This document shows, piece after piece, positions 1 through 64,000 of a DNA stretch of 64,000 nt. The stretch is from an uncultured Chthonomonadaceae bacterium. GTDB lineage: Bacteria > Armatimonadota > Chthonomonadetes > Chthonomonadales > Chthonomonadaceae. Numbering within the stretch: position 1 is the stretch's first letter; every line of letters starts with the position of its first letter. A model generated the notes under the pieces. That model ran no database searches. It was not told the origin of the DNA and saw only the letters and a list, made by a program, of their open reading frames with translations. The stretch covers positions 96,001-160,000 of the forward strand of contig CAWIEK010000037.1 in the NCBI GenBank assembly GCA_963835065.1, in the 5' to 3' direction. The position numbers were made by a program, and so were the translations under genes.

Positions 1-365
1 AGGAAGAAGCCAGTTACCGGCGCGTTTCCGCCCAAGAGGTGAAAACCTATTCCGAACAAATCGGACATACGCTGGATGCGGATGCGGACGTTGATCAGCT
101 TGGTACGGGCGGATGGCCGGGAATCGCGGATGCGACACATGCGGAAAAACAAGCCGCTCTTGGCAGTCCTGATCAGCCGATAGGCGTGAATTATTTGATG
201 TGTGATAGCTGTCAGGACTTCTTTTCCAAACACGCGCTGTACACCCAACGAGTTCAGTATGTGGCTGATCCGAAGGTAACGCGCATTTTCTACCCGGATG
301 GAACGGGCAGAGTAATACCGCATTCTGGCGCAATCACGATGTGGATTAATCTTTATGTGGCGTGA
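1..365 (+). CDS. C-terminal deaminase-fold toxin domain of a polymorphic toxin (5' partial)
   Basis: Frame is open back to position 3. HAE motif followed by MCDSC (Zn-dependent deaminase HxE...CxxC). Directly followed by an immunity-type gene. Confidence 0.65.
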   Translation, partial: EEASYRRVSAQEVKTYSEQIGHTLDADADVDQLGTGGWPGIADATHAEKQAALGSPDQPIGVNYLMCDSCQDFFSKHALYTQRVQYVADPKVTRIFYPDGTGRVIPHSGAITMWINLYVA

Positions 366-414
366 TTGAGTAGCCGGCAATTCGGCTGAATATTGTGAGC
401 AGTGACAAATTCGC

Positions 415-1080
415 ATGGCGCTCTTGGAAACATCAACTTCATTGCCGATACAACTCGCGCAGGCAATTCAAGCGGCGGAACATGCGCTGGAGTGTCAGCC
501 GCAGGGGCACTTGCCTTTGTGTGTGCGCCGACGAATCGAGATGGAATTGGGGCCGGTACAGTTAGCTTACGATGGAACCCCATACGGTATTGGCTGGCAG
601 AGGCGGGTTCATCTTGCTATTTTGAGCGTACATCGCGTTCAGCCGATTTGGGAAGCCGCGCTTCCGAGTAATGATGGAGTGGAGCGCATGATTCAGTTGG
701 CTCAGGCTATTGTTGCTGACCATATTGACGCGCTTGACGCTAATCAGCAGATGGGCGACTTTTGGACGCAGGCAGATAACTGCCGCAGTCAATTGCGAAG
801 ACGAACGGGCAATTCTGCCCCTGCCTGCGCGGGACATGCGGCGGCGGCGGCGGTGGCAGTGGCGTTGGCGGATAAAAAAGCGGTTGACTGCGCTTCCGGC
901 GAGGACGACGAAACCAACAGCTATTATGATTGGGATGTGAGTTATTTTGCCAGCATTGCGTATGCGGGCGGCGGGCTTTCCAATTCTAATGCCGACATAG
1001 AAAAACGGCGCGAGTTCTGGAAATGGTACTTGCAGGAAGCTGTTCCTGATGCTTACCTTTTCGTATCCGGCGCGTCTTAA
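415..1080 (+). CDS. Imm5-like immunity protein
   Basis: LPLCVRRRI, RRVHLA..VQPIWE, WDVSYFASIAYAGG and C-terminal KRREFWKWYLQEAVP match my recollection of the Imm5 family; sits right after the toxin. Confidence 0.7.
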   Translation: MALLETSTSLPIQLAQAIQAAEHALECQPQGHLPLCVRRRIEMELGPVQLAYDGTPYGIGWQRRVHLAILSVHRVQPIWEAALPSNDGVERMIQLAQAIVADHIDALDANQQMGDFWTQADNCRSQLRRRTGNSAPACAGHAAAAAVAVALADKKAVDCASGEDDETNSYYDWDVSYFASIAYAGGGLSNSNADIEKRREFWKWYLQEAVPDAYLFVSGAS

Positions 1081-1141
1081 TAAGGAAGCCGGGGCGCAGG
1101 GCTGACAGCCAATTTGAATACTTTGGAAGAGTAAAGAAGAA

Positions 1142-2425
1142 ATGCCGGATTTTACTTATCAAGCAATGGACAAGGCAGGCAAGGCGATGACGGGCACGAT
1201 TGCCGCCCGTGACAGCCAGGAAGCCGCCGTTAAGGTGCGCGCATTGGGCGTGTACCCGACGAAAATCGCGACGGGGGGTGGCAAAGCCCTTTCCAACGGC
1301 AGCAGCAACGGCACGAGTGCCGCGCTGAACGGCAAACAAAAGGCTGGGACTTCAGCCACTGCCGCCGCGCCCGCCGCTCCCAAAGGCAAGAAGATTACGC
1401 GCGTTCAAATACTGCTGTTCACGCGGGAAATGTCGGATCTGCTGGAAGCCGGGCTGCCGATGGATCGCGCGTTTTCCGTGCTGATTGACCAGACGGACAG
1501 CGACTCGCTTCGCGCCATGCTGATGGCGATGCAGGGCGACATTCGCGCCGGGCAGCCGCTTTCGGACGCGCTGAAAAAGTTTCCGCGCGAGTTTACCGGA
1601 CTGTACGCCAACATGGTTCACGCGGGCGAAGTATCGGGGCAGCTTGCCAGCGTGATGACGCGGCTTGCCGACTTCATGGAAAAAGAGCAGGTACGCCGCA
1701 GTCAGGTCATGGCCGCGCTCACGTATCCTCTGGTGCTTATCGGCGTGGCGGTTCTGGCGGTGACGTTTTTGCTGGTCTTTGTAATCCCGATGCTTTCGGG
1801 CGTGTTCAAGGATTTGGGCTCGAATTTGCCGATTACGACCGTAATTCTGCTGGCGCTGTCGGGTTTTCTCAAGTCGTACTGGTATCTGGTGATTATGATC
1901 ATTGCGGGCATCGTGTTCGGTTTCCGTACCTGGGTACGTAGCCCAAGCGGGGAGCGGACATTTGACAATGCGCGCATGAAAATGCCGCTCTTCGGCGTAC
2001 TGGTGCAAAAGATCGTCGCGGCGCGGCTTGTCCGAACATTGGGAACGCTGCTGGGCGGCGGCGTGCCAATCTTGGAATCGATGGAAATCGCCGCTTCCGC
2101 TTTGGGCAATGTCGTGGCGATGGAAGCCCTGCTTGCCGCTCGGGGCGGGGTGCGGCAGGGCGAGACGCTGCACGAATCTATGGAGAAAACCGGGACGTTT
2201 TTGCCGCTCGTGATGCACATGACGGCGGTTGGCGAGGAAACCGGGCGATTGCCCAACATGCTGCTGCGCACGGCAGATACGCTGGACTTTGAAGTGGACA
2301 ACGCCATGCGCCGCATGACAAGCCTGGTGGAACCGCTTGTCGTGCTGCTGATGGGCGGCTTTGTGGGCTTCATCGTGCTTTCCATTCTGCTGCCGATCTT
2401 CAAGGCCAGTACCCTTGCCAAGTAG
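1142..2425 (+). CDS. gspF: Type II secretion inner-membrane platform protein GspF/PilC
   Basis: MPDFTYQAMDKAG N-terminus, AGEVSG, LTYP, VGEETG, LVEP motifs and three TM segments. Confidence 0.92.
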   Translation: MPDFTYQAMDKAGKAMTGTIAARDSQEAAVKVRALGVYPTKIATGGGKALSNGSSNGTSAALNGKQKAGTSATAAAPAAPKGKKITRVQILLFTREMSDLLEAGLPMDRAFSVLIDQTDSDSLRAMLMAMQGDIRAGQPLSDALKKFPREFTGLYANMVHAGEVSGQLASVMTRLADFMEKEQVRRSQVMAALTYPLVLIGVAVLAVTFLLVFVIPMLSGVFKDLGSNLPITTVILLALSGFLKSYWYLVIMIIAGIVFGFRTWVRSPSGERTFDNARMKMPLFGVLVQKIVAARLVRTLGTLLGGGVPILESMEIAASALGNVVAMEALLAARGGVRQGETLHESMEKTGTFLPLVMHMTAVGEETGRLPNMLLRTADTLDFEVDNAMRRMTSLVEPLVVLLMGGFVGFIVLSILLPIFKASTLAK

Positions 2426-2587
2426 ATTTTGATAAGCTGGCTGTGATTGTGAATTGCGAGTGGCGGATGCCGCTGTTGTCCGGGAACATAGGACCGGAAG
2501 AAACGCGCTTTAGCATTGGAAACATTGCTGTTACCGGTTCCTTGTCTGAGAACCAAAGGAGATTTCGGATTGAAAATCCATACCCCC

Positions 2588-3031
2588 ATGATACATGGCC
2601 GCGCCACGCAGTCGCGCCGCCGGCAGGGTTTTACCCTGATTGAGATTCTCGTTGTCGTCGTCATCATCGCGGTGCTGGCAGCGGTTGTCGTGCCCAACGT
2701 TATTGGCCGCATCAAGGACGCCAAACAGTCCGCCGCGATTGCCAACATCAAGTCGTTCGACAACGCTATTGACCAGTTCAAGCTGGATACGGGTTCTGAC
2801 CCGGCCACGCTGGATGCGCTGACCACAAATCCCGGTACGCCCAAATGGAACGGTCCCTACTTCAAAGGAGCCAATTCGATTCCGTTGGATCCCTGGGAAC
2901 ATCCCTACCTTTACAAAATTCCCGGCGACAATGGCCGAGACTATGACATCAGTTCCGCCGGCCCCGACGGGCAGCCCGGCACTGCCGACGACATCAAAAG
3001 TTGGGACCTGACGGGAACCGGTGCGAAATAG
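2588..3031 (+). CDS. gspG: Major pseudopilin GspG
   Basis: G|FTLIE prepilin site, WNGPY, PLDPW and SAGPDGQPGTADDI motifs. Start trimmed to ATG 2588. Confidence 0.9.
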   Translation: MIHGRATQSRRRQGFTLIEILVVVVIIAVLAAVVVPNVIGRIKDAKQSAAIANIKSFDNAIDQFKLDTGSDPATLDALTTNPGTPKWNGPYFKGANSIPLDPWEHPYLYKIPGDNGRDYDISSAGPDGQPGTADDIKSWDLTGTGAK

Positions 3032-3039
3032 GACAACTA

Positions 3040-3160
3040 AGGTTTCAGGTTTCAGGGTTCAGGTTTCAGGGAGGAATAACCAGATTATCCTTCCTGCTTA
3101 CCAGACATAGAGAATGAATGAAGGCTTGACCTGAAACCTGAAACCTGAAACCTGAAACCT
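3040..3160. repeat. Inverted heptamer doublet (GGTTTCA)n ... (TGAAACC)n
   Basis: About 4 units at 3040-3070 and 4 complementary units at 3130-3160, between gspG and gspH. Confidence 0.9.
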
Positions 3161-3167
3161 AATCCCT

Positions 3168-3722
3168 ATGAACAAAGGCTTTACCCTAATTGAAATGGTC
3201 GTCGTTATCATCATCGTGGCGGTGATGACGAGCATCGTTGTGCCGGCGTATGCGCGGTTTTATGCGCGGGCGAGCTTCGATGGGCAGGTGCGCCAGGTGC
3301 AGGATGCGTTTGCGTATGCGCGGGAACAGGCACTGGAGCGGGATGCCACCGTGACGCTGGAATTCAGCCCGCAGACGGAAAGTTTCGATATTACGCTGCA
3401 GCCGCCCACGCCGCCCACCGATCAGCCCACGGCGTATGCCAACGCCAACGTGGATACCTCGACGTTTGCTTTGTCGCACACGGTTCAACTGGACAGTTCG
3501 GTTGGCGTTGTTGGATTTACCGCTACCGATACCAGTCAGGGCATCGTACCCGGCGGTTCGACAGGAAATGCAAACAGTAATCGGGGAGCGACAACGGTGT
3601 CTTTCCGCGCGGACGGCACTTCGGATGGCGCGCAATTGACCGTTGTCAGCGCCCAAAATCCCTATTCCGCGCATCTGACGCTGCATCCCGCCAACGCCCG
3701 CCTGACTCTGGACGAAAATTAA
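3168..3722 (+). CDS. gspH: Minor pseudopilin GspH/FimT-like
   Basis: MNKG|FTLIEM N-methylation site, AREQA, FRADGTS; position after gspG. Confidence 0.75.
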   Translation: MNKGFTLIEMVVVIIIVAVMTSIVVPAYARFYARASFDGQVRQVQDAFAYAREQALERDATVTLEFSPQTESFDITLQPPTPPTDQPTAYANANVDTSTFALSHTVQLDSSVGVVGFTATDTSQGIVPGGSTGNANSNRGATTVSFRADGTSDGAQLTVVSAQNPYSAHLTLHPANARLTLDEN

Positions 3723-3742
3723 TCCGCCGGGAAGATAAAACT

Positions 3743-4300
3743 ATGCGCCACATTGTTAGAAAAGGAGAAAAGGAGAAAAGGAGAAAAGGAGAAAATGGCA
3801 AGGATTTTCTTGTCTCCCTGTCTCCTCGTCTCTTCTTTTCCCCCTCTCGTTCCCGGCGTCGGGCGCAAGCCGGGTTTACGCTGGTCGAGATGATTGTGGC
3901 GACGGTTTTGCTGGCGATAGGCGTGGTTGCCACGCTGGGAGCCATTCACGCGGCTGCGACAACCACGCTGGCGGCGGAGGGCGCGCAAACTTCAGCGCTG
4001 CTGGCCCAAAAGCAGATCACGCAACTGCAATTACAGCCCAACCAAATATCGGGCGGCGACCAGTCGGGTGATTTCGGCGAGGAGTATCCCGGCTACAGTT
4101 TTCAGCAGAGCGTAGAAGCGACGGATTACCAGAATTTGTTCAAAGTGACCGTGACCATCAGTTGGGGAGGCAATAATAACCCGCACAAGCGCGAATACGT
4201 CACCTATCTCAGCAACGGCCAACTGGTTACAAACCCCAACGGCGTTACTCCCGGCAGCACAACGACAACCGGAACGCAGGGAGGCGCCAGTGGCAAGTAA
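3743..4300 (+). CDS. gspI: Minor pseudopilin GspI-like with repeat-expanded leader
   Basis: AG|FTLVEM, SGDFGEEYPGY, LFKVTVTISW. The leader contains (AGAAAAGG)n and a CT-rich arm. Confidence 0.7.
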   Translation: MRHIVRKGEKEKRRKGENGKDFLVSLSPRLFFSPSRSRRRAQAGFTLVEMIVATVLLAIGVVATLGAIHAAATTTLAAEGAQTSALLAQKQITQLQLQPNQISGGDQSGDFGEEYPGYSFQQSVEATDYQNLFKVTVTISWGGNNNPHKREYVTYLSNGQLVTNPNGVTPGSTTTTGTQGGASGK

Positions 4301-5297
4301 GAACAGGGAACAGGGAACAGGGAACAGGGAACAGAATGTTTCCTTCATCCTTCATCCTTCATCCTTCATCCTTCGGCGCAGCGCATTTACCCTGCTGGAA
4401 GTGCTGGTGGCGCTGATTATTTTTGGGATCATTACGGTGGCGCTGTCTACCGCACTGTCTGGCGCGCTGCGGGCGCATGTTCTGGCGGAACAGCGGCAGG
4501 AAGACAGCGAAAACGTGCGCGGACTGTTCGCCATTCTTGGGCGGGATTTGCAGAGCGCGTATGGATCGAAGAACGATCCGAATTCCATATTTATCGCGGG
4601 TGGAAGTGGGCAAAGCGGCCAGAACAGCGCGGGCAATGCGCTGCTGACGCTGGCGACACAAACGCATCGGATTACCACGACGGACACGAATGTGGACCCC
4701 ACTGCAAATCAGGCGGGACTAGGTAAAGCGCCGGGATTGGGTTCGATCAATGGGACGCAGGGGAGTAACGACCCGCCGCAGCAGCCGCTGGAATTTGTAC
4801 GCTACGATCTCGATCCGCAGGCAGGCACACTGACGCGGCTGACGCAAACCGTGCCAAATCTGCAAACAATACAATCGGCTGCGCCCGGCCCGGAAAACAT
4901 CATTGCCGGGAATATCGTCAGCCTGACCCTGCAATACTGGGACCCGTATCAGCAAAACTGGCGCGACAGTTGGGATTTCGAGCAGCCGAACTTGCCCGAC
5001 CCCGCCACCGCCGCGCAAACGATGGGCTTTCCGCAATCTACGACGAGTACGTCCGGGCAAAGCAGCGCGACATCGGCGAGTGGAACCACGACGGGAACGG
5101 GAAGCGGAGACATTGGATTGCCGTCCGCCGTGCAGATCATGGTAGTGCTGCGCAGCAGCAACGGCTCCCCGAAAAGTTATTCGATGATTCTGCCCATTGT
5201 GTCGCATGACCTGCAAGATTATCCCTACATGGGCGGACAGCAAATGGACCCGAACGCGCCGCCCGCGACAACTGGAACTACGGGAACAGGCGGTTAG
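4290..5297 (+). CDS. gspJ: Minor pseudopilin GspJ-like with repeat-expanded leader
   Basis: GTG start after GGAGG; SA|FTLLEV, RDLQSA, WRDSWD, LPSAVQI motifs. The leader is encoded by (GGGAACA)n + (CATCCTT)n. Confidence 0.75.
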   Translation: MASKNREQGTGNREQNVSFILHPSSFILRRSAFTLLEVLVALIIFGIITVALSTALSGALRAHVLAEQRQEDSENVRGLFAILGRDLQSAYGSKNDPNSIFIAGGSGQSGQNSAGNALLTLATQTHRITTTDTNVDPTANQAGLGKAPGLGSINGTQGSNDPPQQPLEFVRYDLDPQAGTLTRLTQTVPNLQTIQSAAPGPENIIAGNIVSLTLQYWDPYQQNWRDSWDFEQPNLPDPATAAQTMGFPQSTTSTSGQSSATSASGTTTGTGSGDIGLPSAVQIMVVLRSSNGSPKSYSMILPIVSHDLQDYPYMGGQQMDPNAPPATTGTTGTGG

Positions 5298-5397
5298 CAG
5301 AACAGTTTTCAAGCGGTATATTTTGCCGATAGCCGCAAACATCCTGTCACGGTGTTGGCAGTTCTGAGTTCAGAACTGAAGCAAAGATAAAAATCGC

Positions 5398-7356
5398 ATG
5401 GGTAACTTTGTACCAAAAACAGCATATCGTTCAAGTCCGCTGTGGCGCAAACCGCGTCAAAGACGCCTTCATGCCGTCCCGGTTGTTATGCTGCGGGCTG
5501 ACGGGCAGGCGCTTATTCCTGTCATTTTCGTGATGCTGATTTTGACCGTTGTGGGCGTGTCCTTCGGCGTCTCGGCGCACCGCAATGCGCAGGCCAGCGG
5601 CAATTACGTCAACCAACTCCAGCGCTATTATGTGGCGCTCGGCGCAATGAACTATGCCATGAGCGCGCTGGCGGAAACCAGCAACAACGGCTCCACGTAT
5701 GGCATCGTGCCGCCCCTGCCCGACACCGACTCGAATGGTTGGGCGCAGGTTGGCGATGCGTGGGTCAAGATTGATGTGATAGATACAGGCGCGTTCCTGA
5801 ACTTAAACAGCGTGACGCTGGCGAATTTACAGCGTATGCCGGTTTTTCGAGATAACCCCGATCTGGCGAATGCGGTCATAGCATGGCGAACCAGCGCGAC
5901 TGCAACGACGGGAGCCACAGGGTCTACAGGCGGAGCATCCGGCGCGTCCTCCTCGTCGGGCACGGCTGCAGGCGACGATCCCTACCAGAGCCTTTCACAA
6001 CCGTACACGCTGAAAGCCGCGCCCTATGATACGGTTGAAGAGCTGTTGCTGGTGCAGGGAATGACGCCCACGCTGCTGTATGGCAACGCTGCCGGCTCGC
6101 CCATTTCCGCATCCGATACGGAAACCGACTCCGCCAATGGCGTAACCTCAACGACTATAAATTCCGGCTCCGGTTCTACGGGCACTTCCTCTACCGGCAG
6201 GGCGGCGGCGCGTTCGCGGGGCGCGAAACTGTCCCGGCAAGGCGGTCTTGGAACGGTCTCTTCTGCAGGTGGCACGGGTGGAACCGGGGGTACGGGAGGC
6301 GCAGGAGGAACGGGCGGCGCGGCGGGCGCAGGCGGAACCGCTGCCGCCGCCGCTGAAGATTTCAGCGACATTTACACCGATAGCAAGGTTGTGCTGGCGC
6401 AGTTGTTTACGACGGTATCCCGCGAGCGCAACGTCGCTTCGGATGGCAACCCGCGCATCAACGTCAATACGGCCACCGCGCAGGATTTTCAGGATCAGCT
6501 TGGCTTAACGGCGGCGCAGGCCAATGGTCTTATCCGCTTTCGCACTCCGCAAACAACGGGGACAGGCGCGCAGGGCGGCGCAGGTAATACCGGTGGGGCT
6601 ACTCGCCCCCCTGCGGCAACAACTCCCAACCTGCGCAGCGCCTATGATCCGCTCGATGCATTGGACGTGACCCGGCAGGCGGCAGCCGGAGCCGGGGGAA
6701 CAGGCACAGCGCGTCCACCCACAACCGGCGCAACAGGCGGTACGGGTGGGGCAGGTGGTGGAACTGGCGCTGGTACAGGTGGTGGAACCGGCGGCGCAGG
6801 CGGCGCGAAAACCGGCAGTGGGGGAGCAGCGCAGGCGCAGTCCTTTAAAACTATCGCGGATTTGCTGGAAGTGACGACATTTACGCGCACCGTGATGCAG
6901 CGCGTGGCGGACAAACTCAGCGTGGATGATAAGGTTTTTCATGAAAACCTGGTCAACATCAACACCGCGCCCGCCGAGGTGCTGGCAACCGTGCCCGGCA
7001 TGACCCACAACATTCTGAACGCGATTTTGAATTACCGGCAGAACGGGACGTATTTTCAGGATTTAGGCGACTTCTTTGCCTTGCAGGATTTGCAGCGCAC
7101 GGATTTTCAAGCCGTCGTCGCTTCGCTGACAACGAAAACCTCCACCTACTACGTGCATATTAAAGTGCGTACAGGGGAACAGCAAAGCGCGTATGCGGTT
7201 TCCGCCCTGGTGGAAATGACGGATAATGGCCCGCATGTGCTGCAATGGCGGGAAGTGCCGCGCGTTCCCGGCTGGTCTACCTGGCTCAAGCCGCCCACGC
7301 TGCCCACGCCCACATTGGGACAAAACAGTTCCGGCAGTTCGAGCAGCGCACAGTAA
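5398..7356 (+). CDS. gspK: GspK-like pseudopilin with helix-hairpin-helix motifs and Gly/Thr/Ala low-complexity inserts
   Basis: GQALIPVIFVM, LNLN, APYDTVEELLLVQGMT, INVNTAT and VNINTAPAEVL motifs. Confidence 0.8.
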   Translation: MGNFVPKTAYRSSPLWRKPRQRRLHAVPVVMLRADGQALIPVIFVMLILTVVGVSFGVSAHRNAQASGNYVNQLQRYYVALGAMNYAMSALAETSNNGSTYGIVPPLPDTDSNGWAQVGDAWVKIDVIDTGAFLNLNSVTLANLQRMPVFRDNPDLANAVIAWRTSATATTGATGSTGGASGASSSSGTAAGDDPYQSLSQPYTLKAAPYDTVEELLLVQGMTPTLLYGNAAGSPISASDTETDSANGVTSTTINSGSGSTGTSSTGRAAARSRGAKLSRQGGLGTVSSAGGTGGTGGTGGAGGTGGAAGAGGTAAAAAEDFSDIYTDSKVVLAQLFTTVSRERNVASDGNPRINVNTATAQDFQDQLGLTAAQANGLIRFRTPQTTGTGAQGGAGNTGGATRPPAATTPNLRSAYDPLDALDVTRQAAAGAGGTGTARPPTTGATGGTGGAGGGTGAGTGGGTGGAGGAKTGSGGAAQAQSFKTIADLLEVTTFTRTVMQRVADKLSVDDKVFHENLVNINTAPAEVLATVPGMTHNILNAILNYRQNGTYFQDLGDFFALQDLQRTDFQAVVASLTTKTSTYYVHIKVRTGEQQSAYAVSALVEMTDNGPHVLQWREVPRVPGWSTWLKPPTLPTPTLGQNSSGSSSSAQ

Positions 7357-7363
7357 GAGAATA

Positions 7364-7433
7364 AGTGATGAATGTTGAGTGATGAATGATAAATAGGACG
7401 CTTATTCATCATTCATTATTCATCACTCAGCAT
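7364..7433. repeat. Inverted heptamer doublet (GATGAAT/GTGATGA)n ... (TTCATCA)n
   Basis: Degenerate arms at 7364-7394 and 7403-7433, between gspK and pilM. Confidence 0.75.
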
Positions 7434-7469
7434 TTTTATCCATACCCTTATGTTTTGAAGGAGTTTCGG

Positions 7470-10109
7470 ATGCGTACTAATACTTCCGCCCGGAGCGCTG
7501 CCTCGACGACGATTGCCGTTGATCTTGGGGCGACTGCCGTGCGCGTCGTGGAAATGGATTTCGATGGGGGTGGCACGGCGCGTCTGACGCGGCGGGGCGT
7601 CGCGCCGATTCCTCCCGGAACGTGGAATGATCTCAGCACGAACCGTGACGCCATGAGCGGGGCGATTACGCAGGCGTTATCGGCGGCGGGTATCGTAGGA
7701 AGATCGGTAGTTGCCTGCCTGCCGCGCCGCCTGGTGACGATGCGGTTTGTGCGCCTGCCCAACGCCCCCCCGGAACAGATGCGGGGCATGGTGGAGTTGG
7801 AAGCGCAGGAGTATGTATTATTCCCGCTCGACGATGTGATTCTCGATTACCATGTTATCGTCAATCCGAACGCGAACGTAATGGGCGGCGATGACATGAA
7901 CACCGTTCTGCTGGCGGCGGCGCGGCGTTCGCTAATCAATGACGTGATGGCCGTATTCGACCGGGCGGGGCTGGAACTGCTGCAATTGTCCGTGTCGGCG
8001 CTCGCGCTTGCAGAAAATGCCCGCGACAGCCTGGAACCCACCGCGCTGATTGACGTGGAACCCGGCGAATTGGATGTGGCGGTAATCGCGGACGGGCAAT
8101 TGCTGTTTACCCGCGCTTCCGCGCTGGATATTGGCGGGGTGCGCCCGGAAGTGGCCGAGCGGCGTATCGTGGAAGAAGTGATGCGCTCGTTTACGGCCTA
8201 CCAGAACGAGTTTCGTCAGCGCCCCATCGCGCATGTCACCATCGGGGGGGAAAGCGCGACGGGCGGGGCGGCGGAAGCTTTGTCCAGCGCTCTGACGGAC
8301 ATGCTGGAAATGCCTGTCGCGCCGCTTGCGCCGCGTGGCGTTCCCGCCGGGGATGCGGAAGGCCGCGCGTGGGCAACAGCTATTGGCATGACCCTGCAAT
8401 CTCGCGTGGGCAGTATCGCGCCCATCAGCCTGGTTCCCAACGAGCGCGCGATGCGCAAAGCAAATCAGGCAAAACTACAGCGTAAGCGCCTGATGGCGCT
8501 TGCCGGTGCGGCGGCGGCAGTGGGGGTACTGTGGGTTGGCTCAAAAGCCTACGCTGAGGCGCAAAAGACTGCCGCCTTAACGCGGGAAGAAAACGCGGGG
8601 CTGCAGGACATTACCGAGCGCCTGACCAAACTCAAAACACAGCATGACAAAGTTCAGGCGGTTTACGATGAGGTCGGCAATGGCCTGGATCGCAACCATC
8701 CCGCCGTAGATGTGGTGACGGCGCTCAATGCGGCCCTGCCCGCAGCGGCGGACATCTGGCTGACGCAGTTTCAATTCGAGCGGGGCGGCGCGCTGACGCT
8801 GCACGGCGAAACCAAGCGCGCGATGGCGGCTACGCAATTGGTACTGGCGCTGCAAAAATCCGGCGCGTTTACGGATGTTCGGCTGACGTATGTGGGCGAC
8901 TCGCAGGAAAACTCGCCCACGCAAACACCGGCTCCCGCGCCCGCTCCTGTCCCGGCAGCCCCGGTGACAACGACGGCAGCGTCCACGACGCCAACCGTGC
9001 CGACGCTTCCCGCGCCCGCTTCCTTCGGCGGATTTCCCGGCGGCAATCGGGGCGGCTTCAATCCTGGCGGCGCGGGCGCGAACCCCGGTGGCAATGCGCA
9101 GACGCCGGTGATTATCACCCCGACCAATGGAGCCGCCTTCACGCCTCCGAACGGCGGGAACTTCGGACCGCGCAATCGAGGCGCGTTTACGCCGCCAAAC
9201 GGGGGAGGATTTACGCCGAACGGCACACCCAATTTCCCCACAGGCGGGGGAGCGACTCCCGGCAACGCGCCTGCCCCAGTCTTTCCGGGCAATGCCCCGG
9301 ACCAACCCGCAATTCCCATTCCTTCGCCCAATCCTCCACCCGGCGGCGCCTCCGCTGCGGGGAGTAACGGAACACGCCAGGCAAGCCTGCAAACTAAGTC
9401 GGGGCATTTGGTATTAGCAGGCTGGCAGCAGGATAACGGCGGCAATGGCAACGGCGGTAACGGCGGCTTCGACCCTAACGCCAATAACGGCAATGGCGGA
9501 AACAACGGAGGCGGCAGGCGTAACCGCCGCAATCGCGGGGGAAATAACGGCGGCAACTTCAACGGCGGTAACGTTGACCCCAACGGCAACAACAACGGCA
9601 ACGGAAACAACGGTAATAACGGCAACAATGGCAACGGCAACACGAACACCACTGGGCCTACGTACAGCAATGGCAGCATTTACGGAGCCGCGCCCACCAA
9701 TCCTTTCGCCAATGGACAAATTGGCGGCAACGGCAATGGAAACGGGAACGGCAATGGCAATGGCAATCCCGGCGGCGGGTTCAACAGGAGATTCAATAGA
9801 GGGGGTGGGGGCAACGGCACGGTTCCTTCCGTCAGCGCGCCGGCAGGAGGCATTCAGCGCGAGCGCGTCATTCGCAGAAACGTTCCGATTGTCCGCCCGA
9901 AAGTGAATTCACCGAAACAAACCCTCACGAGCTTCGTCATTACTTGTCGAGTGAACATGAAGCGCGCGGATTTGATTCCCGCCGGCGCGACGGTATCTGC
10001 CCCTGACACCAAGCCGAATACGGCCCCTCGCGCGACGAAAACTACCCGGCGCGCGGGCAGCGCGAACAATGCCATACAGAATGGGGGCGACGATGCAGAC
10101 AATGAGTAA
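7470..10109 (+). CDS. PilM (actin-like) - TM - PilN-like fusion (GspL-like) with a long Pro/Gly/Asn low-complexity insert
   Basis: IAVDLGATAVRVV, FPLDDVILDY, ALIDVE, IGGES (PilM); then a TM segment, coiled coil and DIWLTQF..LTLHGET (PilN). AAGGAG precedes ATG 7470. Confidence 0.75.
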   Translation: MRTNTSARSAASTTIAVDLGATAVRVVEMDFDGGGTARLTRRGVAPIPPGTWNDLSTNRDAMSGAITQALSAAGIVGRSVVACLPRRLVTMRFVRLPNAPPEQMRGMVELEAQEYVLFPLDDVILDYHVIVNPNANVMGGDDMNTVLLAAARRSLINDVMAVFDRAGLELLQLSVSALALAENARDSLEPTALIDVEPGELDVAVIADGQLLFTRASALDIGGVRPEVAERRIVEEVMRSFTAYQNEFRQRPIAHVTIGGESATGGAAEALSSALTDMLEMPVAPLAPRGVPAGDAEGRAWATAIGMTLQSRVGSIAPISLVPNERAMRKANQAKLQRKRLMALAGAAAAVGVLWVGSKAYAEAQKTAALTREENAGLQDITERLTKLKTQHDKVQAVYDEVGNGLDRNHPAVDVVTALNAALPAAADIWLTQFQFERGGALTLHGETKRAMAATQLVLALQKSGAFTDVRLTYVGDSQENSPTQTPAPAPAPVPAAPVTTTAASTTPTVPTLPAPASFGGFPGGNRGGFNPGGAGANPGGNAQTPVIITPTNGAAFTPPNGGNFGPRNRGAFTPPNGGGFTPNGTPNFPTGGGATPGNAPAPVFPGNAPDQPAIPIPSPNPPPGGASAAGSNGTRQASLQTKSGHLVLAGWQQDNGGNGNGGNGGFDPNANNGNGGNNGGGRRNRRNRGGNNGGNFNGGNVDPNGNNNGNGNNGNNGNNGNGNTNTTGPTYSNGSIYGAAPTNPFANGQIGGNGNGNGNGNGNGNPGGGFNRRFNRGGGGNGTVPSVSAPAGGIQRERVIRRNVPIVRPKVNSPKQTLTSFVITCRVNMKRADLIPAGATVSAPDTKPNTAPRATKTTRRAGSANNAIQNGGDDADNE

Positions 10110-10698
10110 ACGAGATAGAACCTTAATAATCGTGATGGTTCTCGTGCTGCTCGTGGCGGGTGTGCTGGTACTAAGCCCTTCAGGAACCGGGGGCGCGGGC
10201 GCGGGCAAGCAGTTGCCCTTAGCGGATGCGCAAAAGCAGCGAACGGAAAAGAAAAAGCAGTACAAGCAGCTTACGGATGACATGGCCGCGCAGCAGCCGC
10301 GTATCGAGCGCATGACGTACAATATGGCGCCGGAACAATTGAGCGCGACGGTGACGGAAAATTTGTACCTGCTGGCGGACAAAGCCGGTGTGCATATCCG
10401 CGAAATCAAGCCGCTGCGCGCCAAAACGCTGAAATCCGGGAGCATTGCCCGCGTTCCCCTGGAAGTGCGCTTTCGCGCTCCGTTCCAGCCCAACGTGATG
10501 AAATTTTTGTACTTTGCCGAAGACCCGGCCAACAAGATTGTGGTAGATAAAGTGAGCATTACTTCGACGGACACCCACTTGAAGTCGGTGGATGTGGCCG
10601 CGCAAATCAGCGTATTTACGCGCTCCTTGACGGGTTCCTCGTCGGGCGCAGGAGAAGGAGACACCAGTGACAGCACGCCATCAACCAACCGGGGATAA
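10093..10698 (+). CDS. PilO/GspM-like assembly protein
   Basis: MSKRDR + single TM + coiled coil + ferredoxin-like C-terminus; overlaps the stop of the upstream gene. Confidence 0.65.
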   Translation: MQTMSKRDRTLIIVMVLVLLVAGVLVLSPSGTGGAGAGKQLPLADAQKQRTEKKKQYKQLTDDMAAQQPRIERMTYNMAPEQLSATVTENLYLLADKAGVHIREIKPLRAKTLKSGSIARVPLEVRFRAPFQPNVMKFLYFAEDPANKIVVDKVSITSTDTHLKSVDVAAQISVFTRSLTGSSSGAGEGDTSDSTPSTNRG

Positions 10699-11596
10699 AA
10701 ATCTTTCTGGAAAGTCAACGGGAAGAAACCTGCCGCTTTTCGCGCAGCCTGTAAATGCCTCCAAGTTTCCCACTCCCTTGACCGGGAAACCGGGCGTCGG
10801 CTGGTCCCGTCCCGCCGTCTGGAGCCTGGCGGTCATTACCTGCGGCGTACTGCTGGCGCTTGCTCGCCCTGACAACGCGCAGAATGTTCCGGCTTCCCAA
10901 ACATCAGGAACCCGTTCCGGTTCCACGCTCAGGGTGCAGGCGCGAACCACGCCTTCTGCCGCCACGCCTGCCGTGACACCTGCGGGCAATATGCCCGAAG
11001 AAAGCCGCCGCTCCGTTGATTTTTATACGCAGACTGTGCGCGGCAACCTGTTCAATGCGCCGCAGCCTCCGGCTCTGCCTCCGGTGAAATTGCCACCCCC
11101 GGTCGTGGTGGTACAGCCCAAGCCACCCGTTGTGCCGCCGGTTGAAATCAATCCGTTCGCGGACTGGTCGTACACGGGAACCATGACATCGGGCGATCAA
11201 GTGACCGCGCTGATCGAGAATACCAAGACCAAAGAAGGCCAGTTCGTCAAAGCCGGCGACAGCTTCATGGGATCGCAGGTCGCCTCCATCACGGATCAGC
11301 AAATCATCCTGCAATCCGGTAAAACATCGCGCATGTTGGCAAAGTCCGACAATTGGGCGGTAACACCTCTGGATCGGAGCGCCATTCCGTCCGCCGGCCC
11401 GCAGGCCGCGCCGCAGGCAGCCGCGCCGCAGGCCGTGCAGGTGCAGATTGATATGAGCGCCCTGCAGAACCTGGGCAATCGTGGACGCGGAGGACGCGGA
11501 GGCGGTCAGGGCTTTACCTTGCCCAACGGACGCACGTTCAACCCGCAGCAGTGGCAGCAACGGTCACAGCGCATGAACCAGAACTTCAATCAGTAA
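10667..11596 (+). CDS. GspC/PilP-like periplasmic protein
   Basis: TM, Pro-rich linker, NLF..P and NPFADWSYTG..ALIEN..GQFVKAGDSF (HR-domain-like). Start uncertain. Confidence 0.5.
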   Translation: MTARHQPTGDKNLSGKSTGRNLPLFAQPVNASKFPTPLTGKPGVGWSRPAVWSLAVITCGVLLALARPDNAQNVPASQTSGTRSGSTLRVQARTTPSAATPAVTPAGNMPEESRRSVDFYTQTVRGNLFNAPQPPALPPVKLPPPVVVVQPKPPVVPPVEINPFADWSYTGTMTSGDQVTALIENTKTKEGQFVKAGDSFMGSQVASITDQQIILQSGKTSRMLAKSDNWAVTPLDRSAIPSAGPQAAPQAAAPQAVQVQIDMSALQNLGNRGRGGRGGGQGFTLPNGRTFNPQQWQQRSQRMNQNFNQ

Positions 11597-11602
11597 CTGA
11601 GA

Positions 11603-11658
11603 AGTTGATAGTTGATAGTTGATAGTCACTGCATCTCTATCACTATCAACTATCAACT
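11603..11658. repeat. Inverted heptamer doublet (GTTGATA)n ... (CTATCAA)n
   Basis: Three units in each arm, short spacer, just downstream of the stop. Confidence 0.85.
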
Positions 11659-11727
11659 GATTGTGACGCCCCTTTTGTGCCTCGTGAGCCTGTTCCCTTC
11701 ATGCAACTGCGGAGGGAACCGCGCTAA

Positions 11728-12087
11728 CCAAAGTTTTATACCAACGGCGCAAGCCAGAAAGCAGGTCTGAACAAAAGTATTGGGGATGCGGCATGGAGCA
11801 TGTTCCGCTTTGCCCTTACGTACAAGGCTGCAAGCGCCGGGCGTAAGGTGGTGGAAGTCAACCCTGCCTACACATCTCAGGATTGTTCCTCATGCGGCGA
11901 ACGTGTTCCGAAAGCCCTCAAAGAGCGGGTGCATTTCTGCCCGTGCTGTGGGTTGAGGCTCGACAGAGACACCAACGCCGCTATGAACATTCTCACCCTC
12001 GGTATGGACAAACATAGCATCGCTATGGGACAACATAGCGTCAAGGTTTACCTTATCGAACCGTTTAAGCAGGTGATTGTCACATAG
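11728..12087 (+). mobile_element. IS200/IS605-family TnpB C-terminal remnant
   Basis: In-frame KAGLNKSIGDAAW..FALTYKA..VNPAYTSQDCSSCG..CPCCG..DRDTNAAMNIL (Zn finger + RuvC-III). Stop at 11725 upstream. Ends at GTCAC (12079-12083), resembling a right end. Confidence 0.85.
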
Positions 12088-12151
12088 ATTTAGTTGTTCA
12101 TCAAGGGGCCGCGTGGCGGCTCGGATGGACCAGATTGCGGAGGATAATGCC

Positions 12152-15100
12152 TTGACACACGAATCAAACAGCCTGGCTGCCAGTTATCGGCGCAGAGCCT
12201 GGTGCGCCCGGTTGGGAACCGCCACTTTTGCCACCGGCCTTGTCGTGGCTCTGGCAGGGGCGCAGGCGCAGGATGCGGTAACCCCGGCCCCTCAGCCCGC
12301 TCAGTCCACAACCGATAAGAAGCCTGCCACAACGGCCACGCCGGCAAAGCCGCCCACTTCTTCGGGCAGCAGAGCCGCCGGTACTACGGGCAGGCAAAAT
12401 GGAAGCGCGAACGCGCGGCGTACCGGCCAAAATAACCGTCCAAACAGCAATACTCCCACACGAGGGGCGAACGCGGGTGGCGCGGGTACGCCGGGGCTGA
12501 GCATTGTGCCGATGCAGGGCGGCACGGCTCCCGGACGCGGCGTACCGGGCGCGGGTGGCGTACCGGGCGCAGGCGGACAGTTCACCGGACAGCCGAGCGG
12601 TTTTGGCGGGGCGGGTGGATTCGGCGCAGGCGGCGGCTTTGGACAGGGCGGGCGCGGCAACGGGACCACATTCGCGTTCGAGTTTCGCGGCGCGGACATT
12701 GACAACGTTCTAAAATTCTTTTCCAACAATTCGGGCTTGACCATCACCAAAAACCCCGCCCTGACAGGCCCGGTGACGATTCTCAATCCCACGCCCGTAA
12801 GCCTGGATAAGGCGTTCCTGATCTTGCAGTCCGTTTTGGCCGTGCGCGGATTTACGGCATTGCAGAGCAACGGCGTGCTGTCAATCCTGCCGTTTCAGGG
12901 CGCGAAAACCAGTACGCCTTTGTTTAATTCGGGCATTAACGAAGACGGAACCACGCGGGTTGACTCGCGCAACCAGTTTATGACGCAGGTGATTCCGGTT
13001 GAAAACGTGGATGCGGAAGCCCTGGCGCGAGAACTTAAAGAGCTTTCCAGTCCGGGTTCCAGCCTGATCGGCAGCGCGGGAACCAATTCGCTGATTATCA
13101 CGGATACCGCCAGCAACGTTTCGCGCTTTATTGCCCTCGTGGAGGCGCTGGACAAGTCCTCCAACAGCACAACCGACCTGAGAATCTATCCCCTGACGCG
13201 CTCCGATGCAACGTCCATTGCGCAGATCATTACCGATCTGTACAGCAAGATTACCACGCGCGGACGCGGAGCCGGGGGAGGAGCGCCACAGCCCGGACAG
13301 CCCGGTTTCAATCCCGGCAATCCGCAGCAGGGGCAGGCGGCAAGCGCCGGCCGTCCCGCAGTCGTAGCGACGGCGGATACGGGAACCAACTCGGTTATCG
13401 TCGTGGCCTCACCCGATAATCAGGTGAAAATCGCCCGTGACATCATCACGCGGCTGGATGGCGATGATTCCAACCGGCTGGATACCGTGACGCGCAAGAT
13501 CAACTTCGCGGACGCGCAAACGGTTTCGGATGAAGTGAACAGCGTTCTTTCCAATTCGCGTCCCGGTCAGGGATCGTCGGTAAATCCCTCGTTCCAGCAG
13601 CGTACATTTGGCGGCGGCGGGTTCGGCGGCTTTGGTGGGTTCGGTGGCTTCGGCGGCGGTGGCGGCGGTGGCAGCACCGGCAGTTCCGACCCGTTCGGTA
13701 AGGTGGTTGCCGACCCGCGCACCAATACCGTGCTGATTACCGCGACCAAAGACCGCCTGGCGCGCATCAATGACCTGATTGACAAATTGGATCAGGAAGT
13801 GCCGGTTGAGTCGACAACGTTCGTCTTCCCGCTGAAAAACGCGAACTCCTCGGATGTCGCGCAGGCGCTTGGGCAGGCGTTCCAAACAACCAGCAACTCG
13901 AACAACAACAACAATGGATTCAACTTCTTCGGCAGTTCCAACCAGACCGCCAAAAATCCCTTTGGACGGCAGGGCAATGGAAGCGGTTCGCAGCGTCAGC
14001 TTGGTTCTGTCGGCACAGGCCGGGCCATCGGCGGCAGGGGCGTAGGACGCTCCAATGTGCCGCCCGGCCCGCCCGATGCGCCGGACGGAAGCGGCGGTGA
14101 CGGCAACATTCAGACGAATGGCGGCTCGGCTGTGCCGCAGGGCATTCCCGGCGTTCTGACCGATCAGGGCTTTGTGCCTACGGAAGCCCCCGGCGATGCT
14201 TCCGGCAACGTGAACACCAACGGACAGCCGACGCGCCAGATTTTCGGCGGTTTCGGCGGTTTCGGCGGCGGGCGCGGGCAGCAGCGGTTGGGGCAGGCGC
14301 AAACCCCGCAGTACGGTCAGGGACGCAACGGCGGCTACTCGAACCTGCTGCAGTTGCAGGGGAATGTGTTCGTCACGCCCTCGCCCGAAGGCGATAACCT
14401 GATTATCACCACGCTGCCGCAGAACTACGAGGCGGTACGCCAGATCATTGACGCGCTGGACATTGTGCCCCGCCAGGTCATGATCGAAGTAATCATTGCG
14501 GAAGTGACGCTCGACAGCGACCAGAAACTGGGCTTTACGCTGGGCGGCAACTTCCTCAAGCTGTTTAATACGGCCAACACGGGGCAAGGGCAAATAAACG
14601 TGCCTGCGCCGGGGCTTGGCACGACCTTCGACCCGGCGGCGACGGGGGCGCAGTTCGTCATCAGTGGCGGGAATTACAACACGCTGTTACAGGCGCTGAC
14701 GACGGACAACAAGGTGCATGTTCTCGCCACGCCCCGCGTGTTCGCGTCCAACAACCAATCGGCGGACATTACCATCGCCACGCAGATTCCGTTCTTGCAG
14801 GGAACGACGGCGAGCGCCTTCTCGTCCGTTGTCAGTCAGACGGTGCAAACGGCGCAGGTGGGCTATGACCTGACCGTAACGCCGCGCATCACGCGGCAGG
14901 GGTTGGTGACAATCGCCTTGACGCAGGACGCCAACGCGCTTGTGCGCTTCCAGACACTGGGTTCGGGCGTGAACGCGAGCGTGTACCCGGTTATCAACAC
15001 GCGCAACACGGACACGACCGTAACGGTACAGGACGGAGAAACCATCGTTATCGGCGGCTTGATTCAGGACAACCGCGCCGTGAATATCAACAAAATTCCC

Positions 15101-15571
15101 GTACTGGGCGATATTCCCATCATCGGGCAGTTCTTCCGGTCACGGGAACTGACGCGCAACAAAACGGAACTGATGATCTTCATGACGCCGCATGTGGTCA
15201 ATACGGTGGAAGAAGCGCGTCGGCTGACGGTGCAGCAGGGCGCTCCCCTGACCCGGCAGATTCCCGACCTGTCGCGCCAGCAGCCCAACCTCGCCCTGCC
15301 GACCGTTCCGAAGGGTTATAAGCCCGATCCGAACGCGCCCGTGATTCGCGATCCCTCCGGCAAGGTGATTCCGAACCTGGACGACAAAAAGAACAAAAAC
15401 ACGAGTGACCCGAACAAACTCGGCCCGCTGACCACCCCCGGCACAAACGGCGGAACCGGAACGGGTACAGGCACGGGAAATGGAACCGGCACTGGCACAG
15501 GAACCGGCACGAACAACGGAGGAACGGGAAGCGGAACCGGAACGAACAATGGAGGAACGGGTACGCCGTAG
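12152..15571 (+). CDS. gspD: Type II secretion secretin GspD with Gly/Phe-rich disordered inserts
   Basis: FEFRGADIDNVL N0, repeated N domains (ADPRTNTVLI), LDIVPRQVMIEV, VLATP, VQDGETIVIGGL, KIPVLGDIPIIG, KTELMIFMTP. TTG start after GGAGGA inferred. Confidence 0.9.
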   Translation: MTHESNSLAASYRRRAWCARLGTATFATGLVVALAGAQAQDAVTPAPQPAQSTTDKKPATTATPAKPPTSSGSRAAGTTGRQNGSANARRTGQNNRPNSNTPTRGANAGGAGTPGLSIVPMQGGTAPGRGVPGAGGVPGAGGQFTGQPSGFGGAGGFGAGGGFGQGGRGNGTTFAFEFRGADIDNVLKFFSNNSGLTITKNPALTGPVTILNPTPVSLDKAFLILQSVLAVRGFTALQSNGVLSILPFQGAKTSTPLFNSGINEDGTTRVDSRNQFMTQVIPVENVDAEALARELKELSSPGSSLIGSAGTNSLIITDTASNVSRFIALVEALDKSSNSTTDLRIYPLTRSDATSIAQIITDLYSKITTRGRGAGGGAPQPGQPGFNPGNPQQGQAASAGRPAVVATADTGTNSVIVVASPDNQVKIARDIITRLDGDDSNRLDTVTRKINFADAQTVSDEVNSVLSNSRPGQGSSVNPSFQQRTFGGGGFGGFGGFGGFGGGGGGGSTGSSDPFGKVVADPRTNTVLITATKDRLARINDLIDKLDQEVPVESTTFVFPLKNANSSDVAQALGQAFQTTSNSNNNNNGFNFFGSSNQTAKNPFGRQGNGSGSQRQLGSVGTGRAIGGRGVGRSNVPPGPPDAPDGSGGDGNIQTNGGSAVPQGIPGVLTDQGFVPTEAPGDASGNVNTNGQPTRQIFGGFGGFGGGRGQQRLGQAQTPQYGQGRNGGYSNLLQLQGNVFVTPSPEGDNLIITTLPQNYEAVRQIIDALDIVPRQVMIEVIIAEVTLDSDQKLGFTLGGNFLKLFNTANTGQGQINVPAPGLGTTFDPAATGAQFVISGGNYNTLLQALTTDNKVHVLATPRVFASNNQSADITIATQIPFLQGTTASAFSSVVSQTVQTAQVGYDLTVTPRITRQGLVTIALTQDANALVRFQTLGSGVNASVYPVINTRNTDTTVTVQDGETIVIGGLIQDNRAVNINKIPVLGDIPIIGQFFRSRELTRNKTELMIFMTPHVVNTVEEARRLTVQQGAPLTRQIPDLSRQQPNLALPTVPKGYKPDPNAPVIRDPSGKVIPNLDDKKNKNTSDPNKLGPLTTPGTNGGTGTGTGTGNGTGTGTGTGTNNGGTGSGTGTNNGGTGTP

Positions 15572-15581
15572 GCTGGCTTTA

Positions 15582-15650
15582 CCTCACCGGGCGTCCACTT
15601 GTGGACATACCCCTCTCCTGGCCGCGCAACGCGCTAGGAGAGGGGATTTT
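15582..15650 (+). terminator. Hairpin CCCCTCTCCT...AGGAGAGGGG followed by T-run (terminator/REP-like)
   Basis: Inverted repeat about 15610-15646 then ATTTT, after gspD and facing a convergent gene. Confidence 0.55.
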
Positions 15651-15701
15651 CATGTCATTATATAGTTGCGATTTTGCGGGGAGGGTTGCTGCGTCGAAAA
15701 A

Positions 15702-16070
15702 TCACGTTGTGGTCACTTCTTTGTCAGGAAATGCCTGAAGCGTACATTTAAGTTCCTGAAGCAGCGTGTTCATTTTTTCTGTTTGTTCCTCCCATGCGCG
15801 GCCTGCCTCTGATTCCATTTCGATGTCGCTGAGTTGGTTGGCAACGGCTTCAAGACGCGCGGCTTCTTCCGGCGTGAGGGAGTGTGCCAACTCTTTACTT
15901 GCCAGTTGTTGATATTCCTCACGGAGCGCAATCAGGCTTTCGGCGCGATGGAAACGCCGTACAAGATTACCAACGGCATCGGCAGGCGTGGCTCCTTGAA
16001 CCTGAGCAATCTGCTCAAGCGCGCGATAGGTTGTGAGAGGCAGTTCCAAGCGTTCCTGTGTTTGCGTCAT
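15702..16070 (-). CDS. Small helical hypothetical protein (possibly antitoxin-like)
   Basis: ORF with GGAGG upstream of ATG 16070; coiled-coil character. Confidence 0.55.
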   Translation of the reverse strand: MTQTQERLELPLTTYRALEQIAQVQGATPADAVGNLVRRFHRAESLIALREEYQQLASKELAHSLTPEEAARLEAVANQLSDIEMESEAGRAWEEQTEKMNTLLQELKCTLQAFPDKEVTTT

Positions 16071-16163
16071 ATTTCCCTCCGTTTTCAAATATAGCACAAA
16101 TCCAGCCGCTTTGCCAGCAAAAATAATCTTGCGAACCTGAACACGGATTGGAAGCCATGCCCG

Positions 16164-16748
16164 CTAAACAACGCTGGTTCCGGGTTTGTGGAGGGGGATG
16201 CCTTGCGCGCAGAGGGGGCAGTCTTCCGGGGCGAAGGTTTGCGCCTGAACGGTGAGCAGGGCTTCCTGGCGTGGGCCGAGGACAACGGTTCCGCCGCTGC
16301 GGTCTACGAGGACGGCGACGCCCACGACATTGGCCTGATGTTTGGCGGCAAGTTCGAGACATTCGCGGGTCGCGCCGCCTGTTGTCATGATGTCGTCTAC
16401 AATCAAGACGCGCGTGTTGGGGGCAAGCGTCAGGCCGCGCCGCAGCATCCGCTCGCCGTTTTCTTTTTCCGCATACAGCGCGGGCAGTCCCATTTGCCGC
16501 GCCACTTCAAAGGCCAGCAAAATGCCGCCCGTTGTCGGGCCAAGCGCCACGTCCACCGCATCATCGGCAAACCGGCGCGCGATTTCACCACACAGCGTTT
16601 GCACGTGCTGCGGATGCTGCAGCACCCAGAACTTTTCCCAATACTCGTCGCTGTGCCGCCCCGATGAAAGCCGGAAATGCCCGGTCATCAACGCCTGGCT
16701 GTCAATGAAGATCTGCCGTACCTGCGCTTCTTCAAGCCTGTCTGCCAT
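16164..16748 (-). CDS. pyrE: Orotate phosphoribosyltransferase
   Basis: GHFRLSSGRHS, VLIVDDIMTTGG PRPP motif, CPLC..KPG tail. Confidence 0.95.
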   Translation of the reverse strand: MADRLEEAQVRQIFIDSQALMTGHFRLSSGRHSDEYWEKFWVLQHPQHVQTLCGEIARRFADDAVDVALGPTTGGILLAFEVARQMGLPALYAEKENGERMLRRGLTLAPNTRVLIVDDIMTTGGATRECLELAAKHQANVVGVAVLVDRSGGTVVLGPRQEALLTVQAQTFAPEDCPLCAQGIPLHKPGTSVV

Positions 16749-16830
16749 TCCTGTCGCGCTCCTTGTTTTTTAGGAAATCTTGTGGCACAGTATAGCCGCC
16801 AAAGGGGAGCGATGTAAAGGGTATGGCAGG

Positions 16831-17530
16831 TCATTGGCGCAGTTCGCGCCTGCGCTGCGCCTGCGCCATTTCCAGAACATTGTTCTTGAACAGGTAGCCG
16901 AAACCGGCTTGTTCCAATCGAAGCACAAGGTCATGGTAGGTCGTGCCGAGCGCCTTCGCCGTATCATTGAGATTCCAGTTCTGCCCGGCCAGTTGACTGA
17001 GCAGGTAGGCGCGGCGCGTTTGAGCGGCGGACAGGCGATACGTTTTGAGATATTCCAGATCGCCGTTGTCGCGCACAATCGCCTCGCCGATATGGTTTTC
17101 CTGCTGCGGGTCCAGGTCGGAAATGAAGCGCTGCAGCGTGAACGGCCCAAGCTGATAAACCCTGCTGCTTTGCACATCGCGGCCAAGCAGGTTCCCGGCC
17201 ATCAGGCAATGATACGCCGCCCATTCGGAACGTACCTGCGTAAGCGCGGCGCGAAGCTGCGTCAGATTTGCAATGCTTTTGGCGTCCAGCGTCACTTTGA
17301 CCGGGTACGTTGTATCGCGAGTAGTATGCCGTCTTATGCGGCTGCCCGTTCCCGCCGTTGACCGCAACCACCGCCAGATTCTCATTGTAGCGCTGCTGCG
17401 CCAATCGTAAATCAGACCGTACATTTTGACGCAGGACGGGAACCAGCCGGATTGCGCCGCATACTTGAGATGGCGCAAGTTCCAGCCCGCGCAGGGTAAG
17501 ATTATTCAGTAATGTTGTGTCGCGTGTCAT
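16831..17530 (-). pseudogene. ARPP-2-like protein, frameshifted (probable internal deletion) near 17318
   Basis: N-terminus LRGLELAPSQVCGAIRLVPV..DLRL..AYYS in one frame; C-terminus ENHIGEAI..YLKTYRLSAAQTRRAYLLSQLA..WNL..AGFGYL in another. Confidence 0.65.
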
Positions 17531-17532
17531 GG

Positions 17533-17610
17533 GATTGCCGATTGCCGATTGTTGATTGTTGATGCGGCTTCTGTCTTCTGTCTTCTCTTCTTCTCTTCTT
17601 CTCTTCTTCC
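17533..17610. repeat. Heterologous repeat doublet (GATTGCC/GATTGTT)n + (TCTTC..)n
   Basis: Fills the gap between the two genes of the module. Confidence 0.7.
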
Positions 17611-19065
17611 TTATCCCTCACTTGCGCGCAGCAAGTCACCGGTTCGCGCTGCAAGGTAGGTTTCCAGTTCTTCGCGGGTGGCGGAACCGTCGGCGAAGCG
17701 GGCAAAGCCCAGCACGGTCGGCAAATCTTCCGCGTCGCGCAGGCCGACGGTCGGCACGTAGGGACTGAGCGCGTGGGGCGCAAAGTCATCGCCGTCAAAA
17801 ACCGGGTTGCAGTGGACAATGGACACGGCATGGTTCGGGTCCAAATGCGTCCGCAGGATACGCAGGGCTTCCAGCGCGCCGCAGGGCGGATCGTTTTCGT
17901 AGCCGTCCGAGACAATCACAATCAGTTCCGGCTCCCACTGCATGGCATCGAGCAGGGGCGTTGCAAGGTCAGTCTGCCCGCGCGCCTGCGCCAGCATGGG
18001 CGATTCCGGCTGGCGTGTCCAAAAGGCGCGGTACTCCCGCGCCGCCTGTGCAAGCAGGTAATGCGAAGCCAGCGCAATCCCAAGCGGACGGCGGCGCTTT
18101 TCCGAGGAACCGGAACTGGAATAGCTGCAATCCAATATCGCCGCCACTTTGCCCAATGCAAGCGGCGACTTGCGCAAAGCAGCCTGAGCCGCGTGTTCCA
18201 ACACCGCTGCAAATTCGTCGGCGCGTTCCCGTCGCTCATCAAAGGGCAGGGACAGTATGTAAAGGACAAGGCGCGTAAGCGGCAACCGTGTCCAATCCAT
18301 CTCCAAGTCAACGCGCTTCATGTCAGCCGTAGACGTTTGCAGGCGCAATTTTTCATTGGGCGTCATTTGCGCCTGAATACGCGCCAGAAACTGTTCGCGG
18401 GAAATACGGTGCTTGTGCGCCAGCCCTTCCGCAATGGTATACGGCAGATTGTAAACCGCTTCCGCGCTATAATGCGCCTGCCGAAACGTCTCGAAAAGCG
18501 GCGTTTGAAATCCCGGCGTTCTGCGGAAGTGAAACAAAAAGGAATCGAGTTCGTTGTCCAGTTTCAAATGCGTGTGAAGGGCAATGGAGCGTACTTTGCC
18601 CCGGTATTTGACCGCCTCGAAACTTTGACTGCGCCGCTGCGCCAGATAATCACGGGCAAGCGCGCGGGTTCGGCGGTTGTTGATGCCTCTTTTTCGCGCC
18701 TGTTCCCATAGTTTCCATGCGCGTTGTGGTGGCAGGCCGCGCAAAGCCGCGTTAATGAGCGCGTTTTCTTCCTGCTGGTGTTCGGGTCGCGTGTGCCGTC
18801 CGGCTGCCAGCAGATTGAGAATAATTTGTGCCTGATTGAAGTGGTTGATACCGGCGGCAAGCGTACGCGCGTACAGCAGGCGGTAATTGCCCAGAATGTA
18901 CTCGTGCAGAAAGGCAATGCTGACCTGCTGCGAGTACGCGCTGCCGTAAAACTCGCGCTGCCCTGTACACGCAAAGCAGGCGTTGATAAACATCGTCAAA
19001 TCTTCCCGTACAACCTGCGCCGCGCGGTCTGTAATGCTCTTTTTACGCTCGCTCTTCACGCTCAC
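17611..19065 (-). CDS. Helical-repeat + vWA-domain protein (Ro/TROVE-like architecture)
   Basis: REDLTMFINACFACTGQREFY N-terminus; C-terminal vWA MIDAS elements DCSYS, GQTDL, VIVSDGYEN. GTG start after GGAGAG inferred. Confidence 0.7.
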   Translation of the reverse strand: MSVKSERKKSITDRAAQVVREDLTMFINACFACTGQREFYGSAYSQQVSIAFLHEYILGNYRLLYARTLAAGINHFNQAQIILNLLAAGRHTRPEHQQEENALINAALRGLPPQRAWKLWEQARKRGINNRRTRALARDYLAQRRSQSFEAVKYRGKVRSIALHTHLKLDNELDSFLFHFRRTPGFQTPLFETFRQAHYSAEAVYNLPYTIAEGLAHKHRISREQFLARIQAQMTPNEKLRLQTSTADMKRVDLEMDWTRLPLTRLVLYILSLPFDERRERADEFAAVLEHAAQAALRKSPLALGKVAAILDCSYSSSGSSEKRRRPLGIALASHYLLAQAAREYRAFWTRQPESPMLAQARGQTDLATPLLDAMQWEPELIVIVSDGYENDPPCGALEALRILRTHLDPNHAVSIVHCNPVFDGDDFAPHALSPYVPTVGLRDAEDLPTVLGFARFADGSATREELETYLAARTGDLLRASEG

Positions 19066-19081
19066 TTGCCACTCTCCATAT

Positions 19082-19172
19082 AAAAAAGCCATTTGGGGAA
19101 AGGCGGCGCGACTAGCTGGAACAGCTTCATAGGCTGAAGTCGGAAGTCGCGCCAAAGTCCCGCAAATGGCCT
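19082..19172 (-). ncRNA. Candidate structured small RNA / leader (nested long hairpin ending in U6)
   Basis: GCCATTTG-C-GGGA / GGCGCGACT / CAGC-CTATGAA-GCTG / AGTCGCGCC / TCCC-CAAATGGC-TTTTTT on the minus strand. Confidence 0.6.
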
Positions 19173-19177
19173 GCAAC

Positions 19178-19186
19178 AGTGTAGCA
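19178..19186 (-). promoter_or_regulatory. Extended -10 element TGCTACACT
   Basis: TGn-TAnnnT located about 7 nt upstream of the hairpin 5' end. Confidence 0.5.
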
Positions 19187-19412
19187 CACTGCTTCGTAAC
19201 TCTGACAGGCGATGCGGCGGGAAAAGTTGCAGAGGGGAAGAAGACGGGGAGATGGGGAGAAGAGGAGAGGGGCAGATAAGGGATTCCAACCAAAATAAAT
19301 ATTCCGGTCGCAGACCGGTTGGCGGAACGCCCTTTAGACGGGGTGTTCACGACTTCGGCTAAGTGGAGCGTTTGTTTTATTCAGCATCCTGAAGTAGATG
19401 GGTAGAGGGTAG

Positions 19413-22119
19413 ATGGGAGAAGGGCGGCAGCATATGGAAAGCGGCAAAGAAGTTGAGTGGCAGGCAGAGTGGATTTGGGGCGGTCAAGCAGTGGGGGAGG
19501 GGAGTAGTGAGTCGGGTAATCTGGAGAATAGCGGGTTGGCTATGGAAGCAGACGCGCCGCGCTATTACTATTTTCGCAAGACGTTTGCGCTTGCCGGGGA
19601 ACTGGAAAAGGCTGTCCTTCGCGCCTGCGCCGACTCACGGTATCGCCTGTGGCTGAACGGGCGGCTGGTGGGACATGGCCCCGCGCGCAGCGACCCTTCC
19701 TACCAATACTACGATGTGTATGATGTGGAAGCGCATTTGCGACCCGGTGAAAATACGATTGCGGTACTCGCCACGCATTACGGCATTGGGACGTGCTTTT
19801 CACGAGTCGGCAAACCGGGACTGCTGCTGCAACTGGAAGCGACGCAGGCGGATGGCGCGGTTCTGACTGTCGGCACAGGGCAGGATTGGAAATGCGCGCC
19901 CGCTCCCTATCTCAGCGGCTTTCCGCGCATGAGCATACAGCTTGCCTGGCCGGAAGTGTTCGATGCCCGCAACGAACCCGTCAGTTGGAACCTGCCCGGT
20001 TACAACGATTCGGAATGGAGTAATGCCGCATTGATCGGGCCGGTTGGAACGCCCCCCTGGACAACGCTCGTACCCCGCGATATTCCCCTGCCGTTTTATC
20101 GCGCGGTTGCTGACCTGCGCACTGTGCAGGTGAATGTGGTTGAAAAGGGGGAAGAAAAGGAGAACTCAGCAGAAAGCTGAATTGATGATCCGCTGATTGA
20201 TGATTCTCTTACGCCGGTAGACGACTATCAACTATCAACTATCAACTATCAACTCGCCTCTCCTGCCGAAGACATGGAGCGGGCGACGCGATTGCAGCCT
20301 GCGCCGGCGGGCAGTATAACGTATCGGCATCCGGCGCTGTTTACGGTTGCGGCGCAAAGTGGGGGATCGGGGCGTGTCTGTCGTGCTGGATTTTGGGCGG
20401 GAAGTGAGCGGGTTTCCCCTGCTTGTCGTTCGGAAGAGCGGCGGCGGGCGAGTGGACATTGGGTACAGCGAACGGATTGAAACGGACGGCACGGTCAATC
20501 CCAATCGGTGGGGCGGCTGCGACGTGCATTATGCGGATAGACTGCTGTTGCGCAGCGGGCATCAAACGTGGGAGGCGTTGGATCATCGCGCTTTTCGCTA
20601 CATGCGCCTAGACTTTTACGACACGCCGGAACCTGTGGAAATGCTGGTCGAAATGCGCTTGAGCGGCTACCCGGTGGAAACAAGGGGCGATTTTCAGTGT
20701 TCGGACGCCCTGCTTCAAAGAATCTGGGAAGTGGGCCGGTACACAACGGAATTGTGCATGGACGATGGCTTTATGGACTGCCCCTGGCGCGAACGGGGGC
20801 AATGGCTGGGAGATGCGCGAGTGGAAGCGCTTGTCGCCGCGTATGCGTTTGGCGATACAAGGCTGGCGCGAAAAGCCCTCCTGCAATACCCGCAGTCACA
20901 GGAGGAAACGGGCTGGTTTCGGGGCGTGTTTCCGGCTGATCCGCCCTTCGATTCGATTTTGCCGACGTTCTGCATGATCTGGCCCGTCGCGCTGTGGGAC
21001 TATTTTCTCCTTTCGGAAGACCGCAGCCTGCTGGAAACCGTGTGGCCGAATGTGGAGCGGCTTATCGCGGCCATTGAGCGCCATTTGGACGAGGATGGCT
21101 TGATTGCCGATTTGCCGGGTTGGGTGTTTGTGGATTGGGCGAATGTGAACACCAAAGGACAATCCACCGCCGTCAACGCAATGGCTTACGATGCCCTGAA
21201 CCATGCCGCCAAAATTGCCCGCGCGCTCGGCTACCCGGAAAAAGGCAGCCAGTGGCAGATAGCCGCGCATGACCTCCGCGAAGCGGTGAATGATCTAATG
21301 TGGGATCGAAAGCGAAGTCTGTACATTGATGGAATTGTGGAGGGAAAGCCGATAACAGCCGTCAGCGAACAGGCGAATGTTCTGTGCGCGCTGACGGGCA
21401 TGGTTCCCACAGAGGAAACCGCAAACATTCTGCGCTTTCTGGAACGCCTCAATACGGCGGACACAAGTACACCGATTGATGACACGTCGGCAGCGAACAG
21501 CGCTGTTCAGATTGCGACGCCGTACTTTGCGTTTTACCTGCTCAGTCTGCTGTACCGCGAAGGCAAGTCACAGGCGGCCCTCGATTACATGCGGCAGCGT
21601 TGGAGCCGTATGTTGGAGGCGGGCGCGACCACGTTTTGGGAGCAGTGGGAACCGCATTGGAGCCTGTGTCACGCTTGGAGCGCGGCCCCGACCTATTTCC
21701 TCATGGCCTACGTTGCAGGCATAAGTCCCACGCAGCCCGGCTTTGAAGAGTTCAACATCCATTTGGAACCGTTGACACTGACCTGGCTGCGCTGCACCGT
21801 TCCCACGCCACGCGGCGACATCGAACTGTCGTACCACAATCGTCAGCCGCGTCCCATTACCGACCCAATGGGCAATTCCATTCCCACCGTTGCCGCAACT
21901 CCCGCCATAACCGTAAATCTGACGGTTCCCACCGGCACACGCGCTCACGTTCGCCTGCCATTAGGGGCAATTTCAGAGCCGACCATCACGCTCAACGGCA
22001 AAATCATCTGGGAAAATGGAAAAGCGATTGCCCCAAGCGGCGACAAATTCATCCGTGAAGGAGATTACGTTGCGTTTGCGATTATCGGCGGGCGCTACCA
22101 TGTTGAGATAGGGGAGTAG
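19413..22119 (+). CDS. Alpha-L-rhamnosidase (GH78), split by in-frame TGA 20178 and a frameshift at G5 20361-20365
   Basis: AEWIW, FRKTF, ADSRYRLWLNG, LDFGREVSG, DCPWRERGQWLGD, GATTFWE, SLCHAWS. Confidence 0.85.
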
Positions 22120-22135
22120 GGTTTTAGTACGACTC

Positions 22136-22522
22136 CTATTTTTTACCGCCGGAACCGCCTGCCGCGACGACCATGACGCCGACAATGATAATCAGTGTGC
22201 CGATCCAGCGGGCGGGCTTGATGTCTTCATGCAGGTAGAATTTCGAGAGAAACGCGCCGAGCAGGTAGGAGGAAGCGGACAGGGGAAGCGCGAAACTTAA
22301 TTCCGTCAATCCGAGCGTGTAGACGTACAGGGCGACATAGCCCACCATCAACAGCCCGCCCGCGAGGACATGCCAATCGCCAAGAGCGACTTTAATTTGC
22401 ATCAGGACGCCTGCCTGTTCCTGATGCGTTTGTTTCATTCCTTTCGCTGCCAACGCTTCGCCAATACCGGCCAAAATTACAGCCATCAGCATAATGAAGA
22501 ACACCTGCCATTTTTCGGACAT
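22136..22522 (-). CDS. Small DMT/EamA-family membrane transporter
   Basis: Four TM helices, ELSFALPL..SY, LHE..RWIG motif. Confidence 0.8.
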   Translation of the reverse strand: MSEKWQVFFIMLMAVILAGIGEALAAKGMKQTHQEQAGVLMQIKVALGDWHVLAGGLLMVGYVALYVYTLGLTELSFALPLSASSYLLGAFLSKFYLHEDIKPARWIGTLIIIVGVMVVAAGGSGGKK

Positions 22523-22855
22523 TCCTACTCCTTTGCGGATACTCCTGTTCCATACGCGCAAACAGTGGGAAAGGTTAGAACCGGCGTCATAGGCAAACAA
22601 GTGCAGGCAGTTTGGTTTCCAACCCCAAAACTTCGCGGTATGCTGTATTATAGAGTAGGGCGGGTATGGGAATGTGACGGGAGTTTTTGCCTGAACAGCG
22701 AACATTACTGTTGCCACCTTCCGTAAAGTCCAACAATAGAATCAGTCAATGTGAGTGGCTTGCAGCCAACAAGATTGGCCCATACAATGGTTGTAATTGC
22801 GCCGGTTTGTTTTCATGGCAGGAACCCTGTGCCTGCCGGAGCGGGAAAGACGCGG

Positions 22856-24367
22856 ATGAACACTTCGGTTTTGTCCTTTCGGAAATTCTTTCGGAAACCT
22901 ATGCGAGTAAAAGCCTTCAGACCTTTCGGCTCGTCCGTTCGTACCTTTGCTTTGTTGGCATTGGGCGCAATCGCCTTTTGCCGCCCGGCATTTGCACACG
23001 CGCAGCAGGCGGATGGCGTCGGGACAAAAACAGGATCGGGTATCGGTGCGACTGTAAGTCCTGTTGCGCCCATTACTGCCGACGTGACGATTCCGCTGGA
23101 TGCCAAAATCGAACCGGGCTGCCTGCTGCGCGTGGAGGTTACGGACGAAGCGCAGTTGTCCGGCGAGTATGACGTGGACGCGCAGGGCGCAATCCATTTT
23201 ACCCTTGCGGACGAGCAGGGCAAGCACAAAGAAGAGTGGAGTGTAACGGTCGGGCAGAAAACCGCCGAAGAAGCGCGACTGCTGGTGACGGAAAGCCTGA
23301 AAACGTATCTGCGCAAGCCCGATGTGCATGTCATTCTGCTGAAAAGGCCGCGCCTGCGCGTGGAACTGGCGGGTTCGGGCTGCAAGCCGGGTGTTCTGGA
23401 ACTGCCGTTGGAGGCGCGTCTATCCGATATAATGTTCGCCTGCAAACAAAACGCGGATTATACGCATATCCTCTTGGTGCGCAAGTTGAAGTCGTCCGAC
23501 AAGCAAGAATCAGATAAGCAAGCAAAGGATAGACAAGACGCGGGCAAGCAAAATACGAACAAGCCAGGCACGGACACGCAAAATGCGGGAATGGCGTCGG
23601 CAAAGACCGTCGCCAACACCGAAGTCCCGACAGACGGAGAGCAAACGCCTGCCACTCGCGCCCTGACGGTCAATTTCGAGGATTATCAGCAGGGACAAAG
23701 CGGCGACGATCCGAAACTGGAAAACGGCGACAAAATTTATATTCAGATGAAGCCGCCCGGAGCGCCGGAACACGTGCTGCGCACCATTCGAGTCGTCGGG
23801 GAAGTCGGACGCGAGGTGGATATTCCGCTTTCCAAAGGCATGACGGTCAAAGACGCGCTTGAAAGGGCGGGCGGGCTGAAAGACACGGCGGACCCCAACA
23901 ACATTCGCCTGCACCGGGGCGAAAGCGGCAAGGATTACGAACTGAAAGCGGCGGGCATTCTGGACGAGGACGCGGCGGTAAACATGGTGCTGGAGCCGGG
24001 AGATTACCTGATCGCGTACAAGCGCGACCTGAGTATGCGCTGGGGCATTGATGGCGAAGTGATGGCCGGGAATGTGTTTCCCTACGTGCCGGGTTTCAAA
24101 ATGACGATTACGCATGCCGTAAGTGTGGCCGGTGGCCTGACCAAAAGAGCGGAACACCATCGGGGTATTCTGCGTAAAGGCTATCTCCTCAATCCGACAA
24201 AAACGCGCGACATTATCTTCGACTACGACGCGATTAAAAATAAGAAACAGCAGGACTTTGAAGTGGAAGCGGGGGATGTGGTCGTGATTTTGCAGCGCCA
24301 GCACCGCCCGACCATCTGGCAAAAACTGCTTCCCCTCGCGTTGAAGTTCCTGCCGTTGCCGATATGA
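22856..24367 (+). CDS. Polysaccharide export Wza-like protein with SLBB domains
   Basis: Signal peptide; LSGEYDVDAQGAI, YLRKPDVHV, LENGDKI, VVGEV..ALERAGG, AGGLTKRA. Confidence 0.75.
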   Translation: MNTSVLSFRKFFRKPMRVKAFRPFGSSVRTFALLALGAIAFCRPAFAHAQQADGVGTKTGSGIGATVSPVAPITADVTIPLDAKIEPGCLLRVEVTDEAQLSGEYDVDAQGAIHFTLADEQGKHKEEWSVTVGQKTAEEARLLVTESLKTYLRKPDVHVILLKRPRLRVELAGSGCKPGVLELPLEARLSDIMFACKQNADYTHILLVRKLKSSDKQESDKQAKDRQDAGKQNTNKPGTDTQNAGMASAKTVANTEVPTDGEQTPATRALTVNFEDYQQGQSGDDPKLENGDKIYIQMKPPGAPEHVLRTIRVVGEVGREVDIPLSKGMTVKDALERAGGLKDTADPNNIRLHRGESGKDYELKAAGILDEDAAVNMVLEPGDYLIAYKRDLSMRWGIDGEVMAGNVFPYVPGFKMTITHAVSVAGGLTKRAEHHRGILRKGYLLNPTKTRDIIFDYDAIKNKKQQDFEVEAGDVVVILQRQHRPTIWQKLLPLALKFLPLPI

Positions 24368-24372
24368 AATGA

Positions 24373-24576
24373 ACCACCCGCTGCGCTAGAGACACAGAGA
24401 CACAGAGGAAAAACCAATACGAGAAAAACAAAAGAGAACAAGGAGAAGAAAAGGAACCGCAAAGAGGCAAAAGAAGCAAAGGGGCTTGTTCTCTTCTTTT
24501 CTCCTTTTCTTCTTTTCTTCTTTTCTTCCTCTGTGTTCCCTCTCTGTGTCTCTGTGTCTCTAGCGAAGCGGGTGGT
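24373..24576. repeat. MITE-like element with 35-bp inverted ends (GACACAGA octamers) around purine then pyrimidine tracts
   Basis: 24373-24407 versus 24542-24576 are reverse complements with 1 mismatch. Confidence 0.85.
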
Positions 24577-24648
24577 GAAATCTTTTATGGCATTGGATTG
24601 TCAAGGTAGGGTAGATGATTTTGGTTGATTTAGATGGGATGGGATGGG

Positions 24649-26685
24649 ATGAGCGAGATTTACGATGTATTGGTGATTGGGGCAGGACATGCGGGGTGCG
24701 AGGCGGCTTTGGCGGCAGCGCGTATGGGCTGCCGCACGGCAATTGCCACCCTGAACTTTGAGCGGATCGGGCATTTGCCGTGCAACTGTTCCATTGGCGG
24801 GCCGGCGAAGGGGCATCTGGCGCGCGAAGTGGACGCCCTGGGCGGCGAAATGGGTATAAACACCGACAAGACGCTGACGCACATTCGCTACGTCGGCACG
24901 GGCAAAGGTCCTGCCGTGCAAACGCTCCGCGCCCACGCCGACAAAGAGTTGTACCCGCAAGCCATGCGAGCCGTGCTGGAAACCACGCTCAACCTGACGA
25001 TGCTGCAAGTGGGCGTGGAAGACCTTGTTACAGAGGGTGTCGGGTGTCGGGTGTCGGGTGTTGGGAGTACCACTGCTAATCTGATTGAGGCAGCGAATTC
25101 GAGTTTGGAAAGTAACGCTCATCTATTGCCCGACACCCGACACCCAACACCCGACACCCGCATCACCGGTGTTCGTCTCGCCGATGGAACCGAGATTGCG
25201 GCGAAAACGGTGGTGGTGACGACGGGCACGTTTTTGAACGGGCTGATGCACTGTGGGGAAACGCAGACGGCGGGCGGGCGCGTGGGGGAAGCGCATAGCG
25301 TAGGGCTGTCGGGCGCGTTGCGGCGGCTGGGGTTCCGGTTGGGACGGTTCAAGACGGGCACGACGCCGCGCATCAGTCGGCGCTCGGTGGATTTCGCGCA
25401 GACGATGGCACAGGAGTCGGAGGATTGCGCGCCGTTTTCATTTGTGAACGCAACGCTGAATGTGGGGCGTCCGCTGCTGCCAAGCTGGCAAACGCAGACC
25501 AACACCTAGACGCACGACATTATACGCGCCAATCTGGAGCGGTCCGCGATGTACGGCGGCAGGATTCAGGGGATTGGGCCGCGCTATTGTCCAAGTATTG
25601 AGGATAAGGTTGTACGCTTTGCCGACAAGGACTCGCATCCCGTGTTTTTGGAGCAGGAAACATGGGACGGCGACTCGCTGTACGTGCAGGGTACGAGTAC
25701 AAGTTTGCCTGCTGAGGTTCAGATCGCGTTTTTGCGGACATTGCCCGGTTTGGAGCAGGTGGAAATGCTGCGTCCCGGCTACGCGGTTGAGTACGACATG
25801 GTGTTTCCTGACCAACTGCATCCGACGCTGGAAACCAAAACGGTGCGCGGGCTGTTTCTCGCCGGGCAGATAAACGGCACGAGCGGGTATGAGGAAGCCG
25901 CTGCGCAGGGCATCGTGGCGGGTATCAACGCGGGCTTGCAGGCGCAAAATCGCCCGCCCCTCGTTTTGGAGCGGCAGGGCAGTTACATCGGCGTCCTGAT
26001 AGACGATCTGGTGACGAAGGGTGTTTCGGACCCCTACCGGATGCTCACGTCGCGGGCGGAATACCGGCTGATATTGCGCCATGACAACGCCGACCTGCGC
26101 CTGACGCCGATTGGACGAGAAGCGGGCGTGGTGTCGGAGGAGCGTTGGGCGAAGTTTACGGCGAAGCGGGAAGCGATAGAAGGGGAGCGGAAGCGGTTCG
26201 CGTCTACGTTCGTGTGGCCCCGGGATAGCGCGCGGCTGGAAGCGCTTGGCACAACCGGGCTGGGCGAAAACAAAATCGCCCTCCTGACCTTGCTGAAGCG
26301 GCCTGAACTGGCGTATGCGCAGTTGGCGCAGTTGGCGCGGGAACTCGACTCGGCCAATGTTCCCGGCGCGGACGTAACCCGCGCGGTTGGCGAACAGGTG
26401 GAGCTGCAGGTCAAATACGAGGGCTACATTCAGCGGCAGGAGATACAGGTGGAGCAGGCGTCGAAAATGGAGGCGGTAGAAATCCCCGACGATATGGATT
26501 ATGCCGTTCTGCGTTCGCTGTCACACGAGGGGCGGGAGAAATTGGGCCGCATCCGTCCGCGCTCACTGGGGCAGGCAGGGCGTATTCCCGGCCTGCGTCC
26601 CGGCGATATTCAGGTGTTGTCCATCCATCTGGAGCAGCGGCGGAGAGCAGGCAACAAGGAGAGTCTCCATCCGTTCGCCTCTTGA
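24649..26685 (+). CDS. mnmG: tRNA uridine 5-carboxymethylaminomethyl modification enzyme MnmG/GidA, with in-frame TAG at 25507 and a repeat-derived insertion
   Basis: [66 protein letters not shown]; both halves are in the same frame. Confidence 0.95.
25035..25160. repeat. In-frame inverted heptamer doublet (GGGTGTC)n ... (CCGACAC)n inside mnmG
   Basis: Encodes [10 protein letters not shown]...[10 protein letters not shown] between VEDLVTE and RITGVRL. Confidence 0.9.
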
Positions 26686-27259
26686 TCAAGAAATACTTTG
26701 AATTTTCTTTGCAGAAAATATTTTGAATTTTCTTTGCGGTATGGCAAAAACGTTGCAACCGATTTGCGTCAGACTGCGTACACTGATGATGAAGATGCTA
26801 AGGCCGTTGTTTGGCCTGCAATTCTGCCGGTTTCATCCGCTCCCGTTTCCACCATTAGGCACAGCGCGAACATCGCTTTCCGTAGTCGCGGAAAGCGCGC
26901 GCTTCCCCTGAGAAAGGCTTGTTTGTCCGAGAATGGTTCGACGTTTCGCGTCGCGCTGTGATCGTCTGGCGTTTCTGACGCCATCGCTCCCATGCCCTGT
27001 TTGTTGCCGTTGTCTTTACAACTGTTGTGTTGCCTCTCGCGCTTCTTCCGCCTGTCGGAAGGAAGCGGCTTTTCACTCCGGCCTCAAAGCCTATCTGCGT
27101 TCCGGTTTGTCAACTGCGTCCACATACCCGCGCCCACTCGCGCCCGATCCGCCCTGGCGGCAAGGCAGCGCGATGGCGGCGCTTCGCCACGCCTGATTGT
27201 TCCTGTTTCCCAAACATAGACGTACTGTCTTAATTGCAATACGGTTCAAGTAAGAGTGA

Positions 27260-27325
27260 GTAGGGGCACAACATGTTGTGCCCACCGGGAGAGGTGAGTC
27301 AGGACACAACATGTTGTGTTCCTAC
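27260..27325. repeat. GTAG-type REP doublet (GTAGGGGCACAACATGTTGTGCCC ... CCTAC)
   Basis: Two CACAACATGTTGTG palindromes with GTAG/CTAC ends; related copy at 35121. Confidence 0.8.
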
Positions 27326-27418
27326 AACGTCCCAGTTGAGATTATCTGGACTTGTTTGAACGGTATTGGTCTTGATTTCCTGTGATTGCGCTTGTCCCCT
27401 GAAGGAGGATAGCCGAAA

Positions 27419-29249
27419 ATGGAACGCAGTTTGTATTTGAGCGCGTTGGCGATGGGCCTGGTGGCGTGGGTATGCAGCCTGCTGCTGGCTCCACGTCGGA
27501 AAGCAAAACTGGCGGACGTACTTGGAGGATGGACGCCGGCAACGTATCGTTTTGCGGCAGGTTGGATTCCTCTGCTTGCGCTCTTGGCTTCGATTCCAAT
27601 GAAAACACCATTTGCCGGAGGGCATGGGTTGGGACTTGGTTTGCTGCTGGGGGCTGTTGGCGCTTGCCTGACAATGTTGACGCTCGCGCACGGATGGAGC
27701 GATGCACAGGACGCAGAAGGCGGAGACGCGCCTAACATGGTGGCTTGCGTGGCTCCGTTTGCGCTGGCAGTGGTGACAGTAGCGATACCCCTGCTGTGGA
27801 TGCGGAATGTCGTTGTGGATGCGCTGCTCGGCGTAGCCCTGGGCTGGCTGACGTCCACGCTCCTGCTGTTGGCGGGACTTAATGCCGCGCGAAGCGCAGG
27901 CCGTCTGCTCGGACTGACGCTGACGGCGGGAACCGGGTTTACAGCAACCCTATGCGCGCTTGGCGCAATCGGGGAGTTGGGCGGCAACGTGCGCGTCGGA
28001 AGCGGCTTTATCGGCGTCCCGTGGAGCGCGCCCCTGTTGCTGCTGGCGGCCTTCATGGTTTTTGTACTGCTGTTGTGCGCCCTTCCCCCTTCGCTGCTGC
28101 GCCAACTGCCCGGCGCAAATCTGCTGCTGCGGGCTTCCTCTTCTCTAAAGAGTGAATCGGCGCGACAGATAGCGCCTAATATAGCGCGCTGGCTTGTCGG
28201 CGGACTGCTGTTCGTGGGGTTGGGAACGCAATTCGGGCATCGCCTCTGGGGGCAGCCCAACATATTTCGACTGATCGGAATGGGCGTCCTTGCAAGCGGG
28301 CTGGCGTGGTGGATGCTTGCCGGACAATTGCGAACGGCGTCAAATGGATATGGGAACGGCAACGGAAATTGGCCGCGCATGGCCTTGCCCGTGCTGGTGA
28401 TGATGGCGGCGGGCATGGTGGCATTTCAAATGCTGTCCGGCGTCGGGTTCGCCATCATGCTGCTCGGCGCGTGGCTGACAATGGGGATCGCGCTCACAGG
28501 CGCGCAGCAAAGCGAACCACAATTGGATATGGACGGTAACGCTCGCGTATCCGCCCTCTCGATCTCTTCCGAACTCCTGCGCGTCCTGCTGTTCGGAACC
28601 GTGTTGCTGCTGTACCGCCTCTATCAAGTCCGTTACCATAACGACCTGCAAAACGTCCTGCTTCCCGACCATTACGCCCTGCTCGGCTTCATCGTCGGCG
28701 CGGCAGTCCCGGCGGCGCTGGCGCAAGTACCAGGGGTCAGGGAGAGAGAAGAGAGAGGGAGAAAAGGAGAGGGGGAGACAAGGAAAAGAGAAGACAGAAG
28801 ACGAGCATCCATCCATCGAAAATCCTTCATCCTTCATCAAATTGCCCAACACCCTCCTGCCTATGCTCATCGCGGGCGTCCTGCTGCTGTTCGTGCCCGC
28901 TGTGCTGCTGATGCTGTTTGGAACCAAGTGTTTGCTGTGCCTGTTCTTCGGGCTTGCGTTGGCTGCGGTCATTGGCGAGGGTTCGCATAATAACCGGCTG
29001 GACGCAGACTTGGACGGAGCGCGGCCTGTGCCGGGGGAATGGCTGACGGGCTTGTTCGCGCTTGGTATCGGGCTTGCGGTAGCGCAATGGACAGCGCACA
29101 TACTGCCCGTCACCCTGATGGCGCGAACCGACAAGACACGCCTGCTCACCTACCTGACCGGAACCGTCGCCGTCCTGCTGTTCGTCACCGCCCTAATTGG
29201 ACGCCTGCGCTCCTCGACTGCGCCCGTACAGAAGGGAGGCGCGCGATGA
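27419..29249 (+). CDS. Large multi-pass membrane protein, frameshifted within a purine-rich insert (about 28740-28840)
   Basis: GAAGGAGG RBS; many TM helices; hydrophobic sequence resumes in the 28842-29249 frame, whose stop overlaps the next ATG. Confidence 0.7.
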
Positions 29250-32200
29250 AACCAACACAGGGAACAGGGAACAGGGAAAAGGGAAAAGAAAATGCCCAAC
29301 ACCCGGCCCTATCAACTATCAACTATCAACTATCAACTATCCTCGCGCTTATCCTCGCCGTACTCGCGCTCGGCTGGGCGTTTCGGTACATGGTGGGGCA
29401 GGAAACGCCGGTGGGGAAGGTGGAAGGGCAGATTTTGCTGGCGGATTTGCACCGACCGCTTGCGGGCGTGGAAATCTTGCTTCAGCCGACAGGACCGGGA
29501 CGTGACGACCGGCCTATGCGCCGAACCGTGACGAAGGCGGACGGGCGTTTTGCCCTCGTGAATGTGCCGGAAGGCGATTACGAATGTACGGCAACCACGC
29601 GGGCGCACGCGGCGAAAGATGCCGGCGTGGATGTGCTGGAAGGCAAGACGACACAACTGACGCTGAATCTCGAACGCAATGAGACGGAACTGGAAATCAA
29701 GCAGCATCAGCGCGTGTTCGGCACAAAGGAAAAGGCGCATATCTCCGTCAGCGGCTATGTGGACAGCGCGAAAGTGCTGGCGGTTCCGCCCAAACCCGAT
29801 ACCTTACATTTGCGCGTATTTCAAACCCGGTTGTCCAACATTCTCAGGGATGAAGCGGCAGCAAACGCGCTGGAAGAAGTGGCAAGGGGAACAGACCGGA
29901 CGCCAACCCTGCCGCCGACGCTGCTGCATCCCAAACGCGCCGTTGCCCCCAAACTGCTGTTTACCCGTGACGTGACCATTAATACGGCGGATCGGGAAGG
30001 CTTTTTCTATCAGAAGATTGACTTGGGCAAAATCGGCCTGCCCGCCCGTACCGGCCTGTATCTGCTGGAAATCCATCATGCGGATAAGGACGTTTGCTCG
30101 TGGCTGCTGGTAACGGACACCGCCTTGATTGTGAAGCGGGCAAAAACGCAATTGGTAGCGTTTGCCGCCGACATGCAGACGGGAACGCCTATAGCGGGTA
30201 GTGAAGTGCGCACGTACCGCAACGGGCAGGTGTTGGCAAGCGGGCATACGGACGCGCAGGGCGTGGCGCAGTACAGCGTTCCCGGTGTGGCGGAAAGTCA
30301 AGTTTCCGATTCGACGCGGATTACGACGGTTGCGCTGCGGGGCGATGATGAGGCGGTTGTGGAGCGCAACGCTTACAACGACGAGAAGAACAGCGCGTAT
30401 GCCGTCCATGCGTATACGGATCGCACCGTGTACCGGCCCGGACAGCGAATCTACTTCAAAGGCATTGCGCGGCGCAAGCGGGATGTGGATTATAAGACTG
30501 CCGCCACAGCCTGGGACGCGCCCGCGCCCGCGAATGGCCCACGCTATACCGTGCCTGCCGGACAAACGGTAAACGTGGAAATACGCGACAAAAGCGGCGA
30601 GCGTATTTTGGAGCAGGCTTACACGACCAATGCTTACGGCGCGTTCTTCGGGCAGGTGGATTTGCTCAAGGAAGCGGCAACGGGCGTGTACACGCTGGCA
30701 ATGAACATCGGCGGCAGTGAGCATACCGAAGACATTTACGTCGCCTCGTATCGCAAGCCGGAATACGCCGTCACCGTGACGCCGGACAAGAAAACGTATG
30801 CGCGGGGCGAAACCGTCCGCATGACCGTAGAAGGCAAATACTTTTTCGGGTCGCCGGTTGCGGGCGCGAAAGTGCGCTACAGCGTGTATTCCTCGCCGGA
30901 TTGGGCATCGGAGTACGAATCCGATCAGGAAGATAAGGACGACGAGGAAGACCTGTCCTCCTATCGCAGTTTCCACTCTGATAGTTATTACGGCTCAACG
31001 GGTAAAAGCGGAACCGTGATACTGGACGAGAACGGCAAAGCGGTTATAGAATTTCCGGCGGAAGACCCCAAACAGCGTGAAGAGAGAGAACGCGAATTGC
31101 GCCATCGGGTTCTGCCGGCGAAAGAAACGGCAGACGATTACGGCCCGCAGGAGGAAGTGTACACCCTGAGCGCAACCGTCATTGAGGGACAGGATCGGGA
31201 AGTGGAAGCGACAGGAGAGGCGCGAGTGACAAGGGGCGCGTTTCGCCTGATTGTCAGTCCCGACGGCTACGTGGCCGCGCCGGGAAAAGCAACCAACGTC
31301 ATCATAGCGGCCCACGACTTCGACGGGAATCCAATCGCCAATCTGCCCTTCAGTATCGAATCAGGATATGAGCGTTGGACAAAGGGCGAATACTCGTATA
31401 CCAGAGCCGAGTCGCAAAACGGCGTCACGGGCGGAGATGGGCGCATGGTTCTGCCCGTCACGCCGCCGCGCAATGGCAGCCTGACCCTGAAAGCGCGGGC
31501 ATGGGATACGTCGAAGCATCTCATTCTCGGACGCGCAAGTTTGTGGGTGACGAGCGATCAGGGCGGGGATTTGGATACCACGTACAATGACCTGTCCCTG
31601 CTCACGGATAAGCGGCGTTACAATCCCGGCGACACCGCCCGCGTCCTGCTCAACAGTTCGCATATCGGCCAAACCGTCCTGCTGACCATCGAAGGCGACA
31701 AAATACAGCGCGTAATGACGGTTCCCATCCGAACCCGCAGCACCGTTGTCCGCGTTCCCATCCGCGCCGAGTACGGCCCCAACGTCTTTCTGGACGCCTG
31801 CTACGTGCAAAACAAGCATTTCGCCCAAAGCGAAGCCACCCTCCGCGTCGTCATGCCGCAAAGTGGCGTGAAGGTAGTGGTAACGGCGGATAGGGAACAG
31901 GGAACAGGGAACAGGGAACAGAGGAACCCAACACCGGACACCCGACACCCGACACCCGACACCCTTTCCCATTACGCGCCGGGCGACAAAATCACCTACG
32001 CCATTCAAACGACGGATGCGCAGGGGAAGGCGGTGCCGTGCGAGTTGTCGTTTGGCGTGGTGGATGAGGCGATTTATGCGCTGCGCGAGGACGACCCAAA
32101 AGCGATGCAGCAGGCGTTTTATCCGCGCCGATCCAATCAGGTATCCACGTCCTACTCGTTCGCGGTGGAGTACCTGGGGGATGCCGACAAGACGGAACCC

Positions 32201-34301
32201 AAAATCGAAACGCGCAAGAAGTTCCCCGATACCGCCTACTGGAACCCGAACCTGCGCACGGACGCGCTCGGACAGGCGCGAGTTTCCTTTGCCCTGCCCG
32301 ACAGCCTGACGACATGGCGGGCGACGGCGGTTGCCAACACGCAGGATACGCGCATCGGGCGCGGCGTGAATAAAATCCTGGTAGCCAAAGACTTTTATGT
32401 CCGGCTGCAAGCGCCCCGTTCGCTGACGCAGGAGGATACATCGAAGTCTGGTGGCGATTGTCCACAACGATACGGGCATGGCGCAAACCGCGCTTGTGCG
32501 CTTGCAGGCCGAGAATTTGACGGCGAGTGGCGATGCCACGCAAACGCTGACCTTAGCCCCCGGCGCGCATGGCGAAGCGACCTGGCCGATTACGGCAAAC
32601 GGGTACGGCGAAGCCAAATTGAAAGTGACCGCCTGGACGCCCAAAGAAAACGGGAACAGGCAGTACACGGATGGGCTGGAAACCACGCTGCCGATCCGCC
32701 CGCATGGCCGCGAAAACATGGTCTCGTTTGCGGGGCAGTTGACGGCAGCGCATCCTGAAACAGAAGTGGTACGGCTGGACCCGAACGCGGTTCCCGGCCT
32801 GAGCCATGTCACCGTTCGCATTACGCCCTCCATTGCCAGTTCGCTGGCGGGAGGATTGGAATACCTCATCGGCTATCCGTATGGCTGCGTGGAACAAACC
32901 CTGAGCCGCGTACTGCCGGATTTGCGGGTGCAGCGCGTCCTCAAACAGCGCGGATTGGCCCTGAACGCAGCCGAAACGCGCCGAGCGGGAGAAATCGGAC
33001 AGATGGTGCGGGAAGGCTTGCAGCGCCTGTACCGCTTCCAGCATCCGAGCGGCGCGTGGGGCTGGTGGGAGCATGACCCGGACGATCCCTGGATGACGGG
33101 CTACGTTCTGGTCGGGCTGGCGGAAGCGAAAGCGGATGGCTACCCGGTCAGCGAACGGGTATTGCAAACCGGGCGTGAAGCGGGCGTAAAACTGCTGAAG
33201 CGGTGCAAGCCCGGTCAACTGCCCTTCCTGATGTATGGGCTGGCCTTAGCGGGGGAGCGAAACTATGTTGCAAAATGGCGGCGCAATCTGCCCATGCCCG
33301 GCCTGTCACCCGAAAATCTGGCGTATGTGGTTCTGATTGACCGGATGCTGGGACACAGCGCAACGGACGCGGAACGGCAATTGGCCGGTAAAGCCGTCCG
33401 GCAGGACGAAATGCTGCACTGGACGGAGCGCAACAGCGACGACCGCAACGATCTGACGGCAACAGCAATGGCCTTGCGCGTGATACTGCAAGCCAATCCG
33501 CAAGACCCGCGCATTGTGCCGACGCTGCGCTGGCTGATGTTCAAGCGCACGGGCGAGTACTGGGGCAGTACGCGGGATACGTCGTGGGTACTCGCCGCCT
33601 TTGCGGACTACCTGCAAACGCAGTCCAATTACTCGGCGGGCGGGCAGGTGCAATTGCAAATCAACGGCACATTGCGGCAGACGGTTGCCTTGACGGAAAA
33701 CAACCTGCGCGAAAAAGAGATCATTCTGCGAATTCCGGCAACGCAATTGCGCAGCGACAAGAACGACATTACATTAACGCGAACCGGAGGCAACAGCCCG
33801 ATCTTCTACAGTGTGCAATTGCGGCAGACGATCAGTGGCGAGGAACTGCCCGCCCTCAGTTCCGGGAAACTCAGCGTCACGCGGGAATATCTGCGCGTGA
33901 CGACAAAGCAGGCGACGGACACGCCCTGGAAAGTGCGAACGGAGCCGACCAACAACACCATGCAAACGGGCGATCATATCCGGGTGCGCCTGACCCTCAA
34001 CGTGCCCCGTGACATGGCGTATGTGCTGATCGAAGACCCGTTCCCTGCCGGCTGCGAAGTCTCGGAGCGCGGCGACGCGGATGAAGTGACGGATTGGAAC
34101 TACTGGTGGTCGAGCCTTGACGTGCGCGATGATCGTATCGCCTTCTTCGCCCGGACACTATCCGCCGGTCAGCATGTCATTGAGTACAACCTGCGCGCGC
34201 AAACGCCGGGAACCTACCGCGCCCTACCCACGCTCCTGCAAGCCATGTACGCCCCCGACCAAAAAGCGGAAACGGCGGAAGCGAAGGTGGAAATAAAATG
34301 A
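29246..34301 (+). CDS. Bacterial alpha-2-macroglobulin, frameshift near 32444
   Basis: YTDRTVYRPGQ, YRKPEY, VVDEAIYAL, FPDTAYW, LPDSLTTWR, thioester YPYGCVEQ, WGSTRDT, AMYAP. Confidence 0.92.
31892..31964. repeat. In-frame heterologous doublet (GGGAACA)n + (CCGACAC)n inside alpha-2-macroglobulin
   Basis: Encodes [24 protein letters not shown] between VTAD and YAPGD. Confidence 0.9.
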
Positions 34302-35110
34302 AGAAAGAAGCCGTTGCCATCACTTTGCTGTTTGGCGTCGGGAGCAGTTTGTTTTGGGGAATGAACGCAACGCCTGCGCCGCAGGAAGTGGAAATGGCGG
34401 GCTACGCTACAAGCCTGAAAGGGCGCACCATCAGCCAGCGGCACAATGCGCGGAAAGCGGCGGACGCGCTGAACGGCAAAACCATTGCGCCGGGAGCGGT
34501 TTTCTCGTTCAACGCAACGGTAAAATCGTGGTCTGCCGATCAGGGGTTTGTGAAAGCGCCCGTCAGTTTCGACGGCGAACTGATTAAAGCGTACGGCGGC
34601 GGGGTGTGTCAAACTTCCACCACGCTGTACAACGTCGCGCTGCTGGCCGGCCTGCCGATTGTGGAGCGGCATCCGCATGTGTTCGCGCCCCACTACGTTC
34701 CGCCCGGACAGGACGCGGCTGTCGCGCAGCGCAACATTGACCTGCGCTTTCGCAACCCGTACAAGTGGCCGCTGCGTATACGAGCGAAAACGGAGGGGGA
34801 TCGTCTGGAAATACGCCTGTACGGAGCCGAACCCGTGCCGCAGCAGGTACAGGTCGCCACCGAGGTTCTGTCTGCAAGCCCGCCCGCCCGCCTGACGCGA
34901 GTGGCGTATCGGGGCGCAGCCTCTGCCGGACGCGCGTATGTCCGCAATCCCGGCGCGGTCGGCTACCGTGTGCTGACATTCCGAACGTTTGTATCCAGTG
35001 ACAAAGCGTTACCGGCAAGTGGAGCAAACGCGCGGCGCGAACGCCTGTCGGATGACACCTATCAGGCAATGGATCGCATTGTACAGGTAGATGAGGTAGC
35101 CGCCCCCTAA
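34298..35110 (+). CDS. VanW-family protein
   Basis: IAPGAVFSFN, GGGVCQTSTTLYN, ERHPH, YVPPGQDAAV, DLRFRN; ATGA overlap with the alpha-2-macroglobulin stop. Confidence 0.88.
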   Translation: MKKEAVAITLLFGVGSSLFWGMNATPAPQEVEMAGYATSLKGRTISQRHNARKAADALNGKTIAPGAVFSFNATVKSWSADQGFVKAPVSFDGELIKAYGGGVCQTSTTLYNVALLAGLPIVERHPHVFAPHYVPPGQDAAVAQRNIDLRFRNPYKWPLRIRAKTEGDRLEIRLYGAEPVPQQVQVATEVLSASPPARLTRVAYRGAASAGRAYVRNPGAVGYRVLTFRTFVSSDKALPASGANARRERLSDDTYQAMDRIVQVDEVAAP

Positions 35111-35120
35111 CCTCAAAACA

Positions 35121-35272
35121 GCGGCGTAGGGACACAACATGTTGTGTCCTCCTCCGTCTGCGTGTCCTCCTCCGTCTGCGTGTCCTCCTCCGTCTGCGTG
35201 TCCTCTTCCAGTAGAGCGAACGCGGACACAACATTGTCCATGCGGACACAACAAGTTGTGTCCCTACGCCGC
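35121..35272. repeat. REPIN-like element with 18-bp inverted ends and an internal 18-bp tandem triplication
   Basis: GCGGCGTAGGGACACAAC ... GTTGTGTCCCTACGCCGC; GTGTCCTCCTCCGTCTGC x3 from 35144. Confidence 0.85.
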
Positions 35273-35273
35273 G

Positions 35274-35534
35274 TTATCGTTCCTTTACGGGAGTAAAGGT
35301 GACTTCCAGAGGCGCGTGGCCGTCTATCGTAATCTGCGGGTTCCCTTGTTCCACTTTGGGGCGAACCGCGCGCCGGTGCGACCAGATATTCATGCCGAGC
35401 CAGCCCGCCACCAGGATTTTGAAGCCCTGCGAGTACAGCCCGAACCAAGCGCTCTGGCACAGCGCCACAATGCCAAGCACAATCAAGCTGATGGCAAGCA
35501 TCTCCATCGCCTGCGCAAAACGTCCTGAAAGCAT
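35274..35534 (-). CDS. Small 2-TM protein of sugar ABC operon
   Basis: LGIVALCQ..LYSQGF..GW..WSH; directly downstream of the ABC ATPase. Confidence 0.6.
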   Translation of the reverse strand: MLSGRFAQAMEMLAISLIVLGIVALCQSAWFGLYSQGFKILVAGWLGMNIWSHRRAVRPKVEQGNPQITIDGHAPLEVTFTPVKER

Positions 35535-35544
35535 GGGAACTCCG

Positions 35545-35662
35545 AGGGAACAGGGAACAGGGAACAGGGAACAGACGATACTACTACCTAAACTATCTGA
35601 ATAACCTCGAAAGGTTATAGAGCGGGTATTTTCTGTTCCCTGTTCCCTGTTCCCTGTTCCCT
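35545..35662. repeat. Inverted heptamer doublet (GGGAACA)n ... (TGTTCCC)n
   Basis: Four units per arm, about 58-bp spacer. Confidence 0.9.
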
Positions 35663-35664
35663 TC

Positions 35665-36753
35665 CTACGTGAGCGCCATCGTCGTCTCCTGATCGAACAG
35701 GTGGGCGCGGGTGTGGTCAATACGCATGTGCAGGATTTCCCCGATGCGCGACATAAAGGTGGGGGGCATCCGAACTTTGAAAATGTTGCCGGCAAGGCGC
35801 GCGTCTATGATGTTCTCGGAACCAAGCGGCTCCACGACATACACTTCGCTCGGCACGAATTCCGCCTGCGGGTCGCGGCGCAGGGCAATGTCTTCGGGAC
35901 GGACGCCCAAAATCAGCGGCTTGCCGGTCGGGGCGTTGGCGAACCGCGCTCTGGCGTCGGCCTGAATCGGCAGGGTCACGTCACCGTCCAGCAGCAGGGC
36001 GCTGCGGTCCGGCGCGATCTGGCACGGCACTAAATTCATGGCGGGCGAACCGATGAAGCCCGCTACAAACAGGTTGGCGGGACGGTCATACACGTCGGAA
36101 GGCGAACCCACCTGCTGCAAAAAGCCGCCGTACATAATGGCGATTTTATCCGCCATGCTCAGGGCTTCCAACTGGTCGTGCGTGACGTAAATCGTCGTGG
36201 CGTTCAGGTCGGTTTGCAGCCGCTTGATTTCCGCCCGCATTTCCGTGCGCAGTTTGGCGTCCAGGTTGGACAACGGCTCGTCCATCAGGAACACTTTGGG
36301 GCGGCGCACAATGGCGCGTCCGATGGCGACGCGCTGCATTTCGCCGCCCGACAATTTGCCCGGTTTGCGGCTCAACAGCCGCTCGATGTGCAGCGTTTTG
36401 GCCGCTTCCTGTACCCGCTCCGCAATCACGGAAGGCGGAGTCTTGACGGCTTTGAGCGGAAACGCCAGATTTTCCGCAACGGTCATGTGCGGATAAATGG
36501 CGTACTGCTGAAACACCATCGCGATGTCGCGCTGCGAAGGCGGCAGTTTGGTAACATCCTCGCCGTCAATCAAAATCTGCCCGCCGTCGGGGATTTCCAG
36601 CCCGGCAATGCAGCGCAAAGTGGTTGTTTTCCCGCAGCCCGACGGGCCGAGGAACACCATAAACATGCCGTCATCAATGTCCAGCGACGTGTTGTTGATA
36701 GCGATATTCTGGTCGAATTTTTTCAATAAGTTGCGAACGTGTACGGTTGCCAT
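35665..36753 (-). CDS. Sugar ABC transporter ATP-binding protein (MalK-like)
   Basis: GPSGCGKTT, LSGG, DEPLSNLD, FVAGFIGSP, TOBE domain. Confidence 0.95.
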   Translation of the reverse strand: MATVHVRNLLKKFDQNIAINNTSLDIDDGMFMVFLGPSGCGKTTTLRCIAGLEIPDGGQILIDGEDVTKLPPSQRDIAMVFQQYAIYPHMTVAENLAFPLKAVKTPPSVIAERVQEAAKTLHIERLLSRKPGKLSGGEMQRVAIGRAIVRRPKVFLMDEPLSNLDAKLRTEMRAEIKRLQTDLNATTIYVTHDQLEALSMADKIAIMYGGFLQQVGSPSDVYDRPANLFVAGFIGSPAMNLVPCQIAPDRSALLLDGDVTLPIQADARARFANAPTGKPLILGVRPEDIALRRDPQAEFVPSEVYVVEPLGSENIIDARLAGNIFKVRMPPTFMSRIGEILHMRIDHTRAHLFDQETTMALT

Positions 36754-36766
36754 AAGAGTAGGTTTC

Positions 36767-36856
36767 AGGCATTAGGCATTAGGCATTAGATATTAGGAAA
36801 GTACCTGTTTAGCGGGTGCATTGTCCTAATGCCTAGTGCCTAATGCCTAATGCCTA
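36767..36856. repeat. Inverted heptamer doublet (GGCATTA)n ... (TAATGCC)n
   Basis: Arms at 36767-36797 and 36825-36856. Confidence 0.9.
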
Positions 36857-38920
36857 CTTCTTGATTGCTCCAAAAGTGACGCCGCGCAGCAGGTGCTTGC
36901 GCATAAGGAAGGTGAACAGGGTGACTGGCAACAGGAACAGCATGGCGCCCGCTGCGATTTGTCCGTAGTCGAGGCCGCCGGGTCCGGTTAAGCCGATGAT
37001 GGACGGCGGGGCGGTCTTGGAAGGAACGCCCGACAGCACCTGCGCGAACGCGAACTCGTTCCAGGCCGTGATAAAGCAGAAGACAGCGGTGACCGCGATG
37101 CCGGTCAGCGCCTGCGGCAGCGAGATTTTCCAGAAGGTTCGCAGCCGGGAATAGCCGTCAAGCAGGGCGGCATCATCGTATTCGTGCGGAATATCGTCGA
37201 AAAAGCCTTTCAGCAGGTAAGTTGAGAACGACAGATTGAACACGGTGTACAGAATAATCAGACCCAGGCGCGTGTTGAACAGCCCGATGGTTTTGAACAT
37301 CAGGAAGATGGGAATCACGACGGCGATAGCGGGCAGCATGCGCGTACTGAGAACGAAAAACAGCAGGTCGCCCTTCCCTTTGATTTGAAACCGCGCAAAG
37401 GCATACGCCGACATCGTACCAAGCGAAACGGCCAAAAGTGTACTGACAATTCCGATGAACAGGCTGTTTCCAATCTGTTCGGGAAAGTCTTTGTAGCCTA
37501 TAATGGGCTTGGTCATGTCGTAGTTTTGATGTTTGTATATAAGCGCGTCGTAGTTGCGCAGCGTGTAGCCGAAGCTCGTGTCATTGGAAGGCTGTTCGCC
37601 CCGAACGTAGGCGTGGGAGGGAATCAGTTTGGGCGGCGCGGTGAAAATCTGCGTGGGCGGCTTCAGGCTGGTTACGAAAATCATGTAAATCGGCAGCAGA
37701 TAGGCTACGGTTGCCACACCAATCGCGCAATAGGCTAATCCGGTGCGAACCCCCTGCGGCAGTCTTGTCGTGTTCCATATCAGCACAACCGCAACAACTG
37801 CGCCGACAATGGGCAGAATATGCCCGCCCATCCACTGCGCAATTAAGCCTGCCTGCGGCAGCAGCAAAAGTACAATCAACGCGCCGAGAAAATACGTGGG
37901 CTGCTCGACATAACGCGCCAGTCCCGGAAAACCCTTGTCGCGTACCCGGTCGCCAAGAAACGCGCCGAACCCGCTGGCATCGGGAATGTTTTCGCCGCGC
38001 ACCTTCGCCATGTACTTGATGAACAGGTTCGCAAGCCCGATGATGATGAGCAGGATGATATAAGCGAGGGCGCACGAAATTCCCGTATAATGCTGATCGA
38101 ACGCCTTTTGGTACAGGCTGAACGACACGGTTTTGGTCATGTCGCCCGGCCCGCCGCCCGTGAGCGCGTAAACCAGATCGAATATCTTGAAGCAGTCAAT
38201 GGTGCGGAACAGCAGCGCGATCATGACAATCGGCGCGACCATCGGAATGGTGATGTAGCGGAACTTGAACCAGGTAGACGCGCGATCCACTTCCGCCGCT
38301 TCGTACAAATGCGGCGGAACCGCGTTCAAGCCCGCAAGCGAAATCAGCATCACGAACGGCGACCACATCCACGTATCCACCAAAACAAGCGACCAGATCG
38401 CGTTGTCGGGATTGGTTGTCCAGACCAGAGGATTGGCGGGATTTTGCAGGTGCAGCAGCTGCAGCAGCCAGTTCACGACGCCGAAGTTGGCGTCCAGCAG
38501 GTAGTACCAGAACTTGCCGACAATGACTGGCGACAGCATCATCGGCAGCAAGATCAGCGTGGTAAGGATGCCTTTGGCCTTGAAGGTCCGGTTCAGCAGC
38601 AGCGCCATGCCAAAGCCGACAAGTAATTGCGCTCCGACCGCAAACAGGGTAAACCGCGCCGTGACGATGAAGTTGTTCCAGATGTCGCGGTTCGTGAGCA
38701 GGCTGGTGTAGTTGGCTCCGCCGATCCAGAGCGCTTTCTTGCTTGCCGTGTCGGTATAATCGCAAAAAGACAGGATCAGCGACCAGAACAGCGGGAACAC
38801 GTTCATCGCAATCAGCAGCAGCACGGTGGGCAGCAAAAACAGGTTCGCCACGCTGCGATCCGAAAGTCCGCGTTTGGGGGTTTTTGTTTGCAGTTGCGTC
38901 CGTGAAAGGGGTGTATCCAA
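36854..38920 (-). CDS. Fused double sugar ABC permease (MalF + MalG-like)
   Basis: Two EAA-type loops (LYEAAEVDRAS; YDDAALLDG) in one 688-aa ORF. Confidence 0.88.
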   Translation of the reverse strand: MDTPLSRTQLQTKTPKRGLSDRSVANLFLLPTVLLLIAMNVFPLFWSLILSFCDYTDTASKKALWIGGANYTSLLTNRDIWNNFIVTARFTLFAVGAQLLVGFGMALLLNRTFKAKGILTTLILLPMMLSPVIVGKFWYYLLDANFGVVNWLLQLLHLQNPANPLVWTTNPDNAIWSLVLVDTWMWSPFVMLISLAGLNAVPPHLYEAAEVDRASTWFKFRYITIPMVAPIVMIALLFRTIDCFKIFDLVYALTGGGPGDMTKTVSFSLYQKAFDQHYTGISCALAYIILLIIIGLANLFIKYMAKVRGENIPDASGFGAFLGDRVRDKGFPGLARYVEQPTYFLGALIVLLLLPQAGLIAQWMGGHILPIVGAVVAVVLIWNTTRLPQGVRTGLAYCAIGVATVAYLLPIYMIFVTSLKPPTQIFTAPPKLIPSHAYVRGEQPSNDTSFGYTLRNYDALIYKHQNYDMTKPIIGYKDFPEQIGNSLFIGIVSTLLAVSLGTMSAYAFARFQIKGKGDLLFFVLSTRMLPAIAVVIPIFLMFKTIGLFNTRLGLIILYTVFNLSFSTYLLKGFFDDIPHEYDDAALLDGYSRLRTFWKISLPQALTGIAVTAVFCFITAWNEFAFAQVLSGVPSKTAPPSIIGLTGPGGLDYGQIAAGAMLFLLPVTLFTFLMRKHLLRGVTFGAIKK

Positions 38921-38934
38921 GCTAATTCCTTAAA

Positions 38935-39013
38935 AGTGATGAGTGATGAATGATGAGTGATGAATGAAGACGCCGCGCTTTACTCATCACTCATCACTCA
39001 TCATTCATCATTC
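38935..39013. repeat. Inverted heptamer doublet (GATGAGT/GATGAAT)n ... (CTCATCA)n
   Basis: Arms at 38935-38968 and 38982-39013. Confidence 0.88.
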
Positions 39014-39014
39014 C

Positions 39015-40427
39015 TTACTGTGCTGAGGCCGCCGTAATGCTTTTCAGGGTTTCGGTATGTTTTTTGGCGATGGCGTCCATGGCCGCCTGCGGGGTCTCGC
39101 TGCCGGTTACAACCGCATTCCAGTGTGTCTGCGTTTCGTTGAGCAGTTCCGCATACTTGGGATTGTTGTAAAAGTCCTTCAGGTACTGGACGCTTTCGGC
39201 GAAGGCCGGGTTAAAGGGCGCGGCCTGCTGGAATTCCGGGGTTTTCAGCACGTCGGTATCGCAGGTAAGGCCACCCAATTTCGCCCATTTCTGCTGCGTT
39301 TCCTTTTTGCTGAACCAGGCGAGGAACTTCTTGGCCTCCTCCTGATTTTTGGAATACGCGGATACGGACAGACCCTGGCCGCCCAGGCTGATGAAATGGC
39401 CTTTCGGACCGCCGGGCGACACGAAGAAGCCTGTTTTGGCCGCGAGGGTGTTTTCTTCTTCGTTGGTCAGGCCGGGGAAGAAGGTGTACCAGTCTTCGGC
39501 CATCGCCACCTGTCCGGCTTTGAAGGCTTCCAGCGTTTCGTTGAAGTAGAATTTTTCCGAACCGGGCGGGGTGAACTTCTTGAGTTCCTGCGTGTAGAAT
39601 TTCAGCGCGTCTACGGCGGTGGAGGAGTTCAGCACGCCGTCAACTTTGCCTTTACCGTCGTTGAGATCGCCGCCGTAAGACCACAGCACCTCGTCAAAGC
39701 CCATCGTGATGCCGTCGTATCCGCCGCCGCCCGCATAAAACGGAGCCAGTCCGTACATCTGCTTGCCGGTTGCGGGGTCTTTGCGGGTGAAGAATTCGGC
39801 CACGTCGCGCAGTTCGGCCCAGGTTTTGGGCGGCGCGAGTTCATGCTTGTACTTGGCCTGAAAGTCGGTTTTGTTTTTGGCGTCTTCAAACAGGTCTTTG
39901 CGATACGCGAAGCCGATAGCGTCCGCTTCGCAGGGTACGCCGTAAGTCTTGCCTTCGTAATCGCAGTAGAATTGTTTGGCGGCGGGGGAAATCTCGCCCC
40001 AGGGCACATTGGTTTTAGCCCATTCGGTCAGGTCGGCGTAATGGTGTTCGGTTGCGCCGCGTCCGAGCCACTGGCTGTCGCCGACAATCAGGTCATAAGC
40101 GTCGCTATGCCCGCTCCACACTTCCGTTTGAATCTTATTCTGGAAGTCCGTCCAGGGAATCTGCTTCACGTCTACCGCTGTGCCGGTTTCTTTGGTGTAA
40201 TCCGCGCTCAAAGTTTCCAGGTATTCCGAGGGTTTCCACTGCGCCCAGGCAATCGTCAGCTTGCCACCTCCGGTGGGAGCGGCAGTGGATTTGCCCGATG
40301 TGTCGGCAGAACCGGTGGATGAGGCCGTATTGTCGGATTTGTTTCCGCCACAGCCCGTAAGAGCTAACGCGCCCAGCGCTGCCAGTCCCAGCAGTGATGC
40401 GGCGGCAATGCCATTCATTTTACGCAA
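39015..40427 (-). CDS. Sugar ABC substrate-binding lipoprotein
   Basis: TTG start after AGGAGG; lipobox LTGC; YDLIVGDSQW, YRKDLF, PKTW motifs. Confidence 0.9.
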   Translation of the reverse strand: MRKMNGIAAASLLGLAALGALALTGCGGNKSDNTASSTGSADTSGKSTAAPTGGGKLTIAWAQWKPSEYLETLSADYTKETGTAVDVKQIPWTDFQNKIQTEVWSGHSDAYDLIVGDSQWLGRGATEHHYADLTEWAKTNVPWGEISPAAKQFYCDYEGKTYGVPCEADAIGFAYRKDLFEDAKNKTDFQAKYKHELAPPKTWAELRDVAEFFTRKDPATGKQMYGLAPFYAGGGGYDGITMGFDEVLWSYGGDLNDGKGKVDGVLNSSTAVDALKFYTQELKKFTPPGSEKFYFNETLEAFKAGQVAMAEDWYTFFPGLTNEEENTLAAKTGFFVSPGGPKGHFISLGGQGLSVSAYSKNQEEAKKFLAWFSKKETQQKWAKLGGLTCDTDVLKTPEFQQAAPFNPAFAESVQYLKDFYNNPKYAELLNETQTHWNAVVTGSETPQAAMDAIAKKHTETLKSITAASAQ

Positions 40428-40755
40428 CGAAGCGCCTCCTTTTGCAAAGCAGTTGCAGTAGATAGTGTTGCAGGAAGAACCATCCCCGACGGTATTCGAG
40501 AGGATGGGAAGGGAATCTGAAGAATTCTGAAAAAGCAAGACAGTGCAAGCCGAAACGCGAACAGGATTACCGCAGGATTGCATAGGCGCAGATAATCACG
40601 AAGATTATAGCACGGTCACGCAATTCTGTCTACGCCGACAGGCGAACAATCGGCGTACTCCTTCGACGCGGACGCAGGAAATTCCTTCTTTGCGCGTGAA
40701 ACATTACTCGTGCTATAATGCGGCAGAGGTTTTGAGTGGAAAAGGAGGCGGTAAA

Positions 40756-41154
40756 ATGGCATTGCCACAAATGCTCGAAGGCACATGGGAAGAAATCAAG
40801 CAGCACGAGGCGGAACTGTCCGGCCAGCGATTGCGCGTGTACATCAACCCCGATATTGAAGCGCCCGGACAAACGGCAAAGAAGGTTCGGACGCAACCAA
40901 AACAAAAAGGCCGGCCTGAACAGTTGCGCGGGCGAGGGATGCTTGCAGGAGTGTTAAGCACTGAAGAGTTCCTGCGCCGCAAACACGAAGAAACGGCTCA
41001 GACTGTTGGAGCAGTGGCGACTCCCCAATTGGACAGCGGCACGGCAAGCCGCCCCTCAGTCTTAGGCAAGTATGCTTTTGTCGCCGGTGGCTCCGAGGAG
41101 TTTGCAAAAGAAAAGCAAGCGGAGATAGCGCGTAAAGATAACAAGTTCAAATAA
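40756..41154 (+). CDS. Small hypothetical protein (antitoxin-like)
   Basis: AAAGGAGG RBS; LEGTWEEI N-terminus; STEEFLRRK and SEEFAKEK repeats. Confidence 0.6.
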   Translation: MALPQMLEGTWEEIKQHEAELSGQRLRVYINPDIEAPGQTAKKVRTQPKQKGRPEQLRGRGMLAGVLSTEEFLRRKHEETAQTVGAVATPQLDSGTASRPSVLGKYAFVAGGSEEFAKEKQAEIARKDNKFK

Positions 41155-41664
41155 CCGTTTTCGATAGGCAGCAGCGCCCCTGTTATAATTGGTACACGCC
41201 CACAAAAAAGCAACAGAAAAAGAGCAAAATAATTCGAAAAAAAGCGAACCCTTTGCCCCACGCAACCGTCTAAACAGTAGAATAGTGTCTATTATACAGA
41301 GACGAAGGCTGAAAGTTCGAGTTCCTCTCAACTCTCAACCCTCAACTCTCAACCAAGACAAAAGGGAGGTGCAAAGCCTATGTTTCACCCCTCCCGCTCG
41401 CCCTGATGCTTTCGAGGTCACGACGCCTCTCTCCTACAATCTGACACAACGAGACATCGGGCTGGAAGCGCTGCATTGCCAAGATTTCGACGATGCCTCT
41501 ACATACTCTTTTTTCTACCTGCCGCTTGCCAACGCTTTCAAGACTTCCGCTTGGTAAATGACGGACTTACCGCAGGTTCAGGAAGGGATATGTCTACGGA
41601 TCCTTAGAGCCACTCCCAATAGGCGCGGCATTTGCGCCCGAAGGACAGTTGCCGGGTACTTTCA

Positions 41665-41803
41665 GAAATAGCGCCCGTGTGGTTGCCAGGGGTTGAAACC
41701 CCCTGTCTGGACAAAGCAAGCGTCTTGCAGACGCGCCCATGCTTTCGGGAAGTTGCGTCTGGAAGACGCTTGCACTTTCCTGCCGGGGATTTTCAATCCC
41801 CGG
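41665..41803. repeat. Palindromic MITE/REP-like element, copy 1
   Basis: GGGGTTGAAACCCC..GCAAGCGTCTTGCAGACGC..GCGTCTGGAAGACGCTTGC..CCGGGGATTTTCAATCCCCGG; near-identical inverted copy at 46487-46627. Confidence 0.85.
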
Positions 41804-41828
41804 CCTAACGGCGACAGGTTCTTAGCGT

Positions 41829-42857
41829 TTACAAACTGCGCCCAATAGCCTGAGCGATTTTTTCCAGTTCGTGCATGGTGGCGCGGAACTGTTCGGGCGT
41901 CAGGGATTGCGCCCCGTCAGACAGGGCTTGCTGCGGGCAGGGGTGTACCTCCACAATCAGGCCGTCGGCTCCCGCGGCGATGGCGGCGCGGCTTAACGCG
42001 GGAACGTAACGCGCCACGCCCACGCCGTGCGAGGGGTCTACGATCACGGGCAGGTGCGACATGTGCTTGAGGACAGGAACGGCGTTCAGGTCGAGCGTGT
42101 TGCGGGTATACGCGCGGTCAAGCGGATGGACGCCGCGCTCGCACAGCATCACATCCTGCGTCCCATGATGCAGCAGGTACTCGGCGGCCAGCAGAAACTC
42201 GTCAATGGACGCGCTCGGCCCGCGCTTGAGCAGGGTGGGATGCCCGGAGCGTCCCGCCGCGATGAGCAGGGGATAGTTCTGCATGTTCCGCGCCCCGATT
42301 TGCAGTATGTCCACGTGCGCGGCCACTTTTTCCACGTCTTCGGGTGACATCACTTCCGTAATCGTCAGGATGCCCAACTCGTCGCCGACTTCCTTGAGCA
42401 GTTTCAAGCCTTCCACGCCCAAGCCCTGAAAGGCGTAGGGGGAAGTGCGGGGCTTGTACGCGCCGCCGCGCAAAACTTTCGCGCCCCCCGCCTGTACCGC
42501 GCGGGCGGACGCGAAAATCTGGTCGCGGGTTTCCACGCTGCACGGCCCGGCCATAACCACGCACTGATTGCCGCCGATTTCAACCCCCTTAATGTTGATA
42601 ACCGTGTCCACGCGGTGAAATTCGCGGGACGCCAGTTTATACGGGCGGCTGATCTGTACGACGTGATCCACGCCGGGCAGAGCAGACAGGGAGGTGGAAA
42701 GCGGTTCGCGCACATCGGGCGGAATGGCGCTGGCAACGCCGATAGCGACATGCTCGTCGCCGGGCAGGCGCAATGCCTGCATTTTGTAATGTTCGATGCG
42801 CCCGACAACATCGTCTATCTGTTCGGGCGTGGCTTCCTGGTTCATCAGTACCATCAT
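41829..42857 (-). CDS. aroF: DAHP synthase type I-beta with N-terminal regulatory domain
   Basis: AGPCSVE, RGGAYKPRTSPY.FQG, QIGARNMQN, LKRG, CERG, DPSH. Confidence 0.93.
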   Translation of the reverse strand: MMVLMNQEATPEQIDDVVGRIEHYKMQALRLPGDEHVAIGVASAIPPDVREPLSTSLSALPGVDHVVQISRPYKLASREFHRVDTVINIKGVEIGGNQCVVMAGPCSVETRDQIFASARAVQAGGAKVLRGGAYKPRTSPYAFQGLGVEGLKLLKEVGDELGILTITEVMSPEDVEKVAAHVDILQIGARNMQNYPLLIAAGRSGHPTLLKRGPSASIDEFLLAAEYLLHHGTQDVMLCERGVHPLDRAYTRNTLDLNAVPVLKHMSHLPVIVDPSHGVGVARYVPALSRAAIAAGADGLIVEVHPCPQQALSDGAQSLTPEQFRATMHELEKIAQAIGRSL

Positions 42858-43060
42858 TGGTTTGCTGCTTTCTGTTTCTGTTCTCGTCGTTGAAAATAAG
42901 TTCAGGTATTCAGGTGTTCGGTGTTCAGGTCTTCGGTATTGGTTTGTATTGTGACCGAAATTGCCCGTTCTGCGCAAGAGACAATTTGAACGGATGCTTA
43001 ATTTGCGCGTAGTTGCTGATGTGGCGGCAGTAATAAACAAACCAACATGAAGGACACGAT

Positions 43061-44366
43061 ATGGCTCTATTAGATGTACGAATGGCGCGGCGGCAGTTTA
43101 CTTCCCTGGCGCAAACGTGGGAGGGACAGCCCGCCGTTTTCTTTGACAATCCGGGCGGGACGCAGGTTCCCGATGGCGTGATTGAGGCGACTGTGCGCTA
43201 TTACCGGGAGCAGAACGCCAATGTCGGCGGCGCGTTTCCGACCAGTCGGCGTACCGATGACGTGGTGACGCGGGCGCGGCAGGACATGGCCGACCTGCTC
43301 AACGTCGCGCATCCGCATGAAATCGTTTTCGGCGCGAACATGACCACGCTGACGTTTCATCTGGCGCGCTCGCTTGCAGACACAATACAGCCCGGCGACG
43401 AAATTGTCGTCACCAATCTGGATCACGACGCCAATGTCGCGCCCTGGACGGATTTGAAGGCGCAGGGTGCAGTCGTAAAAATCGTGGATATTGATACCAA
43501 CGATTGTACGCTGTCATTGGACGGTTTTCGGGAGGTTTTGTCGGAGCGGACGAAACTGGTAGCGATTTCTCACGCTTCCAATGCGGTAGGAACGGTTCCC
43601 GACGTATCCGCGATTACCCGGTTGGCGCATGAAGTGGGCGCTTTGGTGTTTGTGGATGCGGTTCAGTTCGCGCCGCATGGCCCAATTGACGTGCAGGCAT
43701 TAGATTGCGATTTTCTGGCCTGCTCCGCGTACAAGTTTTTCGGCCCGCACGTTGGCATCCTGTACGGCAAAGCCGAACATCTGGAGCGCCTGACGCCACA
43801 CAAAGTACGCCCCTCCAAAAACGCGATTCCGTATCGGTGGGAAACGGGTACACTCAACCATGAAGGGCTTGGCGGGCGTGTCGGCAGCCGTGCAGTACCT
43901 TTCCACATTGACGCAGGGAGGAATACAGGCGGCAGGCGGCACTTCTCTAAACGGATCGGACACGAACATAGCCGCAGCAGAACCGCATCACAAGCCGCGC
44001 CGTCACGACACGCTGGGCAAAGCGATGCAAATGGTGAAAGCGTATGAGGAAACGCTGTCGGCCTACTTGCTGGAACGCTTGAAACCGTTTGAAGACATTA
44101 CCTTGTACGGCATTGCCGACGCAGGACGCCTTGCCAATCGCGTACCGACTTTTGCGTTCACCTGGCCGCGCTTATCGCCCCGCGCAACGGTTGAGCATCT
44201 GGCGCAGCATGGTATCGCCGCCTGGTCCGGCAACTATTACGCCCTGCGCCTGATGGAGCGTTTGGGATTGGAAGCGGAGGGCGGGGCCGTCCGCATCGGG
44301 CTGGCGCACTACAACACCACTGAAGAGATTGACCGCTTGATTGCCGCGCTCCATGAGGTTCACTAA
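43061..44366 (+). CDS. Cysteine desulfurase-like aminotransferase class V, frameshift near 43871
   Basis: DNPGGTQVP, DHDAN, DAVQFAPH, SAYKFFGPH, ETGT; C-terminus GNYYA..VRIGLAHYNT in a second frame. Confidence 0.88.
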
Positions 44367-44368
44367 AC

Positions 44369-46390
44369 ATGACAAAATTCACGTTATGGTTGTGCTGCCT
44401 GCTGCTGATGGCGGGAACCGCGCAGGCTGCGGAACATAAACTTACGCTGACGCCCAACATGGTGATTAACGAAACCGGGCTTGGCAATGCGGCCTTGCTG
44501 GTGGATGAGCAGGAACAGGTTGGCGACCCGGCGAGCGGCAAGGCGCAGGCTCCCGCGCATCCGTTCTTTCCCGGCTGGACGGCCTGGTACTATCCCGCGC
44601 ATGTGATTATTGATTTGGGCGCGAAACACCACGTCACACGGGTTTTTCTGTACAACGAGACCGGGCAGAATGAGGTCGTGGTTTCGCATGGCACACTGCT
44701 TGCCTGGAAACCGCAAACCGTCGCGCTGGACGGCTACCGAAATTGGAAGGCGTGTCAGATAGATGCCGATACGCGCTATCTGCGCTTGACATTGCCCCGG
44801 CCCGTTTCGCTGCCGGAGATCGTTGTTTATGGCGAACGACTCGAAGCCGCCCCGCCCGCGCCTGCGCCCCGAAAACGAACATTGCCGCTGATGCAGGATT
44901 TTATCGGCGCGAACGTGTTTATTGATGATCCGATAGACAAAATCGCCACGCCCATCGGGTTTGCGCGGGAGTACCATTCGTGGAGTTGGGATGTGGAAAA
45001 CGCCGACCTGCAAACGCGCTTTCAGCCGAGCGCGGCGGGCGGAGGCAATTCCTGGTTCTTCGATGATTACTATCGCAAACTGAAAAGTCAGGATGTGACC
45101 GTTTGCCCCGCAATGCAGGGCTTGGTGACAGCCCTGTATCCGGGCGCGGATTTCGACCACAAGCCGGTGGACAAGACAGCCAATGACAAAGTGGGCGATG
45201 AAAAGGCCGGGAATAAAGAAGTCAATGCAAAAGAAGCCAACCCAATGGAAAGCCGCGCGGAAAATCCTGCCGCGTACCGCCGCCACGCCGCGCATTTGTT
45301 TCAGTACGCCGCCCGGTATGGCAGCCATTCCGTGCCGGATGAAAAGCTGGCGTTAGCATCCGGGCAGCCGCGCAAAAGCGGGTTGGGATTGCTGCGCTAT
45401 CTTGAAAACTGGAACGAACCGGACAAAACATGGCGGGGGCGGGAAGGCTTGTTTACGCCCTTTGAACTGGCCGCAATGTCGAGCGCGGATTACGACGGCG
45501 ATCAGGGCAGGATGGGCGCGAACATCGGCGTAAAGCAGGCCGACCCGAACCTGCGGCTGGTATTGGGCGGACTGGCAGGCTTGAACCTGGATTACTTACG
45601 CGCCATGAAACTGTGGGCGGACGCGCATCGGGGCGGCAGTTTCCCCGCCGACGCGCTGAACCTGCACCACTATTGCAGCACGGGCAACGAGCAGGGTTTC
45701 CAGCCGAACGGCAAGGGCATCAGCCCGGAAGACGATCATCTCAAGGAAAAATTGGCGTCCATCGTTGACTGGCGTAACCGCTATTTGCCGGACAAAGAAG
45801 TGTGGGTCACGGAGTTCGGGTACGATACCAACCCCAAATCGCCCCTCCATGCGCCTGCTCTTGGAACCCTGTCCGCCGAGCAGGTACAGGCCGCGTGGCT
45901 GGTACGCAGTTACTTCGCGCTGGCGGCGGCAGGCGTAGACCGGGCGGCAATGTTCATGCTGCGGGACGTGAAATCGGATGGCGGCGGCGTGTTCGAGACA
46001 TGCGGATTGGTGACGGAAAAAGGCAAGTGGGAACCAAAACCTTCTTGGTACTACGTGGCAACGCTGAAACACCATCTTGCAAATATGCGCTTTGCCGGAG
46101 AAGTGGCTTCAGGAAGGCCGGACGTGCTAATCTATGAGTTTCAAGGCACACACAAGCGCGAAAGCGTGTATGCCGTCTGGTGTCCCACAAGCGAAGACAA
46201 GCATATAGCAGGCTACCATTTCCCGCGCAAAATTGCCGACACAGATCATACAGCGCAAATCACGCTGACCAACGGCAAAACGGAAGGCAGCAGCCAGCCG
46301 TTACGCAGTGAGAACGGAACGCTGTCCCTTGCCGTCAGCGAAACGCCCATACTGCTGCGCGTTACGAAAGCAGTTTCTGCCGGAAAGTAA
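44369..46390 (+). CDS. Secreted clan GH-A glycoside hydrolase with N-terminal discoidin/F5-8-like domain
   Basis: Signal peptide; IDLG..RYLRL; ENWNEPD acid/base and VWVTEFG nucleophile motifs. Confidence 0.7.
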   Translation: MTKFTLWLCCLLLMAGTAQAAEHKLTLTPNMVINETGLGNAALLVDEQEQVGDPASGKAQAPAHPFFPGWTAWYYPAHVIIDLGAKHHVTRVFLYNETGQNEVVVSHGTLLAWKPQTVALDGYRNWKACQIDADTRYLRLTLPRPVSLPEIVVYGERLEAAPPAPAPRKRTLPLMQDFIGANVFIDDPIDKIATPIGFAREYHSWSWDVENADLQTRFQPSAAGGGNSWFFDDYYRKLKSQDVTVCPAMQGLVTALYPGADFDHKPVDKTANDKVGDEKAGNKEVNAKEANPMESRAENPAAYRRHAAHLFQYAARYGSHSVPDEKLALASGQPRKSGLGLLRYLENWNEPDKTWRGREGLFTPFELAAMSSADYDGDQGRMGANIGVKQADPNLRLVLGGLAGLNLDYLRAMKLWADAHRGGSFPADALNLHHYCSTGNEQGFQPNGKGISPEDDHLKEKLASIVDWRNRYLPDKEVWVTEFGYDTNPKSPLHAPALGTLSAEQVQAAWLVRSYFALAAAGVDRAAMFMLRDVKSDGGGVFETCGLVTEKGKWEPKPSWYYVATLKHHLANMRFAGEVASGRPDVLIYEFQGTHKRESVYAVWCPTSEDKHIAGYHFPRKIADTDHTAQITLTNGKTEGSSQPLRSENGTLSLAVSETPILLRVTKAVSAGK

Positions 46391-46430
46391 GAGCCTCTCT
46401 CAGCAGGCGCGGCATTCACATCCACCTGTT

Positions 46431-46653
46431 GCCGGGTATTGAAAACGTCTGCTGTGAAATGGGATGCCGGGTACCGACACGAGCGTTCCGAGTGTTGAAA
46501 ACACCCGGCAGGAAAGAGCAAGCGTCTTGCAGACGCAACTTCCCGAAAGCAGGGGCGCGTCTGCAAGACGCTTGCTTTGTCCAGACAGGGGTTTTCAACC
46601 CCCGGTAAACCACACGGACGCTATTCCACAGCAAGCGTTTTCAATCCCCGGCC
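46431..46653. repeat. Palindromic MITE/REP-like element, copy 2 (inverted, with extra outer repeats)
   Basis: Core 46487-46627 is the reverse complement of 41665-41803; flanked by GCCGGGTATTGAAAACG and CGTTTTCAATCCCCGGC. Confidence 0.85.
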
Positions 46654-46697
46654 ACTTGGAAGCAATTTGGCGCGGCGTAAAATGCTATACTAAACGC

Positions 46698-47699
46698 ATG
46701 GACGAGCGAGAATTCGTGAAGCGGAAACGGGAAGGGTGGGAGCAGCTTGCCGCGCTGGTCGAGAAGGCGAGCGGCAAAGGCAATGTCCGGGCGTTAAGCC
46801 GGGAGGAGCTGCTGGCGCTTGGCCCGTTGTATCGCCGCGCCTGTTCTGACCTGGCGTATGCCCGCGTTCATGCCGTCAGCGCGGACACCCTCGCGCACCT
46901 GAACCAACTCGTCGGGCAGGCACATGCCCTGCTGTACGAGGCCGAACACTCCGGGCGCGCGCTGCGTTCCGTCGTAGACTTCTACCTGTACGATTTCCCC
47001 GCCCTGCTGCAAAAACACGTCCGCTACTTTCTCGCCGCTTTCGGCCTGACCCTGATTGGCGCGTTTTACGCCTACTGGTTCGTGCAGACGCATCCCACGC
47101 AGGAAGAGGTTTTCATTCCGCCGCAGTTCAAGAGTTCGTTCGAGCATTGGAAGAACGGAGCCGGGGCGCAGGACCCGAGCGCGGAAATGTCGGGCTTTCT
47201 CTTTACCAACAATCAGCGTGTGGGCTTGTTCGCGTATGCGTCCGGCGTGGCGGCGGGCGTCCCGACGTGCTACCTTCTTTTTAATAACGGCGCGACGCTC
47301 GGCGCGTTGTCCGCAGTGGTCACGCAATCCCACCAACACGCGCATTTATGGCCGGGTATTTTGCCGCACGGCATTGCCGAACTGACGGCGATTTTCATTT
47401 GCGGCGGCGCGGGCCTGCTGATTGGCGGTTCCCTTCTGCTGCCCGGACGCTATCGCCGCTCCGAGTCCTTCCGCAAAGCCGGCTTGGAGTCTATCTATCT
47501 CGTTTTGGGCACAATCCCCCTGTTTGTGTTCGCGGGCATCGTGGAGGGGATGTTTTCGCATCTTGGACTGCCCGGCTGGATGCGCCTATTATTTGCCGGA
47601 TTGAACGGCGTCCTGTGGTACATCTATCTGTTCCTGCCGCGCCGCAAGCCGGAACCCGCCGCCCCGCCGCCAACTTCGCGGAACTTGACTGCCGCGTAG
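46698..47699 (+). CDS. Stage II sporulation protein M-like membrane protein
   Basis: LYRRACSDLA, TNNQRV, NGATLG, ILPHGIAELTAI, AGIVEG. Confidence 0.85.
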   Translation: MDEREFVKRKREGWEQLAALVEKASGKGNVRALSREELLALGPLYRRACSDLAYARVHAVSADTLAHLNQLVGQAHALLYEAEHSGRALRSVVDFYLYDFPALLQKHVRYFLAAFGLTLIGAFYAYWFVQTHPTQEEVFIPPQFKSSFEHWKNGAGAQDPSAEMSGFLFTNNQRVGLFAYASGVAAGVPTCYLLFNNGATLGALSAVVTQSHQHAHLWPGILPHGIAELTAIFICGGAGLLIGGSLLLPGRYRRSESFRKAGLESIYLVLGTIPLFVFAGIVEGMFSHLGLPGWMRLLFAGLNGVLWYIYLFLPRRKPEPAAPPPTSRNLTAA

Positions 47700-47717
47700 C
47701 GCGTAAAGTCAGGAGCA

Positions 47718-47857
47718 GGGTGTTCAGGTATTCGGGTGTTCAGGTGTTCGGGTACTCAGGTATTGGCGCTCTCTTTAGTCTTAGCTGTCAAGACGTACAA
47801 ACTCGGATTCTCAATACCTGAACACCTGAACACCAAACACCTGAACACCTGAACACC
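47718..47857. repeat. Inverted octamer doublet (GGTGTTCA)n ... (GAACACCT)n
   Basis: Arms at 47718-47764 and 47812-47857; a lone arm of the same family lies at 42901-42940. Confidence 0.85.
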
Positions 47858-47871
47858 GGAGACCTGACCGT

Positions 47872-49875
47872 ATGCCTCAATCCGAACCGGATGGCTGTCC
47901 GCGCGACGCGCTTGCCCAATTGCGCCAACGATACCCCGACGCTCCTTTTCTGGCGTTGGGGCAAACCGTCTTTTGGGACGAACCCGTGAAGGCCGCGCTG
48001 CGCAAACTGCTGGATGACAACCATCTCGGCGGGCATATCATACTGGGCGTTCACGACACGGACTATTTCGCCAAAGCGCAATTGCCGTACTCCAAGCAGA
48101 AACGGTTCGCGCTGATGCCGCACAACGACGGCAGCACCAAATCTCTGTGGTCGGCGGCGGGCGAAATCTCTACCCTGTTCGGCAGCGAAACCTTTCCCAC
48201 GCGGCACGATTACGCGCGCTGCGGCGTGGCGTTTCGTAAATTGGCCCGCGCCCATCCCGGCGGGGCGCAGGCGTTTTTGGATGACCTGACCGAAGCGTGG
48301 GGCTGGCGCGGGCTGGTGTATACGGGTTCGCGTGACCTGATCGTACATTACCTGCCGCTCAAGGAAGTCGGCGACGGCATTATGGAAATGCTGCGGTGGG
48401 GCTTCGACAACGCCCTGTCGCAAATCGTGCCCGGCTGCTGTCAGGACGAGGCGAAGCGCGTTACCGATACCATCATGGGCTGGTGCGCCGACTTTCGGCA
48501 GGCCAACCCCGACAAAAACCTCACCCATCTATTTCAGCACTTATTGCCCCTGTTTTATGAATTGCTGCTTGGTTCGCCACTCCAAAACATCAGCGTAGAC
48601 TGCACCACGAACCTGCTCCGCCTGACCCCGGCAACAGCGCATCGGCCCCGCTTCCGCTTTGTAGATTTGTTTCTCAATCCCGATACGCGCGAACACGCCC
48701 TCCATGCCTACAATACCGCGCTTGCCGGTTCGGAAATGTACACGCTGGATCGTTTTGGCGCGGGCGCATTGCCATTTGACATTATCCTGCCGGAACGGGG
48801 CCGGGGAACCCTGCGCGTGACGCCCCGCGTCCTCTTCGTGGAAACCCGGCAGCCCGTCGCCATCGGCCTGAAGAAACCTGTCGAATCCATACAGGAATTG
48901 GCGGAAATTTTGAACCGCAAATTAGGCGATGAGATTACACTCGTCGGTAAAGCGGTATCCCTTGTTTCCATGCTGGCGCAGGAGTTTATCTTTGTTTTCA
49001 ATGAGGAAGGCTCGCTGTATGTGCGCCGAACCCGGCAAATGAACGACATGCTGGCGGAAAAAGGGATTGCCTTAGATATGCGCCCCATTCTGCGCATGCG
49101 CTATCATACTTGGGACGCGCTGTGTGTGGGCAAATCCACCCTGCGCCCCACCGAGCATCTTGCCGCTGCTTTCGGACAGAAAACCATTACCACGCCCGAA
49201 TTCGCCGCGCACTGGAAGCAGGTGATTCAGGAACAGCGCCAGTTGTGCAAGGACATTGCGCAGGTACACAAGCCCTTGCAGTTGCTCCAATTCTTACAAA
49301 AACGCAGCAGCACAGAGGATTGGGAGGAGCAAACGCGCGCCCACCAAAAGGCCAAACAACTCCTCTATGAGAATTGGGAAGAAGCGGCAGTCCTTCAGAA
49401 GCAGATTGACGCGCTTTACGCCACCCGGCGTCAACTGAAACAGCGCAGTCTGGAAACCCAAACGGCGCAGGGAGCGCATTTTCGCAGCGTAAGCGAATGG
49501 ACACCTGAAGCCCATGCAACCCGCGCCGCTTATAAGGAAGCAGCGCGCGCTCTGTGCCTGCAAAAGCGAAGTGTGTGCGGCGAAATTCGAGAGTTAAAAG
49601 TGCGCCGCCTTGCCCTGGAGCGCAGCGCGGATGCTGTTAATGCCCGCGAAACCCTTGCCCAAATCGAAGCCCGCGCCGAACTGGCGCGTATGCAGCTTGT
49701 GCGTAACGCCCTGCTGACCATTGAAGGCTTGACTCACACCAACCATCGCCCATCCGTCTGGTGGCTGCCCGTACTCGATCCCGCCGGCGACTGGTTCCGC
49801 CGCCTTGCGGACACGGCGGAAGTGTATATGGAACCTTTATTAAGGGGTCAGGAGTCAGGGGTCAGGGGCCAGTAA
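47872..49875 (+). CDS. Conserved hypothetical protein with C-terminal coiled coil
   Basis: 667-aa ORF with conserved-looking motifs (LGQTVFWDEP, HDTDYF, HND, RPSVWW); function not recognised. Confidence 0.75.
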   Translation: MPQSEPDGCPRDALAQLRQRYPDAPFLALGQTVFWDEPVKAALRKLLDDNHLGGHIILGVHDTDYFAKAQLPYSKQKRFALMPHNDGSTKSLWSAAGEISTLFGSETFPTRHDYARCGVAFRKLARAHPGGAQAFLDDLTEAWGWRGLVYTGSRDLIVHYLPLKEVGDGIMEMLRWGFDNALSQIVPGCCQDEAKRVTDTIMGWCADFRQANPDKNLTHLFQHLLPLFYELLLGSPLQNISVDCTTNLLRLTPATAHRPRFRFVDLFLNPDTREHALHAYNTALAGSEMYTLDRFGAGALPFDIILPERGRGTLRVTPRVLFVETRQPVAIGLKKPVESIQELAEILNRKLGDEITLVGKAVSLVSMLAQEFIFVFNEEGSLYVRRTRQMNDMLAEKGIALDMRPILRMRYHTWDALCVGKSTLRPTEHLAAAFGQKTITTPEFAAHWKQVIQEQRQLCKDIAQVHKPLQLLQFLQKRSSTEDWEEQTRAHQKAKQLLYENWEEAAVLQKQIDALYATRRQLKQRSLETQTAQGAHFRSVSEWTPEAHATRAAYKEAARALCLQKRSVCGEIRELKVRRLALERSADAVNARETLAQIEARAELARMQLVRNALLTIEGLTHTNHRPSVWWLPVLDPAGDWFRRLADTAEVYMEPLLRGQESGVRGQ

Positions 49876-49962
49876 CTACAATCTACATCCTCTGCCTGCT
49901 TGTAAGCAGAGGTGTTTGTGTAGTTCTCACCCCTGACCCCTTACTCCTGACCCCTGACCCCT
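49843..49962. repeat. Inverted heptamer doublet (GGGGTCA)n ... (CTGACCC)n
   Basis: The left arm encodes the last residues (RGQESGVRGQ) of the upstream ORF. Confidence 0.85.
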
Positions 49963-49969
49963 ACTGCCT

Positions 49970-51838
49970 ATGATCTCCCTACCCGACCATATCCCGGACC
50001 TGCGCCGCTTGTACGGATTTCGCGCCGTGATTGTGCTGCTGCTTGGCATGATCGGCCTGCGGCTGTGGTATTTGCAGCTTGTCAAGAACGCGGAACTGGC
50101 GGAACTGTCGCAAACGCAGAGCGTGAAAATGCTGCGCCGGGTCGCGCCGCGCGGCGTGATTATGGACGCCAAAGGCGCGGTGCTTGCGACGAGCCGCGCC
50201 AAGTTCGTGGTTTCGCTTTCTCCTGACGACGCCAAAAAGCACCCGGAAACCCTCTCGCGGCTGGCATTATTGTTAGGCGTGAAGGAGGACGACCTGCGCG
50301 GCAAGGTGCTGCCGATGCAAATGGGGCCGAACGGGATGAAGATTGTGCTGCGCGGCAAGCCGTTCGATCCCGTGCCGCTGGATCGGGATGTTAGTATCAA
50401 GGTGCTGTCGCAGATCGAGGAGCAGCGTCTGGATTTGCCCGGCGTTGTCGTCAGCCGCGATCCCGTTCGCTATTATAAAGATAACATGACGTGCGCCCAT
50501 TTGCTCGGCTTGACGGGGCTGATTAACGAAGAGCAGATGCGCAATCCCAAGTTTGCAAACTATCACGGCGGCGATTACGTGGGGCGCAACGGCCTGGAAG
50601 CGTATTATGAGTCGGAACTGCGCGGCGAGGATGGCGGCGAGTATGTGACCGTAGATGCGCGGGGCCGGACACTGCGGCAGCTGCGCGCGGATAAGCCGCG
50701 TCCGGGGCACGACCTGAAACTTGCGCTGGACATGGGCTTGCAGCGCGCGGCCTACGATCTGCTGAAAGCGCAGTTTGACGGCAAAAACGCGCGGCATCCC
50801 GGCTCGCATACGGGCGCGATTGTGGCGCTGGATCCGGCGAATGGCGAAGTGCTGGCGATGGTCAGCATGCCCTCCTACGATCTGAACACGTATGGAGAAA
50901 AATATGACGCGCTGGGAGAAGACGAGACGCAGCCCCTTTTTAACCGCGCCACAAGCGCAGCCCTGCCCTGTGGCTCACCGTTCAAACTGGTTACGGCGGC
51001 GGCGGGGCTGGAATCCGGTAAAATCGGGCAGTACACGACTTATTTTTGTCCCGGCTACAAGCGAATCGGCAATCGGATTTTCAAATGTGATGAAGTGCAT
51101 CGCAGCACGGCCTTTGAAAAGGCGATTGGCGCGTCCTGCAACGTGTACTTTTATTCCGTTGGCGAGGAAGTCGGCCCGGACGCGCTTGCAGAGTGGGCAA
51201 AGCGGTTCGGGTTGGGCAAGACAACGGGCATAGACCTGCCTTCCGGCAGACCGGGATTAATTCCCTCGCCCTCGTGGAAGCGCAAGGTAGCGCGCGACCC
51301 CGCTAACAAAGTCTGGTATCCGGGTGAAACCGCCAATATGTCTATCGGGCAGGGCGACGTGCAGGTAACGCCTATTCAATTGGCGAACTACACGGCAGCC
51401 CTTGCCAACGGCGGCACGTTGTGGCGTCCGCATCTGGTACGCGCCATCATGGACACGTCCGGCTCCAAGCCAACCGTTATTAAAACCATACAGCCCGAAG
51501 CGCGGGGGCATTTGGGCCTGAAACCGGAAAACTTGCAGTTGATTGTGGCGGGAATGCGCAAGACCATGCAGAAGGGCGGCACGGCGTTCGCGTCCGCGAT
51601 TCCGGGTTTGGAGATTGCGGGCAAAACCGGCACGGTGGAAATCAAGAAACAACGCAATTCTATGTTCGTGTGCTTTGCCGGACTGCCGGGAGAAAAACCC
51701 CGCATTGCCCTTGCCATCCTGGTGGAGGGCGGAGGATACGGTTCCGAAACCGCCGCGCCCATCGCCCGCAGCCTGCTGTCCGAGTATTTCCATATTCCTA
51801 TCAGCCCAATTGAGACTGTCGGCAATGCGCGGGACTGA
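49970..51838 (+). CDS. mrdA: Penicillin-binding protein 2
   Basis: RLWYLQ, APRG, SPFK (SxxK), SCN, KTG motifs. Confidence 0.92.
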   Translation: MISLPDHIPDLRRLYGFRAVIVLLLGMIGLRLWYLQLVKNAELAELSQTQSVKMLRRVAPRGVIMDAKGAVLATSRAKFVVSLSPDDAKKHPETLSRLALLLGVKEDDLRGKVLPMQMGPNGMKIVLRGKPFDPVPLDRDVSIKVLSQIEEQRLDLPGVVVSRDPVRYYKDNMTCAHLLGLTGLINEEQMRNPKFANYHGGDYVGRNGLEAYYESELRGEDGGEYVTVDARGRTLRQLRADKPRPGHDLKLALDMGLQRAAYDLLKAQFDGKNARHPGSHTGAIVALDPANGEVLAMVSMPSYDLNTYGEKYDALGEDETQPLFNRATSAALPCGSPFKLVTAAAGLESGKIGQYTTYFCPGYKRIGNRIFKCDEVHRSTAFEKAIGASCNVYFYSVGEEVGPDALAEWAKRFGLGKTTGIDLPSGRPGLIPSPSWKRKVARDPANKVWYPGETANMSIGQGDVQVTPIQLANYTAALANGGTLWRPHLVRAIMDTSGSKPTVIKTIQPEARGHLGLKPENLQLIVAGMRKTMQKGGTAFASAIPGLEIAGKTGTVEIKKQRNSMFVCFAGLPGEKPRIALAILVEGGGYGSETAAPIARSLLSEYFHIPISPIETVGNARD

Positions 51839-51908
51839 CAAAAGGGGTGTTGGGTGTTGGGTATCGGGTGTCGCAACGCTCAAACGAAAATTCCTAAAAG
51901 GAAAATTT

Positions 51909-53129
51909 ATGCCTGAAGAAGCGGAACAACAATCTCAGCCTTTAACGCGCCGGGGCTTTGTCTCCCGCGCCGCGTCCGCCTCGCTGCTGCCTGCGCTGAC
52001 CGCAACGGAAGCCGCCGCGCAAACTCCCGCATTGCAGCCGGATCGAAGCCTGCGGCTCACTCCCGCGCAATCCGCCGCCCACTTGATTACCCGGCAGCGC
52101 GAACCGGAAAATTTGGAATTCAACTTCGGCACATTGGACAACTTTCTCACGCCCAATGACCGCTTTTACGTGCGTACCCACTTTGCCACGCCTAATCTGG
52201 ATGCCGCGCAGTGGCAGTTGCGCGTAGAGGGAGCGGTTGAGCGTCCGTTTACGCTTTCCTATGCCGAATTGCAGCAGATGCCGTCGCGCAAATTGCAAAC
52301 CACGCTGGAATGTGCCGGCAATGGGCGTGTCGCGCTGACCCCGCCTGCCAATGGCGTACAGTGGGATTTGGGCGCGGTCAGCACGGCGGAATGGACGGGG
52401 GTATCCCTGTCGAATTTGCTGGCGCGGGCGGGTATCCGTCCTGAAGCCGTAGACGTGGTTTTGGAAGGCGCGGACAGCGGGGAAATCAAGACCACGCCGC
52501 GCCCTGCCGGAGCCATTCACTTTGCCCGCAGCCTGCCCCTCGAACGCGCGCGGCAGCAGGATGTAATCCTCGCCTACCGCATGAACGGCAGCGATTTGCC
52601 CGTTTCGCATGGTTTTCCGGTTCGAGCCGTTGTGCCCGGCTGGTACGGCATGGCGTCCGTAAAATGGCTGACGCGCATCCTTGTATTACCGCAAGCGTTT
52701 CAGGGCTATTTTCAGACCATTGATTACGCGATATGGGAGCGGCAGGGGGGCGAAGCAAGGCGCGTTCCCATTACCACCATGCAGGTCAAGGCCAGCATTG
52801 CGCGTCCCACATTCCGGGAATTGATTCGCGCCGGGAGTGCGTATCGTATCTATGGAGCGGCCTGGGCCGGGGAAGCCGCTGTTACCAAAGTGGAAGTCAG
52901 CGCCAATGGCGGCCAATCCTGGCAGCCCGCCCGCTTGAACAATCTGCCGGTTCCGTATACCTGGCGCTTCTGGGAGTACGAGTGGCGCGCGCCCCAGCAG
53001 CCGGGACGCTACGGCATCCTGGCGCGGGCAACCGACGCAAAAGGCAACACACAGCCCCTGCAGCGCGACGCTGACCGCGAAAATTACATGATTAACCACG
53101 TTGTGCCGGTGGAAGTGGAAGTGGGATAG
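51909..53129 (+). CDS. Sulfite oxidase-family molybdoenzyme with Tat-like signal
   Basis: TRRGF; FYVRTH, ECAGNGR, HGFPVR..PGWYG..SVKWL; Mo-co dimerisation domain. Confidence 0.9.
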   Translation: MPEEAEQQSQPLTRRGFVSRAASASLLPALTATEAAAQTPALQPDRSLRLTPAQSAAHLITRQREPENLEFNFGTLDNFLTPNDRFYVRTHFATPNLDAAQWQLRVEGAVERPFTLSYAELQQMPSRKLQTTLECAGNGRVALTPPANGVQWDLGAVSTAEWTGVSLSNLLARAGIRPEAVDVVLEGADSGEIKTTPRPAGAIHFARSLPLERARQQDVILAYRMNGSDLPVSHGFPVRAVVPGWYGMASVKWLTRILVLPQAFQGYFQTIDYAIWERQGGEARRVPITTMQVKASIARPTFRELIRAGSAYRIYGAAWAGEAAVTKVEVSANGGQSWQPARLNNLPVPYTWRFWEYEWRAPQQPGRYGILARATDAKGNTQPLQRDADRENYMINHVVPVEVEVG

Positions 53130-53250
53130 GCATTAGGCATTAGATATTAGGCATTAGGCTGCTCATTATCGGCTTGAATGGGATGTGCCTTTAGACAACA
53201 CTATCCTGCTTGTACAGGTACTAATGCCTAATGCCTAATGCCTAATGCCT
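53128..53250. repeat. Inverted heptamer doublet (GGCATTA)n ... (TAATGCC)n
   Basis: Same family and same AGATATT variant unit as at 36767. Confidence 0.9.
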
Positions 53251-53264
53251 CCCCGGAAACGCTT

Positions 53265-54560
53265 ATGGCGCTGAATATACGGCAAAATGGCATTGTATTG
53301 CGGCAGGATGACGGGAGCGTGACCATTCACCGTCCCGGCAAGGGCGGCAATGCGGGTGTGATTATTGAAGTTGGGGAAGAACTGGCGGATACGTGGCGGC
53401 TGGCGACTGGAGATGTTGTGGAAGGCGTCACGGCAGTCTTTGACGATGTGCAGGCCGTGTCGGACGCAAGCGCGGAGTGGTACGAGCAATACGATTTAAT
53501 GGACGAGGAGCAGCGGGACGAACCCGGCAGCGCGCGGGGCGTCTCGGTTCCCGCGTGGTTGCGGGAACACGTTTTGCCGTCCGAGCAGCTTGTGTCCATT
53601 TCGCGGGTGAACGGCATGGAGTGGGAAGATGCGGACGAACGCCCTTCCCCGCGTAAGCGCAACAACGCCGAGCGCAGTTCGCCGGATCGCCTGCTTCCGC
53701 TTGCCGTTCGCGCTTCGGACACGACCGGCAGGATGCTGGACTTTGCCGCGCCATTGGGAACGGGCTGTGTAGGCGTGATTTACGGCCCTCATGCCAGTGG
53801 CCTGACCCGGACTCTGGAAGCCGTTGTTGCGGGAACCTGCGCCAATGCCCCGGATGTAGCCGTGCTTGTGCTGCTGCTGCGAGCGCGGGGCGAGGAAGCG
53901 ACCGAATGGCGGCGGCAGTTTCCCAATGCGGATGTGGTTGTGTGTTCTTCCGCGTCGTCGGCAAGTACGCCGGAGCAAGCCCTGCGCCTTGCCGACATCA
54001 CATTGGCCTGCGCGCAGCGTCAAACGGAATTGGGGCGGCATGTGCTGCTGGCGGTTGACTCGCTGACGGGATTGTGGGGCGCGATGCTGGAAGCGGAACA
54101 CGCGGATTCGCAGTCGGAAGCGGATCAATCGCGGGCGCGGTATCGGCTGCGCGAGTGGGTTCAAAAAGCAGGCAACTTCGGCGGGCCGGGACTGCTTGGC
54201 GCGTCATTGGGCGGCTCGCTGACATTAGTTGGAACCGCGTGGCAGCAGAGCATAGACGAGGAAGCGGAAGAAGAGCGCGATGTTCACCCCCACCTGCGCC
54301 TGATGGAGCATCTGCTGCACGACACCAACTGGCGCGTTCCCCTGTCGCCCGTTCTCATGCGCGAACGCCTGTTCCCCGCCATTGATACGGCGCGCTGTCT
54401 GTCCCAACCCGAAGACAAACTCCTGCCGCCTGAGATTTACGAACAACTGCTAACCGCGCGGGCAAAACTGGCGCGTCTGGACCTGCTTTCCCGCCACAAA
54501 ACGCTTTTAGATGCGCTGGACGAAACAACCGACAACAGCCAGTTAATGGATATGTTGTAA
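53265..54560 (+). CDS. Degenerate transcription termination factor Rho-like protein
   Basis: LATGDVVEG, RVNG, RMLDFAAPLG.G, P-loop GPHASGLT, LAVDSLTGL, GGSLTLVGTA, RLFPAID. Confidence 0.7.
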   Translation: MALNIRQNGIVLRQDDGSVTIHRPGKGGNAGVIIEVGEELADTWRLATGDVVEGVTAVFDDVQAVSDASAEWYEQYDLMDEEQRDEPGSARGVSVPAWLREHVLPSEQLVSISRVNGMEWEDADERPSPRKRNNAERSSPDRLLPLAVRASDTTGRMLDFAAPLGTGCVGVIYGPHASGLTRTLEAVVAGTCANAPDVAVLVLLLRARGEEATEWRRQFPNADVVVCSSASSASTPEQALRLADITLACAQRQTELGRHVLLAVDSLTGLWGAMLEAEHADSQSEADQSRARYRLREWVQKAGNFGGPGLLGASLGGSLTLVGTAWQQSIDEEAEEERDVHPHLRLMEHLLHDTNWRVPLSPVLMRERLFPAIDTARCLSQPEDKLLPPEIYEQLLTARAKLARLDLLSRHKTLLDALDETTDNSQLMDML

Positions 54561-54728
54561 ATTGAAAACCCCGGCATTTGTCCACGCGGAGGCCATCATT
54601 CTGTGCTAAAATATGGTACAGGCGATATTCTGGTACGGTGCAGTTTGTGGCAGGGAAGTCAGGGCATTTTGAAGTCGCCGCGCCCGTAACCGTTTGAAAT
54701 CAGTTGATTGGAGCAGTCTGTTTTTGTT

Positions 54729-55142
54729 ATGGCGGCAAGTAAAACCACAAGTAAGAAGTATGGACGTATTCGCAATGCGCGGCAGAACTACGCGCCGTTT
54801 CGCGCCTGCCTGCTGGTGGCGGGGTTGGCGGCGATTATGAAAATGGCGCTTGCCGGCAGCGTCCACGATATGCAGCGCATGTCGTGCGACGGATTGCGTA
54901 ATTACCTGGCGGGCGCGGAAGGAAACTATTACCGCAAATACCATCACTTTGTTGTCGGGGGCGAGGATGCGTTACAGGAACTGGTGAATGCCCAGGTGAT
55001 GCGCGCCCTGCCGGAATGTCGCGCGGGTGGGCACTACACCGCCGTTGCCAACCCGGACGGCTCCCTTGCCATTCATTGCAGCATTCCCGACCACGACAAA
55101 GATCATGCCATTACCCGTCTGCCCTCTCGCCGTCGGCAGTAA
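54729..55142 (+). CDS. Small membrane-anchored pilin-like hypothetical protein
   Basis: Single TM; C-terminal ECRAGGHY...HCSIPDH cysteine pair as seen in pilin-like proteins. Confidence 0.5.
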   Translation: MAASKTTSKKYGRIRNARQNYAPFRACLLVAGLAAIMKMALAGSVHDMQRMSCDGLRNYLAGAEGNYYRKYHHFVVGGEDALQELVNAQVMRALPECRAGGHYTAVANPDGSLAIHCSIPDHDKDHAITRLPSRRRQ

Positions 55143-55221
55143 ATCAAGGGTATCTAACCCGCTTTGTCCAATTAAGCTTTGTTGATCCGTTTAGCATCAA
55201 ATCGCTCGTTATTCAATCATT

Positions 55222-56911
55222 ATGCTGCGTACGCTTTCTGTCCGAAATTTTGCCATTATTGACCGGCTTGACCTGGAATTCGAGCCGGGGTTTAACGTGC
55301 TGACCGGCGAAACCGGCGCGGGCAAATCCATCCTCATGGACGCGCTGAACCTGATATTGGGCGCGCGGGCCGGGGCGGAAATGGTTCGCGGCGGCGCGGA
55401 TAAGGCCACGATTGACGCCGTTTTCGATGTGGGCGAATCATCGCATTTGCAGGCGATTGTCGAGCGCATGGGCTACGACCTGGAAGACGACCAGTTGTTT
55501 CTGGCGCGGGAAGTGTCGGCTGCGGGCAAGTCTTCGTGCCGCATTGCGGGGCGTCCGGCAACTGTGGCGCAGTTGAAAGAATTGGGCGACTGGCTGGTAG
55601 ACCTGCACGGGCAGCACGAGCATCAATCCCTGCTGGCCGTAGCGCGGCATCTGGATATGCTGGACGATTGGGGCGGCAAGCCGATTGCGGGTTTGCGCGG
55701 TCAGGTGGCTGAAGCGTATCAGGCCGTGCAAAAATTGCGCCGGGAAAAAGAGGAATTGGAGCGGGACGCCCGCGAACGCGCGCACCTGCTGGATTTGTAC
55801 CAGTTTCAGGTGAAGGAAATCGGGGAAGCCAAACTTGCGCCCGGTGAAGATGAGGAACTGGCAACGGAATACAAGCGGGTTGCGAACGCGCAAAAACTGG
55901 CGGAATCGGCGGCAACCGCTGCGGAAGCCCTGACGGGCGGCGAAAGCGGCAGCGGCGCACTCGAAGCCCTGAACCTTGCCATGCGGACGCTGGAAGAAGC
56001 GGCGGCATTGGACGACGCGCTGACGCCCGCATTGGAAGCCGTTCGTTCCGCCACGTATGAACTGACCGAAACCGAGCGCGACCTGATCCGCTATCAGGAT
56101 ACCGTCGAGTTCAATCCCGAACGTTTGGAGCAGATCGAGGAACGCCTGGAACTGCTGCGCAACTTGAAGCGCAAGTACGGCGACAGTATCGAAGAAATCG
56201 CGCAGTACGGCAAGGAAACCGCCGCGAAACTGGATACGCTCACCAATTCGGAAGAGCGCGGGGCACAACTGGACGCGGAAATCAAAAAGGGCGGTAAGAA
56301 ACTGCGCGACCTGTGCGCCCAACTCAGCGACCTGCGCTGCAAAGCGGCTTTGGAATTTCAGACGATCACGCTTACGGAACTGCGCGACCTGGCGATGGAA
56401 AAAACGCGCTTTGAAGTCCATATCGTTCAGGGCGAGCCGACCGCCAAAGGCACGGACAAGGTAGAATTTCTGATCGCCACCAATCCCGGCGAGCCGCTCC
56501 GTTCGCTGGCGAAAGTGGCGTCGGGCGGCGAAATTTCGCGCGTGATGCTGGCGATCAAGTCCGCGCTTGCCCGGCAGGAACCCTTGCCGACAATGGTTTT
56601 GACGAGATTGACGTTGGCGTAGGCGGGCGCACGGCCAGTAAAATCGCCGAAAAATTGTCGAACCTCGCGAAGAACGCGCAAGTCTTGTGTATCACGCACC
56701 TCGCGCAGCTTGCCAGCAAAGGGCAGCGCCATCTGTACATCGAAAAGAACGTGGAAGGCGACCGCACCAATGTCACCGTCGTTCCCCTGACGCCCGAACA
56801 GCGCGTCACAGAAGTCGCCCGCATGATCGGCGGCGAAGGCATCACGGACACGTTCTACAACACGCCCGCGAAATGCTGTCCACGCCAAAAGAGAAGAATG
56901 GCCGCGAATGA
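55222..56911 (+). CDS. recN: DNA repair protein RecN, frameshifts near 56598 and 56852
   Basis: TGETGAGKS, HGQHEHQ, ASGGEISR; Walker B VFDEID restored by one extra T; ITHLAQLAS..EVARMIGG in the next frame. Confidence 0.93.
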
Positions 56912-57348
56912 ACGCGCATAACCTGCGGTTCACGTACAAGAGCGACGGACACTTTTACCCTGCATTGGCAAACCTCTGTGAAACACAGCAAAGAGTTCTG
57001 TGGTTTAATGTTCAGGCGTAATTACTGTTAATTACTGGATTGACATTAACGGCGAAAATAGTAGGTAATGACGAGTACAAAGAATCATTGAAGGAATTGT
57101 ATCGCTCAACTGCTTCCGAAGGGAAATTCTATATTGTGACATGCGCTGGCTGTGGTGACCAGGGTGTGCAAGCGCATCTGCGATAGAGATAACGCATATA
57201 GAAGGCAAAACGCTATGGCTGACACGGAGTTAAACCGGTCTACGTTTTTGACACACAAGAGTATGTTGCTCAGATAACAAGTGCCTACGAAGAATTAGCG
57301 CATCTTAAAGAACTCTATCCGAGTTATCGAATGAGCGATGTGTGGTAG
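56908..57348 (+). pseudogene. AT-rich degraded ORF with TC..CGD.G cysteine motif
   Basis: Fragments in shifting frames: LKELYRST..FYIVTCAGCGDQG / IEITHIEGKTLW / VYVFDTQEYVAQI..LYPSYRMSDVW*. Confidence 0.45.
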
Positions 57349-57420
57349 CCGCAGTTTGATAAGTTGAGGCATGAAACCCAATCCCGTTCAAGTAACGCCT
57401 GCACCGGGAATAAATTCCTC

Positions 57421-57515
57421 GGCTGTGGTAACGAAGCCCGCCTGCGCGGACTGAAGGCTTTATAAATCATCTAACGGCGGTGTAGTCCGCGCAGGCGGAT
57501 TTCGTTACCACAGCC
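57421..57515. repeat. REP/REPIN-like inverted pair
   Basis: GGCTGTGGTAACGAAGCCCGCCTGCGCGGACT ... AGTCCGCGCAGGCGGATTTCGTTACCACAGCC. Confidence 0.85.
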
Positions 57516-57540
57516 GCGCATTTAATGCACGGACTTTTCA

Positions 57541-57825
57541 ATGCACGGCGAATATAAAACTCCGGGTGGCAAATTGGTCATGGTTGATTTTTCCGTCGCT
57601 CACGGCATACTTTATGGTGTGCAGGTGAGCGGCGACTTTTTTCTGTACCCGGAGGAAGCGTTGCTGCACATCGCCGCGTCGTTGGAAGGCTTGCCGATTA
57701 CGGCAGATGTGGATGAGATTGCCGCCCGAATTACGAACGCGCTTGCGCCCGATGTGGTGATGCTTGGGTTTTCGCCTGAAGCGATTGCGCGGGCGGTCAG
57801 AAATGCGCTGGAGGAACAGCCATGA
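57541..57825 (+). CDS. Lipoate-protein ligase accessory (C-terminal-type) domain protein
   Basis: EYKTPGGKL, VSGDFFLYPEE motifs. Confidence 0.8.
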   Translation: MHGEYKTPGGKLVMVDFSVAHGILYGVQVSGDFFLYPEEALLHIAASLEGLPITADVDEIAARITNALAPDVVMLGFSPEAIARAVRNALEEQP

Positions 57826-58697
57826 GTAACGAGACGCTGAACAGCAACGCGCCAGAGGAGGCGATGTCTGCCGAACCGGTGTATGCGCCTGTTCCTGCGC
57901 CGATTACGCTGGATGTGACGCCAATGCTGGAACGCTGGAAAGGGGCAGGGTGGCAATTGCTGCCGGAAGTTCCGCTTAGTCCCGCCATGAATGTCGCGCT
58001 GGATGAAGTTTTGTTGGGACAGGTGCAGCGTAGCGAACGTCCGCCGACCTTGCGGTTTTGGGGATGGGGCGGGCAGGCGGTGATTTTGGGTTCGTTTCAA
58101 TCCGTACGCAATGAAGTGGACGAGCAGGCCGCGCAGGAAATGGGAATCGCCATTGTCCGGCGCATGAGCGGCGGCGGAGCCATGCTGGTGCAGCCCGGAT
58201 TAACGATTACGTACTCGCTGTATATTCCCGACGGATTGCTGCAAGGCGTTTCCATTGCCAACTCGTATGCGGTTTGCGATCAATGGGCGGTGGCGGCGTT
58301 TCGGGAGGCGGGGATCAATGCGTGGTACGCGCCCCTCAACGACATTACGAGTGCGGAAGGCAAAATCGGCGGCGCGGCGCAGGCGCGGCGTCCCGGCGCA
58401 ATCCTGCACCACACGACCATTGCCTACGAAATGAACCCCGACGAGATGCTGCGCGTTCTCCGCATCGGACGCGCCAAACTCAGCGACAAAGGCATTGCCA
58501 GCGCCGCCAAGCGCGTCAGCCCCCTGCGCCGTCAAACCGACCTGCCCCGCGAACAACTGGTAGCGCGTCTCACAGAGGGTTTTCGCAACGATTTCGGCCT
58601 GACCGACTCCGCGCTGTCTGCCGAAGACATTCTCGCCGCCGAACAGCTTGTACAGACAAAATACGGCACAGACGCCTGGACGCATAGCCTGCCCTGA
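57822..58697 (+). CDS. lplA: Lipoate-protein ligase A catalytic domain
   Basis: NVALDE, PTLRFW, RRMSGGGA, NDI..KIGGAAQ, HHTT. Confidence 0.88.
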   Translation: MSNETLNSNAPEEAMSAEPVYAPVPAPITLDVTPMLERWKGAGWQLLPEVPLSPAMNVALDEVLLGQVQRSERPPTLRFWGWGGQAVILGSFQSVRNEVDEQAAQEMGIAIVRRMSGGGAMLVQPGLTITYSLYIPDGLLQGVSIANSYAVCDQWAVAAFREAGINAWYAPLNDITSAEGKIGGAAQARRPGAILHHTTIAYEMNPDEMLRVLRIGRAKLSDKGIASAAKRVSPLRRQTDLPREQLVARLTEGFRNDFGLTDSALSAEDILAAEQLVQTKYGTDAWTHSLP

Positions 58698-60173
58698 TTA
58701 TTTAAGTATGTGGAGCAGCCGTTGGTAAGCCTCTTCCCAGCGTTCGGCGTTTGCGGCAGGCGTGTAGGTTTCCAGCGTGAAAGAATTGCGCACGATTTGC
58801 CGCGCCTGCTCCAGCCCATTCAGCAGGCCGACGCCGATGGCCTGCATTAGTATATTGCCGATAGCGGTTGCTTCCACCGGGCCGGCAATTACGGTTCGGC
58901 GCGTGGCATCGGCGGTGAGTTGGCACAGCAGTTTGTTTTGGGTTCCGCCGCCCACGACGTGAATGGTGTCAATGCCGCGCCCGCGTACCTGCTCCAATCC
59001 CTCCACTACAAACCGGTATTTCAGCGCGAGGCTTTCCAGGCAGCAGCGGATGATTGCGCCCTCGTCCTGTGGAACCGCCTGCCCCGCGCGTTGGCAGAAG
59101 GCGCGGATTTCCGCCGCCATGTCGTCGGGCGCGAGGAACGCGGGATCGTCCGGGTCAATCAATGGCCCGAATGGAGGAGCCTGTTCCGCCAGTGTGGTCA
59201 AGGTAGCATAGCTGTGATCGTGTCCGTATCGGGCAAACGAGCGGCGGCACTCCTGCACGAGCCACAATCCCATCACGTTTTTCAGGACGCGAACCGTGTT
59301 ACGCGCGCCGCCTTCATTGGTAAAGTTGAATTTCGCGGTTTGTTCGGAGATAAGCGGGACAGGCGCTTCGATGCCGACAAGCGACCATGTGCCGCTGCTG
59401 ATGTAAGCGTAATCGGGAGTGGACGCGGGCACGGCGACAACCGCGCTGCCCGTATCATGGGTGGCGGGCGCGATCACTTGCAGGTTGGTGGCTCCTGTTT
59501 CTGCCGCAATATCCCGGCGAAGTGTGCCAAGCCGCGTTCCCGCGGGTACGATGTCGGTGAAAATAGCGCGGGGCAGTTGAAACGCTCCAATCAAATCCTC
59601 CGCCCATGCGTGGTTATGCGGGTCGGCGAGTTGCGTCGAGGTGGCGTTGCTCCATTCCGTCACTTTTACGCCCGTCAGCCAGAAGTTCAGCAGGTCGGGC
59701 ATGAGCAGCAAGGTGCGGGCGTTTGCCAGCAGGGGCGAACCCGCTTTTTGCAGCGACAGCAGTTGATATAGCGTATTGAACTGCAAAAACTGTATTCCCG
59801 TGCGCTTGTAAATCGCTTCACGCGGCACGGTTTGAAACGCGGCTTCCATCATGCCGTCATTGGCGTGGTCGCGGTAATGGCGTGGGTTCCCCAACAGCAC
59901 ATCGTCTTTGCCGAGCAGTCCGAAATCCACTGCCCACGTATCAATGCCCATCCCCCTAAAATCGGTTCCACAGGACTGCGCGGCCAATCGTAATCCTGTC
60001 TTGATTTCCGTAAACAGCCGCAGCGCGTCCCAATACAGCGTATCGAGTACGCGCGTCCCGCCCGTCGCAAAACGGTGCGCGTCCTGCAAGCGCAGTTTGT
60101 CGTCCTCAAAAAAGCCCGTTACCGCCCGCCCGCTTTCCGCGCCCAGATCAAACGCCAGAAACTTGGCTTCCAT
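58698..60173 (-). CDS. rhaB: Rhamnulokinase, copy 1
   Basis: FDLGAESGR, DTWAVDF, TGIQ..FNTLYQL, HDTGSA, SSGTWSL, TNEGG, KNVMGLW, GPVEATAIGN. Confidence 0.93.
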   Translation of the reverse strand: MEAKFLAFDLGAESGRAVTGFFEDDKLRLQDAHRFATGGTRVLDTLYWDALRLFTEIKTGLRLAAQSCGTDFRGMGIDTWAVDFGLLGKDDVLLGNPRHYRDHANDGMMEAAFQTVPREAIYKRTGIQFLQFNTLYQLLSLQKAGSPLLANARTLLLMPDLLNFWLTGVKVTEWSNATSTQLADPHNHAWAEDLIGAFQLPRAIFTDIVPAGTRLGTLRRDIAAETGATNLQVIAPATHDTGSAVVAVPASTPDYAYISSGTWSLVGIEAPVPLISEQTAKFNFTNEGGARNTVRVLKNVMGLWLVQECRRSFARYGHDHSYATLTTLAEQAPPFGPLIDPDDPAFLAPDDMAAEIRAFCQRAGQAVPQDEGAIIRCCLESLALKYRFVVEGLEQVRGRGIDTIHVVGGGTQNKLLCQLTADATRRTVIAGPVEATAIGNILMQAIGVGLLNGLEQARQIVRNSFTLETYTPAANAERWEEAYQRLLHILK

Positions 60174-60196
60174 TGCCACGATGATGCCTCCCCAAA

Positions 60197-60334
60197 AAGG
60201 ATGAAGGATGAAGGATGAAGGATGAAGAATGAAGACAATGCCTGTCTCTGTCTTAATCAATAAACATGGTTATGACAGAAGAAGCCATTGTCCTGAGTGC
60301 AATTCTTCATCCTTCATCCTTCATCCTTCATCCT
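60197..60334. repeat. Inverted heptamer doublet (GGATGAA)n ... (TTCATCC)n, duplicated at 63027-63164
   Basis: Arms at 60197-60234 and 60305-60334. Confidence 0.9.
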
Positions 60335-60489
60335 TTTCGGGGCGGGAAAATCCTGCTTGTTTCTTATCGTGCAATTTTACGCCGATGAGGGCTGTCAACA
60401 GGAATGGGCACCTTGCCGCTAGTACGCGGCAGAGCCAATAATAAATCATCCGAGAGGATGAATGGGAAGAAGCAGGAGAAAGAGGCAAC

Positions 60490-61680
60490 ATGACAGCGCA
60501 ACCTTTGAACATACAAATCTACTTACGCGGCGGCGGCACATTGGAAGCATTGGCGCGCGATCTGGCAATCCGCCATGCCCGGCATCCGGCTTACGCCAAT
60601 CTGGTACTGCTGAAATACGATCAGATTAACAGCCCGATGGACAACCCTGTTGTGCGGGAGTGCCGGGGGCTGATTCTGGATGAAGCGGACGATTGGCGCA
60701 TTGTTGCCCGCGCTTACGAGAAATTCTTCAACTACGGCGAACCGAACGCGCCCGTTATAGATTGGACAACCGCCCGCATACAGGAGAAAGTAGACGGAAC
60801 CCTGTGCATTTTCTACCATTACGACAGCAAGTGGCATGTTGCGACAACGGGAACGCCGGACGCCGGGGGCAGGGTGCATAACGGCGAGCGCATATTCCGT
60901 GACCTGATCTGGGAAACGGCAAGGCAGTACGAAATGCAGTTGCTTTCGCCCCAACATTGCTATCTGTTTGAACTCACAAGCCCCTACAATCGCGTGGTCG
61001 TGCCGCATGAGCAGCCGGGCTTGACCCTGCTGGGCATACGGCAAACGGATAATGGCGCATGGGTCCCGCTGAAGCAGGCCCATTCGTATATCAGCGGTTC
61101 CGTGCCTGTCGTGCAGGAGTTCGCGTTCAACTCGCTTGCCGCCGTGCTGTCTTCGTTGGAAAACATCAACCCTCTGGAGCAGGAGGGGTACGTGGTTGTG
61201 GATGGCGCGGGCAATCGCGTCAAGGTGAAGCATCCGCGTTATGTCGCGCTGCATCTGCTCAAGGAATCGTTCAATTTGCGGGCGTATGTGGAGGTATTGC
61301 GGGCAGGCGAAACTCCCGAACTGCTCACGTACTTTCCCGAAATCGGGGCAGAGTACGCGCCGGTTCGCGCTGCTTACGAAACCCTCGCGATGGAAATTGA
61401 CGCCGATTACAGCCGTCTGCGTTCGCTTGACACGCAGAAAGAGTTTGCACAGGCCGCGCTCAAAACACGCTGCTCCGCCGCGCTGTTCGCAATCCGGGCC
61501 GGCGATTGCCGCGATGCCCGCGATGGATTATTTAAGCATGTGGAGCAGCCGTTGGTAAGCCTCTTCCCAGCGTTCGGCGTTTGCGGCAGGCGTGTAGGTT
61601 TCCAGCGTGAAAGAATTGCGCACGATTTGCCGCGCCTGCTCCAGCCCATTCAGCAGGCCGACGCCGATGGCCTGCATTAG
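60490..61680 (+). CDS. T4 Rnl1-like RNA ligase, copy 1; C-terminus chimeric past the junction at 61526
   Basis: ECRGLI, KFFN, EKVDG (motif I Lys), FEL, EGYVV, VKVKHP.Y. Confidence 0.85.
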   Translation: MTAQPLNIQIYLRGGGTLEALARDLAIRHARHPAYANLVLLKYDQINSPMDNPVVRECRGLILDEADDWRIVARAYEKFFNYGEPNAPVIDWTTARIQEKVDGTLCIFYHYDSKWHVATTGTPDAGGRVHNGERIFRDLIWETARQYEMQLLSPQHCYLFELTSPYNRVVVPHEQPGLTLLGIRQTDNGAWVPLKQAHSYISGSVPVVQEFAFNSLAAVLSSLENINPLEQEGYVVVDGAGNRVKVKHPRYVALHLLKESFNLRAYVEVLRAGETPELLTYFPEIGAEYAPVRAAYETLAMEIDADYSRLRSLDTQKEFAQAALKTRCSAALFAIRAGDCRDARDGLFKHVEQPLVSLFPAFGVCGRRVGFQRERIAHDLPRLLQPIQQADADGLH

Positions 61681-63003
61681 TATATTGCCGATAGCGGTTG
61701 CTTCCACCGGGCCGGCAATTACGGTTCGGCGCGTGGCATCGGCGGTGAGTTGGCACAGCAGTTTGTTTTGGGTTCCGCCGCCCACGACGTGAATGGTGTC
61801 AATGCCGCGCCCGCGTACCTGCTCCAATCCCTCCACTACAAACCGGTATTTCAGCGCGAGGCTTTCCAGGCAGCAGCGGATGATTGCGCCCTCGTCCTGT
61901 GGAACCGCCTGCCCCGCGCGTTGGCAGAAGGCGCGGATTTCCGCCGCCATGTCGTCGGGCGCGAGGAACGCGGGATCGTCCGGGTCAATCAATGGCCCGA
62001 ATGGAGGAGCCTGTTCCGCCAGTGTGGTCAAGGTAGCATAGCTGTGATCGTGTCCGTATCGGGCAAACGAGCGGCGGCACTCCTGCACGAGCCACAATCC
62101 CATCACGTTTTTCAGGACGCGAACCGTGTTACGCGCGCCGCCTTCATTGGTAAAGTTGAATTTCGCGGTTTGTTCGGAGATAAGCGGGACAGGCGCTTCG
62201 ATGCCGACAAGCGACCATGTGCCGCTGCTGATGTAAGCGTAATCGGGAGTGGACGCGGGCACGGCGACAACCGCGCTGCCCGTATCGTGGGTGGCGGGCG
62301 CGATCACTTGCAGGTTGGTGGCTCCTGTTTCTGCCGCAATATCCCGGCGAAGTGTGCCAAGCCGCGTTCCCGCGGGTACGATGTCGGTGAAAATAGCGCG
62401 GGGCAGTTGAAACGCTCCAATCAAATCCTCCGCCCATGCGTGGTTATGCGGGTCGGCGAGTTGCGTCGAGGTGGCGTTGCTCCATTCCGTCACTTTTACG
62501 CCCGTCAGCCAGAAGTTGAGCAGGTCGGGCATGAGCAGCAAGGTGCGGGCGTTTGCCAGCAGGGGCGAACCCGCTTTTTGCAGCGACAGCAGTTGATATA
62601 GCGTATTGAACTGCAAAAACTGTATTCCCGTGCGCTTGTAAATCGCTTCACGCGGCACGGTTTGAAACGCGGCTTCCATCATGCCGTCATTGGCGTGGTC
62701 GCGGTAATGGCGTGGGTTCCCCAACAGCACATCGTCTTTGCCGAGCAGTCCGAAATCCACTGCCCACGTATCAATGCCCATCCCCCTAAAATCGGTTCCA
62801 CAGGACTGCGCGGCCAATCGTAATCCTGTCTTGATTTCCGTAAACAGCCGCAGCGCGTCCCAATACAGCGTATCGAGTACGCGCGTCCCGCCCGTCGCAA
62901 AACGGTGCGCGTCCTGCAAGCGCAGTTTGTCGTCCTCAAAAAAGCCCGTTACCGCCCGCCCGCTTTCCGCGCCCAGATCAAACGCCAGAAACTTGGCTTC
63001 CAT
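61528..63003 (-). CDS. rhaB: Rhamnulokinase, copy 2
   Basis: Near-identical to copy 1. Confidence 0.9.
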   Translation of the reverse strand: MEAKFLAFDLGAESGRAVTGFFEDDKLRLQDAHRFATGGTRVLDTLYWDALRLFTEIKTGLRLAAQSCGTDFRGMGIDTWAVDFGLLGKDDVLLGNPRHYRDHANDGMMEAAFQTVPREAIYKRTGIQFLQFNTLYQLLSLQKAGSPLLANARTLLLMPDLLNFWLTGVKVTEWSNATSTQLADPHNHAWAEDLIGAFQLPRAIFTDIVPAGTRLGTLRRDIAAETGATNLQVIAPATHDTGSAVVAVPASTPDYAYISSGTWSLVGIEAPVPLISEQTAKFNFTNEGGARNTVRVLKNVMGLWLVQECRRSFARYGHDHSYATLTTLAEQAPPFGPLIDPDDPAFLAPDDMAAEIRAFCQRAGQAVPQDEGAIIRCCLESLALKYRFVVEGLEQVRGRGIDTIHVVGGGTQNKLLCQLTADATRRTVIAGPVEATAIGNILMQAIGVGLLNGLEQARQIVRNSFTLETYTPAANAERWEEAYQRLLHMLK

Positions 63004-63319
63004 TGCCACGATGATGCCTCCCCAAAAAGGATGAAGGATGAAGGATGAAGGATGAAGAATGAAGACAATGCCTGTCTCTGTCTTAATCAATAAACATGGT
63101 TATGACAGAAGAAGCCATTGTCCTGAGTGCAATTCTTCATCCTTCATCCTTCATCCTTCATCCTTTTCGGGGCGGGAAAATCCTGCTTGTTTCTTATCGT
63201 GCAATTTTACGCCGATGAGGGCTGTCAACAGGAATGGACACCTTGCCGCTAGTACGCGGCAGAGCCAATAATAAATCATCCGAGAGGATGAATGGGAAGA
63301 AGCAGGAGAAAGAGGCAAC

Positions 63320-64000
63320 ATGACAGCGCAACCTTTGAACATACAAATCTACTTACGCGGCGGCGGCACATTGGAAGCATTGGCGCGCGATCTGGCAATC
63401 CGCCATGCCCGGCATCCGGCTTACGCCAATCTGGTACTGCTGAAATACGATCAGATTAACAGCCCGATGGACAACCCTGTTGTGCGGGAGTGCCGGGGGC
63501 TGATTCTGGATGAAGCGGACGATTGGCGCATTGTTGCCCGCGCTTACGAGAAATTCTTCAACTACGGCGAACCGAACGCGCCCGTTATAGATTGGACAAC
63601 CGCCCGCATACAGGAGAAAGTAGACGGAACCCTGTGCATTTTCTACCATTACGACAGCAAGTGGCATGTTGCGACAACGGGAACGCCGGACGCCGGGGGC
63701 AGGGTGCATAACGGCGAGCGCATATTCCGTGACCTGATCTGGGAAACGGCAAGGCAGTACGAAATGCAGTTGCTTTCGCCCCAACATTGCTATCTGTTTG
63801 AACTCACAAGCCCCTACAATCGCGTGGTCGTGCCGCATGAGCAGCCGGGCTTGACCCTGCTGGGCATACGGCAAACGGATAATGGCGCATGGGTCCCGCT
63901 GGAGCAGGCCCATTCGTATATCAGCGGTTCCGTGCCTGTCGTGCAGGAGTTCGCGTTCAACTCGCTTGCCGCCGTGCTGTCTTCGTTGGAAAACATCAAC
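63320..64000 (+). CDS. T4 Rnl1-like RNA ligase, copy 2 (3' partial)
   Basis: Repeat of 60490 onward, open to the window end. Confidence 0.85.
   Translation, partial: MTAQPLNIQIYLRGGGTLEALARDLAIRHARHPAYANLVLLKYDQINSPMDNPVVRECRGLILDEADDWRIVARAYEKFFNYGEPNAPVIDWTTARIQEKVDGTLCIFYHYDSKWHVATTGTPDAGGRVHNGERIFRDLIWETARQYEMQLLSPQHCYLFELTSPYNRVVVPHEQPGLTLLGIRQTDNGAWVPLEQAHSYISGSVPVVQEFAFNSLAAVLSSLENIN

Follow-up and report, generated by a model that had tools for sequence, protein, structure and literature searches.

The window considered here is a 64,000-nt stretch of a Chthonomonadaceae genome (G000, an 8.0-Mb assembly that is 92% complete), and it is studded with short tandem arrays that come in pairs, a G-rich arm followed by a C-rich arm. 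The question it raises is what makes such doublets and places them. An earlier note had counted about 20, built from at least 9 different units and never with the C-rich arm first, and it had proposed a dedicated generating or mobilising mechanism in place of simple slippage. The counts were borne out. We found 20 doublets and 4 solo arms (Table 1); all nine named units were present, and no doublet had its C-rich arm first. A strict scan returned 14 of the doublets, and the other six, with one degenerate arm, were visible in the sequence. Two doublets (60197 and 63027) are one locus, lying within a direct duplication that is 99.8% identical. At least two window doublets are in-frame parts of genes (mnmG and ORF 29246-32758). 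Spacers ran from 4 to 82 nt, a wider range than the 5-70 nt first given.

Table 1. Doublets and solo arms of the window (a, one arm degenerate, added to the strict scan).
Feature	Position	Strand	Remarks
Doublet GGTTTCA / TGAAACC	3040..3160	.	58-nt spacer; between gspG-like and gspH-like genes
AAAAGGAG arm and degenerate pyrimidine arm (a)	3758..3848	.	upstream or leader of gspI-like pseudopilin
Mixed doublet GGGAACA / TTCATCC	4301..4374	.	6-nt spacer; gspI-gspJ junction
Doublet GATGAAT / ATTCATC (a)	7365..7434	.	between gspK-like stop and SD of pilM-like
Doublet GTTGATA / TATCAAC (a)	11603..11658	.	after stop of gspC-like
Composite doublet	17533..17609	.	two G-form, then two C-form units
Solo G-form arm	19242..19277	.	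degenerate
Degenerate G arm and CTATCAA arm (a)	20181..20254	.	between two rhamnosidase-like ORFs
Nested element (a)	24373..24576	.	CACAGAG-type outer arms, purine/pyrimidine inner arms
Doublet GGGTGTC / GACACCC	25035..25160	+	in frame, loop of mnmG
Composite purine arm and TTCATCC arm (a)	28739..28838	.	
Mixed doublet GGGAACA / CTATCAA	29257..29341	+	5' end of 1170-aa ORF (29246-32758)
Mixed doublet GGGAACA / CCCGACA	31892..31964	+	in frame in the same ORF, near residue 885
Doublet GGGAACA / TGTTCCC	35545..35662	.	58-nt spacer
Doublet GGCATTA / TAATGCC	36767..36856	.	ABC-transporter operon gap
Doublet GTGATGA / TCATCAC	38935..39013	.	
Solo C-form arm	41325..41353	.	
Solo G-form octamer arm	42900..42940	.	
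Octamer doublet GGTGTTCA / TGAACACC	47718..47857	.	
Doublet GGGGTCA / TGACCCC	49843..49962	.	upstream of penicillin-binding protein 2 gene
Solo G-form arm	51845..51873	.	
Doublet GGCATTA / TAATGCC	53127..53250	.	spacer is one of a five-member family
Doublet GGATGAA / TTCATCC	60197..60335	.	upstream of rhamnulokinase
Copy 2 of the 60197 doublet	63027..63165	.	in 2475-nt duplication; not independent

The same architecture extends across the genome, which holds 2795 period-7/8 arrays; on a single contig (C49), 250 period-7 and 40 period-8 arrays compare with none of either in an order-5 Markov simulation. When polarity was called by G/C skew alone at gaps below 150 nt, 700 of 707 pairs were G-first and 7 were C-first. 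Orienting the units from the data gave 815 versus 9, a partly circular count, so that the skew-only figure is the actual test. About 37 heptamer units occur, all with one polarity, the commonest families being AGTTGAT (268), AACAGGG (248), AGGCATT (226) and AGTAGTC (148), with AAAAGGAG at 60. The arms are inverted copies of one shared unit in 394 of the 815 doublets. An arm is usually four units and a partial unit, giving five cores, and four perfect units outnumber five by 54:2, 54:0, 88:2 and 63:0 in the four top units; the limit holds equally for AGTAGTC and AGTTGAT, which contain no GG. Spacers had been described as unique, and often they are not: homologous spacer families recur across unrelated loci (AGTAGTC, 67 copies, median identity 51%, score 38.8 versus 15.4 shuffled; G023, 67% identity), and gene-less doublets form families of fixed length. 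Where several arms cluster, the newer are nested within the older (26 ABa/Aba and 2 ABba against no crossing ABab), and none of these clusters has a tandem LRLR order.

Could the pairs have arisen where they stand, by polymerase slippage and hairpin-templated repair that copies arm to arm, with nothing moving? Slippage has been proposed for heptamers (Mrazek et al. 2007, as summarised in PMC4679880), arms at C3:154699 and C16:121598 grow out of the final codons of the upstream gene, and 136 variant positions among 377 doublets are mirrored in both arms. However, 522 positions are one-sided, composite peptide modules recur at many loci, and the single polarity and the match to the cassette units described below are left without a reason. 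The sharp arm-length limit and the spacer copy families argue against slippage, which does not predict them, and the homology of spacers at unrelated loci already weakens a local origin, which we regard as very unlikely. Telomere-like arm synthesis at DNA breaks, with the ends joined afterwards, would fit the polarity, but the homologous spacer families favour copying of the whole element.

The earlier note had also suggested looking for genes that recur between arms, and such genes exist: in the stretches examined, the recurring cargo between matched arms was TIGR02436 or GxxExxY. G000 has three TIGR02436 (PF05635, four-helix-bundle) genes, which score 105-129 bits against a cut-off of 24 and lie outside the window. 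All three, and one pseudogene, sit between arms in the order G-arm, gene, C-arm, and the arm units of these cassettes are three of the four commonest families (AACAGGG, AGGCATT and AGTAGTC) plus AAAAGGAG. Among 148 homologous loci (157 less nine below the profile threshold), an arm lay upstream in 92, downstream in 88 and on both sides in 68, against 7 of 126 control windows; the other 80 did not reach the threshold for a two-sided pair. Of the 68, 53 were G-first and 3 C-first.

The more identical two proteins are, the more alike are their arm units (76 proteins, rho 0.45, 0/2000 permutations), a correlation computed with kin kept in, not thinned to independent pairs, and with 72 of the 148 loci left out (no clear period-7 arm, or more than 80% identical). 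A clade motif, picked after viewing the data, occurs in 27/43 versus 1/33 proteins; the protein tree behind the unit-clade comparison came from a quick method and is poorly resolved. Because gene and arms are co-inherited, the correlation need not equal recognition. A genome's own cassette unit is dispersed mainly within that genome: AGTAGTC arrays gave 142 matches in G000, 2 in its relative G001 and 0 in other genomes, and a single genome of 41 has AGAAAAC arrays, namely that with an AGAAAAC-armed cassette. The spacer consensuses of these two families align, and their cassettes belong to one protein clade. GCTGAGG arrays are also present in two genomes where a cassette with that unit was not seen. 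For the commonest family, AGTTGAT, and for most of the other units, the G000 assembly contains no cassette.

To our knowledge, the four-helix-bundle family has no known catalytic activity, and our literature search, mostly without subscription papers, found no published link between it and heptamer repeats. The solved homologues 2GSC (E 1e-33) and 2RLD (E 2e-29) have five chains each, and by homology the G000 protein is predicted to be pentameric. Four units and a part, making five cores, fit a pentamer. A strict five-site ruler is disfavoured by arms of six or more units (35 of 169 cassette-flanking arms) and by the long arms of the f3 genomes.

We compared orthologous sites in two congeners, G001 and G002, and found a pattern of sites kept and units swapped. 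Co-occupied junctions numbered 34 of 340 against 9.2 expected, a figure based on 778 kb of G002 and 220 kb of G001 and uncorrected for junction permissiveness, and the unit was shared in 2 of the 34. Within the window, G002 has a GTGGTTG doublet at the site of 3040..3160, a CACAGAGG-type element at that of 3758..3848, other units at the gspI-gspJ junction and GGGAGTA-type arms, between the same flanks, at that of 7365..7434; at 20181..20254, G001 and G002 each have different units. The outer arms of the nested element are common to G002, the left one also to G001, and its modules resemble arms around the host's GxxExxY genes. In-place rewriting of arms round a kept spacer was rejected, orthologous spacers being no more alike than random (11 pairs, p 0.14, a small test) and one of the 11 looking homologous.

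Many sites are empty in one of the two congeners, and empty orthologous sites, as the earlier note had anticipated, are present in 23S rRNA, in the MnmG loop and between genes. Contigs from public-run DNA of related strains, which broke at repeats, yielded no usable filled/empty allele. Both 23S copies of G000 carry a gene-less AGTAGTC doublet at Rfam LSU position about 1218, which we take to be helix 45 by E. coli numbering, a known intervening-sequence site. The predicted long stem there is the two arms paired, and the doublet is 72-77% like intergenic copies. Helix 45 bears other units in G001 and G002 and is empty, with a short helix, in all five other usable relatives (the mis-oriented 23S of G005 was left out); the clean empty site shows a 4-base loop replaced, not duplicated. 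The rRNA copies thus have the form of intervening sequences, a long terminal stem replacing a small loop at a conserved helix (9, 25, 45). Intervening sequences are cut out by RNase III and the rRNA is not re-ligated. They are also by definition confined to rRNA genes, and the G000 doublets are not: nearly all 815, and all cassette genes, lie outside rRNA. The MnmG loop in relatives has other units or no insert (3 of 30 loci were not parsed and are left out).

Terminal inverted repeats and dispersed fixed-length families are the marks of MITEs, and the doublets have both, with no bias of orientation relative to transcription (22 vs 24). They might then be non-autonomous elements that a nuclease or transposase such as GxxExxY mobilises in trans, the four-helix-bundle genes being passengers. 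The GxxExxY protein is presumably PD-(D/E)xK-like, its genes are enclosed by a parallel set of arms with 8/9-base units (inverted flanks at 19/24 loci vs 0/21 controls), and G001 (97% complete) has doublets and five GxxExxY genes but no TIGR02436 match. Yet direct repeats of at least 4 bases flank 5.4% of the 815 doublets versus 5.3% with shuffled partners, giving no sign of target-site duplication (the AGGCATT family alone has a slight excess, 27% vs 19% at 3 bases or more), and the rRNA loop was replaced, not duplicated. The GxxExxY arms moreover occur in both polarities, whereas heptamer units track the four-helix-bundle clade, and we consider classical MITEs unlikely. DGR-like mutagenic retrotranscription was rejected: there is no adenine bias, A being the best-kept base in both spacer families, and the two reverse transcriptases of G000 are CRISPR-linked and retron-like, none of DGR type.

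The positions occupied could instead speak for a host network, in which the host keeps hairpins because they help to process polycistronic RNA, stabilise it or adjust translation, turnover being secondary. Gene-less doublets stand after a stop codon and ahead of the following ribosome-binding site, within loops of proteins, or where 23S rRNA would otherwise have a small loop. Co-directional genes flank 494 of 815; the G arm in most of these begins no more than about 6 bases from the upstream stop, and of 184 C arms with an ATG 7-20 bases away, 128 are followed by a Shine-Dalgarno (SD) sequence. Sites persist across species, and translational control has been proposed for TAACTGA repeats (MacGregor 2015, PMC4679880). 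Against this, units change completely between congeners, sites filled in one are often empty in the other, sense and antisense folds of intergenic copies are equal, and about 190 copies sit inside coding loops. Nor is a G-quadruplex role (PMC4692102) general, as GG-less units obey the four-unit limit; the top units AGTTGAT, AGTAGTC, AGTGATG and AATGATG lack the per-unit G tract of a G-quadruplex repeat. We think a host network quite unlikely. Two narrower ideas failed. A split ribosome-binding site bridged by the hairpin was seen in only 11 of the 42 cases in which an ATG directly follows the C arm, and most genes have their own SD past the arm. Selection against sense-strand pairing in coding copies was suggested by a weaker sense fold in 154 of 174 mixed doublets, which stop-free units mostly explain; the residual effect is modest (30% of the strongest vs 56-60% of weak ORF-compatible hairpins lie in genes). 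Folded alone, the spacers of most families had z of about -0.3 to -1.3, and no consensus fold emerged.

We conclude that the doublets are probably gene-less copied derivatives of the four-helix-bundle cassettes. The pentameric protein that these cassettes encode is expected to bind the G-rich arm and would promote their spread. The dedicated mechanism proposed earlier is supported by polarity, empty sites, recurring genes, the length limit and spacer families. The single polarity of about 37 units would go back to a common ancestor, one cassette end, and be maintained by a protein that recognises five cores 7 bases apart in single-stranded RNA or DNA. New copies may enter hairpin loops, resident doublets included, by host recombination without target duplication, older arms being lost afterwards. 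RNase III, for which G000 encodes a gene, could cut well-paired stems from transcripts, harmlessly between genes and at helix 45. A bolder form of the cassette reading, for which we would put the chances a little short of even, is that an RNA-binding pentamer ring and its five-site heptamer arms co-evolve as a code, forming an undescribed class of transposase-free selfish element. Each protein subfamily would read its own unit and drive gene-less hairpins into rRNA loops, mRNA gaps and proteins, overwriting earlier residents.

That heptamer repeats are over-abundant in many bacteria has been noted but not explained, and the four-helix-bundle 'IVS protein', solved as a pentamer, has no function assigned. 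G000 joins four forms of one family: gene-bearing cassette, rRNA intervening sequence, intergenic hairpin and in-frame peptide. Annotators should read peptides like SSFILHPSS or GTGNREQ within conserved proteins as element DNA. Should the code exist, the orphan S23p/TIGR02436 family would gain a function, the bacterial heptamer excess would be explained, 23S intervening sequences would be one landing site of a genome-wide system, and new peptides would have been added at about 190 proteome sites.

Dispersed heptamer runs are known from filamentous cyanobacteria as STRRs, the parallel first drawn for this DNA; the Xanthomonas GGGAATC pairs and 23S intervening sequences are closer. Beggiatoaceae TAACTGA repeats are likewise dispersed runs that lie mainly between genes and near start codons (PMC4679880). 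Both these and STRRs are described as single runs, with no partner arm, cargo gene or mechanism, whereas G000 arms are paired. MITEs and Rickettsia palindromic elements resemble the doublets as short dispersed hairpins in families that insert in frame into genes, and RNase III cleavage is reported for Correia elements (PMC10969869); unlike these elements, the G000 doublets have tandem-heptamer arms, no target-site duplication and no cognate transposase among the arm-enclosed stretches examined. Avd of diversity-generating retroelements is a pentameric four-helix barrel of which all five protomers bind the RNA element (10.1101/2023.10.23.563531, PMC10053308). It is related to the G000 protein, and its RNA contact supports RNA binding by such a fold, although G000 has neither a DGR reverse transcriptase nor adenine-biased change in its spacers.

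In Xanthomonas, GGGAATC repeats prefer four units and form 70-75 convergent inverted pairs per genome, mostly between co-directional genes; the G-rich strand is the sense strand where they lie near stops and the antisense strand where they precede ORFs (Rehm et al. 2015, PMC4692102). G000 shares the four-unit preference, convergent pairs, strand placement and co-directional gaps. The Xanthomonas repeats are one unit family read as G-quadruplexes, and the paper makes no mention of four-helix proteins; G000 has about 37 units, many GG-less, with unit swapping and a cassette link. The S23p intervening sequence of Coxiella burnetii is an ORF-bearing 23S insert with tandem heptamers (GACAGAT) at its 5' arm (PMC4990558). 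Common to both systems are the helix-45 position, a small loop turned into a long stem, tandem heptamers, available RNase III and, in full cassettes, a loop that encodes the same family of protein. Unlike in Coxiella, the G000 rRNA copies are gene-less, gene-bearing copies being found elsewhere than in rRNA, and intergenic gaps and protein loops contain about 800 doublets built from dozens of units. Convergent four-unit pairs and Coxiella heptamers are thus already published; our literature search found no paper that connects the two.

A strict scan of the window gave 14 doublets, each consisting of a G-rich tandem arm of 7- or 8-mers (G arm), a spacer and a C-rich arm (C arm), together with six that had one degenerate arm; four solo arms were found besides. 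The earlier note's claim of about 20 loci was therefore borne out, with the last two doublets being a single locus copied in a 2475-nt duplication. Its claim of uniform polarity also held, as the G arm leads in every window doublet and, genome-wide, neighboring arrays of opposite G/C skew less than 150 nt apart were G-first in 700 instances versus 7 C-first. The source genome (G000; 8.0 Mb in 71 contigs) contained 2795 period-7/8 arrays, and its contig C49 had 290 versus 0 in a Markov simulation. Merging of arms yielded 815 doublets, 394 with inverted arms of the same unit. Among the 958 single arms, 233 had a weak partner where one was expected and 17 had one on the opposite side. The commoner heptamer units are mutually closer than shuffled ones (29 single-change links among 37 units, versus 14.8).

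Gene positions were taken from our own gene calls, in which starts are approximate. Doublets lie between co-directional (494), convergent (64) or divergent (61) genes, within ORFs (190), or at contig edges (6). The G arm begins at or close by the upstream stop codon; 9-20 bases usually separate the end of the C arm from an ATG, with a ribosome-binding site in between (128/184). Coding copies are in frame, with a 5' arm made of stop-free purine units (AACAGGG in 96 of 190). The window mnmG doublet sits in a loop that has minimal length in 6 of 27 parsed relatives and recognizable arms, mostly of different units, in five others. Since TAG is an ordinary stop in G000 (ending 721 of 2679 long genes), the in-frame TAG of mnmG is likely a point change or assembly error. 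The frame shifts in recN and the cysteine-desulfurase-like gene suggest single-base assembly errors, and the duplication may be either real or an assembly artefact.

Coordinates of features in the window and on contigs C49 and C50 of the source genome
Feature	Location	Description
Type II secretion-like operon	window 1142-15571	gspF, G, H, I, J, K, pilM-like, gspC, gspD; doublet at five junctions
Nested element	window 24373-24576	modules resemble arms of G000 GxxExxY genes
In-frame TAG, mnmG	window 25507-25509	relatives stay open
Tandem repeat	window 35144-35209	18-base unit, 3.7 copies; related strain's contigs differ there
131-nt repeat	window 41667-41796 and 46495-46625	two inverted copies (92%), unrelated to heptamer arms
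Cysteine-desulfurase-like gene	window 43061-44366	reading continues in another frame
recN	window 55222-56921	reading continues in another frame
Direct duplication	window 58696-61170 and 61526-64000	at least 2475 nt, 99.8%; rhamnulokinase, one doublet, part of T4 RnlA-like RNA ligase gene
Third 23S expansion (L238)	C49 23S, about base 320-480	GGGCACA arm, near 5' end
Putative tRNA gene cluster	C49:430300-431760	doublets of varied units in between
RT locus L288	C49:681429-683452	adjoins cas1, cas6, csx15; doublets nearby
RT locus L289	C50:52482-55980	retron-like RT beside BRCT-domain protein; doublets nearby

For G000 and 778 kb of G002, a same-genus relative (DNA about 79% identical), 340 orthologous junctions were compared. 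Arms were present at 73 and 43 junctions, respectively, and in both at 34 versus 9.2 expected (p 2e-18). The unit family was shared at only 2 of these 34 (0.66 by shuffle), and at none of the 6 junctions (of 66) with arms in both G000 and G001, another same-genus relative. At orthologous sites the flanks are conserved, and arms and spacer both differ. Many seemingly empty G002 sites hold short arms; some are truly empty, as the earlier note had anticipated. Multi-arm clusters place G forms before C forms; nested orders (ABa, Aba 26; ABba 2) are present among them, crossing ABab and tandem LRLR orders are not, and the nested window element has outer arms common to G000 and G002 around a differing interior. 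These features fit a process in which a new copy would insert into a resident hairpin, whose old arms would then be lost. Target-site duplication was looked for at doublets and not found.

Both G000 23S genes exceed the Rfam model by ~300 bases. An AGTAGTC doublet, 72-77% like intergenic copies, forms one insert near model position 1218, which we take to be helix 45; G001 and G002 have different heptamer arms there, and five more distant relatives a short helix. Further 3', a GGGAACA doublet replaces a four-base loop of G002 without duplication. At the 5' expansion site, G001, G002 and another genome compared, G023, each differ.

Genes do recur between arms, a possibility raised in the earlier note. 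All three TIGR02436 (four-helix-bundle) genes of G000, and likewise one pseudogene, have a G arm on one side and a C arm on the other (a cassette). The three GxxExxY genes, a second cargo family, have arms of 8/9-base units: one gene has a clearly inverted pair, another a partial one, and the third an inverted arm together with a direct copy. We examined 148 homologous four-helix-bundle loci, drawn from viral contigs as well as from relatives and from GTDB genomes across many phyla. Of these, 68 had arms on both sides (53 G-first), versus 7 of 126 control windows with any arm. GxxExxY loci had inverted flanks in 19/24 instances versus 0/21 controls, with polarity either way. The four-helix-bundle protein is encoded on 19 viral contigs (L191-L209), six with arms on both sides; such contigs are a possible route between hosts, and some may be host contamination.

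As protein identity rises, so does unit similarity, from 3.05 to 5.17 of 7 (76 proteins <80% identical; rho 0.45), a correlation reached in 0 of 2000 permutations. Because joint inheritance also predicts this covariation, it supports arm recognition by the cassette protein without proving it. Genome specificity of the units is more telling. G023 is the only one of 41 genomes with AGAAAAC arrays (201 matches), and its cassette has AGAAAAC arms; AGTAGTC arrays number 142 in G000 and 2 in G001. A third unit is present in both cognate genomes, and also in two relatives where no cassette with that unit was seen. In the gene-less G000 and G023 families, spacers measure ~57-60 bases and the spacer consensus sequences align with each other. 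Counting against a unit-cassette link, G000 lacks a cassette with its commonest unit, and G001, although it carries doublets, gave no match to TIGR02436.

Nearly half of period-7 arms (1144/2329) measure 30-33 bases. Four perfect units per arm are common and five rare; arms end at fixed phases, giving five cores. Solved homologues of the cassette protein have five chains, and in the related Avd pentamer all five protomers contact RNA, according to bioRxiv 10.1101/2023.10.23.563531. We therefore predict that a ring of the cassette protein would read five cores, a prediction that is weakened because 35 of 169 cassette arms contain at least six units.

Our literature search found no paper linking dispersed heptamer hairpins to the four-helix-bundle family. 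Convergent four-unit GGGAATC pairs in Xanthomonas have the same polarity as the G000 doublets, as described in PMC4692102. According to PMC4990558, tandem heptamers precede the S23p ORF in the Coxiella helix-45 intervening sequence (IVS), which RNase III cuts. The G000 element resembles an ORF-bearing IVS, but is spread genome-wide, and resembles a MITE, but without target duplication. By position and structure, only the rRNA copies are IVSs; arm binding, excision and the route of movement are putative.
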